A stretch of 64,000 nt of DNA from an uncultured Gemmatimonadales bacterium (lineage in GTDB: Bacteria > Gemmatimonadota > Gemmatimonadetes > Gemmatimonadales > GWC2-71-9): the NCBI GenBank assembly GCA_963821525.1, contig CAWGED010000003.1, forward strand, positions 1 to 64,000, in the 5' to 3' direction. Below the pieces are notes generated by a model, which saw only the letters and a list, made by a program, of their open reading frames with translations, was not told the origin of the DNA and made no database searches. Every line of letters begins with the position of its first letter. The first letter of the stretch is position 1. Position numbers and translations under genes: made by a program. Shown in pieces: positions 1 through 64,000 of the stretch.

Positions 1-129
1 CGAGTGCTGGTCCTGAGCGACACCGGAATTCTCTCTACGGCCAGTGCAAGATGAGCCGAGTCACCTCCGTCGGCTTCTCGCGGTGGAGGAAATGCGCGGC
101 GCCGGCAACGAGCTCGAAGCGATATTCGC

Positions 130-205
130 CGGGCTTCCTTTGAAAATACATCGGCCGTTCAGGTGCAGCGCTGAGCGTCTCTCAGTCTTGATGCCTGAGT
201 TAGGC
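130..205 (-). repeat. degenerate attC
   Basis: ggcttcctttgaaaataca...caggtgcagcgctg resembles the dominant attC arm; GTTAGGC at 199-205. Confidence 0.45.
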
Positions 206-214
206 CGTGGCCGG

Positions 215-985
215 TCAGTACGACAGGATCAGCGGGAGCGCCGGCCGGAGATCCCAGCGCTCGCCGCGGGTCCCGTTGTCGAACTCGACTTCCAGAAGCG
301 GAGCGGAGGAGTCGTCAAAGCGCACCAGACGGAGGTCGAGGGCGGCGAGCCCTGGACGCTGCCGCGGCGTCGTGCGGACGACAATGCGCGAAATCCGGTG
401 CACCCCTGCTGGGTGGGCAAACCGCTCCGGTTCACGATCCCGGAAGCGAGCCAGCCACGTGGTGACAGCACGATCGGCGGGCATGATGAAGAGGTCGGGA
501 GCGAGGGACTCCGCCGGCTGCCGCAGCAGGACGTAATAGGTCGTTGGCCGGGAGTCCGGGACGGCATCGAGCCGGAACGGTATTCCCAGGTCGGAGGGGG
601 TGCCGGTAAGGAAATGCAGGCCAATGCCAAAGGGGCTGGCCCCGGTCTGGCCCCAGGCCGTGGCTCGGCGGAAGTCCGCCACATCGAATTCGTGGGCGGA
701 GTCAACGGCGACGCTCGAGTCGACCCACATCAGTTCGAGATAGGCGTTCTCGAAAAAGGCTGCGAGGGAGGTGGTGCCCTCGCCGTCATGGCGGACAGCT
801 TCCGTGTCGATGACAATGCCGGCCCCGCGCAGGGCTTGGACAGCCGCGGTGGCGCCGGGCGGGACGACGATGTAGACGTGGTCGAGCTCGAGCAGAGGAC
901 GCTGAGCGGCCTCCAGCGCGCGTGCGGAGCCGGCGACCGCGAGGAGGACAGCGAGGCGGAGGACCTTGGCGACGGTGGGTGCCAT
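215..985 (-). CDS. secreted VOC/glyoxalase-like protein (cassette)
   Basis: signal peptide, LDHV, H.GEGT and YLEL motifs. Confidence 0.7.
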   Translation of the reverse strand: MAPTVAKVLRLAVLLAVAGSARALEAAQRPLLELDHVYIVVPPGATAAVQALRGAGIVIDTEAVRHDGEGTTSLAAFFENAYLELMWVDSSVAVDSAHEFDVADFRRATAWGQTGASPFGIGLHFLTGTPSDLGIPFRLDAVPDSRPTTYYVLLRQPAESLAPDLFIMPADRAVTTWLARFRDREPERFAHPAGVHRISRIVVRTTPRQRPGLAALDLRLVRFDDSSAPLLEVEFDNGTRGERWDLRPALPLILSY

Positions 986-1001
986 TGGGGCCTCGATGGC
1001 G

Positions 1002-1070
1002 GTCTAACGCCGCGGCGTTCTGCTGCGGCGCCCTATCATAATTGCGGACAACGAGCGCAGCGAGCCGGCG
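1002..1070 (-). repeat. half attC (L'/R' arm only)
   Basis: GTCTAAC GCCGC GGCGTTCTGCTGCGGCG; complementary arm absent. Confidence 0.65.
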
Positions 1071-1107
1071 GCATCCTTACGGCCTCAAGCACCCGTCGAC
1101 CTGACAA

Positions 1108-1151
1108 GACAATACTTAGGTATTGACCTTAGTGTTGTCCGGCGATATAAT
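1108..1151 (+). promoter_or_regulatory. sigma70 promoter with overlapping palindromic operator
   Basis: TTGACC(1123)-N17-TATAAT(1146); imperfect IR GACAATACTTAGG/CCTTAGTGTTGTC over the -35. Confidence 0.75.
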
Positions 1152-1195
1152 CGGTCAGTCAGATAGGGTCACCCCACTAATCGGCTGGTGTCGAA

Positions 1196-1537
1196 ATGGT
1201 TCAATCCGCAGTCGCTGACGATGTGTTTTATGCCTTGTCCAATTCGACTCGGCGGAAAGTCCTGGAGCAACTGTCGGTCGGACCAGCCACCGTCAGCGAG
1301 CTGGCGGCACCGTTTGACATGAAACTCCCGTCGTTCGTGCAGCACCTATCGGTGCTCGAACAGAGCCGACTGGTGAGGTCGAAAAAGCGCGGGCGGGTGC
1401 GGACGTATGAGATCGCACCCGAACGGTTCAAGGTCGTTGAAGACTGGCTGACCGCACGTCGTCAGGAGTGGGAGGAGCGACTGGACCGGTTCGACCAGTA
1501 CGTCAAGCAACTCAAGGAGAAGGAATCAGGATCATGA
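1196..1537 (+). CDS. ArsR/SmtB family regulator
   Basis: FYALSNSTRR, HLSVLE, GRVR wHTH motifs. Confidence 0.92.
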   Translation: MVQSAVADDVFYALSNSTRRKVLEQLSVGPATVSELAAPFDMKLPSFVQHLSVLEQSRLVRSKKRGRVRTYEIAPERFKVVEDWLTARRQEWEERLDRFDQYVKQLKEKESGS

Positions 1538-2028
1538 GCAAGCACTTCAAGTTCGATCCGAAACTTGATTTCGCCATCGAACGGTTCATCGACGCCCCCA
1601 CGCGGCTCGTCTGGGAAGCGTTGACGAAACCGGAGCATCTCAAGGAGTGGTACATGCCCAAGCCTTGGGGTCGTGTGTCGCGAACCGAAATGGACGTGCG
1701 ACCGGGCGGCATCTTCAGCATCGACATCGCAACGGCAGACGGTCAGGAGTTACCCAACCTCGGCTGTTTCCTGGAAGTCATTCCGCTGGAGCGACTGGTC
1801 TGGACCTCCATGTTGTTCCCCGGCTTTCGGCCGGCGGTCTTCGACGACATTCCGATCACCGCCATCATGACGATGGAGACCGTGGGAACCGGCACTCGCT
1901 ACGTCTTCACGGCGCTGCACCGGAATGAAGCGGACCTCGAGACGAACAAGGCGTCGGGCTTCTACGAGGGCACCGAGATCGCCGTCGATCAGCTCGTGGA
2001 GCACGTGATCGCGATGAAACAGCTCTAA
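1534..2028 (+). CDS. SRPBCC/AHSA1 family protein
   Basis: IERFIDAP..LVWEALT.PEHLKEW; coupled to ArsR. Confidence 0.9.
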   Translation: MSKHFKFDPKLDFAIERFIDAPTRLVWEALTKPEHLKEWYMPKPWGRVSRTEMDVRPGGIFSIDIATADGQELPNLGCFLEVIPLERLVWTSMLFPGFRPAVFDDIPITAIMTMETVGTGTRYVFTALHRNEADLETNKASGFYEGTEIAVDQLVEHVIAMKQL

Positions 2029-2065
2029 AGCATTCAAGCGGATAAACATGTTGACGGAGGGAAAC

Positions 2066-2689
2066 ATGAACGCCCCAGCCTCAATCACCATCACGCCAGT
2101 CTGCGTCGCCGACCTGCTCGCCGAGGGCGAGCGGATGCCGGTCTACGTGCACGTCATCGACCATCCCGATGCGCGCGTGCTGGTCGACACCGGCATGACG
2201 GAGCTGCACCCGGCGGTGGCCGACCTCGATCCCCGGCTCCTTCCACTGAGCAAGCAGAACTTCGACCTCGCCGGCATCGACATCGTCGTCAACACCCACC
2301 TGCACTTCGACCACTGCGGCGGCAACCACCTCTTCGCCGGCAGGCCGATCTACGTCCAGCGTCGGGAGCTCGACGACGCGCGCAAGGAGGACGACTACAC
2401 CGTGCGCGAGTGGGTCGACGCGCCCGGCGTGCAGTACGTGTTGGTCGACGGCGAACTCGAGCTGCTTCCCGGGCTCCGGCTGCTCCCGGCGCCGGGCCAC
2501 ACCCGCGGCATGCAGGTCGTCGTCGTCGAGACTGGGGGGCGCCCGGTCGTCGTTGGCGGCGACGTGGCGGTTTGGTTTGGCGAGCTCGACGAGCCGCACA
2601 CCGACGGCCAGCTGCGGGTGCGCGCGCTCGACCCGGAACTGGTCTGGCTCGCGCACGAGCACGAGCCGTGGCGACCCCGCACCGTCTAA
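2066..2689 (+). CDS. MBL-fold hydrolase (AHL-lactonase-like)
   Basis: THLHFDHCGG, PGHT, GD motifs. Confidence 0.88.
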   Translation: MNAPASITITPVCVADLLAEGERMPVYVHVIDHPDARVLVDTGMTELHPAVADLDPRLLPLSKQNFDLAGIDIVVNTHLHFDHCGGNHLFAGRPIYVQRRELDDARKEDDYTVREWVDAPGVQYVLVDGELELLPGLRLLPAPGHTRGMQVVVVETGGRPVVVGGDVAVWFGELDEPHTDGQLRVRALDPELVWLAHEHEPWRPRTV

Positions 2690-2690
2690 G

Positions 2691-2745
2691 GCATCACGCC
2701 GGCGTTGAGCTGCGGCGCTCCACACTAACGGCGGCCAGCGAGCGT
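2691..2745 (-). repeat. degenerate half attC
   Basis: gcatcacgccggcgttgagctgcggcgc resembles an R'/L' arm. Confidence 0.4.
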
Positions 2746-2802
2746 GGCCGCGTCCGAAGCGAATCCGAATGTGCTCCCAACGGATTCGGACAGGAGGTAT
2801 CG

Positions 2803-3216
2803 ATGACGTCTGCTGCCTCGCCTGCCACGCGTTCGGCTACGGCGACATCCCGCAAGGCACTGAACATCACGCTCTGGGTGCTCCAGGTGCTGCTCGCCTG
2901 CTTCTTCGTGATGGTGGGCTATTCCCACGCCCTCATGCCCTTCGACCAGATCGCACAGCAGGCCACGTGGATGAATGACGTGCCACGCTGGCTCAGCCTG
3001 TTCATCGGCTATGCCGAAATTGCTGGTGGCCTGGGGCTCATCATTCCGGCGGCGACTCGCATAGCGCCTTGGCTGACGCCACTGGCTGCCCTCGGGTTGG
3101 CAACCATCATGATCCTGGCGATTCCGTTCCACGTTCTCAAAGGCGAGGCCAGCGTCATCTGGATGCACGCGCTGATTGCTGCGCCGGCGGTCTTCATCGC
3201 GTGGGGACGGCGGTGA
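2803..3216 (+). CDS. DoxX family membrane protein
   Basis: LWVLQVLLA, IGYAEIAGGLGLI; GGAGG RBS. Confidence 0.85.
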   Translation: MTSAASPATRSATATSRKALNITLWVLQVLLACFFVMVGYSHALMPFDQIAQQATWMNDVPRWLSLFIGYAEIAGGLGLIIPAATRIAPWLTPLAALGLATIMILAIPFHVLKGEASVIWMHALIAAPAVFIAWGRR

Positions 3217-3222
3217 CGTCTC

Positions 3223-3465
3223 GTTAGGGAGCTGCAAGACAGTCTCATGCCAAGTCCCCGGCACGGCGGTAAGCGGGTACAAGACGTCGCCGCCATGATA
3301 GTAACCGACGCCAGCGACTGTGGTGATGCGCTCGGCGTGATCGAGCTGTTCCGGAGCGAGAGGATGGTGGTACTTCCACTCGCTCTTTAAGCGCTCAAGC
3401 GCCGGGCGGTCAACGATGTGAACGCGGCTGCCCTCAGGGAACTGTTCTTGGTAGGGAATGCTCGT
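3223..3465 (-). pseudogene. small cassette protein with ACG in start position and no stop before the lost attC
   Basis: manual translation SIPYQEQFPEGSRV...WKYHHPL...GYYHGGDVLY...PGTWHE between cores at 3473-3479 and 3223-3229. Confidence 0.55.
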
Positions 3466-3472
3466 TGTGTCT

Positions 3473-3495
3473 GCCTAACGGCATGCGCTTCTGCT
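3473..3495 (-). repeat. truncated attC
   Basis: GCCTAACGGCATGCGCTTCTGCT joined directly to a stop codon. Confidence 0.6.
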
Positions 3496-4033
3496 AGGGG
3501 CGAATGAGGGGTGCGGCCCATGCGGGTGGTGGTTCTGAAGCGACAGGCTCGTATTGCATGACGAGGGCCTCAGTCACGATGTCGCGAAGTTCGTAATGCG
3601 CGCCCATGCCGCCGTGGACGGTCTCCTGATAGAACGCCACCCGCGTACTGGTGGAGTCAAACTGCCACCGCCAGATAGGTAAGCCCGCGCCCGTAAACGT
3701 ATGGACGGTACCGTCGCTATAGATGACAAGTTTCAACGGAATCGGGTAAGACGTACAGCAGTTAGGGAACAATGCCAGCCAGCCAACCGCCAGTCGATTG
3801 GGGCTGACTGCGGCCTCGTCGAAGCCTACTTGATCGGTGTCGCGAGGGGGTTGGATCTGGCGGTGATCCATAGTGACGATGCGGAGTAGACCGGTAGCCT
3901 CAACTACTGCGGAATCATAAATCTCAGGGACCTGCGCCGCGAGCGGATCTGCACTGCACAACAGCGCTACGGTGGCGAGGCGCAGCGGAAAGCAGCTGGC
4001 GCGTTGAGCATGGACTCTGGGCATGGGCTCCAA
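3494..4033 (-). CDS. secreted hypothetical protein (cassette)
   Basis: ORF between att cores; signal-like N-terminus. Confidence 0.65.
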   Translation of the reverse strand: MEPMPRVHAQRASCFPLRLATVALLCSADPLAAQVPEIYDSAVVEATGLLRIVTMDHRQIQPPRDTDQVGFDEAAVSPNRLAVGWLALFPNCCTSYPIPLKLVIYSDGTVHTFTGAGLPIWRWQFDSTSTRVAFYQETVHGGMGAHYELRDIVTEALVMQYEPVASEPPPAWAAPLIRP

Positions 4034-4046
4034 CTCGCTGATGTCC

Positions 4047-4114
4047 GGCTAACCTTTGTGTTCAGCCGCACGCGAAGCGCAGCGGAGCGTATCGGCTGCA
4101 ACACGTTGTTCGGT
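4047..4114 (-). repeat. attC (short type)
   Basis: GGCTAAC...GTTCGGT with GTGTTCAGCCG/CGGCTGCAACAC stem. Confidence 0.85.
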
Positions 4115-4201
4115 GGCAGACATCAGTATTCACCAGGCGCTGCTAGCTGACCGCGCAGTGTTCTTTCTGAAGGAATGACTCCACGGGTTCCGCTTGAAGG
4201 C

Positions 4202-5368
4202 TCATAAGCCCCCAAAGAACGCCGCGATATCGCGGGCCAGCAACTCGGGCTCCTCGGCTGGGGCGAAGTGCCCGCCGCGCGGCATCGGGGTCCACCGGCG
4301 TACGTTGTACAGGCGTTCGGCCCACTCGCGGGGAGGTGTTCCCTCATCCACGAACGTGTTGGCGAAGACTGCGATGCCGGTTGGCACCTTGACCAGGTCC
4401 TGTGGTCCGAGCGTGATGCGGAAGCGCTTGTTGTCGTTGTCGAAGTAGTCCCGCATCGAAGATGCGATCGTCTGGGTGACCCAATAGAGCGTCACCGTGG
4501 TCAACAGGAAATCGCGGGAGAAGCGCTCATTGAGATTACCGCGGGAATCGGCCCAGGAGCGCCACTTCTCCAGAATCCAGGCGGCAAGCCCAGCGGGCGA
4601 GTCGTTCAGCCCGTATGCGAGCGTCTGGGGCTTCGTGGATTGGATGGCCTTGTATCCCACTTCCTCGTGCCAAAAGGCCGCATTCCGCTCGAGATAAGCT
4701 CGTTCGGCGGCGGACAGTGGCCGCGACCCGGGGCCAGTGTACGGAGCAATCTCCAGATTGCTCAGGTGGACGCCAATCATTGACTCGGGATCACTTAAAG
4801 CCATGAAGGTTGTAACCCCGGCGCCAAAATCGCCCCCCTGAGCCCCGTAGCGCTCGTAGCCCAGGCCACGCATCAGGCGATGCCACAGACCGGCGACATG
4901 CTGATAGTTCACCCCCACCTGCGTGGGCCGATCGGAAAACCCGTAACCCGGCAGGGAAGGGATGACAACGTCAAACGCGGGACCGTCGATGCCATGGGCG
5001 TCTGGATCGGTCAGGAACGGTACCAGCGGAAGCAGCTCGGCGAACGTGCTGGGCCAGCCATGGGTCAGGATCAGCGGAATGCCGTGCCCGCGCCTGGCCC
5101 GCTCATGGACGAAGTGGATGTGGACGCCGTCGAGCTTGGCGCGGAAATGATTCGCTGCGTTCAGCAGGCGCTCTTGTGCGTGCCAATCGAACTCGTCGGC
5201 CCAATACGCAAGCAACGATTTAAGGTAGGTAAGGTCAGTCCCCTGCTCCCAGGCCGGGCCTGGTGCCTGATCAGGCCAGCGGGTGTTGCGGATCCGCGTT
5301 CGGAGGTCGGCCAGAATCTCCGCCTCGATGCGGATCGAGAAGGGGGTGATGGGCAGGGGTGAGTTCAT
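4202..5368 (-). CDS. epoxide hydrolase (EHN, alpha/beta fold)
   Basis: HGWP, QGGDFG, GGHF motifs. Confidence 0.92.
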   Translation of the reverse strand: MNSPLPITPFSIRIEAEILADLRTRIRNTRWPDQAPGPAWEQGTDLTYLKSLLAYWADEFDWHAQERLLNAANHFRAKLDGVHIHFVHERARRGHGIPLILTHGWPSTFAELLPLVPFLTDPDAHGIDGPAFDVVIPSLPGYGFSDRPTQVGVNYQHVAGLWHRLMRGLGYERYGAQGGDFGAGVTTFMALSDPESMIGVHLSNLEIAPYTGPGSRPLSAAERAYLERNAAFWHEEVGYKAIQSTKPQTLAYGLNDSPAGLAAWILEKWRSWADSRGNLNERFSRDFLLTTVTLYWVTQTIASSMRDYFDNDNKRFRITLGPQDLVKVPTGIAVFANTFVDEGTPPREWAERLYNVRRWTPMPRGGHFAPAEEPELLARDIAAFFGGL

Positions 5369-5401
5369 TGGAGGTCTTGCCCTCTAGCGTTCTTACCTGC
5401 C

Positions 5402-5504
5402 GCCGAACAGCCCGCGCTTGACCTGCGCGCGACAAGTGTACGAGTCAACGACTGGATGGCTTCCTTAAAACCTAGCGCCCGACAGGTGCAAGCGTTGGTT
5501 AGGT
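5402..5504 (-). repeat. attC (dominant family)
   Basis: GCCGAAC...GTTAGGT. Confidence 0.9.
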
Positions 5505-5550
5505 GGCACTCAGAAGTCGGCTTGGCCCCATGAGGAAGACGCCAACGCAC

Positions 5551-6526
5551 TTACTCGGTTCGGTCGTCTATTGGGGGCAAGCCACGTATGTACTGGTATA
5601 TGGCCTTGAGACCCGTATCACTCGCGATGGCAGAAATCCCCTTCGAGGGCATCCCTTCGGCCAGCGTGCGGTTGTAGGGATCTATGCCCGTTTGCAGCGT
5701 ACGCACGAAGTCCTCAACACTCCACGCCGCGAGGATAACCCTGAGGTTTGGCGCGGGTGGGGAGCCCGGCCCACCGCCAGTTCCCCCGGTCAGGTTCTCC
5801 CCGTGACACCGCCGGCAGCCCAGAATCGAGACGAGGTACTCGCCGTGTTCGCGCGAGTCGCCTTCAGGCGGCGCGATGATGGGGCGTGTGATGGGTGGCT
5901 GTGCACTGGTGGGGGCAAGGCCCAGGCCGATGAAGAATGCCACGAGGACGTTCAGTTGGGTCGGCGGGGTATTCGGTTCTACCGCTGGCTGCGAGCGCAG
6001 GTACGCGACGATGGCCTCCACGTCGGCATCGCTCAGATGACGAAAGATCTCGGAGGGCATGAGGATCAAGGCACGCCCTGTCTTGTGCACGCCTTCCCGG
6101 ATGGCGCGGATGACTTCGCCATCCGACCAGTGCTCGATCTCGCCCGCTCGCGTCAGGTTCGCAGCCCACAGGGTTCCCATAGGTGGGCCATCTGTCGCAA
6201 GGTTACTCCCGACCAAGGGGGGCTTTCCGTCAGGCTGAATGGCAGGTGGCGCAAAACGTACCAAAGCTAGCTCCTCGCGCGACCTGGTCTGGGGTACCAG
6301 CCACCTTAATGTCCGCGACGGCCAGTGGGTAGGGTGGGAAGTTGATGCGGTAAAAGCCAACGATTGTGAGACCGACCGCCGCGGTGCAGGCCAAGGAAAC
6401 CAGGCTGGCAAGGACAAGCCCAAACCACTTCACAACCGGGCTCTGTGCCCTTCTCACGCGCAGAGCGAGCCACGCACTCAACGTCGCGAGTAACACGAGG
6501 GTTGTCACCCCGAGGACGTCGAACAT
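5551..6526 (-). CDS. diheme cytochrome c, frameshifted near 6240
   Basis: CATCH and CRRCH motifs in two frames. Confidence 0.8.
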
Positions 6527-6639
6527 GAGCCCTCCCTCTCCTCACATCAGGTTGGACCGAAATGACCGGCCTCCCAGCCCAGGTCGCCCCCACGGCCCGG
6601 GAGGGGCGAATGCCGAGGTTTCGCGAACACTTGAGTGCC

Positions 6640-6730
6640 ACCTAACGAACAGGGTTAAGCTGCGGTGCTCTTGTGAAACCGCAGCATGTGCAAGATGCGG
6701 GTAGGCGCCGGCAGCTTCAACCCGTTAGGT
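6640..6730 (-). repeat. attC
   Basis: ACCTAAC...GGGTTAAGCTGC/GCAGCTTCAACCC...GTTAGGT. Confidence 0.85.
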
Positions 6731-7219
6731 GGCGCCAGCTCCATCTGGAAGAGGGCGCTTCATCTGAAGCTCAATCGCGCCATCCCGCTCCCTCGCAACC
6801 TGGTGACCGGTTGGGCGAAAGCCATGGCGGGCATAGAGCCGCTGGGCTCGTTCATTGGCCGAAATGACCATGAGCTGCACTTGCTGAGCGCCACGCTCGA
6901 GTGCCCATGCTAGCAGCGCCACCACGAGCGCATCAGCGGCTCCGGTGCTGCGGAATAGCGGATGCACCCACATGGCCAAGAGGTGCGCGATCGCGGGGTC
7001 CTCGCGGTCCGGCGCACCCGCAACAAGGCCGCGCGGGGTGCCAGCCTCTTCAAGGATCAACGTGACGCCCGGCGCCAACCAGCGTTGCCAGTCGGCGGTT
7101 GTCCGAGCCAGCTCGCGCGCATAGGTGGATCCGAACACCTCCGGGGCGTCGCTGAGTGCCTCGAGGCGGAGGGCGCGAAGCACGGACTCATCCCCAAGGA
7201 TCGCGCGGCGCACATTCAT
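6725..7219 (-). CDS. GNAT acetyltransferase
   Basis: MWVHP.FRSTG, N..A..LY..HGF. Confidence 0.9.
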   Translation of the reverse strand: MNVRRAILGDESVLRALRLEALSDAPEVFGSTYARELARTTADWQRWLAPGVTLILEEAGTPRGLVAGAPDREDPAIAHLLAMWVHPLFRSTGAADALVVALLAWALERGAQQVQLMVISANERAQRLYARHGFRPTGHQVARERDGAIELQMKRPLPDGAGAT

Positions 7220-7275
7220 GAGAGCGACTTCGCAAGGTTGGAATCTGGGTGAGTGCGGGCAAGTGGCGTCGCGTC

Positions 7276-7325
7276 ACCTAACGGATCGTGCATCAGCTGC
7301 GAGGCAACGGGACTACAGTTCGGAA
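7276..7325 (-). repeat. half attC
   Basis: ACCTAACGGATCGTGCATCAGCTGC; partner arm absent. Confidence 0.6.
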
Positions 7326-7514
7326 CACGCCATTCGGGTCACGACACTACACAGTTTGTGAAGCAACCGAATATTATTGAGCAGAAAGCTTATAGGGATA
7401 CCTGGGGATGTAGGCGAAGCGGGGGGATGTAGTGGGACTATTTCAAGTAACTTCCATAACCATATCATAGGATCATCAATATCAATTCAAACTGCAACTA
7501 AATAAGAAAAGACA

Positions 7515-8141
7515 ATGAAAACATCACTTCAGGCAAACAAAAGCATACTGTTGCTCATCGACCACCAATCAAATCTGTTCAATGGAATTATCTCGCACAA
7601 GCCGGAATATGTAAAAAATAATGTGCTGGCATTGGCAAAAGGTGCTTCGATATTGGAAATTCCGGTTGTACTAACCGTGATAAGTCCACAAACTAACGGA
7701 CCGATGATTTCTGAAATCACTGAAATGTTTCCGGATGTTTCTGTAATAGTCCGCAAGCATCCTTCATTCAATGCTTTTGACGAGCCAGAAGTTGTTCAGG
7801 CAATAAACAGTACGGGACGAAAACAACTTGTACTTACCGGTCTGTGGACGAGCATGTGCATGTCGTTCAGCGCACAGCAAGCTTTGCAGGAAGGTTTTGA
7901 AGTTTTCGGAGTGATGGATACTTCCGGTTCCGAATCGGTGGATGCATACAATATGGCTGTGCAACGTATGATTGGTGCAGGAGTAATACCTTGCACGTGG
8001 ATGCAAACTGTTTCTGAATGGATGGATAACTGGCTAAATCCTAAAGCTGGCGACATGTTCACTCGAGTGTATTGTCCGTACAGCAAAGGCAATCCTTTTT
8101 TTGACCAAGATATGCCTGCCACCCTGCCGTCGCAGTCGTGA
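7515..8141 (+). CDS. isochorismatase family hydrolase (YcaC-like), AT-rich
   Basis: LLLIDHQ, GLWTSMC motifs. Confidence 0.88.
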   Translation: MKTSLQANKSILLLIDHQSNLFNGIISHKPEYVKNNVLALAKGASILEIPVVLTVISPQTNGPMISEITEMFPDVSVIVRKHPSFNAFDEPEVVQAINSTGRKQLVLTGLWTSMCMSFSAQQALQEGFEVFGVMDTSGSESVDAYNMAVQRMIGAGVIPCTWMQTVSEWMDNWLNPKAGDMFTRVYCPYSKGNPFFDQDMPATLPSQS

Positions 8142-8174
8142 CCAGGATCAGCGCGACCCCTCGGCTCTGGCGTC

Positions 8175-8861
8175 GTGGCAGCCGTCTACCATCCGTCGTC
8201 ATTCCGCGCGCGCCTCGGGCGTCGCTCATACGGGGTCGGCACACAGGAGGTTGCATTGGCCGAAGACACCTACCGCATCGAGGCGTTCAGCGACGGCGTC
8301 TTTGCCATCGCGATTACCCTGCTTGTCCTCGAGATCCGCCTTCAGCATGCGGGAGTCGAAGGTAGTCTGCGGGCCGGCCTCGTGGCGCTCTGGCCTTACT
8401 ACCTCGCGTTTGCGCTCAGCTTCTTCGTGATCCTGGTCTCGTGGATCGCCCATCACGACCTCATGCGGTTGGTCCACACGACCAATCGCCCACTACAGCT
8501 CGCGAATGGCTGCGTACTCGCCTATGTGACCTTCATCCCATTCCCGACCTCGGTGCTTGCGGCCAGCCTTCGAGGCTCGGAGATAAGTACGGCAGTTGCC
8601 TTCTATTGCGGAACGTTTGTCCTTGGCAGTGGCGCGTTCAACCTGCTGGTCGAGACGATCGCGCGCGGCCACTTGCGCCCGGAGGTCGATGCTCAGACTA
8701 TCGGGCGAGTTCGCCGGGGGACTCGGATGGCTTTCACGATCTATGTCGCCGCGACGTTGATCGCGCTGGTGGCACCGTGGTTGGCACTCGCGCTCAATGT
8801 CGCGGTGCGGGTGCACCTGCTTCGGATGCGGTATCAGCCGGTGCCGCTAGTGGCCACATAG
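8175..8861 (+). CDS. TMEM175 family K+ channel (start uncertain)
   Basis: RIEAFSDGVFAIAITLLVL. Confidence 0.88.
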   Translation: MAAVYHPSSFRARLGRRSYGVGTQEVALAEDTYRIEAFSDGVFAIAITLLVLEIRLQHAGVEGSLRAGLVALWPYYLAFALSFFVILVSWIAHHDLMRLVHTTNRPLQLANGCVLAYVTFIPFPTSVLAASLRGSEISTAVAFYCGTFVLGSGAFNLLVETIARGHLRPEVDAQTIGRVRRGTRMAFTIYVAATLIALVAPWLALALNVAVRVHLLRMRYQPVPLVAT

Positions 8862-9045
8862 GAGAGCCAGCTCACCCGGCAGCGCGAGGAAAGTGGTCAG
8901 ACCAGCGAGGCCGGCCGCCAACAGCCAGAAGGATCGGTCCACCGAGCAGCCAGAGCCAACCGAGCAAGACGTACGTGTGACGAACATCCGCCGATTGCCA
9001 CGACAGATGCTCTACCGCGTCCTTGTGTAGCTCTCGGTGGTATGG

Positions 9046-9441
9046 TCAATCAATGATCGCGATCGCGTCAACTTCGATCAGGTAGTCGGGGGACAGCGTC
9101 GCTACGCCGAGCACCACATCCGCTGGCTTGTGATCTCCGAACAGCGCTATCCGGGCCTCTTCAATAATCGGCAAGCATTCGTCGCGTTTGTAATTGACGA
9201 CGTAGATTGTGATCCTGGTGACCTGCGCAGGCCGCGCACCGGCAGCAGCAAGTGCTCGGCCGAGATTGCCAAACACCTGGCGCGCCTGAGTAGCAAGATC
9301 ACCAGGGCCAACAAGCTTGCCATGTATGTCTTCGGGCTCCTGGCCCGAGACGAATACCATCTTGCTTCCCGTCGCAACGACGACCTGGGTGTACGTTTGC
9401 GGAGTAGGCAGATCCTTGGGATTGATGCATTCGAGCGTCAT
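9046..9441 (-). CDS. RidA/YjgF family protein
   Basis: FVSGQ, LIEVDAIA. Confidence 0.9.
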   Translation of the reverse strand: MTLECINPKDLPTPQTYTQVVVATGSKMVFVSGQEPEDIHGKLVGPGDLATQARQVFGNLGRALAAAGARPAQVTRITIYVVNYKRDECLPIIEEARIALFGDHKPADVVLGVATLSPDYLIEVDAIAIID

Positions 9442-9570
9442 TGCTTAGGTCTCCTGCTATGGACTTGAAGCTTCGCCCACAGCCTGTCCTTTGGCAGTCG
9501 GACGACGCTCCTTCGGTGCGCGAGTTCTCAACTCGGCTCTTCCAAGACCCAGTGAAGGTTGTGGTGAGCG

Positions 9571-9673
9571 GCCGAACGGCCCGCGCTTCACACGCGGGCG
9601 ACATGTGTACGGGTTCACCACTGGACTGCTTCCTTAACGAACAGCGCCCGACAGGTGCAAGCGCTGGGTAGGC
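9571..9673 (-). repeat. attC (dominant family, R'' mutated)
   Basis: GCCGAAC...GGTAGGC. Confidence 0.85.
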
Positions 9674-9682
9674 CGCACCGCC

Positions 9683-9898
9683 CTAGGAAGGTGTCGTCGA
9701 CTTAGGCTTCCACAGAGCTGCATCCAGGATAGACCAGAGATGAATGATCCAGCCCAACAGAAAGAACCAGAGAACGCCCGCCAGGACGAATTGGATGATC
9801 GCGATGAACAGGCGGCCTTGGAGCAACTGCCCCAACCCTGGAATGAAGAAACTGCAGAGCGCCGCGATGACGTTCCCCGTTGATCCCTGTCCTGCCAT
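9683..9898 (-). CDS. small membrane protein
   Basis: AALCSFFIPGLGQL; homologous copy at 33675-33888. Confidence 0.8.
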   Translation of the reverse strand: MAGQGSTGNVIAALCSFFIPGLGQLLQGRLFIAIIQFVLAGVLWFFLLGWIIHLWSILDAALWKPKSTTPS

Positions 9899-9945
9899 GT
9901 GGCCTCCGCCTCAACAAATGGAACCACTAGACGAACTCAGCACCA

Positions 9946-10542
9946 TTATGGCTCACGCACCGGTCGATGAACGATCATGACGTGGGACCACCACGTCCCC
10001 GAGGCCATGACATAGGGCATGGCGCCCTCGGGCGTAATCGGTAGTCCGAGCTCCGCCGCCGTGCGAAACGGAAGGTGAACCGACTGCCACTTGTCAATCG
10101 CCTCCCCCGCCGACGTCGTCGTGGGATCGAAGGCGCTGATCGGGCCTAGCATGCGGTAACCGGCGGTTGGGGAATCGGGGAAGCGGATGACCCCCTGCCG
10201 CTCCGCGTCTTTCAGCCGGGCATCAAGGACCGAGTCGCGCACGCCCTGCTGCCGCAGGAGGCGGACGTAGTCCATGACGGCGAGCCATTCCACATGGTAG
10301 CAGCGCACGTCGAAGACGTCGTCGCTCGGCCGATCCGCCGTACACATCAGCCCATTCGTGCTGGGGCGGAGGGTGCTCACGCCCGAGGGGGCGACGACGC
10401 GCACCCCAGCTCCGGCACGGAGCGTCTCCGGCAGAGGGAGCACGCTGGCCGCCATCACTTGAGATGACGGCGCGGCCTGAGCGGCGAGAAGTCCCACCTC
10501 TCCGAGTGCGCCGAGCAGGACGAGGACAAATGTCGCCGGCAT
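9946..10542 (-). CDS. secreted hypothetical protein
   Basis: signal peptide; starts just after att core. Confidence 0.7.
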   Translation of the reverse strand: MPATFVLVLLGALGEVGLLAAQAAPSSQVMAASVLPLPETLRAGAGVRVVAPSGVSTLRPSTNGLMCTADRPSDDVFDVRCYHVEWLAVMDYVRLLRQQGVRDSVLDARLKDAERQGVIRFPDSPTAGYRMLGPISAFDPTTTSAGEAIDKWQSVHLPFRTAAELGLPITPEGAMPYVMASGTWWSHVMIVHRPVREP

Positions 10543-10572
10543 GATCTCGTGGAATTAAGGAGTGATCGTGCT

Positions 10573-10681
10573 GCCTAACGCCCACGCGCCGCGCAGGCGC
10601 GACCGCTGCCTTGCGCGAATCTTACTCCAGCCGCGCCTGCGCACCTAGCGCGGCCCCGTCTGCAGCAAACACGGGTTAGGC
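10573..10681 (-). repeat. attC (arms poorly paired)
   Basis: GCCTAAC...GTTAGGC. Confidence 0.65.
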
Positions 10682-11287
10682 AACTTTCCGCACGACCCAG
10701 GTGGTCATACATCGCTGATTCTGGACCACCGTGGTCTTGAGTGGGTCCAGTAGCTCACCCCCCAGGTCTCGCGTGAGGCCCATCAGCAGGGCTTCGTCTA
10801 CGAGGTAGCGCTGGGAGCCATCCGGGAGGCGGTGCCGGCGTCCCGCGGTAGTCGGAAATCGTCCTTCCATCCCAATTGTTGAGGCGAGCCGTGCGAACAG
10901 CATGCCTCCCGGCTTCAGGACCCGCCAGCTACTCCGGATCATCGCCCCAAACTGCTCATCGTCCCGGGCGAAGTGCAGCACGGCGTTGCTCAAGACGACG
11001 TCCGCGAAGTCATTCGGGAAGGACATGACCTCGAGTGGCTCTGCCCGGAAGTTGCCTTGTGGGATGGCCGGGGCGAGTCGCGCGGCGAGGCTACGAACGG
11101 TCTGTATGGCGATGGGGTCGGCGTCGGCGCCGTACACCTCATAGCCCGCCTGGAGGAGATACACGAGGTTCCGACCAGAGCCGCATCCGGCATCGAGTAG
11201 GCGCATGCCGGGAGCGATACGACCTCGGAGCAGCTGGTCGAAAAGGTAGATGTCGATATCCCCGAACTGGGTGCGTAGATCGGACAT
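10676..11287 (-). CDS. class I SAM-dependent methyltransferase
   Basis: LLDAGCGSGRN. Confidence 0.9.
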   Translation of the reverse strand: MSDLRTQFGDIDIYLFDQLLRGRIAPGMRLLDAGCGSGRNLVYLLQAGYEVYGADADPIAIQTVRSLAARLAPAIPQGNFRAEPLEVMSFPNDFADVVLSNAVLHFARDDEQFGAMIRSSWRVLKPGGMLFARLASTIGMEGRFPTTAGRRHRLPDGSQRYLVDEALLMGLTRDLGGELLDPLKTTVVQNQRCMTTWVVRKVA

Positions 11288-11329
11288 CAGCCACCACCCT
11301 CAGCAATCGGGAAACCAAGCGCCAAAGTG

Positions 11330-11432
11330 GCCTAACGGCCCGCGCTTCACCTGCGGACGACGAGTGTACGAGTTCACAAACGGACCGCTTCCTCAAAACC
11401 GAGCGCCCGACAGGTGCAAGCGCTGGTTAAGC
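11330..11432 (-). repeat. attC (dominant family)
   Basis: GCCTAAC...GTTAAGC. Confidence 0.92.
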
Positions 11433-11951
11433 GTCCGCGCGGCCGCCACGATATGTCGCCATACCACCTGCTGTCAGCGCGCGAGTCGAATGGTTCGCCG
11501 CTTCCAACGCGAGGTCCGGTTGTAGGCCGAGACGATGCGCCGCGCGACGATTCGCTCTTTTCATCCAGGCGATTGCGCCAGCGAAGAGTGCGGGGTATTC
11601 GAGGCTTGCGGCCGCCACAGGGATCCAGGGGTGGGAACCAAGCTGGGACGGCGCCCACACGGCGACGGCAGCGAGTCCTAGGACCGTCACTGTCGAAATA
11701 GTGACGGCGGCGATCAGGCCTCTCCTGAGACGACGACGCTCCTTCGCGGCGCATGGCTCGCAGATCAGGTGACCTTGGATGAGCGACGGACCCGCCAGTG
11801 CACCCGGGGCGTACAGAGGTCCGTCGCAGTTCCCACATCGGTTCTCGCGATTGCGGCGAGCCGAGCGTGATGCGTGAAATACCGCGAACGAGGTCAAGCT
11901 GACAGGGAGCGCGAAGATGGTCGTAAGGACGATGGGGTCTAGCCCGACCAT
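11427..11951 (-). CDS. membrane protein with two CxxC pairs
   Basis: GGAGG RBS; CGNC and CEPC; stop in R''. Confidence 0.7.
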   Translation of the reverse strand: MVGLDPIVLTTIFALPVSLTSFAVFHASRSARRNRENRCGNCDGPLYAPGALAGPSLIQGHLICEPCAAKERRRLRRGLIAAVTISTVTVLGLAAVAVWAPSQLGSHPWIPVAAASLEYPALFAGAIAWMKRANRRAAHRLGLQPDLALEAANHSTRALTAGGMATYRGGRADA

Positions 11952-11968
11952 AATACCTCCACTAGGAC

Positions 11969-12073
11969 GCCTAACGGCCCGCGCTTCACCTGCGGGCGAT
12001 GAGTATACGAGTCCACAACTGGACGGCTTCCTTTAAGAATACAGCGCCCGACAGGTGCAAGCGCTTGTTGGGC
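11969..12073 (-). repeat. attC (dominant family)
   Basis: GCCTAAC...GTTGGGC. Confidence 0.92.
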
Positions 12074-12092
12074 AGCCAGCGTGGACAGCGCC

Positions 12093-12761
12093 TCAGGCCA
12101 GCGCGAATGCTCGCACAGGAAAAGTCCCGAAGGCCTTCACTTTCACCGGCACGGCGAAGAACTGACTGCCTTCATCCGGGAGAGCGGACAGACCGCACAT
12201 GTGTTCGACGATCGGGATGTCGTTTCCCAACAGGACCGTGTGCACCGGCCGTTCCCCGGTTGCCACGCTGTCGATATTCAGCGAATCGATCCCCACTAGA
12301 GCAGCGCCGGCCTTCGCGAGCCACTCCGCCGCGCGCTCGGTCAGATAGGGATGACCCTCGAAATAGGCCTCGCTGCGCCAATGCCGATCCCACCCTGTAT
12401 GAAACAACACGGCGCGACCGCCAACCTGGCTCGCCGTGAGTGGTATCCGATCGATCGCCGGGGCGGCCGCGGGATCAACGCGCACCACGAGGCACTCGAG
12501 ATCGGCGAGAGACTCGAGCGGAAGTTCGGAGAGATCCTTGCCGTTGTCATAGCGGTGAAACGGACTGTCGACGTACGTGCCTGTGTTGGCGATCATCTCG
12601 ATCTTGCCGATCTGGAACTCCGTGCCGTGAGCGTATTTCGTTCGCGATGCTTCGCGGCTCAGCCAATCGCAGATGACCGGCGCCGGAAATCCCTTGTAGG
12701 TCGTCATCCCGTGCTCGACGGTGTGACTGACGTCGATAAATCGTCTCGGCGTTGCCATCAA
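12093..12761 (-). CDS. cyclase family protein (kynurenine formamidase-like)
   Basis: NTGTYVDSPFH, GIDSLNID, PIVEH. Confidence 0.9.
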   Translation of the reverse strand: MMATPRRFIDVSHTVEHGMTTYKGFPAPVICDWLSREASRTKYAHGTEFQIGKIEMIANTGTYVDSPFHRYDNGKDLSELPLESLADLECLVVRVDPAAAPAIDRIPLTASQVGGRAVLFHTGWDRHWRSEAYFEGHPYLTERAAEWLAKAGAALVGIDSLNIDSVATGERPVHTVLLGNDIPIVEHMCGLSALPDEGSQFFAVPVKVKAFGTFPVRAFALA

Positions 12762-12824
12762 GACGCCTTTCGTTCGGGCGAAGTTGTCGGGAGCGAGTCT
12801 CTCCTCAAGATGCCGTAAGGGTCT

Positions 12825-12929
12825 GCCTAACGCCCCGCGCTACACCTGCGGGCGACGAGTGTACAAGTTAACAACTGGACGGCTTCCTCTAGAACTACAG
12901 CGCCCGTCAGGTGCAAGCGCTGGTTAGGC
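12825..12929 (-). repeat. attC (dominant family)
   Basis: GCCTAAC...GTTAGGC. Confidence 0.92.
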
Positions 12930-12948
12930 CGGCAACCCGACAAGTGCC

Positions 12949-13349
12949 CTACTTCTTGGCGGTCGTGAGTTGAGCGGCTACGACGCGCCAAACGCCAGCG
13001 TCCTCGACCCAGATGTCGATAACCCAGGCGTCGGCGATGCGTGAGCGGCGCACGAAGACGTCGTCGTAGTGTTTGATCTGGACATGTTCACGCGGAACCG
13101 GAGTCGTCGGCATCTGTGTCTTGAGTAGGGCGTAGTCGGTCGGCCTTTGTCATAAATGTGCCGTCTGCGCGCACGTCCGTGAAGTCGGCACTGGTGAAGC
13201 GGTTCCAGATGGCTGTGTCGGCCTTGGCGAGGGCCTCGTCTCTGGCGCGCATGGCGTCTGCGGAGCTCGGTCGGGACCTGTGCTGCGATGGCCCGTGGGA
13301 TCAGCCATGACAGGGTGAATCCAAGTCGGAGTAAGTGGGCGGCGGACAT
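12949..13349 (-). pseudogene. secreted NTF2-like/DUF4440 protein, multiply frameshifted
   Basis: signal peptide, then fragments in shifting frames. Confidence 0.45.
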
Positions 13350-13373
13350 GATCGTCCTCGGTTTCGGGTTGCG

Positions 13374-13508
13374 GCCTAACGGCACGCGCTTCACCTGCGG
13401 GCGCGACGGAGCGTGGCGCACCGTCTGGTTGTCTGCTTCATCGACCCCTCCTTGGCGCACAAATGGAACGCTGTTGCGGCGCCCGCCAGCTGCAAGCGCA
13501 AGTTAGGG
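13374..13508 (-). repeat. attC (long type)
   Basis: GCCTAAC...GTTAGGG. Confidence 0.88.
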
Positions 13509-13512
13509 CGCG

Positions 13513-13556
13513 TCAGACGCGCTTCAGCAGGTTATCGTACTCCGCGTGCGACCCAA
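13513..13556 (-). pseudogene. 3' remnant of a RelE/ParE/HigB-like toxin
   Basis: reads GSHAEYDNLLKRV* ending next to R''. Confidence 0.4.
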
Positions 13557-13688
13557 GCGCATCCGATCAATCGCATTGAAGAACTGCTGCCGTGGAATGT
13601 CGCTGCCGCGCCTGCCGTAGCGATCAAAGCCGCAGCCTAACCCTCGCCTAACCTCAGCACGTCAAGACGGCCAGCGGCAGACGCTTAC
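13550..13688 (+). mobile_element. IS66 right-end remnant
   Basis: TnpC C-terminus HPINRIEELLPWN; end ...GACGCTTAC. Confidence 0.8.
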
Positions 13689-13737
13689 CATGCGATCTCC
13701 TGTGAGCTGTTCAAGGCAGCGCGAGCTCGGCCTCCCC

Positions 13738-13783
13738 TTGCGTGCCGCCTATCCGTGTGTTAAATACTGAACCACATGGTTCA
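13738..13783 (+). promoter_or_regulatory. promoter and ArsR-type operator
   Basis: TTGCGT-N17-TAAATA; palindrome TGAACCA-CA-TGGTTCA over the ATG. Confidence 0.65.
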
Positions 13784-14141
13784 CTATACCCAGACCCGCT
13801 TCGATGCCTCGTTCGCCGCGCTCTCCGACGCCACCCGACGTGGCGTTCTGGAGCAGCTCGGGCGTGCAGACGCTTCGATCACGGGCCTTGCCGAGAAATT
13901 CCGCATGACCCTCACGGGCATAAAGAAGCATGTCGGCGTCTTGGAGCAGGCGGGGCTAGTCACCACGGAGAAGGTCGGGCGCGTGCGGACCTGCAAGCTC
14001 GGCCCGCGCCGACTGGAGGAGGAAGCTGCATGGATCGAGAGATACCGCCAGCTCTGGGACGCACGCTTCGACGAGCTGGACAAAGTTGTCGAGGAATTGA
14101 AACGGAAGGAGAAGGTCAATGAACGCAAGAAGAGAGAGTGA
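13776..14141 (+). CDS. ArsR/SmtB family regulator
   Basis: FAALSDATRR, HVGVLE, GRVR. Confidence 0.92.
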   Translation: MVHYTQTRFDASFAALSDATRRGVLEQLGRADASITGLAEKFRMTLTGIKKHVGVLEQAGLVTTEKVGRVRTCKLGPRRLEEEAAWIERYRQLWDARFDELDKVVEELKRKEKVNERKKRE

Positions 14142-14634
14142 GGTTGCCCCCATGAAGAACCGTACGACGGTGGAGCGGAAGTCCGAGCGTGAGCTCGTCG
14201 TCACGCGAACTTTCAACGGCCCGGCGCGCCTCGTGTTCGAGGCGTGGACCAAGCCCGAGCTGTTCAGGCAGTGGTGGGTGCCGAAGTCGATGGGAATGTC
14301 CCTGCTTTCCTGCGAAATGGATGTTCGTGTCGGGGGCAGGTACCGTTTGGAGTTCGCACACGGGGACTCACAGTCGGCGTTCTTCGGCACGTACAAGGAA
14401 GTAACACCGCACTCGCGCCTCGTCTGGACCAATGAGGAAAGTGACGAGGGTTCCGTCACGACGGTGACCTTCGCGGAAAAAGGCGGCAAGACGTTGCTGG
14501 TCATGCACGAGCTTTATCCCTCGAAGGAAGCTCTCGACGCCGCCGGCACCGGGGCGGCGGATGCGATGGGAGAGTCGTTCGAGCAACTGGACGAGCTTCT
14601 CGTCACCCTGGGCGCGAGCGTGGGACGGTCATGA
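14119..14634 (+). CDS. SRPBCC/AHSA1 family protein (alternative start 14152)
   Basis: ELVVTRTF..P..LVFEAWTKPEL. Confidence 0.9.
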   Translation: MNARRESEVAPMKNRTTVERKSERELVVTRTFNGPARLVFEAWTKPELFRQWWVPKSMGMSLLSCEMDVRVGGRYRLEFAHGDSQSAFFGTYKEVTPHSRLVWTNEESDEGSVTTVTFAEKGGKTLLVMHELYPSKEALDAAGTGAADAMGESFEQLDELLVTLGASVGRS

Positions 14635-14736
14635 AGTCGTCAATCTCGCGTCGGCTGCCTTGCCGGTCGCCCTCGATCATCGAGCGCTCCGCGCCGCGCG
14701 CACCCGTTGGCGCTACCCCGGCAGCCGAGGTAAACC

Positions 14737-17235
14737 ATGATTGGTGATTTCCTTCGGGACGTGAAGTATGCGCTCCGCTCCTTCGCCAGGCGGCCGCTCT
14801 TCACCGGCGTCATCCTGCTCACGCTGGCACTCGGCATCGGCAGCAACGTCGCGATCTTCAGCGTGGCCAACGCGGTTCTCTTCCGCCCCCTCCCCTTCAA
14901 GGACCCCGACCAGCTGGCCTTCCTGTGGACCCGGCTCGCCGCCACCAACGTCGCCCGCTCCCTGGTCTCGGGACCCGACTTCAAGGACTACCAGGACCAG
15001 ACCACCCAATTCGACGCCTTCGCCGGCGCGATTGCGCTCACCGGTACGCTCACCGGCGACGGGCCGCCGGAGCGGATCACCAACGCCTACGTGACCTGGA
15101 ACCTGCTCTCCCTCCTGGGGGTCCAGCCGGTCCTGGGCCGGACCCACATCGCCGAGGATGCCTTCCCGATCGACCCCAAGATGTTCGGCAATCCGGATCC
15201 CAAGCTCCCGCCGGGCAAGGTGGTCCTGAGCTACGGCTTGTGGCAGCGGCGCTTCGGCGGCGATCCGTCGGTGCTCGGTCGCACCATCATGATGGATGGC
15301 TGGGGCTCGGTGGTGGTCGGCGTGCTGCCGCGCGACTTTCGCATCTACCTCCCCGCCGACGCCGCCATGCCGACCAAGATCGACGCCTGGGGCGTGCTGC
15401 CGAGCAATATCAGCGACTTCGAGCGGGAGCAGGCGTGGCTCACCGTCGTGGCGCGGCTCAAGCCCGGCGTCTCCCTGGACCAGGCCCAGTCCGAGATGGA
15501 CCGCGTGGCGGCGCGGCTCCGGGAGACCTACCAGTTCCACGCCACCGAGAAGCTCCAGATTGAGGTGGCCGGCATGCAGCGCGACGTGGTGGAGCACGCT
15601 CGGCCCGCGCTGCTGGCGCTCCTCGGGGCGGTGGGCTTCGTGCTGCTGATCGCCTGCGCCAACATCGCCAACCTGCTCCTGGTGCGGGCCTCGGAGCGGG
15701 GCCGCGAGATCGCCGTGCGAGCGGCGATCGGAAGCGGGCGGGGCCGCATCGTGGCCCAGATGCTCACCGAGAGCCTGGTGCTCGCCGCCGCCGGCACCCT
15801 GCTCGGGCTGCTCCTCGCCTGGCAGGGGATCCGGGTGATCAAGGCGTTGGGCCCGGCCAACCTGCCACGGCTCGAGAACGTGTCGCTCGATGCGGGCGCT
15901 TTCCTGTTCGCCGCAGTGGTCACCGTAGTGGCGGCACTCCTGTTCGGGCTGGCGCCGGCGCTCCGCGCGGTCCGGGGCAACCTGGCCGACAGGCTCCGCG
16001 ACCGCGGCACCGGCACCGGCGGCGCCCGGGGCAACAAGCTCCGCACCGCCCTGGTGGTGAGCGAGGTGACCCTGTCGCTGGTGCTCCTGATCGGCGCCGG
16101 GCTCATGGTGCGGAGCTTCGCCGCGATCCAGCGGGTGGACCCCGGCTTCGACCCGAAGAACGCCGTGACGTTCACCGCGCCGCTCCCCTTCATCAAGTAC
16201 TTGTCATCCCAGTCGCGGGCCACCTTCGTGAATCAGCTGGGCGACCGGCTGGCCGGCATCCCGGGCGTCGAGGTGGTGGGCGGGGTCACCCCGCTGCCGC
16301 TGGCCGGCGGGGAGCAGTACGCCGTCGGCTCGTACGGCCGGATCGGCGAGTCGGACGACGCCTACCGGGCCAACAAGGCGGACTACAAAGCGGTGCTGCC
16401 GGGATACTTCGAGGCGATGAAGATCAAGCCGGTGTCCGGCCGCACCTTGGTCCGCTCGGACAACGAGTCGGAAGCGCTCGATGTCGCGGTGGTAGACCAG
16501 AAGTTCGCGACCCGGGTTTTCGGTAAGGAGAACCCGCTGGGGGCCGAGATCCTGGTGGATCACGTCAACGAGAAGACCTTCTCGCTGGAGCGGCTGCCGG
16601 TGACGATCGTGGGGGTGGTCGCGAACGTGCGCTCCACCTCGCTCGCGAGCGAAGGCCGGGAGACGATCTACATGCCGTACGTCTTCCAGTCGTTCCTGCC
16701 GCTCACCTTCGTGGTGCGCACCACCGCCGCTCCCGACGGCCTGATGCCGCTGATCCGGGCCGAGGTCGCCGCGCTGGACCGGGACGTGCCCGTCGCCGAC
16801 CTGGCGACGCTCGAGTCCTGGGTCACCGAGGCGATGGCCCCGACCCGGTTCCTGTTGGCCCTCACCGGCACCTTCGCCGGCCTGGCGCTGGTGCTCGCCG
16901 TGCTCGGCCTGTACGGCGTGGTGGCCTACTCGGTGCGGCAGCGGACCCGGGAGATCGGGCTGCGGGTCGCCCTGGGCGCCAGCGATCGCGATGTCCGCCG
17001 CCTGATCCTGGGCCACGGACTGGTGGTGACCGCGGTCGGGATTGTCCTCGGCCTGGTGGCCTCGATCGGGTTGACCCGGGTGATGAGCAGCTATCTGGTG
17101 GGGGTGAGCGCCACCGACCCGTTGACCTTCGCCGGGGTGCCGGTGGTGCTGCTCGGGGTGGCGGCCCTGGCCTCCTACCTCCCCGCGCGGCGGGCGGCGA
17201 GCATCGATCCGGTCCGTGCGCTCCACGAGGAGTGA
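14737..17235 (+). CDS. duplicated MacB/FtsX ABC permease (ADOP-type)
   Basis: TLALGIG, CANIANLLL, REIGLRVALGA. Confidence 0.93.
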   Translation: MIGDFLRDVKYALRSFARRPLFTGVILLTLALGIGSNVAIFSVANAVLFRPLPFKDPDQLAFLWTRLAATNVARSLVSGPDFKDYQDQTTQFDAFAGAIALTGTLTGDGPPERITNAYVTWNLLSLLGVQPVLGRTHIAEDAFPIDPKMFGNPDPKLPPGKVVLSYGLWQRRFGGDPSVLGRTIMMDGWGSVVVGVLPRDFRIYLPADAAMPTKIDAWGVLPSNISDFEREQAWLTVVARLKPGVSLDQAQSEMDRVAARLRETYQFHATEKLQIEVAGMQRDVVEHARPALLALLGAVGFVLLIACANIANLLLVRASERGREIAVRAAIGSGRGRIVAQMLTESLVLAAAGTLLGLLLAWQGIRVIKALGPANLPRLENVSLDAGAFLFAAVVTVVAALLFGLAPALRAVRGNLADRLRDRGTGTGGARGNKLRTALVVSEVTLSLVLLIGAGLMVRSFAAIQRVDPGFDPKNAVTFTAPLPFIKYLSSQSRATFVNQLGDRLAGIPGVEVVGGVTPLPLAGGEQYAVGSYGRIGESDDAYRANKADYKAVLPGYFEAMKIKPVSGRTLVRSDNESEALDVAVVDQKFATRVFGKENPLGAEILVDHVNEKTFSLERLPVTIVGVVANVRSTSLASEGRETIYMPYVFQSFLPLTFVVRTTAAPDGLMPLIRAEVAALDRDVPVADLATLESWVTEAMAPTRFLLALTGTFAGLALVLAVLGLYGVVAYSVRQRTREIGLRVALGASDRDVRRLILGHGLVVTAVGIVLGLVASIGLTRVMSSYLVGVSATDPLTFAGVPVVLLGVAALASYLPARRAASIDPVRALHEE

Positions 17236-17400
17236 CGGGTGGGCGGGGCTCGAACCCTTGAGCGACTCGACCATCTCGGCGGCGCACTAACCGCCGCGAT
17301 TTGGGGGCAGCAACTTCCGTGGTGGCCCAGCGCCTCTTGTGCGGCCAACGCACATAGGAATGCGGAATCGGAGACAGGTGGTCCGCGTCGTGGTGCCACC

Positions 17401-17428
17401 GCCCGACAGGTGCAAACGCTGGTTAGGC
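17401..17428 (-). repeat. half attC (R''/L'' arm only)
   Basis: GCCCGACAGGTGCAAACGCTGGTTAGGC. Confidence 0.75.
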
Positions 17429-17446
17429 TGCACCCCCGGGCACCAC

Positions 17447-17854
17447 TCAGGGCGTAAAGGTCACTTGGCCGGCGAGCACCCCATCCTCATGGCCAGGCCC
17501 GGTGAACCTGAGGACATCGAGTCGGTACGCATGGCCGGTCTGAAGATTGATGGGCGGAGTCAGTTCCTTGGTGGCCCCCGCCGGAAGAGTACCGTAGGTC
17601 ACGGGAGGGGCGATCCCATTGGTACTGTCCGAGAGAACCCCCCACTGGTCAGTACCACCGGTGGGGTCCTCGACAAGCACGAGGAAGAGGCGGCACGCCG
17701 GTGTCCAGCGAATCACTGGCGTGAGGCCCGCACCGATAGTCGGGGTAACCGTCCCGGTGCATTCGGGTAGAGTCGCTTCGCTGGTACTGTCACTGCACCC
17801 GGCGCTAAGCGCGAGCCCCGCAAGGAGGAAGAGGGACAAGAGGGAGCCGCGCAT
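17447..17854 (-). CDS. lipoprotein
   Basis: lipobox-like LSAGC. Confidence 0.7.
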   Translation of the reverse strand: MRGSLLSLFLLAGLALSAGCSDSTSEATLPECTGTVTPTIGAGLTPVIRWTPACRLFLVLVEDPTGGTDQWGVLSDSTNGIAPPVTYGTLPAGATKELTPPINLQTGHAYRLDVLRFTGPGHEDGVLAGQVTFTP

Positions 17855-17872
17855 TCGGACCTCCGCTGTGCA

Positions 17873-17962
17873 GCCTAACGACTCGCGCTTAACCTGCGGC
17901 GCGCACAAGAATGAGTCATTCCCTAATCTACGCGCGCCGACAGCTGCAAGCGCTGGTTAGAC
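17873..17962 (-). repeat. attC
   Basis: GCCTAAC...GTTAGAC. Confidence 0.9.
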
Positions 17963-18124
17963 GGCAGCCTTTCTAAGGAGCCGCCACGCCCAAATGCTGA
18001 ACCCGGCACTCACCAGCACAAGCAGGTCAGTATGGTGAAAGTGTCCTCGGGCGATGGCCTCGTATGCGTGCGCTACCGTGATGGCCGCGAAGAGAATGCC
18101 CGTGGTGATCAGATAAGGTTTCAT
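17957..18124 (-). CDS. 55-aa membrane protein (below ORF-track cutoff)
   Basis: MKPYLITTGILFAAITVAH...WAWRLLRKAAV*; stop in R''. Confidence 0.7.
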   Translation of the reverse strand: MKPYLITTGILFAAITVAHAYEAIARGHFHHTDLLVLVSAGFSIWAWRLLRKAAV

Positions 18125-18155
18125 TGAGGGCAGTGTGGTGATGTGTGGGGCTGCC

Positions 18156-18289
18156 GCCTAACGGCCCGCGCTTCACCTGCGGGCGACGAGTATAGGTGTC
18201 CACAGCTCTACGTTCCTTATAATGCCGACGGAGCCAACCGGCGCTAGGGCGCTTCCTGAGCGCCCTACAGGTGCAAGCGCTGGTTAGGC
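18156..18289 (-). repeat. attC
   Basis: GCCTAAC...GTTAGGC. Confidence 0.9.
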
Positions 18290-18376
18290 CGCGACCACAG
18301 CGTGCCGCTGCCAGCGGCTCGTCAGTTGGCAACCGTAGTGATGCCGCGTTGTGGCGTCGTCCGCCGTCACGTCGTG

Positions 18377-18784
18377 CTATAGCGCACCGCGTGAACCAGC
18401 AAAGAAGACTCCATATAGCAGAAGACACCCGAACGCGAATGCGCCGACCGCGTACACTTTCATCCACCGAATGAGCCTGGGGAGCACCCTCCTCCCGAAG
18501 CGATGGTGCCATCGCCACGGCATGAGGAGCAATGCCACTGAGCTAATGACGATGGCCCACCCGATGACCCGAAACATGTTTGTCGGCGACATGGCGGGCG
18601 ATAGCACAACGAGCGACGTGCCGATGAGCAAACGGCAAGCCATCTCCACGTAGTGCGCTCGTGCCGAGCTGGCGAAGGACATCAGAACGCGCTCGGCAAG
18701 CGCCGGTCTTGCGAAGACGACGCCCGTGAACGCGATGAAAGCGAGGCCACACACGACGACCACGATACCGGCCAGCAAGGTCAT
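18377..18784 (-). CDS. membrane hypothetical protein
   Basis: four hydrophobic segments; fills cassette. Confidence 0.7.
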   Translation of the reverse strand: MTLLAGIVVVVCGLAFIAFTGVVFARPALAERVLMSFASSARAHYVEMACRLLIGTSLVVLSPAMSPTNMFRVIGWAIVISSVALLLMPWRWHHRFGRRVLPRLIRWMKVYAVGAFAFGCLLLYGVFFAGSRGAL

Positions 18785-18812
18785 GAGGTTCTCGCAGAAG
18801 TGCTAAAGCGCG

Positions 18813-18850
18813 GCCTAACGTCAAAGTTCAACTGCAACGCCAAGTTAGGC
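18813..18850 (-). repeat. 38-bp internally deleted attC
   Basis: GCCTAAC-24 nt-GTTAGGC; R'' matches cassette start at 19616-19626. Confidence 0.65.
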
Positions 18851-18951
18851 CGCTGGATGTTACCCCTCATCCCGGTTGCTCACATCGACAGCAGTCCAGC
18901 CAAAGCGCCAGACCAGGCTCCGCCGCGTCGTTGAACTGCTTCACACGGGAG

Positions 18952-19512
18952 CTACTTCGCAAGCCCCAGCTGCTTCATGAAGTCTTGGCTGTCCCAGAAC
19001 AGCCACTCGTGGTCCATCGTGCCGCCCTTCCAGTGGCCGATCGTCACCATGCCGAGGCGAAAGGAATTGCCCGTGGGCGGGATCGTCTTGCCACCGCCAA
19101 TCGGCATCGGCTTGCTGAACGTCCCTGTCATGTAGCCGGTGACTGCGGTCCAGTCACCCGACCCGAATCGGATCGGATGCTCGGCGATCTTGATGTTCGG
19201 CGCGTAGACGAACATCGCCTTCAGGTCTTCGATGTGCGTCGCGATGCCGTGCGTCTCATGGCCGTCGGGCCAGGTGACGATGATGTCCTTGGCGTGCGAC
19301 TCGCCGAGCCGGTCCCACTTCTGGTTGCTGAACACGTCGAAGTCGAGCACGTCGAATGCCTTGAGCCGCTTCTCGACGTCTGGCGCCTGCTTCTGCGCGG
19401 CCGGCGGCGGTGTGTAGGCAGGCGAGGTGCCCTGCGCGCCGGCGGTGGACGCCAGCACGCCCGCGAAAAGGGCGGCGAAGGCCAAGCGGAATGCTGCGTT
19501 TGTCGGTTTCAT
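18952..19512 (-). CDS. secreted SnoaL-like ester cyclase
   Basis: LDFDVFSNQKW, WPDGH, GDWTAV. Confidence 0.8.
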   Translation of the reverse strand: MKPTNAAFRLAFAALFAGVLASTAGAQGTSPAYTPPPAAQKQAPDVEKRLKAFDVLDFDVFSNQKWDRLGESHAKDIIVTWPDGHETHGIATHIEDLKAMFVYAPNIKIAEHPIRFGSGDWTAVTGYMTGTFSKPMPIGGGKTIPPTGNSFRLGMVTIGHWKGGTMDHEWLFWDSQDFMKQLGLAK

Positions 19513-19619
19513 CGTTGTCTCCAGTGACGGGTTTCCGTCCGTAAAACATACGACTGTTGCTGCCCTGTTCTACTTCTCGTCCCCGAGAGTCACGGCGGAT
19601 TCCTCTAATGCGGTGAGCG

Positions 19620-19715
19620 GCCTAACGACTTGCGGTTCAGCTGCGGCCGAAGGCAATAAAGCGCGCGCAGCGCGCGTTCAATAGCTCGGCCGTCAACTGC
19701 AGCCGCGGGTTAGAC
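19620..19715 (-). repeat. attC
   Basis: GCCTAAC...GTTAGAC. Confidence 0.88.
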
Positions 19716-20336
19716 GGCGCGAAACGCGGATCTGCATAGGTAGGCCATCGTGCTCGCGTATGCCAGGGCGAGGGCGACGATCAGGGCAAAGACCTCGCCG
19801 ATCACGTAGAACGACGACCTCGGCACGACGACGAGGCCCAGGATGGAGATGTTCATTCCCAGAACGAGCACGATCGCAAGCGTGGTCATGAGAATCGCCC
19901 CGGCACCTCTCCACCCAGGCCGATACAGGGCAAGGAGGCCGCCCGTGCTGACTGCGGTGAACACGCCGGTCACGGGGAACGCTTGCGCAATTAGCGCGCG
20001 GGGAGGTTCGCTGCTCTTCAGCAGCTCCGCAATTGTCGTGACAGGGGTGAAGGCAAGCACGGAGGACAGGCCCAAGGCCATGAGAACGAGCACGTACAGC
20101 GCGTTGTATTGCATCCAGGTGCGCACCGATGGGTGCCTCACCACGACGGCATAGCTCCACGCCAGGCACGCGCCGCAGACCGCTCCCGCGAGCAGCATGG
20201 CGAAGATCGCGAACCAGATCGGACTGATCAGCAGTTGATGCACGACCGTGAACAGGAGCGTCGAGAGGACACCTGCGATCGCTCCAGATGCAACAAACCG
20301 TGCAAGCCCTGAGGAACGCTGCGATATGGTCGTCAT
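19710..20336 (-). CDS. multi-TM hypothetical protein
   Basis: fills cassette; stop in R''. Confidence 0.7.
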   Translation of the reverse strand: MTTISQRSSGLARFVASGAIAGVLSTLLFTVVHQLLISPIWFAIFAMLLAGAVCGACLAWSYAVVVRHPSVRTWMQYNALYVLVLMALGLSSVLAFTPVTTIAELLKSSEPPRALIAQAFPVTGVFTAVSTGGLLALYRPGWRGAGAILMTTLAIVLVLGMNISILGLVVVPRSSFYVIGEVFALIVALALAYASTMAYLCRSAFRAV

Positions 20337-20354
20337 CTGCGATGGTCGTGCGCC

Positions 20355-20451
20355 GACTAACGACCGCGCATAAGCTGCGAAGCGCGGCTCAGGGGCGCTA
20401 GTAGTAACGAAGAAGCTGGCCGCTCTTCGACGCTTCATGCGCCTGTTAGCC
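20355..20451 (-). repeat. attC
   Basis: GACTAAC...GTTAGCC. Confidence 0.8.
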
Positions 20452-20459
20452 AGCGCCTC

Positions 20460-20957
20460 TCAGTTGAGAACGGGCGAAAGCCATGCGATCGGAGGAGTTA
20501 GTCCCGCTACTTGGAGGGCACGGGCAATTTCTCGTCGGACTACGGCGTACCGGCGTAGCGCGTGGCTCGCTCGGTCGAAGTGTGCTGGGTCAGCCGCCGT
20601 AGGCGCTGGGGCGCCACAGGTTTGATCCGGCGTGGCGCGGCCGGTACAGGCGTCGATGCCGGCGGTTGGTGCCACGGCCGCTTGCACTTGTTGCCTGGCG
20701 TATTCCCGGCTGTAGCCGAGCAGCCGTTTATGAGCGGCGGCCATCGTGGGCGGCGGGACTACAGCCGCAAGGGCTGCGGCCCATGCGGTGAGACGGGAGC
20801 CAGTCTCGAAGTAGTCATGGCGATTCGTCGGCAGGAGCCGATCCGCACGCTGCAGTTCCGTCGCGTAGCGGACGAGGGCGGAGTCCTGACTCGGTCCTTG
20901 GGACGAAGCGGTGGAAGTGGCGCCAACAAGCATGAAGGCGAGGGCCAAGGTCCGCAT
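20460..20957 (-). CDS. secreted hypothetical protein
   Basis: GAGGAGG RBS; signal peptide. Confidence 0.7.
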   Translation of the reverse strand: MRTLALAFMLVGATSTASSQGPSQDSALVRYATELQRADRLLPTNRHDYFETGSRLTAWAAALAAVVPPPTMAAAHKRLLGYSREYARQQVQAAVAPTAGIDACTGRATPDQTCGAPAPTAADPAHFDRASHALRRYAVVRREIARALQVAGLTPPIAWLSPVLN

Positions 20958-20980
20958 GGTACCTCCTCGATAAGGCCGCT

Positions 20981-21046
20981 GGCTAACGGCCCGCGCTTCA
21001 CCTGCGCGGCGCGAAGCGCCGTGTCAGGTGCAACGCCATGCTAGCT
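20981..21046 (-). repeat. short attC (R'' mutated)
   Basis: GGCTAAC...GCTAGCT. Confidence 0.75.
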
Positions 21047-21064
21047 GGCGCGATTACGGCGCGG

Positions 21065-22030
21065 TCAATCACGCATATACGGCGCGATGTTGTTTGCGAC
21101 GACACCGAACTCGGCCTCAGTCAGCGGGAGTCGCCGGAACGCGGCCCAGCCTGCCTTGGGGTACGTGAGAGGACTTGCGGCCGCGTCCGAGCCATACAGC
21201 ACACGCTCGACGCCGATCTGGCGGATGCGCGCCGCGATCTGCTGCAGCTCAGCCGGCGACATTTCCGGCCGTACCACCACCGCCGCGTCGAACCACACGT
21301 TCTTCATGCGCGGCATCATGCTTCGCGATCGCATCCGTGAACACGCTCAGCGCCGAGTCAGTCGCCGCCTCATAACCACCCGCTCCGGCAAGATGCGCGA
21401 TCTGCACCGGCACGTCAGGCGCGGCCGGCAGGAGCTCATTCAGAAACACACGTGCCTCGTCGGCGCCGTATTTCCGTTGGTTGTCGATCGACGTCCGCAT
21501 GTGCACCACGATGGCCATCCGATAGCCGTTCGCAGCTGCGAAGATCTTCCGGACCTGCGCGACGTTTGCGGGATTGTCGAGATCGACGTCAGAATTGCCG
21601 AAATGCAGCTTCAGGCCCATGGTGCAGCATCGGATCCTTGCTGCAGCGCGCCAACTCCTCGAGCGCGTAGGGCTTGAGCGGATTGAAACTGCAGAACGCG
21701 CGCAGCCGGTCCGGATACTGCGCCACCTGCTGCGCCGTCCAGTCGTTCTCCGCCTTGACGTGCTCGTATTCGTTGTCGACCGGCGCCCGGCTTGCCTTGC
21801 CCCACGTGTACGCGACCGACAGCACCAGCGCGCGCCGAATGCCTGCGGCATCGAGCAGAGCAATGACGTCGCGCGCGCTGATGCCCGGCGAATCTGGATT
21901 GCCTGTGACGAGCGCGGCGGCGGCCGGACTGAACAGATGCTGGTGGTAGTCGATCGACCGGCGCTTGCGCGGGAAGCGTCACCGGAAAAATGAGCGCGAG
22001 GACAAGGATCGTGCAGAGCCTGGATCCCAT
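21065..22030 (-). CDS. amidohydrolase family protein, frameshifted
   Basis: HQHL, GLKLHFGN, QIAHLAG, LYGSD motifs over several frames. Confidence 0.75.
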
Positions 22031-22068
22031 AGATTGCTCCTCAATGCCGTGAACCAAATGGGGGCGCC

Positions 22069-22172
22069 AGCTAACGGCCCGCGCTTCACCTGCGGGCGGC
22101 GAGTGTACGAGTCCGCAACTGGATGGCTTCCTTCAAGAACCAGCGCCCGACAGGTGCAAGCGCTGGTTAGGT
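22069..22172 (-). repeat. attC (dominant family)
   Basis: AGCTAAC...GTTAGGT. Confidence 0.92.
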
Positions 22173-22208
22173 GCCGCCAGGAATGAGGCGAGGCTCTAGC
22201 GCAGCTGG

Positions 22209-22778
22209 TCACACTCGTTCCCGTCCACCGTCGTCGACCTCGAGTGTCAGAGTCCTCGCACGGCGAAGCGGTACGCTACTGACTCCTGCTGGCCGAAGCG
22301 CGAATTGGCTCGTAAAGCGTTTGTCACCGTCAATGAGCACAGTGAAGGTGGCGCTACCTCGGCCTTCACAGCGGGGCTCGATCAGACCGACTATGGCCTC
22401 GAAGCGTGAATAGGGCTCGGCTAGGTCGAAGCCTACCACAGCCGGTGACCCAGCGTTCGCATGCATTACCAGGGACTTTCGAATCTGACGGCCGTTTAGG
22501 ACAACCTTCTCAGTCCAGTACGCCTTGTCGCGACCTAGGCCTCCGTGAGGCTCCGCAGAAATGTCAGCTGGCGGCTGGTCCGATAGAAAAACGGTGTCTC
22601 GGTGGGCAGAAGTGTCGGGAACAGCGTCAGAGTCCTTCGAAGTAACGCTCTTGGGTTGCTGAGATCGAATGTACAGTGCGAGAAGCCCACCCAACGCGGT
22701 GATTACGGCGGCTACACCAGTGAGGATACCAGGCATGGTCTCCCACCACGGCTTAGGAGGGTTCGGGGTCTCGTTCAT
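22209..22778 (-). CDS. membrane-anchored NPCBM/NEW2-like protein
   Basis: MHA...FDL..YSRFEAIVG...FTVLIDG. Confidence 0.6.
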   Translation of the reverse strand: MNETPNPPKPWWETMPGILTGVAAVITALGGLLALYIRSQQPKSVTSKDSDAVPDTSAHRDTVFLSDQPPADISAEPHGGLGRDKAYWTEKVVLNGRQIRKSLVMHANAGSPAVVGFDLAEPYSRFEAIVGLIEPRCEGRGSATFTVLIDGDKRFTSQFALRPAGVSSVPLRRARTLTLEVDDGGRERV

Positions 22779-22822
22779 GGGGGAGCCTCGCACTCTAAGG
22801 GTTTCCTGAGCACCTGGCGTGC

Positions 22823-22949
22823 ACCTAACGGCCCGCGCTTCACCTGCGGGCGACGAGTGTACGAAATGCGGGCGACGAGTGTACGAATTCACAAGTGGAC
22901 GGCTTCCTTTGAGAATACAACGCCCGACAGATGCAAGCGCTGGTTAGGG
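22823..22949 (-). repeat. attC with internal tandem duplication
   Basis: TGCGGGCGACGAGTGTACGAA occurs twice. Confidence 0.88.
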
Positions 22950-23423
22950 AGCTAGGGTTTTGGAGGTGGGGCTGGAACGGAGCAAAGTGGATGGTCCCGA
23001 CGTATCTCGGACCGCCGCCCCAAACGCGGCGCCCAACAGACACCCCGTCCCGAGGGAAAGCAAGCTGAACGCCAGTGATGGGCCCGTCGCGGGAATCCCC
23101 ACACCCGAGACCTGCAACGCGAGGAACACCGGCACGCCGGTGGCTGCCCCTACCCGGGCCGCACCGCGGCGGGTCAGTGATGCGTCTGGGTGCCGCCGCC
23201 CGTAGGCGATGAGGCCAGCGGCGAAACAGGCCCCCGCGACGCCACCGACCAAGCCGTAGCCGAGAAGCGTGCGGCCCAGAACCAGCCACGTCTCCGGGGG
23301 GAAGGGCAGGCCGGAGTGCAGGAGCTCGTAGCCGGCGCGACCGAGGAGCCCCGCCAGGCCCCAAAAGGCGGCGCTGATTCCGGTGAACTGGAGAAATGCG
23401 CGGAGCTTGCTGAAGGGGGGCAT
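22944..23423 (-). CDS. membrane hypothetical protein
   Basis: fills cassette. Confidence 0.65.
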   Translation of the reverse strand: MPPFSKLRAFLQFTGISAAFWGLAGLLGRAGYELLHSGLPFPPETWLVLGRTLLGYGLVGGVAGACFAAGLIAYGRRHPDASLTRRGAARVGAATGVPVFLALQVSGVGIPATGPSLAFSLLSLGTGCLLGAAFGAAVRDTSGPSTLLRSSPTSKTLAP

Positions 23424-23443
23424 CAGTAATCGGGTTCCTAGCT

Positions 23444-23552
23444 CCCTAACGGACCGCGCTTCAGCTGCGGGCGACGAATGTCACACGTCCACGAATGGAC
23501 TGGCTTCCTTTGAAGAAGTTAGCGCCCGTCAGGCTGCAAGCGCTGGTTAGGT
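23444..23552 (-). repeat. attC
   Basis: CCCTAAC...GTTAGGT. Confidence 0.88.
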
Positions 23553-23775
23553 GCCGACCTGCCCTCGGAACCGGCCGAGCCACTGAGTCCACACTCAGGA
23601 CGGTCGGCGGCTTTCGGAACTTCGGCCGTGAGTGGGGCGCACGAACTGTTCTGTTCGGCGGAAGCAAACATCCAGCGGAGGCCGCTCGGAAGTCTGGCCG
23701 CCTGACGGAGCGTTGCGACCCCGAGCCGCAGGAGCTGTCCGTTCCACCATGCCAACAACATCGCTTTGGGAGTGC

Positions 23776-23879
23776 ACCTAACGCCCGCGCTTCACCTGCG
23801 GGCGACGAGTGTACGAGTTCACAACTGGATGGCTTTCCTTGAGAACCTAGCGCTCGACAGGTGCAAGCGCTGGTTAGGC
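23776..23879 (-). repeat. attC (dominant family)
   Basis: ACCTAAC...GTTAGGC. Confidence 0.9.
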
Positions 23880-24415
23880 GCTACCGGCGAGCAGTGGCGC
23901 GCTTGGCTCGAGGGCGTGCCGGCCTGGCGGTCCCGACGGCGCCGGAGGAATCCGGCGAGGGTCCGCAGCGCCTCGTAGACGGCGGCCGAATTTGGGAAGA
24001 TTATACGCAGTGAGGTCCGCGTCTCGGGAATGCCCCACACCGACGAGACTTGCAGCGTGAGGCACGACTGAGGAAGCTCGCGGCAGATATCTAACCGGGC
24101 AGCAACGAGGCGGCGTCAGACGATGTCTTCATAAGGGTCGGTGCCCGTAGGTGTTGAGGCCAGCGCCCGCTGAAAAGGCCAACGCGTTCCGCCCGCCGAA
24201 CAAGGCCGAATGAGGCGACATGAGAGTCGAAGTCGCCAGAACGCGAGCGCCCTGTCAAGTGCCGGGGCGGATCTGGCTGGCCGGGGTGCAGGAGCTCGTA
24301 GCGGCGTCACTTGAAGGCGTTGGCATGGCTGAAGGACTCCGGCAAGATATCGGTTATCCGGATCAAAGGCCTGGACGTTTACGAAGAGGTTTCTTCATAC
24401 TCGGGTTCGTCGGCC

Positions 24416-24509
24416 GCCTAACGGTTCGCGCTTCTGCTGCGGCGCTACTGGATTCCAACACCGTTTCGTGAACACGACCGCGCCCGACAGCAGCAAGCGC
24501 TGGTTAGGC
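24416..24509 (-). repeat. attC
   Basis: GCCTAAC...GTTAGGC. Confidence 0.88.
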
Positions 24510-24547
24510 GGCGCGGTAGCCTTCAGTCTCGGCCAAGAGAACGAAGC

Positions 24548-25890
24548 CTAGCGCGGCAGCGACTCGGCAAGCGCCACGGCGAGACAGGGGCTCGGTGACG
24601 CAGCCTGTCGGGCACGAAAGTCCGTCAGCGCGCGGTCGATGGCCCGCTGAATGAACCGCCGCTTCGGCGCGAACGGCGAGGCGTCATCCAGCACCTTCGT
24701 CAGCACCCGAACCCGCGTCCCCTCGGCGGTGACAATGTCGAACCTTCGGGTAATCGATGGCAGCATCATCGCCACGAACGACTCCGTCCAATCGTCCTCA
24801 GGGCGCCAGGTCGAGAAGACCGTCGTGAAAGGGGAATGATCGAGCCGGTCGAGGAATGCCGCGATGCCGTACCGCGAGGCGGGCTGCCAGTTCTGAACCG
24901 CGAGTGCGCCGGATCAAAGGACCCGGGCGTTCCCCGCGGCGGCCATCATCACGATGCGCGCTTTGAGGTTCCCGTCGAAGTCAAGCTCACGCGCCGCTTC
25001 GAGGGCCGAATCCTTGGCTACGGCCTGGTGCACTACGCCGTTCAGGTCCACGTACCGGGGCAAGGTCCAGCTGAGGTAGCCAAACTCGCCAGGCTCAAAC
25101 GGTTTGTTTTCAGGTAGGCGACCCAGTCCGCCACCGTAGTCCCGATCCAGTAAGTGACCCACCTCATGCGCCACCAGATGATACAGGGTGCCGCCCGGCT
25201 CGCTGAGACTCGATTCTATTTCCACGCGGGGCAGGGCGGGATCCTTGCTGGGACGGTCGTTGGGTCCGCCGGTCCACCAGTGCTGGGTCCAGGCGGTGGC
25301 CCAATCGATGTAGCGCACCTTGTTCTCGAGCACACCTCTTCGAACTCCGATGCTCCGGTACTCGCTTCCCGTCTGGCTGTCGGGGAAGACGGAGAAACTC
25401 GCGTTCCACAGTGAGTGGTAGTCGAAGTAGATGCGATCCAACGAGCAGAGATAGGCCTTGAGGATGGGGGGGGCCGCGAGAAAGACGTCCCGAAGAGGCC
25501 GGAGGTAGGTGGAGCGATCTACTTGCGGTTCACACTGATCCCTCGGACCATTGGTTCGGTCGCCGATGGTGAGGCAGACCTTTCGTTCCAGAGCGCCCAG
25601 CGCTTTAGCAGGCTCGCGGCTGCCAGGAGTCGGCGGGCCATCCGCGGCGGCCGATGGCGGGGCGACCGCAAGAGCCACCGAAGCGCCGCGATCATCAGTC
25701 CATTCGTCAGCCCGGAAGCTACGGAGAACACGCTGGGAGACGAGTCGTGCCGCAAGCCGAGCGCGATGAGGAGCGCATCCGAGCCGGGCAACCAGGCCGG
25801 GCTCGGGGTGTAGTCGACATCACGGACGACCGGGAAGAACCAAGCGCCTACAAACACGATGACCGAAGCCCACACCGGACCTCGCTTCAT
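24548..25890 (-). CDS. hypothetical protein(s) with HEVGH zincin-like motif, frameshifted or chimeric
   Basis: consecutive ORFs 25519-25890, 24914-25678, 24548-24775 within one cassette. Confidence 0.5.
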
Positions 25891-25919
25891 GCAGTCCTCA
25901 AGGAAAGGAACGGGTGGCC

Positions 25920-26021
25920 GCCTAACGGACTGCGCCTAAGCTGCGGCGCCACACTGTATGGTTCACAAACGCAATTCTAGCATCGAGGACTGGCGCCGTC
26001 AGCTTCAGGCGCGTGTTAGGC
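25920..26021 (-). repeat. attC
   Basis: GCCTAAC...GTTAGGC; near-identical to 36349-36450. Confidence 0.9.
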
Positions 26022-26244
26022 GGCAGCCTTCCGCGGCAGACGCCATGCCCAAACGCTGAGTCCCGCGCTCACAGCAACGATCAGAAGGTCAGCATGGTGA
26101 AGATGGCCTCGGTTGATGACCTCGACGACATGAGCGGCCGCGATAGCAGCGAATACAAGGCCAGTAGTGATCAAGTAGGGCTTCATCGGTCCCGTTCGAA
26201 GGGGTGCTGCAGAAGTCGCAGGTCACTCCTGACGGCAAGACTGG

Positions 26245-26523
26245 CTACTTGCCGAACACTCTGGCCGCCGCTTCTGCCGCGTTGGAATCGTCGACGACCG
26301 GGTGCAGTTCGATGTCAATCAGGTCGCCCCAATTGTTGACGTGCTCGCAAAGGGCGGTCATGTCGTCCGTTTCCAGGACGTGCCAGCCCAGAACCGAGCC
26401 GGGCACATGGTACCGAGCGACTTGGTTCACCCCCTCGGGCGGCGGACCGCCGGTTTCCAGAAACTGCTGAAACGCCATCTTGTACAGGCCGGGGCGCGTC
26501 CTCCATGTCAGCATGAACTTCAC
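26245..26523 (-). CDS. DUF3303-like protein
   Basis: MKFMLTW...FLETGGPPPEGV...W.DL....PVVDD. Confidence 0.8.
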   Translation of the reverse strand: MKFMLTWRTRPGLYKMAFQQFLETGGPPPEGVNQVARYHVPGSVLGWHVLETDDMTALCEHVNNWGDLIDIELHPVVDDSNAAEAAARVFGK

Positions 26524-26747
26524 GGTAGCACTCTCCTTCCCCTAGTTGAGTTCTCGAGCGGGAGAAACATCGTACGCGCATTTGTGGATAAGAGCTATTA
26601 GCGCTATCCGAAGGCGAGATAATGACTCTTGTCAGGCACCTCCGCACTCACAAGCCAGGACTCATGAAGCACGTTCGGCGAAGCGGTGGAGGCCCAGGCC
26701 ACGGTGGGCGCCGCACACAGCAGTGGGTTGGTACTAAGGGGCCCGCC

Positions 26748-26850
26748 GCCTAACGGCCCGCGCTTCACCTGCGGGCGACGAGTGTCCGAGTCCACAACTG
26801 GATGGCTTCCTTAAAACCTAGCGCCCGACAGGTGCAAGCGCTGGTTAGGC
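26748..26850 (-). repeat. attC (dominant family)
   Basis: GCCTAAC...GTTAGGC. Confidence 0.92.
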
Positions 26851-26866
26851 GGGCCGCGACTTTGCC

Positions 26867-27490
26867 CTAGGGCGAGGGTTCGAAGCCGAGATTCTTGGGA
26901 CTTCGAGGAGTGCCGGGGCGTAGCGGTGAGGTCCCCTCGGACTCCAGCGTGGTACCCGTCGTGTTGACCTCAACTGGGTTGACGGTAGCCAGGTCAAAAT
27001 CATCAAGCCAGAGCATTCCGGGACCGACGAGAAGCGCGCCAAAAACGATCGCGGTCGCATCTTCAGGGACATCGAGAACAAGCTCATACCGGCCCCAGTC
27101 TTGGGTGCCAGTAATGGGATGATCTTCCATATTGTCGAAGGGCGTCCCTCCCGCGGAGCCATCGATGCGCATCCACAGTAGCGCCTGTTCCTGGACGGCG
27201 ACGGACATCGCATACCCGCTTAGTCTGATTCGACGCCCTCGGTAGTCGTCGGCCACGAGACTCTGCCGAATTGCACCGAACTCGGGGGCACTGGGGCCGG
27301 CCTGGATGCGGAGGCTGCTCGTTCCGCTCCGCTTAACCTGGTGATCGGTTCGGATGATGTAGGCGGAGGCGGCTTCGGGCGGGCCAGTTCGTGCCCACCC
27401 CGGCGGAAGGGAGTCGGGAACTTGAGCAATGGCGACGGACGCCACTGCATGCGGGATGATTGCGATCGCGAAGAGCAGGTGACGTCTCAC
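26867..27490 (-). CDS. secreted carbohydrate-binding-like protein
   Basis: YRGRRIRLSG, LWMRIDG, FDNM, GTQDW. Confidence 0.7.
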   Translation of the reverse strand: MRRHLLFAIAIIPHAVASVAIAQVPDSLPPGWARTGPPEAASAYIIRTDHQVKRSGTSSLRIQAGPSAPEFGAIRQSLVADDYRGRRIRLSGYAMSVAVQEQALLWMRIDGSAGGTPFDNMEDHPITGTQDWGRYELVLDVPEDATAIVFGALLVGPGMLWLDDFDLATVNPVEVNTTGTTLESEGTSPLRPGTPRSPKNLGFEPSP

Positions 27491-27523
27491 CGAGTTCCTC
27501 CCCCCTTGCCGTGCGGCGACTCC

Positions 27524-27627
27524 GCCTAACGGCCCGCGCTTCACCTGCGGGCGACATGTATACGAGTCCACAACTAGACGGCTTCCTTAGAAACCTAGCG
27601 CCCGGCAGGTGCAAGCGCTGGTTAGGC
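27524..27627 (-). repeat. attC (dominant family)
   Basis: GCCTAAC...GTTAGGC. Confidence 0.92.
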
Positions 27628-27632
27628 CGTTG

Positions 27633-28124
27633 TTACGAGGAAAGGGCCTCAGGTGCAATATGAGCCAGACTGCGGAGCTCAGCGACTATCTCATCTTCGC
27701 GCCAGAATGCTAGGCGGCTTCGTGTTGACGGCATGAAGGTGATCGTGTCGCCCAAGGCGCTCTCGGTCCGTAAGTGAACGGTGACGGCTCTGGCCCGGAG
27801 CCACCGGCTTTGAGTGACGGCTTGAATATCAGTAAAGGGGATGAAGACTTCCTCACGATAATTGGAGACCCGAAGGCCCATCGGCGTTAGGATGGCTCGC
27901 TTCAGAGGCAGAGTGTGATAGAGAAGCATCACGGTCCCAACAACGAGCGCAACCAGGAAGGTCCATTGATCGCCACGAGTGGCGCCGCCCTTTACGCCAT
28001 TGAAGTCGACTGTCTCGGGGTGAACCCAAAGGGTGTATGTGCCCCAACCGAAGCCGAGTATCCACGCAGGAGCCAAGAGGAACTTCAATAGGGGAGTGGC
28101 GGGAGCAGAAATGGTGCGATCCAT
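27633..28124 (-). CDS. membrane hypothetical protein
   Basis: AGGAG RBS; two TM segments. Confidence 0.65.
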   Translation of the reverse strand: MDRTISAPATPLLKFLLAPAWILGFGWGTYTLWVHPETVDFNGVKGGATRGDQWTFLVALVVGTVMLLYHTLPLKRAILTPMGLRVSNYREEVFIPFTDIQAVTQSRWLRARAVTVHLRTESALGDTITFMPSTRSRLAFWREDEIVAELRSLAHIAPEALSS

Positions 28125-28148
28125 CGTGCTAGAACTCCTGTGGTAGCG

Positions 28149-28274
28149 GCCTAACGGCCCCGCATAAGCCGCGGGCCGAGGCGCGCCGCGTCCAGCTGTC
28201 CTGGCCGCGGATGGGTGTCTGCTCCTGGACAATTGTGAGGGCCGAGGCGTGCCAGCTTCATGCGGTAGTTAGGC
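28149..28274 (-). repeat. attC
   Basis: GCCTAAC...CCGCATAAGC/GCTTCATGCGG...GTTAGGC. Confidence 0.85.
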
Positions 28275-28308
28275 CGCGCCGCGACCGGCCTAGCCCATCC
28301 AAGGGTCC

Positions 28309-28950
28309 TCACGGGAGGGGCGAGATCCGTTCGTCGCTTCGCGTCAGCAGGGGGAGCATTCGGCTGGCCGTAAGCCACGACACCCCAAACGCGGTCAAGC
28401 TAGCGTACTCCCCGTGATAGGTAAGCCATGGATCGATCCTGCTGAGCGCTCCACCCGCAAAGTGGTCGAAGGCAAGCGCGAGGAGAGACAGGACCATGAC
28501 GGCGCCGCACGCGGCGTAGATAATAGCACGGCTCTTCGCTTGGAGGTGGCCCTTGGCCCGCGCGCGACGAAAGAAGCAATAGCAAAAATACGTTAGCACG
28601 AGAAACATTACTGCAGCAGATACTGCGTGAAGATGGGGCACCCGCTCTAGGTGTCCGTCGCAGTCGCAGGGAAATAGGGCGACCCCAAGGGCAGCAACCC
28701 CGGCGATCTTGCTGAATATCATCTCCCCGGTCGTGTTCCCGTTATATGAGAACAGGAACGCTGCGGTGGCGAAGAGAAAGCCTATAAAGAAGCTCTGGGA
28801 CCAGCCTCCGACGTAGTAGGAGGCGCTAATAGAGGTCAACGTCATGCCGGCAAACAAAGCCGTCAGATTGCCGAGGGAGAGGGCGATGAATCCGACGATG
28901 AGCTTTGTTGTGTGCTCATCGATCTCGGGACGGCGCGGAGTGCGTATCAT
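28309..28950 (-). CDS. multi-TM protein (DUF998-like)
   Basis: SISASYY, FLFSYNG, GVALFP, LH motifs. Confidence 0.65.
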   Translation of the reverse strand: MIRTPRRPEIDEHTTKLIVGFIALSLGNLTALFAGMTLTSISASYYVGGWSQSFFIGFLFATAAFLFSYNGNTTGEMIFSKIAGVAALGVALFPCDCDGHLERVPHLHAVSAAVMFLVLTYFCYCFFRRARAKGHLQAKSRAIIYAACGAVMVLSLLALAFDHFAGGALSRIDPWLTYHGEYASLTAFGVSWLTASRMLPLLTRSDERISPLP

Positions 28951-29019
28951 AGAGCGCAGGTCCTAGAAGCGGTCTTGAGCCGAAGGGTCAGCCCCCTAGG
29001 CAAACTGATTGTGGCAGCG

Positions 29020-29122
29020 GCCTAACGGCCCGCGCTTCACCTGCGGGCGACGAGCGTACGAGTCCACAATTGGACGGCTTCCTTAGAACCAATCGCCCGA
29101 CAGGTGCAAGCGCTGGTTAGCT
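29020..29122 (-). repeat. attC (dominant family)
   Basis: GCCTAAC...GTTAGCT. Confidence 0.92.
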
Positions 29123-29734
29123 TGCGTCACGACGTGTGCGCCGGCGAATGGCGACTACCGTGATGCCTGTGGCGAAGCCCAAGGGGATGAGAAACAAGGG
29201 AATGGCTATGACCGCGGGCCAGTGCCCAGCCCACCGTCCCCCGATCAACCAGGCTGTGGCGGCTAGGAGGCAGGCGGCTGCCCACAGGTATAGCAGCGTG
29301 TGACCGGTCGGATAACGCAGGGAATTGACCCAGGCGGGCGCCCAATCGCGCGGGTTGTCATCCAGCCAACTCCCGACACCGACACTCCCACCAACAAGCA
29401 GGGCGGCGAGGAGTGCGACGAGGAACACTGAGCTGACGTGCTCGTTCCCGATTTCAAGGATGCCGAATCCCAGGTATGCTGGGAACAGGGCGAGAGTTCC
29501 CAGAGCGAACGCCCCCACAATCGACCGATAAAGCGGATGGGCCAGCGCTACCAAGAGTCCGCCAAGAGGGCCGGCAGTCAGGTAGACCGCGACGGTCTGA
29601 ACGAAGGTGACTCCATTTCGTTGGAACGGGGCGGAACCTGCTATCACGTAGACGAGTGTCACCCAAGCGCTCAGGACGACCCCAATGCCGAGCCCGAAGA
29701 TTGGAAAGGAGCGGACCCGCTCTCCTAGTGTCAC
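29117..29734 (-). CDS. membrane hypothetical protein
   Basis: fills cassette; stop in R''. Confidence 0.7.
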   Translation of the reverse strand: MTLGERVRSFPIFGLGIGVVLSAWVTLVYVIAGSAPFQRNGVTFVQTVAVYLTAGPLGGLLVALAHPLYRSIVGAFALGTLALFPAYLGFGILEIGNEHVSSVFLVALLAALLVGGSVGVGSWLDDNPRDWAPAWVNSLRYPTGHTLLYLWAAACLLAATAWLIGGRWAGHWPAVIAIPLFLIPLGFATGITVVAIRRRTRRDAS

Positions 29735-29762
29735 GATTCCACCTCGGAGTTCGGTAACGGCA

Positions 29763-29874
29763 AGCTAACGCCCGCGCTTCAGTGGCGGGGCGGCTGCGGG
29801 ACGGTAGCCTTGCTATAAATGTAAGCCGCCGCACGTGGCCGGCCCGCCCCGGCCACTGCAAGCGCTAGTTAGAC
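29763..29874 (-). repeat. attC
   Basis: AGCTAAC...GTTAGAC. Confidence 0.88.
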
Positions 29875-29952
29875 GCACCTCATACGCGACGCGTAGTGTC
29901 CCGCCGAGTGTGGCGGCTGTCACTAGTCTTGACGAGACCCGCCCGTCAAGAG

Positions 29953-30105
29953 CTATTTGTCGAAATAGTGTTCGAAATTCTGCTTTCCGGGTGCGGGTTT
30001 CCCTCCCTTCACTTGCTGCAGCTCTACCTTGCTCAACTTCTTAGGTGCCAGATCCCGTGTCGGCTTCTTTGGATTAGTAGTGCGGTGGCTCTTCTTGCTT
30101 GCCAT
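29953..30105 (-). CDS. 50-aa peptide with double-glycine-type leader
   Basis: GGAGG RBS; LSKVELQQVKGG. Confidence 0.7.
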   Translation of the reverse strand: MASKKSHRTTNPKKPTRDLAPKKLSKVELQQVKGGKPAPGKQNFEHYFDK

Positions 30106-30258
30106 TGCAGGCCTCCGAGGGTTGCCTGCGGTCGGATGACCGGGCGGCTGGGGGTGCTTGACTGCGGGAGGGGAAATAACATGCGATGTGGGACTCAGCA
30201 GCGCAAGACCAATTGCCCGAGCCGGCTCGCGCGCTAATGGGTACCACAGTGAGCGTGC

Positions 30259-30362
30259 GTCTAACGCCCGCGCTTCACCTGCGGGCGATCTGAGCCAGCC
30301 CGACACAAGTGGCTGGCTTCCTTGAAAATACAGCGCCCGTCAGGTGCAAGCGCTGGTTAGGT
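30259..30362 (-). repeat. attC
   Basis: GTCTAAC...GTTAGGT. Confidence 0.9.
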
Positions 30363-30387
30363 GGCAGCACGCTCGCGCCTCCTTGTC

Positions 30388-30852
30388 CTATGGCGTGGTC
30401 AGCAGCGAATAGTGGTTGGCCACTAGCTGCCAGCGCCCATCCTTCATGACCCAAACGCGTGTGAACCGATTATCGCGCGGCACGGTCTTGCCCCTGTCCT
30501 GTCCGACCATCGTGGAGCGGCCGGTTTCCACGGCAGTGTTGCCGTAGACTCGCACGAGAACGTCACTGGTCGTGATGGACTGGTACGTCAACGCGTGCGA
30601 TGTGAAGTCGGCGACGACCTCCGACTTGTTCCGCACGACTCCGGTGGGCCCGATACCGAGGAAATCGTCAGCATAGATCCGGCGAAGCGCGATGGTGTCG
30701 GCAGCAATCTGAGCGTGAATCCGCTCCTGGTCCTGTTGCCGGACAGCTCGCTCGGCCTCCGCGGCGGCACGCTGGCCTTCGCTCTGTGCCTCCGCGATGA
30801 CGCCCGATACGACCGAAAACAGAAGAGCTGCAACGATCGAGGCGCGCTTCAT
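30388..30852 (-). CDS. secreted DUF4440/NTF2-like protein
   Basis: IYADDF, VRVYGNTAV, RFTRVWV..DGRWQLVA. Confidence 0.85.
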   Translation of the reverse strand: MKRASIVAALLFSVVSGVIAEAQSEGQRAAAEAERAVRQQDQERIHAQIAADTIALRRIYADDFLGIGPTGVVRNKSEVVADFTSHALTYQSITTSDVLVRVYGNTAVETGRSTMVGQDRGKTVPRDNRFTRVWVMKDGRWQLVANHYSLLTTP

Positions 30853-30953
30853 GAGATGCTCCGTGCAGGCGTGATTGAACTTGCTGCCAGTCGAGTGGCT
30901 GCGGGCTACCACGGGGCCCAGCGGGCGGCCGCTGTGCAGCTCGCACTAGGACC

Positions 30954-31059
30954 ACCTAACGGCCCGCGCTTCACCTGCGGGCGACGAGTGTTCGAGTTCA
31001 CAACTGGACGGCTTCCTTCAAGAAATACAGCGCCCGACAGGTGCAAGCGCTGGTTAGGC
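30954..31059 (-). repeat. attC (dominant family)
   Basis: ACCTAAC...GTTAGGC. Confidence 0.92.
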
Positions 31060-31064
31060 GGCGG

Positions 31065-31523
31065 CTACCGGGTCCCACGTCGCAGGCGCTCCGCGGTCGC
31101 TGGGGATGGCTTCGGGGCCGGAGGACGAGTAGGTCCCTCCGCGGGAGCTTGGAGGATGGCGTTGTGCAGGCGTTCAGCCAATGGGGGCTCGGGAGGGAGC
31201 TGACGAGTGAGTTCCGCAGCACGGCGCTCCGCCTTGTCCCGCACCAAACCCGCTTTCACGATATGCCACAGGGCGATGCCGATTGTCCGTTGCGCCGATG
31301 GGGAGAGCGGCGGGCGGTCCAGAGTCTGGAGGATGCTTTGCACGTGGCGACCAACGTGTACCTCGGTAGCGTCTGCCTCGACTAAGCCCCGAATCGTCAG
31401 GACGTGGGCGCCGAGTTGAGGATCGGCATCTTCCAAGCCGAGCGCGTGCCCTAGGACACGTCCGAGGGTCGTCTCGAGCGGTTCTCCGCGATCAACCCAG
31501 TTGCTGGCATCACGAGGTGACAT
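31065..31523 (-). CDS. hypothetical protein
   Basis: fills cassette. Confidence 0.55.
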   Translation of the reverse strand: MSPRDASNWVDRGEPLETTLGRVLGHALGLEDADPQLGAHVLTIRGLVEADATEVHVGRHVQSILQTLDRPPLSPSAQRTIGIALWHIVKAGLVRDKAERRAAELTRQLPPEPPLAERLHNAILQAPAEGPTRPPAPKPSPATAERLRRGTR

Positions 31524-31550
31524 TCGGTACCCAGGTTGAGGATTACCGCC

Positions 31551-31653
31551 ACCTAACGGCCCGCGCTTCACCTGCGGGCGACATGTGTACGAGTCCACAA
31601 CTGGATGGCTTCCTTAAAACCTAGCGCCCGACAGGTGCAAGCGCTTGTTAGGT
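31551..31653 (-). repeat. attC (dominant family)
   Basis: ACCTAAC...GTTAGGT. Confidence 0.92.
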
Positions 31654-31676
31654 GGCCCAAGGCTAGTGCTCCTGCG

Positions 31677-32237
31677 TCACACTGCTGACGTGCCAGGCTC
31701 CCGTGCCGTCGGGGGTGAAATGTACAGCGAAAGTGCGCGAGCGAATGACCTTTGTGCGAACGCGCTCTCCCGGCGCCACCGACGCGCTGTCTGGTGCGAA
31801 GGCGGGGCGGCTCGAGAACAGGCGGGCCTCTCCGACTGGAGGAGTTGGTCATCGATGGTCAGCACCAGATGCTCAAAAGTCGGCATGGGTGACCAAGCCG
31901 ACAACAGGTGGCCCGAGATGGCTCGATCGCAGAAGCCGGAGCCGAGGGCACAGGTGCCGGCCAGATGTCTTGTCTTGCGAAGAGAGTCGATCATTACGCG
32001 AGGAAGCTCCACTTCCTGGACGATGGAACCGTTGCTGCGAAAGTACCCCTCCCGCAAGTAGACACGGGCATTGGATTCGGGTGGTATAACCCCGTTGCCG
32101 GCGCGAATGATGGCGGCTACGGTGTCCAGAGCGGCGTGAAAGAGCTCGGCACTCGGTGGCAAGGACGAGTCAGGGCCTTGGGCGCTGAGCGGCGCGAAGG
32201 GGCCAACAATAAGGCTGATTAGGAGTGCCAACCGCAT
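31677..32237 (-). CDS. secreted hypothetical protein
   Basis: signal peptide; copy at 35760-36331. Confidence 0.65.
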   Translation of the reverse strand: MRLALLISLIVGPFAPLSAQGPDSSLPPSAELFHAALDTVAAIIRAGNGVIPPESNARVYLREGYFRSNGSIVQEVELPRVMIDSLRKTRHLAGTCALGSGFCDRAISGHLLSAWSPMPTFEHLVLTIDDQLLQSERPACSRAAPPSHQTARRWRRESAFAQRSFARALSLYISPPTAREPGTSAV

Positions 32238-32254
32238 GTTGGTCCTCTTGGGCC

Positions 32255-32358
32255 ACCTAACGCCCGCGCTTCACCTGCGGGCGACGAGTGTACGAGTTGG
32301 CAACTGTTGGGCTTCCTTTAAGACTACAGCGCCCGACAGGTGCAAGCGCTGGTTAGAC
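32255..32358 (-). repeat. attC (dominant family)
   Basis: ACCTAAC...GTTAGAC. Confidence 0.92.
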
Positions 32359-32359
32359 G

Positions 32360-32545
32360 TCACGGCGGCGGGATCTCGAGGTCGCGACAGATCTTCCGCG
32401 CTAGCAGATCGTTGATGTCGCGATGGCGAGGGATTGAGGAGCTCTTCCGGACCCGGCGATTCACATAGACCGTGTGGTTCCCACCCTCGCGGAGGAACTC
32501 ACAGCCGTGGGACTCCAGGTGGCGGATGAGATCGGTCCGCTTCAC
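32360..32545 (-). CDS. hicA: HicA family toxin
   Basis: LREGGNHTVY...IPRH.DI. Confidence 0.9.
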   Translation of the reverse strand: MKRTDLIRHLESHGCEFLREGGNHTVYVNRRVRKSSSIPRHRDINDLLARKICRDLEIPPP

Positions 32546-32766
32546 GCGGCCGAGATACGCAAGGGTTCGCGGATGACGTTCCGGCCGCGAAGCTCCTCCT
32601 CCAGCAACTGGCGATTGGCTTCCAGGACGAGGCGGGTCGCCTCCTCCAAGTTGGTGCGGGCTTCGTCGAGCGTGGCGCCCTGGGTGTTGGCTCCCGGGAG
32701 CTCCTCGACGAACCCGATGTACCCCTCGGGGACTTTTTGAAAGACGGCAGTGAGCTGGAGCTGCAT
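32542..32766 (-). CDS. hicB: HicB family antitoxin
   Basis: ELPGANTQGATLDEAR.NL.EA. Confidence 0.9.
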   Translation of the reverse strand: MQLQLTAVFQKVPEGYIGFVEELPGANTQGATLDEARTNLEEATRLVLEANRQLLEEELRGRNVIREPLRISAA

Positions 32767-32815
32767 GGGAGTGCTCGGGTTCAGATGCTCAAATCTACCA
32801 CGGGGGATACGTGAC

Positions 32816-32919
32816 GGCTAACGGCCCGCGCTTCACCTGCGGGCGACGAGTGTACGAGTTCACAACTGGACGGCTTCCTTCAAAATACAGCGCCCGACAG
32901 GTGCAAGCGCTAGTTAGCC
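32816..32919 (-). repeat. attC (dominant family)
   Basis: GGCTAAC...GTTAGCC. Confidence 0.92.
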
Positions 32920-33313
32920 AGCTGACTCACTCAGGCGGTCAAGGTCGCGTCTGACCCAGGCGAGCAGGTCCTCCTGCGTCCACGTACCATTGGCGACTGA
33001 CAGAATCGCTCGCTCAGCTTCGTCGACTGACGCCGTCAGTTGGAAGCCGTTGAGCATCAGGAAGGCCTCCATGGCCGCATGCCCGACCCGCTTGTTCCCA
33101 TCGGTGAAGGGGTGTCCCTGAATCAGGGCGAACCCGAGGATCGCCGCCTTGTCTGCCAGCTCCAGATAGAGATCTGCCCCGCCAAACGTCTGGCGGGGCA
33201 GGGCAACCGCGGCTTCGAGGTAGTTCATGGCGGCCAGGCCTTCACGTCCGGCGGTCGCCGCCATGATGCGTGCGTGAAGGTGGAGGACCTCACCGCAGCG
33301 TCAGGTACCGCAC
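32914..33313 (-). CDS. doc: Doc/Fic family toxin (5' part frameshifted)
   Basis: HPFTDGNKR motif. Confidence 0.85.
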
Positions 33314-33515
33314 TAGCGCAGGCGATCGTAGAGCTCAGCGTTCTTGGCCAAGATCCGGTCGGCCACCTGAGCGAACTGGGAATCCGGAGGCCGACGAGAT
33401 CTCGGACGGCCGCAGACGCCAAGTCCTCGGGGCTCAGATTGAGCCGCCGAGCGGCCTCCTGAAGCTGCGTCTGCTGCTCCGCGGTGAGTTCGAGGGAAAT
33501 CTTCGACGAGCGCAA
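33313..33515 (-). CDS. probable antitoxin partner of Doc (frameshifted)
   Basis: small ORF ending KNAELYDRLR*, stop overlapping the doc start. Confidence 0.7.
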
Positions 33516-33559
33516 ATCTAAGGGATTATGGGTGGGGAGGATACTCCGGTCGTTCAGCT

Positions 33560-33665
33560 GGCTAACGGCCCGCGCTTCACCTGCGGGCGATGAGTGTACG
33601 AGTCCACAACTCGGCTGGCTTCCTTCAAGGATACAGCGCCCGACAGGTGCAAGCGCTGGTTAGGC
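33560..33665 (-). repeat. attC (dominant family)
   Basis: GGCTAAC...GTTAGGC. Confidence 0.92.
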
Positions 33666-33674
33666 TGCACTCGC

Positions 33675-33888
33675 CCTAGGAAGGTGTCGTCGACTTAGGT
33701 TTCCACAGAGCTGCATCCAGGATAGACCAGAGATGAATGATCCAGCCAAACAGAAAGAACCAGGAGGACGCCCGCCAGGACGAATCGGATGATGGTGATG
33801 ACAGGCCGCTTGGGCAGGCCCAGCCCCGGAATGAAGAAACTGCAGAGCGCCGCGATGACGTTCCCCGTTGATCCCCGTCCGCTCGCCA
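33675..33888 (-). CDS. small membrane protein, homolog of 9683-9898 (frameshifted)
   Basis: GSTGNVIAALCSFFIPGLG. Confidence 0.7.
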
Positions 33889-33943
33889 TGACGGACCTCC
33901 GCCTCAATCGAATGGATGATCGACTAGACGAACTCTGCGTGCA

Positions 33944-34046
33944 GCCTGAACGCCCGCGCTTCACGTGCGGGCGACGAGTGTACGAGGCCGCAACTGGACG
34001 GCTTCCTTAGAACCTAGCGCCCGACAGGTGCAAGCGCTGGTTAGGC
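33944..34046 (-). repeat. attC (dominant family)
   Basis: GCCTGAAC...GTTAGGC. Confidence 0.88.
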
Positions 34047-34054
34047 GGCACCGG

Positions 34055-35373
34055 GGTACAGTCTAAATACATGGGTGACAGAACAGTCTAAAGACATGGG
34101 TGACACCGGGGCCACCTTGCGGACTCCTCAAGGAGGGGTCCGATGCCGTGGCAGGAGGAGTCGACCATGCAGCTCCGTCGCCAGTTCATTCAGGATGTCC
34201 AGAGTGGTGCGACGCCCATCACCGAGCTCTGCCGGGCCTATGGCATCAGTCGGAAGACCGGCTACAAGTGCCTCGCGCGCTACGAGGCCGGCGGCCTTCC
34301 GGCACTCGTCGATCGGTCGCGGCGCCCGCAGACCTCCCCCACCGCGACGGCCCCGGAGCGGTGCGGGCCCTGCTCGCGGCCCGGCACCATCACCCCACGT
34401 GGGGGCCCCGGAAGCTGCTCCGTCTCTTGCGGCAGCAACTGCCCGCCGCGCCCTGGCCCGCGCGCAGCACGATCGCCCTCCATTTGCACCGCGCCGGACT
34501 GGTCGTCACGCCCCGGCGGTCCGGCGCCCCGGCCATCCCGGCCGTCCCCAAGCGCCGATGGACGCCCCGAATGCGATCTGGACCGCCGATTTCAAAGGTC
34601 AGTTCAAGCTCGGCAATGGGCAGTACTGTTATCCGCTGACGCTGGCGGATGGCTACAGTCGGCTGCTGCTCCGCTGCCAGGCGCTGACCAGCACCCAGGG
34701 GGCGGAGAGCCGTCCCGTCTTCGTCCGCGCCTTTGAGGAGTTTGGCTTGCCCGTGCGGATCCGCTCGGACAACGGGGTGCCCTTTGCCACCCAGGCGCTC
34801 GGCCGGCTCTCTCCGCTCTCGGTGTGGTGGCTGCGCCTGGGGATCCTGCCCGATCTCACGGAACCGGCCTCGCCGCAGCAGAACGGCCGGCATGAACGGA
34901 TGCATCGCACCCTCAAGGCCGAGTGTACCCGGCCGCCGCGGGCCTCGCGCCAGGCGCAGCAGCGCCGCTTCGACACCTGGCGCACGGAGTTCAACGAGCT
35001 CCGCCCGCACGAGGCGCTGCACGATGTCACGCCGGCGTCCCTCTATCGGCCGTCGCCGCGCCCGTATCCGCGCCGCCTGCCGCCGCTCGACTACCCGCTG
35101 CACTATGAAGTCCGCCGGGTCAGTCATAACGGCGGGATCCGCTGGTACAGCGACTGGGTCAATGTCAGCCAGACGCTCGGCGGCGAGTACATCGGCCTGG
35201 TCGAGATCGATGATCGCGAATGGGACGTCTACTTCGGGCCGCTCCGCCTCGGCCGCTTTCACGAGGACACCCGGCGGATTGAGGATGCCCTCGGTCGCCA
35301 GCACCGGCGGCCCTATTGAAAAGTGTTACCGATGTCCTTGGACTGTTTTGTCACCCATGTCCTTGACTGCTCA
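34055..35373 (+). mobile_element. IS481-family element
   Basis: ~50-bp terminal IRs built from two CAGTC..ACATGGGTGACA units; possible CGG target duplication. Confidence 0.88.
34143..35319 (+). CDS. IS481 DDE transposase, frameshifted
   Basis: MPW..., SRKTGYK, WTADFKG, SDNG, ERMHRTLK. Confidence 0.88.
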
Positions 35374-35618
35374 CGGAGTCTCAACTGAGCGGGTTCCAGC
35401 TCCAAATCTGAGAGTTGAGCGACTACAGAGGCTCCAATCTCGGTGCCACGAGCGGTTGGGGTGGCCTGGTGAACAATGCGAAGTATTGGTATGTGATGTC
35501 GAAGGTGTCTCAAGAGGTGACACCAAGCAACGTAGCCTCGACGATCTCGCCATCGCGAAAGCTGAGTTGGACACGTTTCTTGAGGTAGGCACGCAGACCA
35601 TTCGGGTCAGTATTCATT
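35374..35618 (-). pseudogene. small cassette ORF, frameshifted and abutting IS481
   Basis: MNTDPNGLRAYLKKRVQLSFRDGEIVEATLLG... Confidence 0.45.
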
Positions 35619-35646
35619 CTTGGTCTACTCAGGCGACTGGAGCGCC

Positions 35647-35749
35647 GCCTAACGGCCGGCGCTTCACCTGCGGGCGACAAGTATTCGAGTTCACAACTGG
35701 ATGGCTTCCTCAAAACCTAGCGCCCGACAGGTGCAAGCGCTGGTTAGGT
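35647..35749 (-). repeat. attC (dominant family)
   Basis: GCCTAAC...GTTAGGT. Confidence 0.92.
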
Positions 35750-35759
35750 GGCCCGAAGG

Positions 35760-36331
35760 CTAGTGCTCCTGCGTCACACTGCTGACGTGCCAGGCTCCCG
35801 TGCCGTCGGGGGTGAAATGTACAGCGAAAGTGCGCGAGCGAATGACCTTTGTGCGAACGCGCTCTCCCGGCGCCACCGACACGTGCTGTCTGGTGCGAAG
35901 GCGGGGCGGCTCAGAAAGGGGGCCTCTCCGACTGGAGGAGTTGGTCATCGATGGTCAGCACCAGATGCTCAAAAGTCGGCATGGGTGACCAAGCCGACAA
36001 CAGGTGGCCCGAGATGGGCCCGATCGCAGAAGCCGGAGCCGAGGGCACAGGTGCCGGCCAGATGTCTTGTCTTGCGAAGAGAGTCGATCATCACCGGCGA
36101 GTCCACTTCCTGGACGATGGAACCGTTGCTGCGAAAGTACCCCTCCCGCAAGTAGACACGGGCATTGGATTCGGGTGGTATAACCCCGTTGCCGGCGCGA
36201 ATGATGGCGGCTACGGTGTCCAGAGCGGCGTGAAAGAGCTCGGCACTCGGTGGCAAGGACGAGTCAGGGCCTTGGGCGCTGAGCGGCGCGAAGGGGCCAA
36301 CAATAAGGCTGATTCGGGGTCCGACCCGCAT
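35760..36331 (-). CDS. duplicate of 31677-32237 (with indels)
   Basis: near-identical DNA. Confidence 0.7.
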
Positions 36332-36348
36332 GTTGGTCCTCTTCGGCC

Positions 36349-36450
36349 ACCTAACGGACTGCGCCTAAGCTGCGGCGCCACACTGTATGGTTCACAAACG
36401 CAATTCTAGCATCGAGGACTGGCGCCGTCAGCTTCAGGCGCGTGTTAGGC
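36349..36450 (-). repeat. attC
   Basis: ACCTAAC...GTTAGGC. Confidence 0.9.
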
Positions 36451-36673
36451 GGCAGCCTTCCGCGGCAGACGCCATGCCCAAACGCTGAGTCCCGCGCTCA
36501 CAGCAACGATCAGAAGGTCAGCATGGTGAAGATGGCCTCGGTTGATGACCTCGACGACATGAGCGGCCGCGATAGCAGCGAATACAAGGCCAGTAGTGAT
36601 CAAGTAGGGCTTCATCGGTCCCGTTCGAAGGGGTGCTGCAGAAGTCGCAGGTCACTCCTGACGGCAAGACTGG

Positions 36674-36952
36674 CTACTTGCCGAACACTCTGGCCGCCGC
36701 TTCTGCCGCGTTGGAATCGTCGACGACCGGGTGCAGTTCGATGTCAATCAGGTCGCCCCAATTGTTGACGTGCTCGCAAAGGGCGGTCATGTCGTCCGTT
36801 TCCAGGACGTGCCAGCCCAGAACCGAGCCGGGCACATGGTACCGAGCGACTTGGTTCACCCCCTCGGGCGGCGGACCGCCAGTTTCCAGAAACTGCTGAA
36901 ACGCCATCTTGTACAGGCCGGGGCGCGTCCTCCATGTCAGCATGAACTTCAC
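36674..36952 (-). CDS. DUF3303-like protein (duplicate)
   Basis: protein identical to 26245-26523. Confidence 0.8.
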   Translation of the reverse strand: MKFMLTWRTRPGLYKMAFQQFLETGGPPPEGVNQVARYHVPGSVLGWHVLETDDMTALCEHVNNWGDLIDIELHPVVDDSNAAEAAARVFGK

Positions 36953-37175
36953 GGTAGCACTCTCCTTCCCCTAGTTGAGTTCTCGAGCGGGAAAACATCG
37001 TACGCGCATTTGTCGATAAGAGCTATTAGCGCTATCCGAAGGCGAGATAATGACTCTTGTCAGGCACCTCCGCACTCACAAGCCAGGACTCATGAAGCAC
37101 GTTCGGCGAAGCGGTGGAGGCCCAGGCCACGGTGGGCGCCGCACACAGCAGTGGGTTGGTACTAAGGGGCCCGCC

Positions 37176-37265
37176 GCCTAACGGACCGCGCTTAAGCTGC
37201 GGCGCGCTGGAGAAAGATTCATTCCATAATCTACGCGCGCCGGCAGCTTCAAGCGCTTGTTAGGC
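37176..37265 (-). repeat. attC of first cassette
   Basis: GCCTAAC...GTTAGGC. Confidence 0.9.
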
Positions 37266-37292
37266 AGCACACCATGATGGAGCACAGCGTCT

Positions 37293-37724
37293 CTAGTGCT
37301 TAGCGGCATGCTTCAACGCAGCGACAGCTCCCATGAGTGTGAGGAGACCTGCGAACAACCCCGAACCAACGGTGACGATGTTTGCCACGAAAGCTATCCA
37401 ACCAGCCACTGAGCCGTCTGGCCCCAGCGCGCGAATGCCGACGGTCGCCTGCACAAGAATGGCCGTGGCGAAGGCATACGCCGTCGCCAAGAGCGTCCAG
37501 CAAAGGGCTGCCTGCTGAGCTGGCGTCAGCACCAGAAGCGGGAAGGCAGCCGCTATGGCCAGAAGCCAGACGCCAGCGAGTAGCAATGCGTTGTGTGCGG
37601 CACGCCACGCCTGAGGCTGTATGCCGGCGACCTCCTCAGCCACTGCCGCCAGGCCTAGGAGCAGACCGACGAGGACCAATGCGGCCCCGTGAAGGAGAAT
37701 AAGCGCTCGCCCGTTACGGATCAT
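37293..37724 (-). CDS. 4-TM membrane protein (possibly StyC-like)
   Basis: LLHG and WRAAH motifs; first cassette. Confidence 0.6.
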   Translation of the reverse strand: MIRNGRALILLHGAALVLVGLLLGLAAVAEEVAGIQPQAWRAAHNALLLAGVWLLAIAAAFPLLVLTPAQQAALCWTLLATAYAFATAILVQATVGIRALGPDGSVAGWIAFVANIVTVGSGLFAGLLTLMGAVAALKHAAKH

Positions 37725-37740
37725 GCTCAGCCGGTGTGCT

Positions 37741-37810
37741 GCCTAACTATTACTTCACTTGCATGCGTGCGCTGCCCGTTCCCCCAATCCCCGCCTCCAT
37801 ATGCAATAAA
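37741..37810 (-). other. attI site (crossover G|TTAGGC at 37747/37746)
   Basis: last core site of array, no attC arm; GCATGCAAGTGAAGTAATAGTTAGGC. Confidence 0.75.
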
Positions 37811-37943
37811 GCAGAGCAAGCAACCGCCCCGCCCGGAAGCCGAAACTCCCCGCCGCGCATCATATTAGCCCTGCCAGGATTGAAACGGTGTCCCAATAAT
37901 ATGCTGCGAAGAACCCGGAAATAAGCAGTCCCCCCATCCGCCC

Positions 37944-38924
37944 TCAGCGCCGGTCCGCCGGACTCCGGACCCCCATCACCCCCCGGTTCAAGACGTGAGT
38001 ATAGATCATCGTCGTGCTCACGTCCGAATGCCCCAACAACTCCTGGACTGTCCGGATATCGTACCCATCCTCCAGCAGATGGGTCGCGAAGCTGTGCCGC
38101 AGGCTGTGACAGGTCGCCCGCTTGGTGAGCGCGGCCGAGCGGACCGCCTGAGTGACCGCCCGCTGGACCACCGTCTCGTGGAGATGGTGCCGTCGCCGCT
38201 CCCCCGTCTGCCGGTCCACCCAGGTCCGGGTCGCCGGGAAGACCCACTGCCACCGCCAGTCCCGTCCCGCATTGGGAAACTTGCGGGCCACCGCCGTCGG
38301 CAATTCCACCGTTCCACCCCCCGCCGCCACGTCCCGCTCGTGCAGCCCCTTCACCCGACCCAGATGCCGCCGCAACTCGGCCTTGATCGACTGCGGCAAC
38401 ATGGTGATCCGGTCCTTGTCTCCCTTGCCGCCCCGCACCGTCAGCTGGTCCGACTCGAAGTCCACGTCCTTCACCCTGAGCTGCAGACACTCCAGCAGGC
38501 GAAGTCCGCTTCCGTAAAGCAATGTCGCCACCAGCCGGACCGGACCCTCCAGCTGCCGCATCAGGCTCGAGACTTCATCCCGGGTCAGCACCACCGGCAA
38601 CCGGGTCCGCCGCGGCGCCCGCACCACTCGGGTGAGCCAGGGGAACTCCGACCGCATCACATGTCGATACAGAAACAGTATCGCGCTCAACGCCTGCGTC
38701 TGGGTGGACGCACTCACCCGGCCCGCCTCGGCGAGACTGCTCAGAAACCGGGTGACCTCTTCCTCTCCCAGCTCCGCCGGATGCCGCATCCCGCTGGCGC
38801 GAACGAACCGGATGACCCAGCGTACGTAGGCTTCCTCCGTCCTGCGGGAATAGTGCCCCAGACGAAGCGCCCGTCGCATCTGCGGAATGAGCTTGAGTGA
38901 CTCTGACGATTCGGGAGCCGCCAT
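37944..38924 (-). CDS. intI: integron integrase
   Basis: GLR, GKGDKDR, HSLRH, LGH, TTMIYTH plus IntI-specific insert [24 protein letters not shown]. Confidence 0.97.
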
Positions 38925-39043
38925 CCCCCAGAATCGTACATAGGCGGCAAACTCGCGTCACCGAAAAAACGCGAGACGATAACACCAGCGTCTACTGTTC
39001 GTCACACGACTCGGCGCCATTACCCCTGGTCTCGGCGATCAAG

Positions 39044-39812
39044 TCAGCCGGCACTCAAGAGCATCGTCGCCATGAGCGCCGCATTGTAACCCGCGTGCAT
39101 TCCGATGCCAGGCCACAGCGACCGGGTGCGCAGGCGCAGCGCCATCGTGACGGCGGCCAGCACCGAGATGCTGAGCAGGGCCGGCCAATAGGTCCGCACC
39201 TCGGTCAGATGACCGACCGCGAAGAGGATGGTGACGATCAGCGCCGCCGGACCAACTCCCCACGAGTTTCCGAACCCGGTGAGCAGCACCCCTCGGAAGA
39301 GAAACTCTTCGACCGGTGGGGCAAAGAACACGGCGAGCAGCGCAAACAGAATTCGAACGGACGTGGATGCCGAAGCCGCCGCCTCGCTGAGCGGGCCAAA
39401 GGACTGTCCGGGATGTGGGGGAAAGAGCCTGGTCAATACCAGCAAATAAAAGACGGCCAGCAGCACACCGGCCGCGATGCCGACCCTGATATCGCGTCGC
39501 GGTGCCTCTCGCCAGCCGAGGGCTGCGAGGATGGTCGGCCAGGAGCCGCCGGGAAAACGTTGCCTGGCCTTGGTGAACATGACCAAGGCTGCAACCAGCC
39601 ATCCCGAACACGGCAAACGGGATCAGATACCGGGTTGTGGCGTCTCCGATTTGTGCCGCGGCATCCTCGCCGCCTGTTGCGGTCCGCAAGCCGAGGAAGA
39701 AACCCAGGATTCCGCCCACGACCAGCTGAGTTCCGAAGTACCAGAGGAACACCCGGAGCGAGGACCAGGCCGTCAGCGGGAGTGGCTCTCGGCCGACTGC
39801 GGTGATGGGCAT
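39044..39812 (-). CDS. CPBP/CAAX intramembrane protease, frameshifted
   Basis: PVEEFLFRG, F..GH, HAGYN. Confidence 0.85.
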
Positions 39813-39834
39813 GAAGGCCTGGGTTGAGAGTGTC

Positions 39835-39972
39835 GGTTCGACGGTTCGACGGTTCGTCCGTTCGACGGTTCGGCGGCTCGGCCCCGTTCGCCGTTCGCTG
39901 TTCCCTATCTCTTCTCCCTTCTCCCCTTCTCCCGTTCTCCCGTTCTCCCGTTCTCCCGTTCCCCCGTTCCCG
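39835..39972. repeat. octamer tandem repeats (GGTTCGAC; TTCTCCCG)
   Basis: visible in sequence. Confidence 0.85.
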
Positions 39973-39974
39973 CC

Positions 39975-40292
39975 TCATCCCGCCCCCTCCCAGATATCAT
40001 CCAGCCACGCCGCGAAGAACTTCCGGTGCGCGTCGCACAGACAATTACGATTGAGTTGATCGGGACACTGCGCGATGATCGCCAGCTTGGGCTCGGCCTG
40101 CTCCGCCGGGATCGGCCCTCGGTAGGTGACCTCATCCTGGCCGCCCCCAGCGTCACGATAGCCTGCGATAGTGTACTTGCCACAGGAGGGACAGTGGAAA
40201 TACGCCTCGGTGTACGCGGCGCCCATCAGGCCACCCCGGATCACCGCGGTGCTCTTCGCAATCGGCTCGTGACAGGCGAGACACTGGACCAT
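39975..40292 (-). CDS. small Cys-rich probable Zn-binding protein
   Basis: CLAC, CPSC, CP....CLC..H. Confidence 0.7.
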   Translation of the reverse strand: MVQCLACHEPIAKSTAVIRGGLMGAAYTEAYFHCPSCGKYTIAGYRDAGGGQDEVTYRGPIPAEQAEPKLAIIAQCPDQLNRNCLCDAHRKFFAAWLDDIWEGAG

Positions 40293-40299
40293 CTGGTCG

Positions 40300-40373
40300 A
40301 TTGGTAATTGGTAATTGCAAATTGGTAATTGCTAACAGCTAACGCTAACCGCTCACGGCTCACGGCTGACGGC
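40300..40373. repeat. heptamer tandem repeats (ATTGGTA; CTAACAG/CTCACGG)
   Basis: visible in sequence. Confidence 0.8.
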
Positions 40374-40382
40374 CCTCATCAC

Positions 40383-41207
40383 TCACATCGGAGCCCAAGG
40401 TGTCGTCGTGAGCTGTTTAAGCCGCTTCCCATACAGCACCCGCCGCCACCAGGTCGGCTTGGGCTGTAAGCTTTTGAGGACCGTTCCCTCCCAGCCCTTC
40501 GCCGTATCCACCGAGATGATCGCCGCGAAGGCACCGCCTCCGATCAGCCGGGCGAGCGACTTGACGTGGGCACGCAGGAAATGGGCGGCTGCCGCGGTCC
40601 CCGAATCGCTCAGTCCCATCACTACCCAGCAGCTCCGATGACTCGCCGAGTGGTAACCCTTGTAGATGAGCCCGAAGTCGTGCCCCTCCTTCGCCTCGAA
40701 CAACTCGGAGGATGTCAGGGTGCGGAAGGCGGCCGGCTGCTGCCGAAGCTGGACCAGCTTGGGCTCGCAGGCATCCAGGATCTGGAGCGACTTGTAGTGC
40801 GGCCCGATCCCGATCGCATCCTCGCTCCAGGTCTGTCGTCCCGTCTCGCCCGACAGGAGCGAGAAGCTGAGCCGGCTGTTGGTTGCCAGCACCAGCTGCT
40901 GCAGCTCGGCGACCGCGCGCACATCGGGCACGGTATAAAGCTCCGGAATCTTCGCCCACTTGAGCACGGTGAGCCCGGAGGCAGGATTGCGGGGATCTTC
41001 CGGCGCCTTGGAGAAGAGTTCGTTATTGGGAACGAAGAGGCCGCGGAGAAAGAAGGCGGCGCTGGAGTCCTTGGTAGCGAGCGAGCCGAGGAGGAGACGG
41101 ACCGAAGGATCCGTCCGAAAGTACCAAAGGGCGAGCCCCACCAGGAGGATCGCGAGTACCGCGATCCCCGCGATGGCCAGCGGGTTCGAATCGGAAAGAA
41201 ATCCCAT
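40383..41207 (-). CDS. membrane-anchored hypothetical protein
   Basis: long ORF with N-terminal TM segment. Confidence 0.7.
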   Translation of the reverse strand: MGFLSDSNPLAIAGIAVLAILLVGLALWYFRTDPSVRLLLGSLATKDSSAAFFLRGLFVPNNELFSKAPEDPRNPASGLTVLKWAKIPELYTVPDVRAVAELQQLVLATNSRLSFSLLSGETGRQTWSEDAIGIGPHYKSLQILDACEPKLVQLRQQPAAFRTLTSSELFEAKEGHDFGLIYKGYHSASHRSCWVVMGLSDSGTAAAAHFLRAHVKSLARLIGGGAFAAIISVDTAKGWEGTVLKSLQPKPTWWRRVLYGKRLKQLTTTPWAPM

Positions 41208-41247
41208 GCTCAGATCCGTGGTTCTGTCATGAGTACCCGACCGGCGA

Positions 41248-42030
41248 TCACACGAGTGACGGCTTGTATTCCCTGATTTGTCCGAATTCCTGAAAGCCGA
41301 GCCGGCGATAGACCCCGACACCATCGGGTGCGGCCTGGAGGATGGCGATCTGCTGGCCCGCCTCCCGGGCGTCCTGCAGGGGTCTCACGGTCAGCGCCGA
41401 ACCATAGCCCCGCCGGCGATAGGGAGCCAAGGTCGAGATGGCATAGAGTCCGACGACTCCGCCTCCCACCGTCAGCTCCGCGGTTCCCACCGCGACGCCA
41501 TCGACATATCCCAGGTAAAGCCAGAGGGGACTGGCCGAATGCAGCAGGACTGGCGCGGCCCGGGCATAGAACTCTACTACCAATTCGTCGGGCGGAGACC
41601 AGTTAGCGGCACTGAGTCTAGCGTACTCCCGAAGCTCCTCGGGGCTGCTTACCCGCCTGATCGAGAGCCCATTCGGCGCGAGATCTATGCCGGGAAGGGC
41701 GTCCAGGTCCACGGCCATGGCCAGCTCGGACTCCGCCGGCTCAAGTCCCGCCTGCTCCAGCTGTTGCCCGAGGTCGGCCGGCCGGTCGCCGGGCCCCACC
41801 CACCAGGAAAACGGATGCGACCGCTCGGCGAACCAGTCGATCGCCTCTCGAATCGCAGACGCAGCGGCATCCCGCTCCAGTCGAGCGCGACAGACGGCGT
41901 TGAACGTGTCACAGGGAAGGCCGCTGTCGCTCAGGACCAGCGATTCCGACCGGCGCACCCGCATGCCGGCCGTTTGCTGCTGCACCCAGGTGAAGTGGGT
42001 GGCAAGGTTGGCGTCGGCTGCATCAGCCAA
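41248..42030 (-). CDS. GNAT acetyltransferase
   Basis: YRRRGYG, VYRRLGF. Confidence 0.85.
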   Translation of the reverse strand: MADAADANLATHFTWVQQQTAGMRVRRSESLVLSDSGLPCDTFNAVCRARLERDAAASAIREAIDWFAERSHPFSWWVGPGDRPADLGQQLEQAGLEPAESELAMAVDLDALPGIDLAPNGLSIRRVSSPEELREYARLSAANWSPPDELVVEFYARAAPVLLHSASPLWLYLGYVDGVAVGTAELTVGGGVVGLYAISTLAPYRRRGYGSALTVRPLQDAREAGQQIAILQAAPDGVGVYRRLGFQEFGQIREYKPSLV

Positions 42031-42050
42031 CGTTGTAGATCATGTATTTT

Positions 42051-42193
42051 AAGTACCGAGTACCTAGTCCCGAGTACCTAGTACAGAGTACTGCGTAGTT
42101 CTGACTCCGAGCTCTCGGCATGTGGTCTCTGGAAATCCAAACTCAGCGCTCGGTACGCAGTTCTCGGTACTCGTTACTAGGTACTCGGTACTT
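42051..42193. repeat. inverted pair of heptamer arrays (AGTACCG/AGTACCT)
   Basis: AAGTACCGAGTACCTAGT ... ACTAGGTACTCGGTACTT. Confidence 0.85.
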
Positions 42194-42195
42194 TT

Positions 42196-44865
42196 CTAGA
42201 CCGTCGCTCTCGTCCGATCCATCGTCCCCCGCTCGGCCAACGACGACTGCGCCGCCGCCAATCTCGCGATCGGTACCCGGTAGGGAGAACAGCTCACGTA
42301 GTTCATGCCGAGGGCATCGAAGAAGGCCACCGATCGCGGCTCTCCGCCGTGCTCGCCGCAGATGCCGAGCTTGAGATCCTGCCGGGTCTTCCGCCCCAGC
42401 TCGCAGGCCATCTGGATCAGCTTGCCCACTCCACCGATGTCCAGCACCTGGAACGGATCATCCTCCAGGATGTTGTGCTCCAGGTAGTAGGGAAGGAAGC
42501 GTCCCGCGTCGTCGCGCGAGAGGCCCCAGGTGGTCTGGGTGAGATCGTTGGTGCCGAAGGAGAAGAACTGCGCCTCGCGCGCGATCTCGTCGGCGGTGAG
42601 GGCGGCGCGGGGCAGCTCGATCATGGTGCCGAGCAGATAGGGCACGGTGAGCTGCTTCTCCCGGAAGACCTGCTCCGCGACTTCCCGCACGATGAGCGCC
42701 TGCTTCCGGAACTCAACGACATTGGCGGTGAGCGGGATCATCACCTCGGGCATCACTCGGCCCTTGCGGGACGCCACGGCACAAGCCGCCTCGAAGATGG
42801 CGCGGGCCTGCATGCGTGCTGATCTCGGGATAGATGATGCCCAAGCCGGCAGCCGCGGAGTCCCAGCATCGGGTTGGTCTCCTGCAGCGCCTGCACGCTC
42901 GCGGCCACTTCTTCCGGCTTGCGACCCAGCGCCTTGGCCAGCGCTTCGATCTCCTGCTTCTCCTTGGGGAGGAACTCGTGGAGCGGGGGATCGAGCAGCC
43001 GGATGCAGACCGGATATCCCTCCATGGCGCGGAAGATGGCCTCGAAGTCCCCCCGCTGCATCGGGAGCAGTTTGGCGAGCGCCTTCTTGCGACCCTCGCT
43101 GTTCTGGGCCAGGATCATCTCCCGCATCGCGATCAGCCGGTCGCCCTCGAAGAACATGTGCTCGGTACGGCAGAGCCCGATGCCCTCGGCGCCGAAGTCG
43201 CGGCCCCGGTGCGCGTCGGCCGGCGTATCGGCATTCACCCGCACCCGGAGATGGCGGACCTTGTCGGCCCACAGCATGAGCCGGGTGAAATTGCCCGACA
43301 GCTCGGGAGAAACCAGGTTCGCCTGTCCCGCGTAGACCCGCCCGCTGCCGCCGTCGATCGTGATCCACTCGCCCTGTTTGATGGTGCGGCCGTTCACCGA
43401 GAACTGCAGGTTCTGCTCGTTTACCTCGAGCTTCTGGGCGCTCGCGACGCAAGGCTTTCCGATGCCGCGCGCAACGACGGCCGCGTGACTCGTCATGCCG
43501 CCGCGCGCGGTCAGAATCGCCTTGGCGGCGACCATGCCGTGGAAGTCTTCGGGACTGGTCTCCCGTCGCACCAGGATCACCGAGTCGCCCTTGCGGCCCA
43601 GCTGCTCCGCCAGGTCGGCGTCGAACACCGCGGTGCCCGATGCGGCTCCGGGTGAGGCGGGCAGTCCGGTCGTCAGCAGATCGAGATGGGCCTTGGGATC
43701 GATCGCCGGATGGAGCAGCTGGTTGAGATCGTTGGGGGGAATCCGGGCGACCGCCTCGTCCTCGCTGATCGCACCTTCATCCACCATCTCGCAGGCGATA
43801 CGCACCGCGGATTGCCCCGAGCGCTGGGCGCGCCGGGTCTGCAGCATGTAGAGCTTGCCGCGCTCGATGGTGAACTCCATGTCCTGCACATCGCGGAAGT
43901 GCCGCTCCAGGATCCTCGCCAGCCGGTCCAGCTCGGTGTAGGCGGCGGGCATCACATCCTTGAGCCGCGCGATCGGCTCCACGTCCCGGGTGCCGGAGAC
44001 GACGTCCTCTCCCTGTGCGTTGAGCAGATATTCACCGTAGAGCCGCCTCTCACCGGTCGAGGGGTCGCGGGTGAACGCGACGCCGGTGCCCGAGTCCTCG
44101 CCCAGGTTCCCGAAGACCATCGTCACCACGTTGACCGCGGTTCCCATGCTGTCGGGAATGTCGTGCAGCTTCCGGTAATCGATCGCGCGCCGGGTGTTCC
44201 AGCTCTCGAAGACCGCGGCGATGGCGCCCCAGAGCTGCTCCATCGGGTCGTCGGGGAAGGGGCGCCCGGCTTCCTTCTCGACGTGCTTCTTCATCTCGTG
44301 CACCAGCGCCAGGATCTCCTCGGCCGGGAGGTCGATGTCGCGCTCCGCCTTGTGCTTCTTCTTGCTGCGCCTCGAGCAGGTGCTCGATCGGGGCCTTGGG
44401 GAGATCGAACACCACCGTCGCGTACATCTGCACGAAGCGGCGGTAGGAGTCGTAGGCGAAATGCGCGTTGCCGCTCTCCTTGCGCAGGCCCTCCACCGTC
44501 GCGTCGTTGAGGCCGAGGTTGAGGATCGTCTCCATCATGCCGGGCATGGAGACCGCGGCGCCCGAGCGCACCGAGACCAGCAGCGGCCGTTCGCGGCCGC
44601 CGAAGTGGCGGTTGGTCGCGGCTTCGAGCCGCTGGAGACTGGTCTCGACCTGGGATCGAAGCCAGGGCGGAAATTGACGAGTCTCGAGGTAGGTGACGCA
44701 GAGCGATGCGGCGATGGTGAATCCGGGAGGGACCGGAATGCCGAGGTTGGTCATCTCGGCGAGACCGGCGCCTTTTCCTCCCAGCACGTCCTTCATGGTG
44801 GCGGTGCCGTCGGCGCGGCCCTGCCCAAAGAAATAGACTGACGGCTGGGAGTAGGTTCCGCTCAT
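42196..44865 (-). CDS. ppdK: pyruvate phosphate dikinase (2 frameshifts)
   Basis: [31 protein letters not shown]. Confidence 0.95.
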
Positions 44866-46256
44866 GCGGTCGTCACGATGGAGGGAGCCGCGTGCCGGAC
44901 CTGGACCAGCTCGTCCGAGATCGGCGTCGGATAGTTGCCGGAGAAGCACGCGTCGCAGAACTCGTTCCGCGGTCCGGCCGCGCGGAGCATGCCTTCGAGC
45001 GACAGGTAGCCCAGGGTATCCACGCCGAGGTAATCACGGATTTCCTCGATCGAGTGGTTGGCGCCGATCAGCTCCTCGCGGGTCGGCGTATCGATCCCGT
45101 AGTGGCAGGGGCCGGTGATCGGCGGAGAGGCGAGCCTCAGATGTACTTCGCGGGCGCCCGCGGCGCGAATCATCTGCACCAGCCCCTTGCTGGTGGTTCC
45201 GCGGACCAGGCTGTCGTCCACCATCACCACCGAGCGGCCCTCGATCACGTCGCGCACCGGATTGAACTTGATCTTCACCTTGGCCACCCGCAGCGCCTGG
45301 GTCGGATTGATGAAGGTCCGGCCCACGTAGTGGTTCCTGATCAGCCCGTTCTCCAGCTTGATCCCCGAGACCTCGGCGAAACCGAGAGCCATCGCGTTTG
45401 CGCTGTCCGGAACGCTGAACACGACCTCGGCGCCCGGGGCAGGGTGCTCCTTCGCCAGCTCGCGGCCCAGCTCGCGCCGCACCCGGTCCACCGACTCGCC
45501 GAAGACCCGCGAATCGGGCCGGGCGAAGTAGACCAGCTCGAACACGCAGCGGCTGATCGGCCGCGGCTTGAGCCGGGGCAGCTCGGTGATGTTGCCTTCC
45601 TCGATCTTGAGGAACTGGCCCGGTTGCAGCTCGCAGACCATCTGGGCGCCCACCAGGTCGAGCGCGCAGGTTTCCGAGGCGACAACCACACCGCCGCTCA
45701 ACCGGCCGAGCACCGCGGGCCGGAAACCGCGCGAGTCGATCACCACATAGATCGTCCGACCCACGCTCATCAGCAGGGTATAGGCGCCCTCGGCTTTTTC
45801 CAGCGCCTCGCGAATCTGCTCCTCGGGCGTGTGCTTCCTCGAGCGGGCGATCAAATGCAGCAGGACTTCGGTGTCGGTCGTCGTGGTGAAGATGGCGCCC
45901 TGGTCCGCCAGCTCGCGCCGCAGCTCCGGCGCGTTGGTCAGGTTGCCGTTGTGCGCGATGGTGAGCGGCCCGCCGCGATAGTCGATGAGGAGCGGCTGGG
46001 CGTTGGCCAGCACCGAGCTTCCGGCGGTGGAGTAGCGGGTGTGCCCGACGGCGACATCGCCCAGGCAGCGCTGGAGTGCCGCGTCATGGAAGTTCTCCGA
46101 GACGAGCCCCATTCCACGGTGTGCCCGAGCCCTGCCGTGCTCGTCGATGGCGACGATGCCGGCACTCTCCTGGCCACGATGCTGCAGGGCGTAGAGCCCC
46201 ATATACGTGAGCCGCGCCGCGTCAGGTACTCCGGAGACTCCGAAGATGCCGCACAT
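44862..46256 (-). CDS. purF: amidophosphoribosyltransferase
   Basis: MCGIFG, QHRGQES, VDDSLVRGTT. Confidence 0.97.
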   Translation of the reverse strand: MCGIFGVSGVPDAARLTYMGLYALQHRGQESAGIVAIDEHGRARAHRGMGLVSENFHDAALQRCLGDVAVGHTRYSTAGSSVLANAQPLLIDYRGGPLTIAHNGNLTNAPELRRELADQGAIFTTTTDTEVLLHLIARSRKHTPEEQIREALEKAEGAYTLLMSVGRTIYVVIDSRGFRPAVLGRLSGGVVVASETCALDLVGAQMVCELQPGQFLKIEEGNITELPRLKPRPISRCVFELVYFARPDSRVFGESVDRVRRELGRELAKEHPAPGAEVVFSVPDSANAMALGFAEVSGIKLENGLIRNHYVGRTFINPTQALRVAKVKIKFNPVRDVIEGRSVVMVDDSLVRGTTSKGLVQMIRAAGAREVHLRLASPPITGPCHYGIDTPTREELIGANHSIEEIRDYLGVDTLGYLSLEGMLRAAGPRNEFCDACFSGNYPTPISDELVQVRHAAPSIVTTA

Positions 46257-46307
46257 TCCGGTGTGGTAACTCCTCTCTTGGGTACCTCATCCCTCGCTCC
46301 CTCCGCC

Positions 46308-46419
46308 ACCTCATCCCGAGCGCAGCGAGGGACCTACTCTCCGAGTCTTGAACCTCAGTCGAAGCGCTACGCATCTAAGGCCACCTCTGCAAGGTCCCTC
46401 GCTCCGCTCGGGATGAGGT
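46308..46419. repeat. REP/MITE-like palindrome
   Basis: ACCTCATCCCGAGCGCAGCGAGGGACCT ... AGGTCCCTCGCTCCGCTCGGGATGAGGT. Confidence 0.8.
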
Positions 46420-46490
46420 ACTTGTACGACATCGCTTCTCTACATTTCCCGTCCTCATCGCCCTACTCCCCACTCCCGACTCCCTACTCC

Positions 46491-48900
<2,410 letters not shown>

Positions 48901-48920
48901 GAGGGATGAGTGTTGGGTGG

Positions 48921-49259
48921 TCAAATCTCGTCCTTCGGACTGGGCTTCTTCCCGAAGGCGCCCATCAGGTCGTCCATGATCCGAAAGACGAGACCCTTGT
49001 CGTAATGGGCCAGGATCGCCCTGACCTCACCGTAGTCGAACCACGAGCCCTTGCAGTCCTCACACATTTCGAACTCGATGCCGTGGAGCTTCCGGTCCTT
49101 GAGATGCCCGCCGCACTTGGGGCATCGCATGTGGTGCAGGCGACGCTCGGCATCCCGGGCGCGCGCGTGCTCCTGCTGGCGCCGGCGCTCAATGCGCTCC
49201 GCGTCGAGCTTGGCGAAATATTCGACTTCGTTCTTGCTGGGCTTGCTCTTGTCGGCCAT
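48921..49259 (-). CDS. zf-TFIIB-like zinc ribbon protein
   Basis: MRCPKCG...[12 protein letters not shown]. Confidence 0.8.
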
Positions 49260-49288
49260 TGCCTTCGGTGTCGGTTAAGGTTCTTCGT

Positions 49289-49358
49289 CTAACAGCTAAC
49301 AGCTAACAGCCAACAGCTAACAGCTAACAGCTAACAGCTTACAGCTATTAGCTATTAG
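49289..49358. repeat. heptamer tandem repeat (CTAACAG)n
   Basis: about 10 units. Confidence 0.9.
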
Positions 49359-49363
49359 CTTCT

Positions 49364-49717
49364 TCACGGGGCCGTCGGTGCCACCCCCGTCGGCTCCGGC
49401 TTCCGCTCCGGCGGCGAGGACGATACACCGTCGTAGCTCCGGCCCTGGGCGCGTACGATGGCGTCCACCACCTGGTCTTTCTCCAGGATCACCACGTCGT
49501 AGGTGCCGCAGGTCTTGAGGCACCCGTTGGTGTAGAACATGTAGCTGTAGTCGCCCATCTTCCTGACGGTGAGCGGCTCGCCCCACGCGGCGCGCACATC
49601 GGCCTCGGACTGTCCCGGCTTGATGGCCTGGGCGGACAGGGCGGTCGGGGCGGACAGGACGGTCAGACTGAGCACCAGCGCCAGTGTGGCTAATCTGGTC
49701 AGGAGGTTGCTTGGCAT
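49364..49717 (-). CDS. secreted SmpA/OmlA-like protein
   Basis: signal peptide; IKPGQSEADVRAAWGEP. Confidence 0.6.
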   Translation of the reverse strand: MPSNLLTRLATLALVLSLTVLSAPTALSAQAIKPGQSEADVRAAWGEPLTVRKMGDYSYMFYTNGCLKTCGTYDVVILEKDQVVDAIVRAQGRSYDGVSSSPPERKPEPTGVAPTAP

Positions 49718-49759
49718 CGCCAGTTTCCTCGGGTCGAAGGTGTCAGGCTCTGAGTCCTA

Positions 49760-49900
49760 GTCCGTCGGTTCGTCGGTTCGTCGGTTCGTTCGTCCGCCGG
49801 TCCGCCGCTCTTTGTCCGCCGGTCCGCCATCTCTTCGTCCGCCGGTCCGCCGCTCTTTGTCCGCCGCTTTACGTCCGCCGGTCCGCCCGTCTCCCGTCTC
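49760..49900. repeat. octamer-type repeats (GGTTCGTC; GTCCGCCG)
   Basis: visible in sequence. Confidence 0.8.
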
Positions 49901-50596
49901 CTACCGCTCCTTTACCACCCCCGCCACCGCCGACGTGAAGAACCCCAGCCCATCCGTGTTGCCCAGCGCGGGATCCGACGCGCGGTCGGGGTGGGGCATC
50001 AGGCCGACCACGTTGCCTTCGTCGTTCACGATGCCGGCGATCTGGTTGACTGAGCCGTTGATCTCTTCGGTCGGAGCACCGCCGTCGCGGTTCACGTAGC
50101 GCACCACCACGCGTCCCTCTGCTTCCAGCTTCCGCCGTGTGGCTTCGTCCGCCACGAAGCGGCCGTCTCCGTGCGCCACCGGCATCTTCAGCACCTGGCC
50201 CACCGAATACTGATTGGTGAACGCGGTGTCGGTTTGCTCAACTCTCAGCCACACCGGGCGGGAGACAAAGCTGAGCCGGCTGTTCCGCATCAAGGCGCCG
50301 GGGAGCAACCCTGCCTCGCAGAGAATCTGGAACCCGTTGCAGATGCCGAGGACGGGTCCTCCTTCCCTGGCGAACTTCTGCACCGCCGCCATGATGGGAC
50401 TGAAGCGCGCGATGGCGCCGGAGCGCAGGTAGTCGCCGTAGCTGAACCCGCCCGGCAGCATCACCGCGTCGGCTCCCTGCAGATCGGTCTCGCGATGCCA
50501 GACGTAGTAGGGTTCCGCGCCCGCAATCGCCGCCGACCGGAACGTGTCGGCGTCACAGTTGCTGCCGGGAAACCTCACGACCGCGACTCGGCGCAT
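49901..50596 (-). CDS. purQ: FGAM synthase glutaminase subunit
   Basis: FPGSNC, PGGFSYGDY, GICNGFQ. Confidence 0.96.
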   Translation of the reverse strand: MRRVAVVRFPGSNCDADTFRSAAIAGAEPYYVWHRETDLQGADAVMLPGGFSYGDYLRSGAIARFSPIMAAVQKFAREGGPVLGICNGFQILCEAGLLPGALMRNSRLSFVSRPVWLRVEQTDTAFTNQYSVGQVLKMPVAHGDGRFVADEATRRKLEAEGRVVVRYVNRDGGAPTEEINGSVNQIAGIVNDEGNVVGLMPHPDRASDPALGNTDGLGFFTSAVAGVVKER

Positions 50597-50847
50597 CAGG
50601 CCTCGACCTCCACCAGGTAGTCTTCAGTGACCGGATTCGCGAGGAGCTTGTCGCACATCGCGCGGGCGCGGGCCTTGGCGTCCGTCGCATTCGCCGCCTT
50701 CACCTCCAGCTCGATCGCCTTCCCGATCCGGACGTTGGAGGCCTCCTGAAACCCCAGGGCGGAGAGCGCGTGCTCCACGGCCTGGCCCTGCGGATCCAGC
50801 AGCCCGGCCCGGGGAACCACTCGCACGTGCAGGCGGAACGTCGTCAT
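50596..50847 (-). CDS. purS: FGAM synthase PurS subunit
   Basis: LDPQG, LLANPVTE. Confidence 0.95.
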   Translation of the reverse strand: MTTFRLHVRVVPRAGLLDPQGQAVEHALSALGFQEASNVRIGKAIELEVKAANATDAKARARAMCDKLLANPVTEDYLVEVEA

Positions 50848-51710
50848 GAATCCTCTCCTCTTGTCGGTCGGTCATCCACGCGTCGCGGAGCGGTGAGCCG
50901 CGGCCCGCGCGACATCTCAGATTCGCCCTCCACCACGGCCGGATGCCACTCTCCCCGATCGAGGAAGCCGAACAGGACGGCGCGCCCAACACCGAAGGCC
51001 AGATAGGTGAGTCCCAGCGGGAACAGGAAATGGGACGGCACCCAGAGACTCATCACCAGGATCACCAGGTGGAGCAGGAGCCCAAGGATTCCCTTGATAC
51101 TCCGGAAGCCGATGGCGGGGAAGCGGGGATACTTGATGTTGCTCACCATCAGCAGCGCGAGCAGCACCATCAGGATGGCGAGACCCTGGCGCTGAAGATT
51201 GAGATAGGCCAGCGACGCCTGGTACCACGGCGTCTGGCTGAACGGGTAAAAGACCGCGAGCGTCATTCCCGCCGAAGGTGAGGGCATTCCGGTGAACCAT
51301 CCCGGCTTGTCGTTCCCGTGCGAGACATTGTACCGCGCGAGCCGCACCGCCACCGCGACCACATACAGGTAGCAGAGAATCCAGCCGAACCTTCCCCCTT
51401 CGCTGAATTCCAGGAAGTACATGATCATCGCCGGCGCCACACCGAAGGAGATCACGTCTACCAGCGAATCCAGCTCGGCGCCGAACCGGGTGCCGGTCTT
51501 CGAGAGCCGAGCCACCCGCCCATCCAGCATGTCCAGCACGCCGGAGAACATGACGAACCAGGCCGCCCACACGAAGTTCTTGTTGTAGGCGGAGACCATG
51601 GCCCAGAAGCCGAAGAACAGATTGCCCAGGGTGAGCGCGCTCGGCACCACGACGACCACCTTGCGGGTGTCAGGGCGTCGCAACCCACCACGTGAGGGCA
51701 TCAGTCCCAT
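50844..51710 (-). CDS. pssA: phosphatidylserine synthase
   Basis: DMLDGRVAR...G.ELDSLVD. Confidence 0.92.
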   Translation of the reverse strand: MGLMPSRGGLRRPDTRKVVVVVPSALTLGNLFFGFWAMVSAYNKNFVWAAWFVMFSGVLDMLDGRVARLSKTGTRFGAELDSLVDVISFGVAPAMIMYFLEFSEGGRFGWILCYLYVVAVAVRLARYNVSHGNDKPGWFTGMPSPSAGMTLAVFYPFSQTPWYQASLAYLNLQRQGLAILMVLLALLMVSNIKYPRFPAIGFRSIKGILGLLLHLVILVMSLWVPSHFLFPLGLTYLAFGVGRAVLFGFLDRGEWHPAVVEGESEMSRGPRLTAPRRVDDRPTRGEDS

Positions 51711-52336
51711 TCTGCCACCTTGGTTAAGCCGGCCCGGGTCTTCTGGCCGCTCTGGACCAGAATCCGCGCGGCCACCGGTATAAAGATATCCACCCGGGAA
51801 CCGAACCGGATGATTCCCATTCGATCACCCTGGTGCACCTTCGTGCCTACTTCATGATCCGTTACAATCCGTCGCGCGACGAGGCCCGCGATCTGGCGGA
51901 CCAGCAGTTTCCCCCGCGGCGTTTCCAGTCCCACCGTACTCTGCTCGTTTTCGAGACTCGCCTTCTCGGTGCCGGCGTGGCCGAACTCGCCCTTCACGTA
52001 GTGGCGGTATCGTACCGTGCCGTCGCTCGGGTACCGGTTCACGTGGACGTCGAACACGTTCATGAAGATCGAGACCCGGGTGGTGCGCGCCGCCACGAAC
52101 TCGGGTTCGTCCATCGTCACGATGCTCACGATGGCGCCGTCCGCCGGCGCGATCACCAGGTTGTCGCCCCGCGGCCCGTTGCGAACGGGATCCCGGAAGA
52201 AGGCGATCACCCAGATCGCCACGACCACCCAGAGCGCCGTCACCCACCACGGGGCGAACCAGGCGAGAACCGCGGCGAAGAACCAGGCAGCTGCGATGAA
52301 CGGCCGGCCCTCCGGAGCGACTGCGACCTTGATCAC
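51701..52336 (-). CDS. psd: phosphatidylserine decarboxylase
   Basis: FFRDP, APADG, HVNR, FGSRVD. Confidence 0.92.
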
Positions 52337-53253
52337 GCCTCCTCCGGCAGGTCGCGACCGGTGATGCGGCGATACGCTTCCAGGTATCGCGCGCTGGTCG
52401 CCGTCACCACCTCGCTCGGCAGCCGCGGGGGAGGCGCCTCGCCGTTCCATTCACCCTTGCTGCGCAGCGCCGCGAGATAATCCCGGAGCGGCTGCTTGTC
52501 GAAGCTGGGCTGCGCCCGTCCCGCCTCGTACTGGTCCGCCGGCCAGAAGCGGGATGAATCGGGTGTCATCACCTCATCAATCAGCCGCAGCGCGCCCCGC
52601 TGGTCGAAGCCGAACTCGAACTTGGTATCGGCGATGATGATGCCACGTTCGGATGCGTGCGTCGCCCCGGCGCGATAGACCTCGAAGCTCAAGTCCCGCA
52701 GGCGAGCCGCCGTCTCGGCCCCCAACCCCTTGGCGACCGCGTCGAAGGTCACGTTGATGTCGTGGCCCGACTCCGCCTTGGTGGCCGGTGAGAAGATTGA
52801 AGGCTCCAGGCGACTGCTCTGCACCAGTCCCGGCGGCAGCGTCTCGCCGGCCAGCGTTCCATGGTCGCGGTATTCGTTCCACGCCGAGCCGGAGATGTAG
52901 CCGCGAACAACGCACTCGAAGGGCACCGGGTTCGTCCTCAATACCAACATTGCCCTCCCTGACACCTGACCCCTGACACCTTCCAGCTCCGGAACCCGCT
53001 CGATAATCTGATCGGTATCAGCCGTCACGTAGTGCGAGGCCGTCACCCCGGCGAGACGCTCGAACCAGAACGCGCTCAACTGCGTCAGCACCGCTCCCTT
53101 CCGCGGGATCGGCTCGGCCATCACGATGTCGAACGCGCTCACCCGGTCGCTCGCCACGAGCAGGAGGTGGTCAGCGTCTACCTCGTAGACCTCGCGCACC
53201 TTGCCCTTCCGCAACAGCGGCAGGGGCAACCGGCTTTCAGTCAGAACTGCCAT
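52333..53253 (-). CDS. purC: SAICAR synthase
   Basis: [23 protein letters not shown]. Confidence 0.96.
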
Positions 53254-53321
53254 GCAGCCTACGCCTTTCAGCTATCACAGATCTCGGAGTTCCGAGTTCC
53301 CAGTTCGCGGTCCCGCTCACC

Positions 53322-53364
53322 GCTCCCGTCTCCCGTTTTCCCGTCTCCCGTCTCCCGTCTCCCG
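53322..53364. repeat. heptamer repeats (TCCCGTC)
   Basis: visible in sequence. Confidence 0.75.
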
Positions 53365-53366
53365 CT

Positions 53367-54806
53367 TCAAACAACCACCTCGGCTTCGCTCGCCTTGGCC
53401 GCCAGCGGTCGCGCGCGCTCCAGCAGCGGCTTCATATACTCCGCCAGAAACTCTCCTACCTGTTGCTCGGCGCGACCGGTATACAGGGCGGGAACCAGCT
53501 CGCCCTGGAGCGTCTGCATTGACAGCTTTGCGAAGGTGTGGTCGCGAGCGAGCCGCTCGAGCAGATCGTTGGGCCCACCCTTGCTCACCCGCTCCGCGGC
53601 GGCGAGGCTGTTGGTGCGGATCACCTCGTGCAGCGCCTGCCGGTCTCCTCCCGCCTCGACGCCGAGCATGAGCAGGCGCTCGGTGGCCATGAAGGGCATC
53701 TGTTCGTCGACGTGCCTCCGGATCGTCTCGGGCCGTACCTCGATCCCCGCGGCGATGTTGGTCGCGAGAACCAGGATCGCGTCGGTCGCGAGGAACGCCT
53801 CTGGAAGCGTGAGGCGACGGTTGGCGCTGTCGTCCAGCGAGCGCTCCAGCCACTGAGTCGCGGCCGTGTTCGCCGTGCTGGACGCGAGGGAGATCACGAA
53901 GCGGGCGAGTCCGCAGATCCGTTCCGCCCGCATCGGGTTCCGCTTGTAGGCCATCGCACTGGAGCCGATCTGGTCGCTCTCGAACGGCTCCAGCAGCTCG
54001 CCCTCGTGCTGCAGGAGGCGCAGGTCTGTCCCCATCTTGGCGCAGGACTGGCTCACGCCGGAGAGGATGTCGAGGATCGCGGCGTCGGCCTTGCGCGAAT
54101 AGGTCTGCCCGGTCACCGGGAACACCCGAGGGACGCCGAGCTTCTCGGCGATCAGCCGCTCCAGCTCGCGCACCTTGGCGTGATCTCCCTTGAACAGCTC
54201 GAGGAAGGAAGCCTGGGTGCCGGTGGTCCCCTTGCAGCCGCGCAGTCGGATGTTCTCGATCCGGTAGGCTAGGTCCTCTACGTCGAGCCCCAGATCCTGC
54301 ATCCACAGCGTGGCCCGCTTGCCCACGGTCGTGAGCTGGGCCGGCTGGAAGTGGGTATAGGCGAGGCAGGGCAGGGCGGCATGGGTGCGAGCGAAACGCT
54401 CGAAGGCATCGAGTACCGCGATGAGCCGTCCCAGCACGAGGCGCAGGCTTTCCCGAATCACCAGCACATCGGCGTTATCGGTCACGTAGGCGCTGGTGGC
54501 GCCGAGATGCAGGAACGGCTTCGCGGCCGGGGCCTGGTCGCCGAAATGGTGGACGTGGGCCATCACGTCGTGACGGAAGCGCTTCTCGTAGGCGGCCGCG
54601 GCATTCAGGTCGGCATCGTCCAGATGGGCTCGCATCTGGGCGAGCGCTTCGTCCGGGATCGCGAGACCCAGCTCCTGCTCGCTCTCGGCGAGCGCCAGCC
54701 AGGTCCTGCGCCACAGCCCGATGCGGTAGCGCTCGCCCCAGAGCCGCTGCATCGGGGGCGAAGCGTATCGGGCGCCGAGCGGCGAGCGGTAGCGGTCCTC
54801 GGTCAT
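53367..54806 (-). CDS. purB: adenylosuccinate lyase
   Basis: GSSAMAYKRNP signature. Confidence 0.96.
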   Translation of the reverse strand: MTEDRYRSPLGARYASPPMQRLWGERYRIGLWRRTWLALAESEQELGLAIPDEALAQMRAHLDDADLNAAAAYEKRFRHDVMAHVHHFGDQAPAAKPFLHLGATSAYVTDNADVLVIRESLRLVLGRLIAVLDAFERFARTHAALPCLAYTHFQPAQLTTVGKRATLWMQDLGLDVEDLAYRIENIRLRGCKGTTGTQASFLELFKGDHAKVRELERLIAEKLGVPRVFPVTGQTYSRKADAAILDILSGVSQSCAKMGTDLRLLQHEGELLEPFESDQIGSSAMAYKRNPMRAERICGLARFVISLASSTANTAATQWLERSLDDSANRRLTLPEAFLATDAILVLATNIAAGIEVRPETIRRHVDEQMPFMATERLLMLGVEAGGDRQALHEVIRTNSLAAAERVSKGGPNDLLERLARDHTFAKLSMQTLQGELVPALYTGRAEQQVGEFLAEYMKPLLERARPLAAKASEAEVVV

Positions 54807-56226
54807 TGGAACACCAGATCGGTATAGAGGATCTGCTGGTCGCGCTCGAAGTAGAGCCGCACCGGCTGGCGCGATCGCAGATTCTCGATCACCTCGTTCA
54901 CGTCATCCGCCGAACGGATGTAGCGCCGGTTCATCGCCACGATCACGTCGCCGCGGCGGAGCCCCGTGGACTGGGCCAGGGCGTCGGCGATGCGGAAGAT
55001 GAGTGCGCCTCGCTCGCTCTGAACGCCCTGTTCGGCCTGGATCGCGGGTGTCACGGTCACCAGCTGCAGGTCCTTCAGGACCGTCACCTTTTCTGCGGCG
55101 ACGGTCGGGAGGTCACCGGTCGTGATCGTCGACGTGGTGGTCTTGCTGCCTTGACGATAGGTCACCTTCACCCCGTCACCCACGTGCAGATCCAGCTTCA
55201 CCGCCTCCCAGTCGAGGTAGTTCCGCAGGGTTCGGCCGTTGGCCTGAGTCAGGACATCCTTGGCTTGCAGGCCGGCCCGGGCGGCCGGGCCACCCGGAGC
55301 CACCGTGGTCACCAGCACGCCGCCCTGAGTCTTCCACTCGCGCAGCGATTCGGCGCCGGCGACGTCGAGGCCGACCCAGGCGCGCCGCACCTCGCCGTTC
55401 TTCACGATTTCGTCCGCTACTCGCAGTGCGCGCTCGATGGGGATGGCGAAGCCCAGTCCGATCGATCCCCCGCTTTGGGAGAAGATCGACGAATTGACCC
55501 CGACCACCTCGCCCAGGGCGTTGGCGAGGGGACCGCCGGAATTGCCGGGGTTGATCGAAGCGTCGGTCTGAATCATGTCGAGGTAGAGGCCCGCCTGATC
55601 CTGACTCGGCAAAATATTCCGTCCCGTGGCACTCACGACTCCCGCCGTCACCGTGGGCTCCGCATTGCCCAGCAGGTACGCGAAGGGATTGCCCAGGGCC
55701 ACGACCCATTCGCCAATCATCAGATCGGTGCTCTTGCCCGGAGTCGCGACCTGGAGACCGCGCCGGTCAACCTTGATCACCGCGATGTCGGTCAGTGCAT
55801 CCTCACCCAGCAACTTGGCGGGGAGATCGCTCCCGTCGGGCAACGTCACCACGATCTTGGTTCCCCCCGCCACCACGTGCTGGTTGGTGAGAATGGTGCC
55901 ATCGGGGCGGATGACGAATCCGGTAGCGAAGCTCTGGACCGTCTGCTCCTGGCCCTGAGGCAGGAAGAAGAAGTCCCATGGCGTTTGGGGTGTCGCGCGG
56001 CGCCGGCTGTCCACCGTGATGGAGACGACGCTGGAGGACACCCGCTGGGCCGCCTCGACGATCGCGGTGCGGCGAGTGGCGTCCACCGCGCTGCTCGCCT
56101 GGCGCGAGGTCTGCGCCTGCACCTGCGCCGTGGCGAGGGTGGAAAGCATCCGCTCGGCCTGCCCGTTGCTTCCTGGGCGACCACAACTCAGGGCGGCGAA
56201 GGCGACGGCAAGGCGACGCGCCTCAT
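54803..56226 (-). CDS. HtrA/DegP-family serine protease with PDZ domains (5' frameshift likely)
   Basis: TNQHV, DIAV, NPGNSGG. Confidence 0.92.
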
Positions 56227-57008
56227 GCGCTCACCTCCATCGGTTCGGCGTAGCAGACCGCGGGGTATTCGGCCGCGACGAAGTACAGGCCTTGAGGTGG
56301 AGCTGGCGGGCTGGTGAGCTGGTTGTCGCGGCTGGCGAGAAGCATCGCGATGTCGTCCACCGGGCGACGGGCCAGTCCGACATCAACCATGGTCCCGACG
56401 AGGAAGCGCACCATGTGGTGGAGGAAGCGGTCGGCCGCGACGTGAAAGCGGAAGCCCCGGTCGCCTTCCCGGGGCTCCCAACGCGCCGTGACCACCCGGC
56501 AGCGATAGTGCGGCTTCGGCCCCGACCGGGCGGCGAACGCCTCGAAGCTGTGCTGTCCCTGGATCTGATCCGCCGCCCGCCGCATCAGCCCGAGATCGAG
56601 CGCGCGACCCAGCGGCCACTCGTAGGGCCGACGAAACGGAGAAAAAGCGGCGTCGTCCGTTCCGACGTCATAGCGGTAGCGGCGCCCCGAGGCGCTTTTG
56701 CGGGCGTGGAATCCTGGCTTCATCGGCATCACGGCTTCGACCCAGCAGTCGCGGGGCAACAGGGCATTGAGAGCCCGGCGCAGCGCGTCTGCGGTCCATT
56801 TTGGTGGTGCCGCGAAACTCACCCCGAGGCCGAGGGCATGCACCCCGGCGTCGGTCCGGCCAGCCGCGTGGCACGCGATCCGGCGGCCACACAACCGCTC
56901 CATGACCCCCTCGAACTCCGCCTGGACCGAGCGCCCGGAAGCCTGGCGCTGCCACCCCACGAAGTCCCGGCCATCATAGTGCAGGAGGGCCAGATAGGTG
57001 CGGGTCAT
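56223..57008 (-). CDS. truA: tRNA pseudouridine synthase A
   Basis: GRTDAGVHA, FLHHMVR. Confidence 0.96.
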   Translation of the reverse strand: MTRTYLALLHYDGRDFVGWQRQASGRSVQAEFEGVMERLCGRRIACHAAGRTDAGVHALGLGVSFAAPPKWTADALRRALNALLPRDCWVEAVMPMKPGFHARKSASGRRYRYDVGTDDAAFSPFRRPYEWPLGRALDLGLMRRAADQIQGQHSFEAFAARSGPKPHYRCRVVTARWEPREGDRGFRFHVAADRFLHHMVRFLVGTMVDVGLARRPVDDIAMLLASRDNQLTSPPAPPQGLYFVAAEYPAVCYAEPMEVSA

Positions 57009-57056
57009 GAGGCCCGAAATATAGTCGGCCCGGGACCGGTTTGCTTACCTTATGTG

Positions 57057-58112
57057 ATGACCTCTACTGACCAATCCGCCCTCCCACTCGAGAGCGCGCT
57101 GACGTCCCTCGAACAGGGGCAGGACCTCACCGCCGGCCAGGCCGCGGCGGCCTTCGGCGTCATCATGCGCGGCGAAGCCACCGCCGACCAGATCAAGGCC
57201 TTATTACTCGGCCTCCGCGCCAAGGGCGAGACGTTCGAAGAGATCGCCGGCGCGGCCCAGGCGCTCCGCCAGGCAATGATCACCGTGAGCCCGTCGGCCG
57301 GCTCTCCGATCGTGGATACCTGCGGAACCGGCGGCGGCACAGTCGGCACCTTCAACATCTCGACCGCGGCGGGGTTCGTCGTCGCTGCGGCCGGTGTCAG
57401 GGTCGCCAAGCACGGCAACCGCAGTTACACCTCGAAGTGCGGCAGCGCCGACGTGCTCGAGGCCCTCGGCGTCGACATCACTGTTGCGCCTGACCGAATC
57501 GCGACTCTGCTCGACCGTGCGGGCATGGCCTTCCTCTTCGCCCCGAATTTCCATCCCGCCATGCGTCACGTCGGGCCGGTTCGCAAGGAACTTGGCGTCG
57601 CAACGGTGATGAATCTGCTCGGCCCATTGGCCAATCCCGCCGGAGTCACCCGCCAGGTGATTGGTGTCTCCGATCGCGTCCGCGCGTGTCGGATCGCACA
57701 GGCCGTAGCTCGTCTTGGAGCCGACCACGCCCTCGTGGTGCACGCGGAACTCGGGATGGACGAGATCAGTCCGGTGGGCTCCACCTACGTCTGGGAGGTG
57801 CGCGATAACGCGGTGACGACCTGGGTGATTCAGCCGGCAGAGCACGATCAGGCGTGGGAGCGCGCCGAGGACCTGGCCGGTGGAGGTCCGCGGGAGAACG
57901 CGGCGAGAATTGAGAGATTGCTCGACGGCTCGGCGAGTGGCCAGGATGATGAGGCTGGAAGGAGGGCGGTGGTCCTGAATGCGGCGGCGGGTTTGTACGT
58001 CGCTGGGGTGGTGGGGAGTTATGGGGAGGGGGTTAAGGTGGCGGGTGAGGTACTGCGGACGGGGAAGGGTGGAGAGGTGTTGAGGAGGTTGCGGGAGAAA
58101 GCAGACGGCTAG
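57057..58112 (+). CDS. trpD: anthranilate phosphoribosyltransferase
   Basis: DTCGTGG, NISTAA, KHGNRS. Confidence 0.96.
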   Translation: MTSTDQSALPLESALTSLEQGQDLTAGQAAAAFGVIMRGEATADQIKALLLGLRAKGETFEEIAGAAQALRQAMITVSPSAGSPIVDTCGTGGGTVGTFNISTAAGFVVAAAGVRVAKHGNRSYTSKCGSADVLEALGVDITVAPDRIATLLDRAGMAFLFAPNFHPAMRHVGPVRKELGVATVMNLLGPLANPAGVTRQVIGVSDRVRACRIAQAVARLGADHALVVHAELGMDEISPVGSTYVWEVRDNAVTTWVIQPAEHDQAWERAEDLAGGGPRENAARIERLLDGSASGQDDEAGRRAVVLNAAAGLYVAGVVGSYGEGVKVAGEVLRTGKGGEVLRRLREKADG

Positions 58113-58680
58113 ACGGAAAGACGGTTCGACGGTTCGACGGTTCGTGGCTTGGCGGTTCGTGGTTCGTCGGTTCGTTTCGCTGCCTTGAGTCTTTCGGATG
58201 CTCGACGCAGCCCTCGCGCTAGACCACCAACCAACTGGCTCGCCCGCTGCTGCATTTGATCCAAGCGCTGGAATTCCGCTGGGGCCAGAAAACCCACACG
58301 ATGTGCCAGTCGCAGGGCGAACGACAGTTCGGCTAGGGACCCGGCACTGATGTCCGCGTAGCGACGAAATTCACGTGGTCCCGACTTGGCGCAGCCTTCG
58401 GCGAGATTTGCCCCTGCAGAGTATGCAGCCCGCCTCACTTGAGAGGTGAGTTCGAACCGCTCCTGTCGTGGCCAGGCATTGGTGGTGCGGTAGAGCTCAA
58501 CCGCGAGGTCAAAGCAGGCCTGCCAGGCTTTCAGCCGCAGGTAGGGAGGTTCTTCCAGGCTCGCCATCCACGCACTGTAGGCGCATTCCTGGCTTTCAAG
58601 ACAACCAGCCCAACGCACCGGCCACCTTAAGCACGCGGCGCTTTTCGAACCGTCGAACCGTCGAACCGTCTAGCCGTCCG
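58104..58680. repeat. inverted octamer-repeat arms (58104-58174; 58645-58680) enclosing four-helix-bundle gene
   Basis: GACGGCTAGACGG...(TTCGACGG)n versus (TCGAACCG)3-TCTAGCCGTC. Confidence 0.85.
58109..58567 (-). CDS. four-helix-bundle protein (23S rRNA IVP/bAvd-like family)
   Basis: L.AWQ...Y..T..WP.QERFELTSQVRRAA.S..ANLAEG. Confidence 0.92.
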   Translation of the reverse strand: MASLEEPPYLRLKAWQACFDLAVELYRTTNAWPRQERFELTSQVRRAAYSAGANLAEGCAKSGPREFRRYADISAGSLAELSFALRLAHRVGFLAPAEFQRLDQMQQRASQLVGGLARGLRRASERLKAAKRTDEPRTAKPRTVEPSNRLSV

Positions 58681-58699
58681 ACCTGGAAACCAGCCCCAC

Positions 58700-59308
58700 C
58701 TAGTACTTCCGAATCACCCCCACCACCACTCCCTGAATCAACACATCCCGCTCCTGAAAACGCATCGGCTGCATGGTGGGATTGGCGGGCTGCAGACGAA
58801 TCCACCCGCCGGCCTCACGATAGAAGCGCTTCACCGTGGCCTCGGAGCCGTTCACCAGAGCGATCACCATCTCTCCGCTCTCGGCGGCCTCCTTGCCGTG
58901 GACCACGACGAAGTCTCCATCCATGATGTGCTCGTCGATCATGGACTCGCCCTGGACCTTGAGCGCGTAGTTGGGGCCGCGGCGAGGCAGCAGGCTGTCG
59001 GGGACCGCGATGGTCTCCTGAGCCATGATGGATTCGATTGGGGTGCCGGCGGCGACTTTACCGAGCAGAGGAATTTCAGTGGCGCCGGACTGGCCCTTGG
59101 GCGGCAGGACCTCGATGGCGCGACTCTCGTTATGGGTGCGGTGGATATATCCCTTCCGCTCCAGGTTGGTCAGGTGCTCATGCACCGTGGCCAGCGACTG
59201 GAACCCGAACTGCTCGGCGATTTCCTCGAAGCTTGGCGCATACCCCCTGTCGCGGATATGCTCCTGTAGGTACTTGAGGATTTCGCTCTGACGCCTGGTG
59301 AGCGGCAT
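58700..59308 (-). CDS. lexA: LexA repressor
   Basis: wHTH, VAAG cleavage site, GESM, TVKR. Confidence 0.97.
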   Translation of the reverse strand: MPLTRRQSEILKYLQEHIRDRGYAPSFEEIAEQFGFQSLATVHEHLTNLERKGYIHRTHNESRAIEVLPPKGQSGATEIPLLGKVAAGTPIESIMAQETIAVPDSLLPRRGPNYALKVQGESMIDEHIMDGDFVVVHGKEAAESGEMVIALVNGSEATVKRFYREAGGWIRLQPANPTMQPMRFQERDVLIQGVVVGVIRKY

Positions 59309-59329
59309 CCAGCCTCCCGGGTGTGGTGA

Positions 59330-59382
59330 CCGAACAGAGTCCGAATCGCCTCTAACCTACCCGAACACCGACCGAAGAGCAA
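59330..59382 (-). promoter_or_regulatory. lexA promoter with two candidate operators
   Basis: TTGCTC-N17-TAGGTT; CCGAA-N6-CCGAA at 59330 and 59361. Confidence 0.65.
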
Positions 59383-59383
59383 G

Positions 59384-60215
59384 ATGCCCACTCTCTCCGG
59401 CATTTTGGAGACAACCCGGGCGAGTATCCCGGCCCTGCACAAGCGGAAAACCGAGATCGAGGCGAAGGCCAAGGACGCCCCGGATCCGCCGGTTTTCCTG
59501 GGCGGGCGGGATCTCTCGCGACTCGCCCTCATAGCTGAGGTGAAGCGGCGCTCCCCCTCCGCCGGCGACATTGCCCCGTCGCTGGATCCGGTCTCCCACG
59601 CCGAGGCCTATGCCCGGGCAGGTGCAGTAGCAATTTCGGTACTCACCGACGGGCCCTATTTCGGGGGGTCGCTGGATGACCTTCGGGCAGTGGCTCAGAG
59701 GGTTCGGGTCCCGGTGCTCCGGAAGGATTTCATCGTAGACGAGCTACAGATTGCGGAGGCTCGAGGGGCGGGCGCCTCTGCTATCCTATTAATAGTGCGG
59801 GCCCTGTCTCCGGCACGATTGGCCGAGCTGGCAGCTGCGGCCCGACACTGGGGCCTCCAGGCGCTGGTGGAGGTTCATGACGCTGGCTGAGCTCGTCGCG
59901 GCGCTGGCCAGTGGGGCGCGCATTATCGGGGTCAACAGCCGGAACCTCGACACCTTCGCCGTGAACACCCGGGCAGCGTGGACCCTGTTCCGCCGCATTC
60001 CCAAAGACATCGTTGCAGTCGCCGAGAGCGGCATGGCCACTCCCGACGATGTCCGTGCGGCCGCCGAGGCCGGCGCCGACGCCGTTCTGATCGGGACCGC
60101 CCTCTCGGCCGCGCCGGATCCTTCGGCCTTGGCGGCCCAGTTCACGAGCGTACCTCGACGCGGGTCGGTGAAGTGTTTGTCTGACTTCGTGTTCTTCGTG
60201 ATTCCCGGCTTCTGA
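59384..60215 (+). CDS. trpC: indole-3-glycerol phosphate synthase (frameshift ~59885)
   Basis: IAEVKRRSPS, LRKDF, GVNSRNL, AESG. Confidence 0.93.
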
Positions 60216-60440
60216 CCTGACGACGCCCAGCCGAGGCCACGAGGGACAGGGGCTTGGCTATTCCCGGCCCCTTTGGCAAAGCGTTGACTCGCTAGATATT
60301 ACGGGCGAGAGTGGCGGTCCCGAGCCGCCGAGCCGCGGCCGCCAGCCACCGAGCCGTGGTGGACGGATCGTCCACGGTCTAGCAAATTCCCAGACTCAGG
60401 AATCACCAGCGGAAATGGCCCAGTTCATGGAGGCAGCGGG

Positions 60441-61644
60441 GTGGGCATAACCTTGCCACGCGAGCGCACCGTGGGCGGACGCTTTGGGCCCTACGGCGGG
60501 CGCTACGTACCCGAAACGTTGGTGGCCGCCCTGGACGAGCTGGCGGCGCTCTACGACGAGGCGCAGGCGGACCCGGCGTTCTGGACCGAGCTGGAGTCAT
60601 TGCTGCGGGAGTATGCCGGACGCCCATCCACGCTCACCGAGGCGCCGCGCCTGAGCGAGCGGGTGGGCTGCCGGGTGGTCCTGAAGCGCGAAGACCTGAA
60701 TCACACTGGCGCGCACAAGATCAACAACACGATCGGCCAGGCCCTGCTGGCTCGGCGCATGGGTAAGCGCCGGATCATCGCCGAGACAGGCGCTGGGCAA
60801 CACGGCGTGGCGACGGCGACGGTCTGCGCCCGCTTCGGCCTCGACTGCGTGGTGTATATGGGCGCCGAAGACATGGCCCGCCAGGCGCTCAACGTCTATC
60901 GCATGCAGTTGCTGGGTGCTCGCGTCGTACCGGTGGAATCCGGCACCCGCACCCTGAAGGATGCGACGAACGAGGCGCTGCGAGACTGGGTGACCAACGT
61001 CCCAACCACCCACTACATCATCGGATCGGTGGTTGGCCCCGATCCATTTCCCCGCTTGGTCCGGGATTTCCAGTCAGTCATCGGCCGCGAGGCGCGGAGC
61101 CAGATGTTGCAGCGCTATGATCGGCTTCCGGCCGCCGCGGTGGCCTGCGTCGGGGGCGGCTCCAACGCGATCGGCCTCTTTGCCGGCTTTCTGGCCGATC
61201 CCGAAGTCGAGTTGGTGGGAGTCGAGGCAGGGGGTGAGGGAATTCGGACCGGCCACCACAGCGCTACGCTCTCTGCGGGGCAGCCGGGTGTCCTGCATGG
61301 GTGCCTGAGCTACCTGCTCCAGGACGAAGACGGGCAAGTTCTTCCGGCCCATTCGATCTCTGCCGGGCTGGACTATCCCGGTGTCGGTCCCGAACACAGC
61401 TGGCTCAAGGACAGCGGGCGAGTGCGCTACGAATCTGCCACCGATGACGAGGCGCTGGATGCATTTCAGAGTGTCTGCCGGTTGGAAGGGATCATCCCCG
61501 CTCTCGAAGCCGCGCACGCTTTCGCCTGGGTATTCCGTCACGCCGGCCGCTGGCCGGAGGATGCGTCGGTCCTGATCTGTCTGAGCGGAAGAGGAGATAA
61601 GGACGTGGCCCACGTGGCACGACTTCTTGGGAACTCCAGTGTGA
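60441..61644 (+). CDS. trpB: tryptophan synthase beta chain
   Basis: [32 protein letters not shown]. Confidence 0.95.
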
Positions 61645-63324
61645 CCCAGGGACTCCCGGTCGCGGTGGATCTGCCGCACGCCCAGGTTGAAGAGCTGCTC
61701 CGGAACGTGGTGAAGGGTTTCCGGGCCTTCCAGATGTACCTCCCCAACAATCCGATGTACCACCGCGCGATCCAGAACGTGCGCAGCGCCTTCCAGCCGG
61801 TCTGGGCCTCGGGGCTCGACAAGCTGGTGCTCACCATTGTCGAGACCGACGTCATCTGGGACGATCACGTCATTTATCACCAGCCGGCCAAGAACGAGAG
61901 CTTCGCCTTCTACCTCTTCAAGGACGGGATGCGGGTCCTCAACCTCTTCCCCGGAGTGGAAGAGGACGAGATCATCAGGTTCCTCGAAATCGTCCAGAAG
62001 GCGCGCGCGTTGCCCAACGATGCGGGAGACGATCTCCTGACGCTGCTCTGGGCTCACGAATTCCAGCTGGTGCAGTACCACTTCGCCGAGTTCGCCGGTG
62101 ACACAACCGGGATGGGTGGAGGAGGCGCCGCGGCCGAGGCAACTCCTTCGAGTCCGGAAGAGACCAAAGGCAAGATCGCCGAGGAGGCGCCCAAGAGCTC
62201 GATCGTGGCGGTCGAGGACTTCGACTCTACGCTGTACTGGCTGGACGAAGCCGAGATCCGGGGGATCAGCAACGCGATCACCAAGGAGTATCAGCAGGAT
62301 CTGCGGGCCAACGTCGTTGCGATCCTGTTCGACATCTTCGAGCAGCGCGAGGAGGACTGGGCTCGCGGAGACGTGCTCTCCACGCTCGAGGCCTACCTGC
62401 CGCACATGCTCAGCACCGGCGACTTCAAGACCGTCGCCTCGCTCTTGAAGGAAACGCGACTCATTGTGGGGAGGAACCAGGGGCTGCAAGCAGGATCAGC
62501 GGGAACGGCTCGATGCTTTCGTGGGCCGACTCAGCGATCCCGGTGTCGTGGCTCAGATTCTTCAGTCCATCGACGAAGCCACCTCGCCGCCACGAGAAGA
62601 GGACTTGGGCGAGCTGGTGCGCGAGCTGCGGCCGGCCGCGCTCGAGACGGTTCTCATCTGGCTGCCCAAACTTTCCTCTCCCAAGGTGCGTGCTCTCCTG
62701 GAATCGGCGGCGGAGCGGCTCGCGGAGACCAGTCCGAACGAAGTGCTGCGACTTCTGCGGCAGGGAGAATCCGAGGCCCTCCCGGCCGTGATCGCCTTGT
62801 GCGGAAGGCTCCAGCTCCAGGCCGCCGTCCCTGGGCTGGGTGAGCTCCTGGGACACGCCAATCCCGCATTCCGGCTCGCCGCAGTGCAGGCACTTGCAGC
62901 GGTGGGAAGTCCCGGAGCGCTGGGTCACGTCGAGCGCGGGATCGACGATGCCGATCGCGAAGTGCGGCTGGCCGCGGTGCAGGAGATGGGACGGCGGGGA
63001 TTCAAGGGAGCACTGCGCCGGATCGAGCCGGTGGTGATGGGCAAAAAATTGCAGCGGGAGATCGATCTCACCGAGCGGATGCGTTTCTTCGAGGCCTACG
63101 CGATGATCGCCCGCGATGGCGCGCTGGAAACGCTCTCCGGCCTGATGAGTGCCGGTGCGCTCTTCAAGCGCAAGGAATCTCCCGAGGTCCGGGCCTGCGC
63201 CGCCCTCGCCATCGGGAAGATTCGGACCCAGGAGTCGCGCGACCTGCTGCAGCGCTCGGCCAATGACAAAGACCTCGTCGTCCGCAATGCGGTGAGCCGG
63301 GCCCTGCGGGAGAATCCGGCGTGA
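61641..63324 (+). CDS. HEAT-repeat protein (frameshift ~62470)
   Basis: repeated [14 protein letters not shown] motifs. Confidence 0.75.
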
Positions 63325-64000
63325 TCCACGAGTCCGACGCCGCAACCTCTCATGCCGCCGAGGTGGCGGCCGACGCCTTCCTCCGCCACGCGGGTCGCAG
63401 TCTGCTGCTCGGGATGTATGCCGCGATTCGGAGCCTCAAGCTCTATCCGATCGAAAACGCCACCGCCCAGAAGTCGCTCGACGACTTGCTGCTCGCCTCC
63501 AACGGTCTGCTCGAACCCCAGGGCGAGATCGAAGTCCGGCTTTCCGGCGATTTCATCTTCATCAACGGTACCCGGCTTCGCCTCGAGCTCGACAACTACG
63601 CCTCGTTCAGCCACCTGCTGGCCATCTTCAGAGCGGTGGACCTCGGGGCGCTTAAGGTCAAGCACGGCACCGACCGGCGGGACTGGCAGATCTTCCTCGG
63701 CGTGTTGCTCTCGGTCATTCCCAAGGAGCGGGATCCAGAGAAGATCTTCGAGCTGCGCGAGAAGCTCGGTCGCGCGGGCATCACCCGGATCGACGTCGAA
63801 CCGACCCTCGAGACCGGAGGAGCTTGCTCGCGGAAGAGGAGAAGGCCAAGGAGGCCGCGAAGCGCACCTATTCGCTCGGGGTCGCTGTCACCAAGGACCT
63901 GATCAACAGCGTGCGGATGGGGCGGACTACTTCGGTCGCACGGGTCAAACGCGCCGTGCAATCCATCGTGGACCAGGTATTGAACAACGAAACGTCGCTG
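63321..64000 (+). CDS. N-terminus of probable HD-GYP-type protein (truncated, frameshifted)
   Basis: LKLYPIEN N-terminus; catalytic domain not in window. Confidence 0.45.

Follow-up and report, generated by a model that had tools for sequence, protein, structure and literature searches.

The locus examined here poses the question of whether a long array of repeats lying downstream of a tyrosine recombinase gene, and on the same strand as that gene, is an integron with an inverted integrase and, if so, whether it still works. Investigation of the window, which is the whole 64,000-nt stretch of DNA analysed and begins at one end of contig C3 of a metagenome-assembled draft of 19 contigs, makes it very likely that the host, a soil Gemmatimonadales bacterium, has a chromosomal integron here that belongs to the 'inverted integron-integrase' type; the integron is large and probably still active. 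Its parts, their order, strand and crossover position are established (Table 1), and the layout is unusual compared with textbook integrons, yet already described.

Regarding the integrase, no internal stops were detected in the 326-aa open reading frame of intI, which matches the TIGR02249 'integron integrase' model over profile positions 2-314 of 315 with 449.7 bits (cut-off 265), contains the Pfam domains Phage_int_SAM_4 and Phage_integrase, and aligns with VchIntIA (PDB 2a3v) over residues 15-325 with an E value of 1.9e-86. This alignment shows every catalytic residue to be intact, and likewise the IntI-specific region, with conservation of R142, K167, H273, R276, H299 and Y308 (positions counted by hand on the alignment). 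Across the 4.33-Mb assembly no other gene exceeds the TIGR02249 cut-off; the genome's two remaining loci for tyrosine recombinases (four further match rows) fail the IntI-specific model. A scan of the minus strand for sigma-70-like promoters between 37200 and 39100 found none.

Regarding the recombination sites, a covariance model (R1) built from 21 attC sites of the window and run with filters off gave 34 minus-strand matches with E values of at most 4.6e-6, extending from 5402 to 37265, comprising the 21 seeds and 13 new sites; on the plus strand the same 34 sites score 29.2 bits at most. To the right (5') of intI, where attCs would have spoken against the layout, the R1 scan found just two matches, both at chance level (E 0.44 and 0.72). 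Added to these 34 full-length sites, the 38-nt attC 25 brings the total to 35, all on the minus strand, which agrees with the number counted in the sequence-only reading, as the TIGR02249 match and the minus-strand attCs do with its intact minus-strand intI followed beyond the 3' end by co-oriented cassettes. The motif GTTAGGC occurs 38 times in the window (3.97 expected; reached in 0 of 100 shuffles), always at or below 37747. In the attC stems 94.9% of cells are paired, as against 43.9% at most in slid controls, and compensatory changes are present in 12 of 24 stem pairs, matched by none of 500 shuffles; two sites (attC 1 and attC 15) fold far better than shuffled sequences. About 20 attCs are near-identical to one consensus and most are about 103 nt long.

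The sites have the anatomy of attCs, with RYYYAAC/GTTRRRY cores, a variable loop and bulged bases at 16 and 23 when the bottom strand is numbered from its 3' end. On the plus strand, the 3' arm carries these extrahelical bases, which face the strand's 5'-AAC-3', the same bottom-strand geometry as described in PMC5027507. An unusual detail is that C is the first of these bases on the recombined (bottom) strand in 28 of 34 sites, the usual base being G according to that paper. Furthermore, in 22 of 34 cassettes the sequence flanking R'' on its outer side is complementary, by runs of at least 3 nt, to the sequence that follows the preceding core (controls: same site 10/34, next site 5/33), and runs of at least 5 nt occur 11 times for the preceding core, never for the same site and once for the next site. 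The short attC 25 has a 4-nt flank complementarity to both adjoining cassettes, while its fold does not differ significantly from shuffles (z -1.0), and the half site that comes next after attC 27 has 5 flanking nt complementary to the sequence just beyond that attC.

The attI-like lone core, which had been placed about 200 bp past the intI stop codon, begins 196 nt beyond it. On its outer side the core is flanked by AGCACACC, which complements exactly the 8 nt that precede R'' of attC 1. Against a genome of the same genus (G004) the attI region aligns up to the core and about 13 nt beyond, after which the sequences are unrelated. Eight of the other nine relatives read by eye have an A/T-rich stretch and then a GTT core, partly degenerate among them, about 100-350 nt past the intI stop, L020 being the exception.

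Table 1. Features of the integron and its array, from the integrase gene to the contig end (bit scores and E values are those of covariance model R1).
Feature	Position	Strand	Evidence
intI, integron integrase, 326 aa, intact	37944-38924	minus	TIGR02249, Pfam, PDB 2a3v alignment
attI region, intI stop to crossover core	37748-37943	minus	G004 alignment; bridging contigs X1, X3, X4
attI crossover core GTTAGGC (G/TTAGGC, cut after G), no attC partner arm	37741-37747	minus	
attC 1	37176-37265	minus	83.6 bits; bottom-strand fold z -5.7
Cassette 2, DUF3303 protein, duplicate of cassette 16	36356-37182	minus	alignment; Pfam PF11746
attC 2 (identical to attC 16)	36349-36450	minus	87.5 bits
attC 3	35647-35749	minus	106.5 bits
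IS481-family transposase within cassette 4, divided between two frames	34075-35319	plus	
attC 4	33944-34046	minus	93.4 bits
attC 5	33560-33665	minus	98.2 bits
Fic/Doc toxin-antitoxin cassette	32914-33264	minus	Pfam
attC 6	32816-32919	minus	114.3 bits
HicB-like, toxin-antitoxin cassette	32542-32766	minus	Pfam
HicA, toxin-antitoxin cassette	32360-32545	minus	Pfam
attC 7	32255-32358	minus	103.7 bits
attC 8	31551-31653	minus	112.6 bits
attC 9	30954-31059	minus	111 bits
attC 10	30259-30362	minus	87 bits
attC 11	29763-29874	minus	54.3 bits
attC 12	29020-29122	minus	98.6 bits
attC 13	28149-28274	minus	54.2 bits
attC 14	27524-27627	minus	113 bits
attC 15	26748-26850	minus	114.8 bits; fold z -4.0
Cassette 16, DUF3303 protein, duplicate of cassette 2	25927-26754	minus	alignment; Pfam PF11746
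attC 16 (identical to attC 2)	25920-26021	minus	90 bits
attC 17	24416-24509	minus	72 bits
attC 18	23776-23879	minus	104.2 bits
attC 19	23444-23552	minus	76.4 bits
attC 20	22823-22949	minus	91.5 bits
attC 21	22069-22172	minus	102.4 bits
attC 22, short, 66 nt	20981-21046	minus	33.8 bits, E 2.5e-6
attC 23	20355-20451	minus	38.8 bits
attC 24	19620-19715	minus	67.5 bits
attC 25, short form of 38 nt with both cores but little of the stem	18813-18850	minus	17.7 bits, E 0.029
attC 26	18156-18289	minus	82.3 bits
attC 27	17873-17962	minus	74.2 bits
Half attC, R''-L'' arm only, then interrupted	17400-17428	minus	19.6 bits, E 0.0095 (17325-17428)
3.9-kb non-cassette block: ArsR-type regulator, AHSA1/SRPBCC protein, MacB-type ABC permease	13509-17399	plus	Pfam
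attC 28	13374-13508	minus	59.5 bits
attC 29	12825-12929	minus	105.5 bits
attC 30	11969-12073	minus	109.8 bits
attC 31	11330-11432	minus	104.6 bits
attC 32, divergent	10573-10681	minus	32.8 bits, E 4.6e-6
attC 33	9571-9673	minus	84.2 bits
attC 34	6640-6730	minus	51.1 bits
attC 35, last full-length site	5402-5504	minus	80.7 bits
Possible degenerate attC after epoxide-hydrolase cassette	4044-4116	minus	by eye; no R1 match
Half attC, L'-R' arm only	3473-3502	minus	sequence and GTTAGGC core
Degenerate attC-like remnant beside contig end	130-205	minus	core 199-205; weak fold

Regarding the cassettes, the attCs bound units of a single gene whose median length is close to 700 nt, and most cassettes have no known function. 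Cassettes 2 and 16 (PF11746, 82.8 bits in each copy) differ by two substitutions and one indel in 828 nt and their identity is bounded exactly at the R' cores, while the attCs upstream of the two duplicates differ (90 vs 103 nt). In the duplicated unit the attC sits at the end with the lower coordinates, and the low-coordinate cores form the boundaries of the unit; this near-identical pair fixes both the strand and the crossover point. The copy nearer attI occupies array position 2, and an 828-nt contig of run X3 equals the cassette 2 unit. One cassette has been duplicated recently, and cassette content differs in relatives and in other samples: record 17 of X3 carries different cassettes beside the same attI, and G004 shares only one cassette with the window (88% identity).

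The distal array is eroded, with half or degenerate attCs (17400, 4044, 3473 and 130), non-cassette blocks and an insertion sequence. Atypical plus-strand gene blocks that are not cassettes lie at 1196-3216, 7515-8861 and 13776-17235; the MacB-type permease of the last has a GC3 of 0.94 vs 0.72-0.88 for the other array reading frames passing the filter. The IS481-family element has rve/rve_3 domains in 34075-35319 and HTH_28/LZ_Tnp_IS481 domains in 34143-34736. The last 5.4 kb contain only degenerate or half sites, among them a possible one at 4044-4116, whose hairpin has one bulged C in its 3' arm on the plus strand and a z of only -1.4. Since window position 1 is the contig end, the array runs off the assembly with its far end unseen; it does not end at 130 as had been claimed, and its reported contact with core genes holds on the intI side only. 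The genes pur, trp and lexA are present on the same contig.

This erosion, together with the IS481-family insertion, the non-cassette blocks and the lack of a hit in the promoter scan, would fit a genuine integron that is now a frozen relic, with an intact intI that is silent or inactive and an array that is merely inherited, as would the state of intI in the same genus, in which, among four other genomes, one has an intact IntI over the cut-off, one (G003) a split gene, and G001 and G002 have none. Such a relic is nevertheless unlikely, given the intact catalytic residues and IntI-specific region, the near-identity of the duplicates with the nearer copy at position 2, the many attCs near one consensus, and the differing cassettes beside the same attI in X3 record 17 and in G004. 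That the integron is active, as the sequence-only reading had proposed, is a reasonable inference because the catalytic residues are intact, one cassette has a near-identical duplicate, and, in other samples, contigs end at the attI core or diverge there.

The co-oriented layout could in principle stem from a misjoin at 37750-37944, where a misassembly had been envisaged, that attached a canonical integron, or else a cluster of attCs with no integrase, to intI in the wrong orientation; the draft of 19 contigs has probable indel errors, and repeats such as attCs can mislead assemblers. This is very improbable, being contradicted by bridging contigs, by G004 and by relatives. Contigs from runs X1 (37743-38098), X3 (37742-37923) and X4 (37802-38025), soil metagenomes of three different studies, cover the 3' end of intI and lead into attI up to the core, and those of X1 and X3 stop or diverge at 37742-37747, i.e., at the attI core. 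G004 is colinear with the window through intI, attI and core, and the same layout was found in all ten relatives with downstream DNA among twelve fetched. That the repeats are a genome-wide REP-like palindromic intergenic family beside a Xer-like recombinase is hardly conceivable, a few matching sites elsewhere in the genome being countered by a recombinase that passes the IntI-specific model where the two other loci fail, by the clustering of the 44 genome matches (35 on contig C3, 34 of these in the array and one at 136573, and seven in one C10 cluster), by the attC anatomy, and by single-gene units of which one is duplicated exactly from core to core.

The inverted chromosomal integron thus favoured belongs to a Gemmatimonadota host, as first proposed, all eight organism-named PurB relatives and all three named IntI relatives being Gemmatimonadales or Gemmatimonadota. 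In the IntI tree called for by the sequence-only reading, the window and G004 form a sister pair with support 99 and fall within a Gemmatimonadales group, the wider group having SH-like support of 89-93, unstarred. The assembly probably contains 1-nt indel errors. Because the R1 seeds come from this window, matches in distant taxa are biased to similar sites; with this bias, attC matches were found at 22 of 80 metagenome loci (17 co-oriented, 4 divergent, 1 mixed) and at 36 of 80 loci from named genomes, 34 of them co-oriented. The novelty first claimed was overrated: IntI over the cut-off is present in 23 of 41 genomes of the order, Gemmatimonadota is already named as an integron-bearing phylum in PMC8618304, and the inverted integron-integrase group, for which Treponema denticola had been cited, is established and named in PMC3575428, PMC4889954 and PMC13323075.

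The system consists of a complete IntI-family tyrosine recombinase, an attI located 3' of its gene and ending in the core G/TTAGGC at 37747-37741, and at least 35 same-strand cassettes, each comprising one short gene or none and an attC hairpin. By analogy with known integrons, IntI would bind the folded bottom strand of attC (the plus strand of the window) and cleave the 5'-AAC-3' of the R' box at its A/C step; strand exchange with attI would lead to insertion and with another attC to excision, and replication would then resolve the junction. The cassettes would be transcribed from the intI side, either by read-through from the intI promoter, which is possible because gene and array are co-oriented, or from a putative promoter in the 196-nt attI region.

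Regarding known systems, the locus resembles the Treponema denticola type in that intI and the attCs share one strand and the array follows the gene on its 3' side, in its chromosomal location and in cassettes mostly of unknown function, and a T. denticola metagenome-assembled locus (L119, 54% IntI identity) was among the relatives found. It differs in host phylum, in an IntI that lies in the Gemmatimonadales branch and not beside the Treponema branch, in attCs mostly of about 103 nt with one common consensus, and in a first extrahelical bottom-strand base that is mostly C. With the Vibrio cholerae superintegron and sedentary chromosomal integrons it shares a long array, at least 35 sites over 37.7 kb, which exceeds the criterion of >19 attC sites given in PMC4889954. 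Homogeneous attCs, HicAB and Fic/Doc cassettes, duplicated cassettes and mostly unknown functions are likewise common to both. The V. cholerae superintegron has roughly 180 cassettes, whereas the array of the window is far shorter and its intI is co-oriented, not divergent. A fixed 'sedentary' position is unsupported, because no counterparts of the intI-flanking genes were detected within about 9.5 kb of intI in the 12 relatives and IntI is patchy within the genus.

The class 1 mobile integron (IntI1, attI1, Pc) has the same three modules and the crossover core G/TTRRRY, cut after G, and the residue aligned to W157 of VchIntIA is Arg in the window, as in IntI1 (R168). Unlike class 1, the window IntI is below the NF011946 integron-integrase equivalog cut-off (354.6 vs 435 bits), the layout is co-oriented, and neither a transposon context nor resistance cassettes (by Pfam annotation at this integron) nor a Pc-like promoter was seen. 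Finally, sites akin to CALIN and to single attCs without integrase also occur in this genome: contig C10 (7348-32167) holds about 8-10 attCs in a cluster, and solitary attCs with high scores are located at C19:511414, C12:53201 and C3:136573. The array of the window, in contrast, is joined to intI and attI, both of them with it on contig C3 and intI intact.

The co-oriented layout proposed in the sequence-only reading, with intI on the strand of the attC sites and the array lying 3' of the gene, was borne out by an attC scan and by a duplicated cassette, and interpretation of the locus as a co-oriented chromosomal integron is supported. Regarding the attC sites, the motif GTTAGGC occurs 38 times in the window vs 3.97 expected, a count reached in 0 of 100 shuffles, and all 38 occurrences lie at or below 37747. 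No Rfam family matched anywhere in the window, and an attC-specific model therefore had to come from the window itself: pairing RYYYAAC with GTTRRRY by script yielded some 22 hairpins, 21 of which were aligned in minus-strand orientation to build a covariance model, and the whole window was scanned with filters off. This self-derived model returned 34 matches at E <= 4.6e-6 (the 21 seeds and 13 new sites), every one of them on the minus strand, the outermost being 37176-37265 and 5402-5504, with plus-strand scores at the same places of at most 29.2 bits. Sites 5' of intI, which would speak against the layout, were also looked for, and past intI the window scan gave just two chance-level matches (E 0.44 and 0.72). 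The 35 attC sites counted earlier correspond to the 34 full sites plus the short attC 25.

Over the 34 sites, 94.9% of stem cells were paired and 12 of 24 pairs had changed on both sides, which was equalled in 0 of 500 shuffles and compares with at most 43.9% in slid controls; the alignment was fitted to the model, so these pairing figures are biased in the model's favour. DNA folding of two attC sites gave z values of -5.7 and -4.0. The sites show the anatomy of attC, being imperfect hairpins with RYYYAAC...GTTRRRY cores, an unpaired spacer, extrahelical bases on the arm opposite 5'-AAC-3' of the bottom strand and a variable loop, the identities of the bulged bases being deviant. An inverted-repeat search of the window missed the attC sites because their arms are imperfect. 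A weak match at 24913-25003 (E 0.16) has no cores, lies inside an ORF and was rejected.

According to PMC5027507, the R' box of an attC has 5'-RYYYAAC-3' on the bottom strand, which is the one recombined, and the arm facing it holds the extrahelical bases, starting at position 16 and ending at 23 or 24. In the window the bulges (positions 16 and 23, numbered from the 3' end of the plus strand) are on the plus-strand 3' arm, with a clear two-bulge form (single bases, 6 bp apart) in 25 of the 34 sites; this identifies the plus strand as the bottom strand, the cassettes being read on the minus strand. Independently, the strand and the limits of the mobile unit were fixed by a cassette present twice, at 36356-37182 and 25927-26754, the copies differing by two substitutions and one indel in 828 nt. 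Their identity runs from the preceding attC, beginning at its R' core, into the R' core of their own attC, where it stops, while the attC sites preceding the two copies differ (90 vs 103 nt). Read on the minus strand, the unit is thus 'TTAGGC-gene-attC-G', which matches canonical integrons. In addition, 22 of 34 cassettes show complementarity (runs of at least 3 nt) between the outer flank of R'' and the bases that follow the preceding core, against 10 of 34 and 5 of 33 in controls using the same site and the next site, and runs of at least 5 nt numbered 11 vs 0 and 1 in these controls. Cassette 1 starts at the lone core, with 8 of 8 cognate flank bases matching. This core, which the sequence-only reading had placed about 200 bp after the intI stop, lies at that distance and lacks an attC arm, and is therefore assigned as the attI crossover; judged from the sequence, attI adjoins intI and cassettes are predicted to enter at G|TT.

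Regarding the integrase, the intI product scores 449.7 bits against the NCBIfam model TIGR02249 'integron integrase' (cut-off 265), covering profile positions 2-314 of 315, and falls far under the cut-offs of the XerC and XerD models. It aligns with VchIntIA, the Vibrio cholerae integron integrase (PDB 2a3v), at E 1.9e-86 over residues 15-325. In this alignment the segment opposite VchIntIA 190-224 is present with a single 1-residue gap, corresponding to the IntI-specific additional segment of about 25 aa with helix I2 defined in PMC2095811, and R142, K167, H273, R276, H299 and Y308, by positions counted on the alignment, are identical in VchIntIA and account for the catalytic set R-K-H-R-H/W-Y described in the same paper. 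The predicted protein is thus an IntI-family tyrosine recombinase with the IntI-specific segment and the full catalytic set. No second recombinase above the IntI cut-off was detected in the 4.33-Mb, 19-contig assembly.

The possibility of a misassembly between 37750 and 37944, which would undo the link between intI and the array, was examined with a same-genus genome (G004) and with Logan contigs, which are assembled contigs and not reads, from four soil or rhizosphere metagenome runs of four studies (X1-X4, of which X1 may be the source sample) placed on 35000-41000. G004 is colinear with the window from the 3' end of intI across attI to the core, and the similarity is lost about 13 nt further on; just one cassette, at 88% identity, is common to both. 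Contigs bridging the intI stop and attI were found in X1 (record 3, 37743-38098), X3 (record 17, 37742-37923) and X4 (records 27 and 28, from 37802 or 37814 to 38025). X1 records 2 and 3 stop at 37747 and 37743, X3 record 17 continues past 37742 with 147 nt unlike the window, and an 828-nt X3 contig consists of cassette 2, core to core. Taken with the duplicated cassette, these differences between populations indirectly suggest that the integron is probably active, with attI x attC and attC x attC recombination catalysed by IntI. Contig joints between attC-bearing places (e.g. 36450 to 37177, and 35752 to 37173) were not counted as excision, their sides being 21-31 nt long and lying inside repeats. 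A search for near-identical metagenome loci for comparison of the first cassette gave only relatives at 55-68% identity, and the Logan contigs were used instead. IntIs near-identical to that of the window are found in many soil metagenomes.

The proposed Gemmatimonadota host agrees with marker genes, as all eight organism-named PurB relatives (76-79% identity) and all three named IntI relatives (one partial at 88% identity, two at 67%) belong to Gemmatimonadales or Gemmatimonadota. Of 41 genomes of the order, the window's own included, 23 have an IntI above the family cut-off; of the four further genus members, one carries an intact IntI, a second has the gene split, and the remaining two lack it. 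Twelve intI loci were fetched from these relatives, two of which end too early to show the layout; the 10 with downstream DNA are all co-oriented, with all attC matches but one 3' of intI on its strand. Besides its 3' array, the G004 locus (L019) has an attC (10583-10687, 78.3 bits) directly 5' of intI and on its strand, for which the window has no equivalent. No synteny of the intI flank was seen with any of the 12 relatives, the window's flanking genes being absent up to about 9.5 kb from their intI. Among 80 metagenome loci (IntI identity 55-68%), 22 had attC matches (17 co-oriented, 4 divergent and 1 mixed), and of the 80 named genome loci, which cover many phyla, 36 gave matches, 34 of them co-oriented and two divergent (Blastocatellia L141 and Sterolibacteriaceae L171), counts that lean towards window-like sites owing to the bias of the attC model. 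A FastTree phylogeny of 160 IntIs placed the window beside G004 (support 99), within a Gemmatimonadales group of only moderate support (89-93, unstarred). The window's labelled near neighbours in this unrooted tree, in which 95 of 160 rows have no layout call, are all co-oriented, and the expected grouping with co-oriented IntIs was thus recovered. Five of the six rows with divergent layout belong to a single nested clade of 23 rows, mainly Pseudomonadota and Verrucomicrobiota. Within this sample of relatives (L111-L190), the divergent layout appears nested, as one clade, among co-oriented IntIs from a range of phyla, consistent with the paraphyly of the inverted-integrase group stated in PMC4889954.

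The array consists of units of mostly 283-1088 nt from core to core, with a median near 700, and many cassette ORFs have no Pfam or NCBIfam family; an NCBIfam search of 21 unannotated ORFs (19 in the array, two flanking intI) gave no matches. PADLOC detected no complete defence system, its matches (Fic, methyltransferase, RidA-like) being at domain level only. Plus-strand genes in the array are confined to four long intervals. Two of these contain an ArsR and AHSA1/SRPBCC pair (1196-2028 and 13776-14634), the AHSA1 proteins being 41% identical over 82 residues. The MacB-type permease after the second pair has a core-like GC3, and its block begins at a half attC; this block, at 13.5-17.4 kb, looks like an insertion or rearrangement and not a cassette. 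To the right of intI, the presence of pur, trp and lexA core genes shows the locus to be chromosomal. A gene of the '23S rRNA intervening sequence protein' family (PF05635, 94.1 bits) at 58109-58618 adjoins lexA.

Features of the integron and its surroundings in the window
Feature	Position	Strand	Remarks
intI, integron integrase	37944-38924	minus	326 aa; Pfam Phage_int_SAM_4 and Phage_integrase
Lone GTTAGGC core (attI crossover)	37741-37747	minus	begins 196 nt past the intI stop; without attC arm
attC 25, short 38-nt form	18813-18850		both cores; E 0.029; flanks fit both neighbouring cassettes
Half attC	17400-17428	minus	R''-L'' arm only
Half attC	3473-3502	minus	L'-R' arm only
Possible degenerate attC	4044-4116	minus	z -1.4, not significant
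attC-like remnant	130-205	minus	
IS481-family transposase	34075-35319	plus	inside a cassette
Plus-strand interval	1196-3216	plus	ArsR, AHSA1, metallo-beta-lactamase fold, DoxX
Plus-strand interval	7515-8861	plus	isochorismatase, TMEM175-like
Plus-strand interval	13776-17235	plus	ArsR, AHSA1, MacB-type permease (GC3 0.94)
Cassette genes with Pfam family		minus	epoxide hydrolase, c-type cytochrome, GNAT, RidA/L-PSP, methyltransferase, cyclase, SnoaL-like, DUF4440, NPCBM domain protein, DUF3303 (x2), HicA, HicB-like, Fic/Doc
Genes right of intI			CAAX-type protease, GNAT, pyruvate phosphate dikinase, purF, purL, purQ, purS, pssA
Genes further right of intI			psd, purC, purB, htrA, trpD, lexA, trpC, trpB

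The sequence-only reading had let the array start at 130, and this limit did not stand: the contig (C3) itself begins at window position 1, and the array therefore runs off the assembly. The start of C3 overlaps no contig end of the assembly. The same model matches about 8-10 attC sites in a loose cluster on contig C10 (7348-32167); this cluster may be a CALIN, or else the array may continue there, as the cluster's orientation would allow. Single attC sites away from intI were detected at C19:511414-511518, C12:53201-53304 and C3:136573-136678 (77-103 bits). The genes for pyruvate phosphate dikinase (42196-44303), TrpC (59384-60215) and the IS481-family transposase are split over two frames, and one base at 39599 of the window is absent in all four metagenome runs; the assembly probably contains 1-nt indel errors.

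Regarding the extrahelical bases, the bulges are canonical in position (16 and 23) and in spacing (6 bp), and deviate in base identity alone. The first is described as 'usually a G' and the second as 'a conserved T' (PMC5027507), whereas in 28 of 34 sites (e.g. 26748-26850) the first is a G on the top strand and hence a C on the recombined plus strand, and the second is mostly an A on the recombined strand, but variable. The C is present in nearly all sites of 10 related Gemmatimonadales arrays (L019-L028), including 15 of 15 in L020 and 11 of 11 in L028. Some co-oriented loci of other phyla (L176, L137 and L151) have canonical bases, and the C is therefore not a property of the layout as such. 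The IntIs that have been studied recognise a G at this strand-selecting first position. The residue opposite VchIntIA W157, one of the two contacts of the first extrahelical base in VchIntIA (PMC2095811), is an Arg in the window's IntI, as in IntI1.

Regarding expression, a consensus promoter scan of the minus strand at 37200-39100 found none, with a consensus that may not be that of the host phylum, and terminator-like matches were at chance level (2 vs 1.5 expected). Because intI and the array are co-oriented, read-through from intI into the array is possible and may couple cassette expression to intI transcription. The regions upstream of intI (38925-39043) and lexA (59309-59383) both have CTGTTCG(N)TCAC(N)AC in opposite orientation, a resemblance of 12-14 nt, and that of lexA also has ATTC-N7-GTTC; the common motif could be a LexA box, and genome-wide matches, with 11 sites of the CTGTTCG.TCAC kind, were uninformative. 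It is conceivable, though rather unlikely, that Gemmatimonadales integrons use both a lineage-specific attC recognition, marked by the conserved C, and a lineage-specific expression, by read-through coupled to intI in place of a divergent Pc of its own. Were this so, such integrons, which are abundant in soil, would form a functional subtype in their own right and not simply a flipped textbook system.

Compared with known systems, the locus does not belong with the mobile integrons of classes 1-5, which are recognised by a class 1-5 IntI or by a plasmid or transposon context: the intI product scores 354.6 bits against NF011946 (cut-off 435), core pur, trp and lexA genes lie on the contig, and the sole mobile gene counted is the IS481-family transposase. 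Sedentary integrons, as delimited in PMC4889954 (Cury et al. 2016), have >19 attC sites or occur in 100% of the genomes of a species, and the 35 sites of the window pass the former value, placing it with the sedentary chromosomal integrons in the terms of that source. A full-text literature search on integrons and Gemmatimonadota returned no paper devoted to these integrons among the matches listed. The phylum is named among those bearing integrons (PMC8618304), the 'inverted integrase group' is one of three IntI groups (PMC3575428), and the inverted layout is one of two known layouts (PMC13323075). Layout and phylum are thus already in the literature and the novelty is modest, and the window's integron does not change what is known of integrons. 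It does give a well-documented example, from a soil phylum that is common but seldom cultured, of a large integron whose integrase is intact, and its clean attI, homogeneous attC sites and recent duplicate make it a usable template for studying cassette expression and recombination in co-oriented integrons. It agrees with the inverted integron-integrase group both in layout and in the grouping of its IntI with co-oriented IntIs, and represents a new, large and well-preserved instance of this known integron type.
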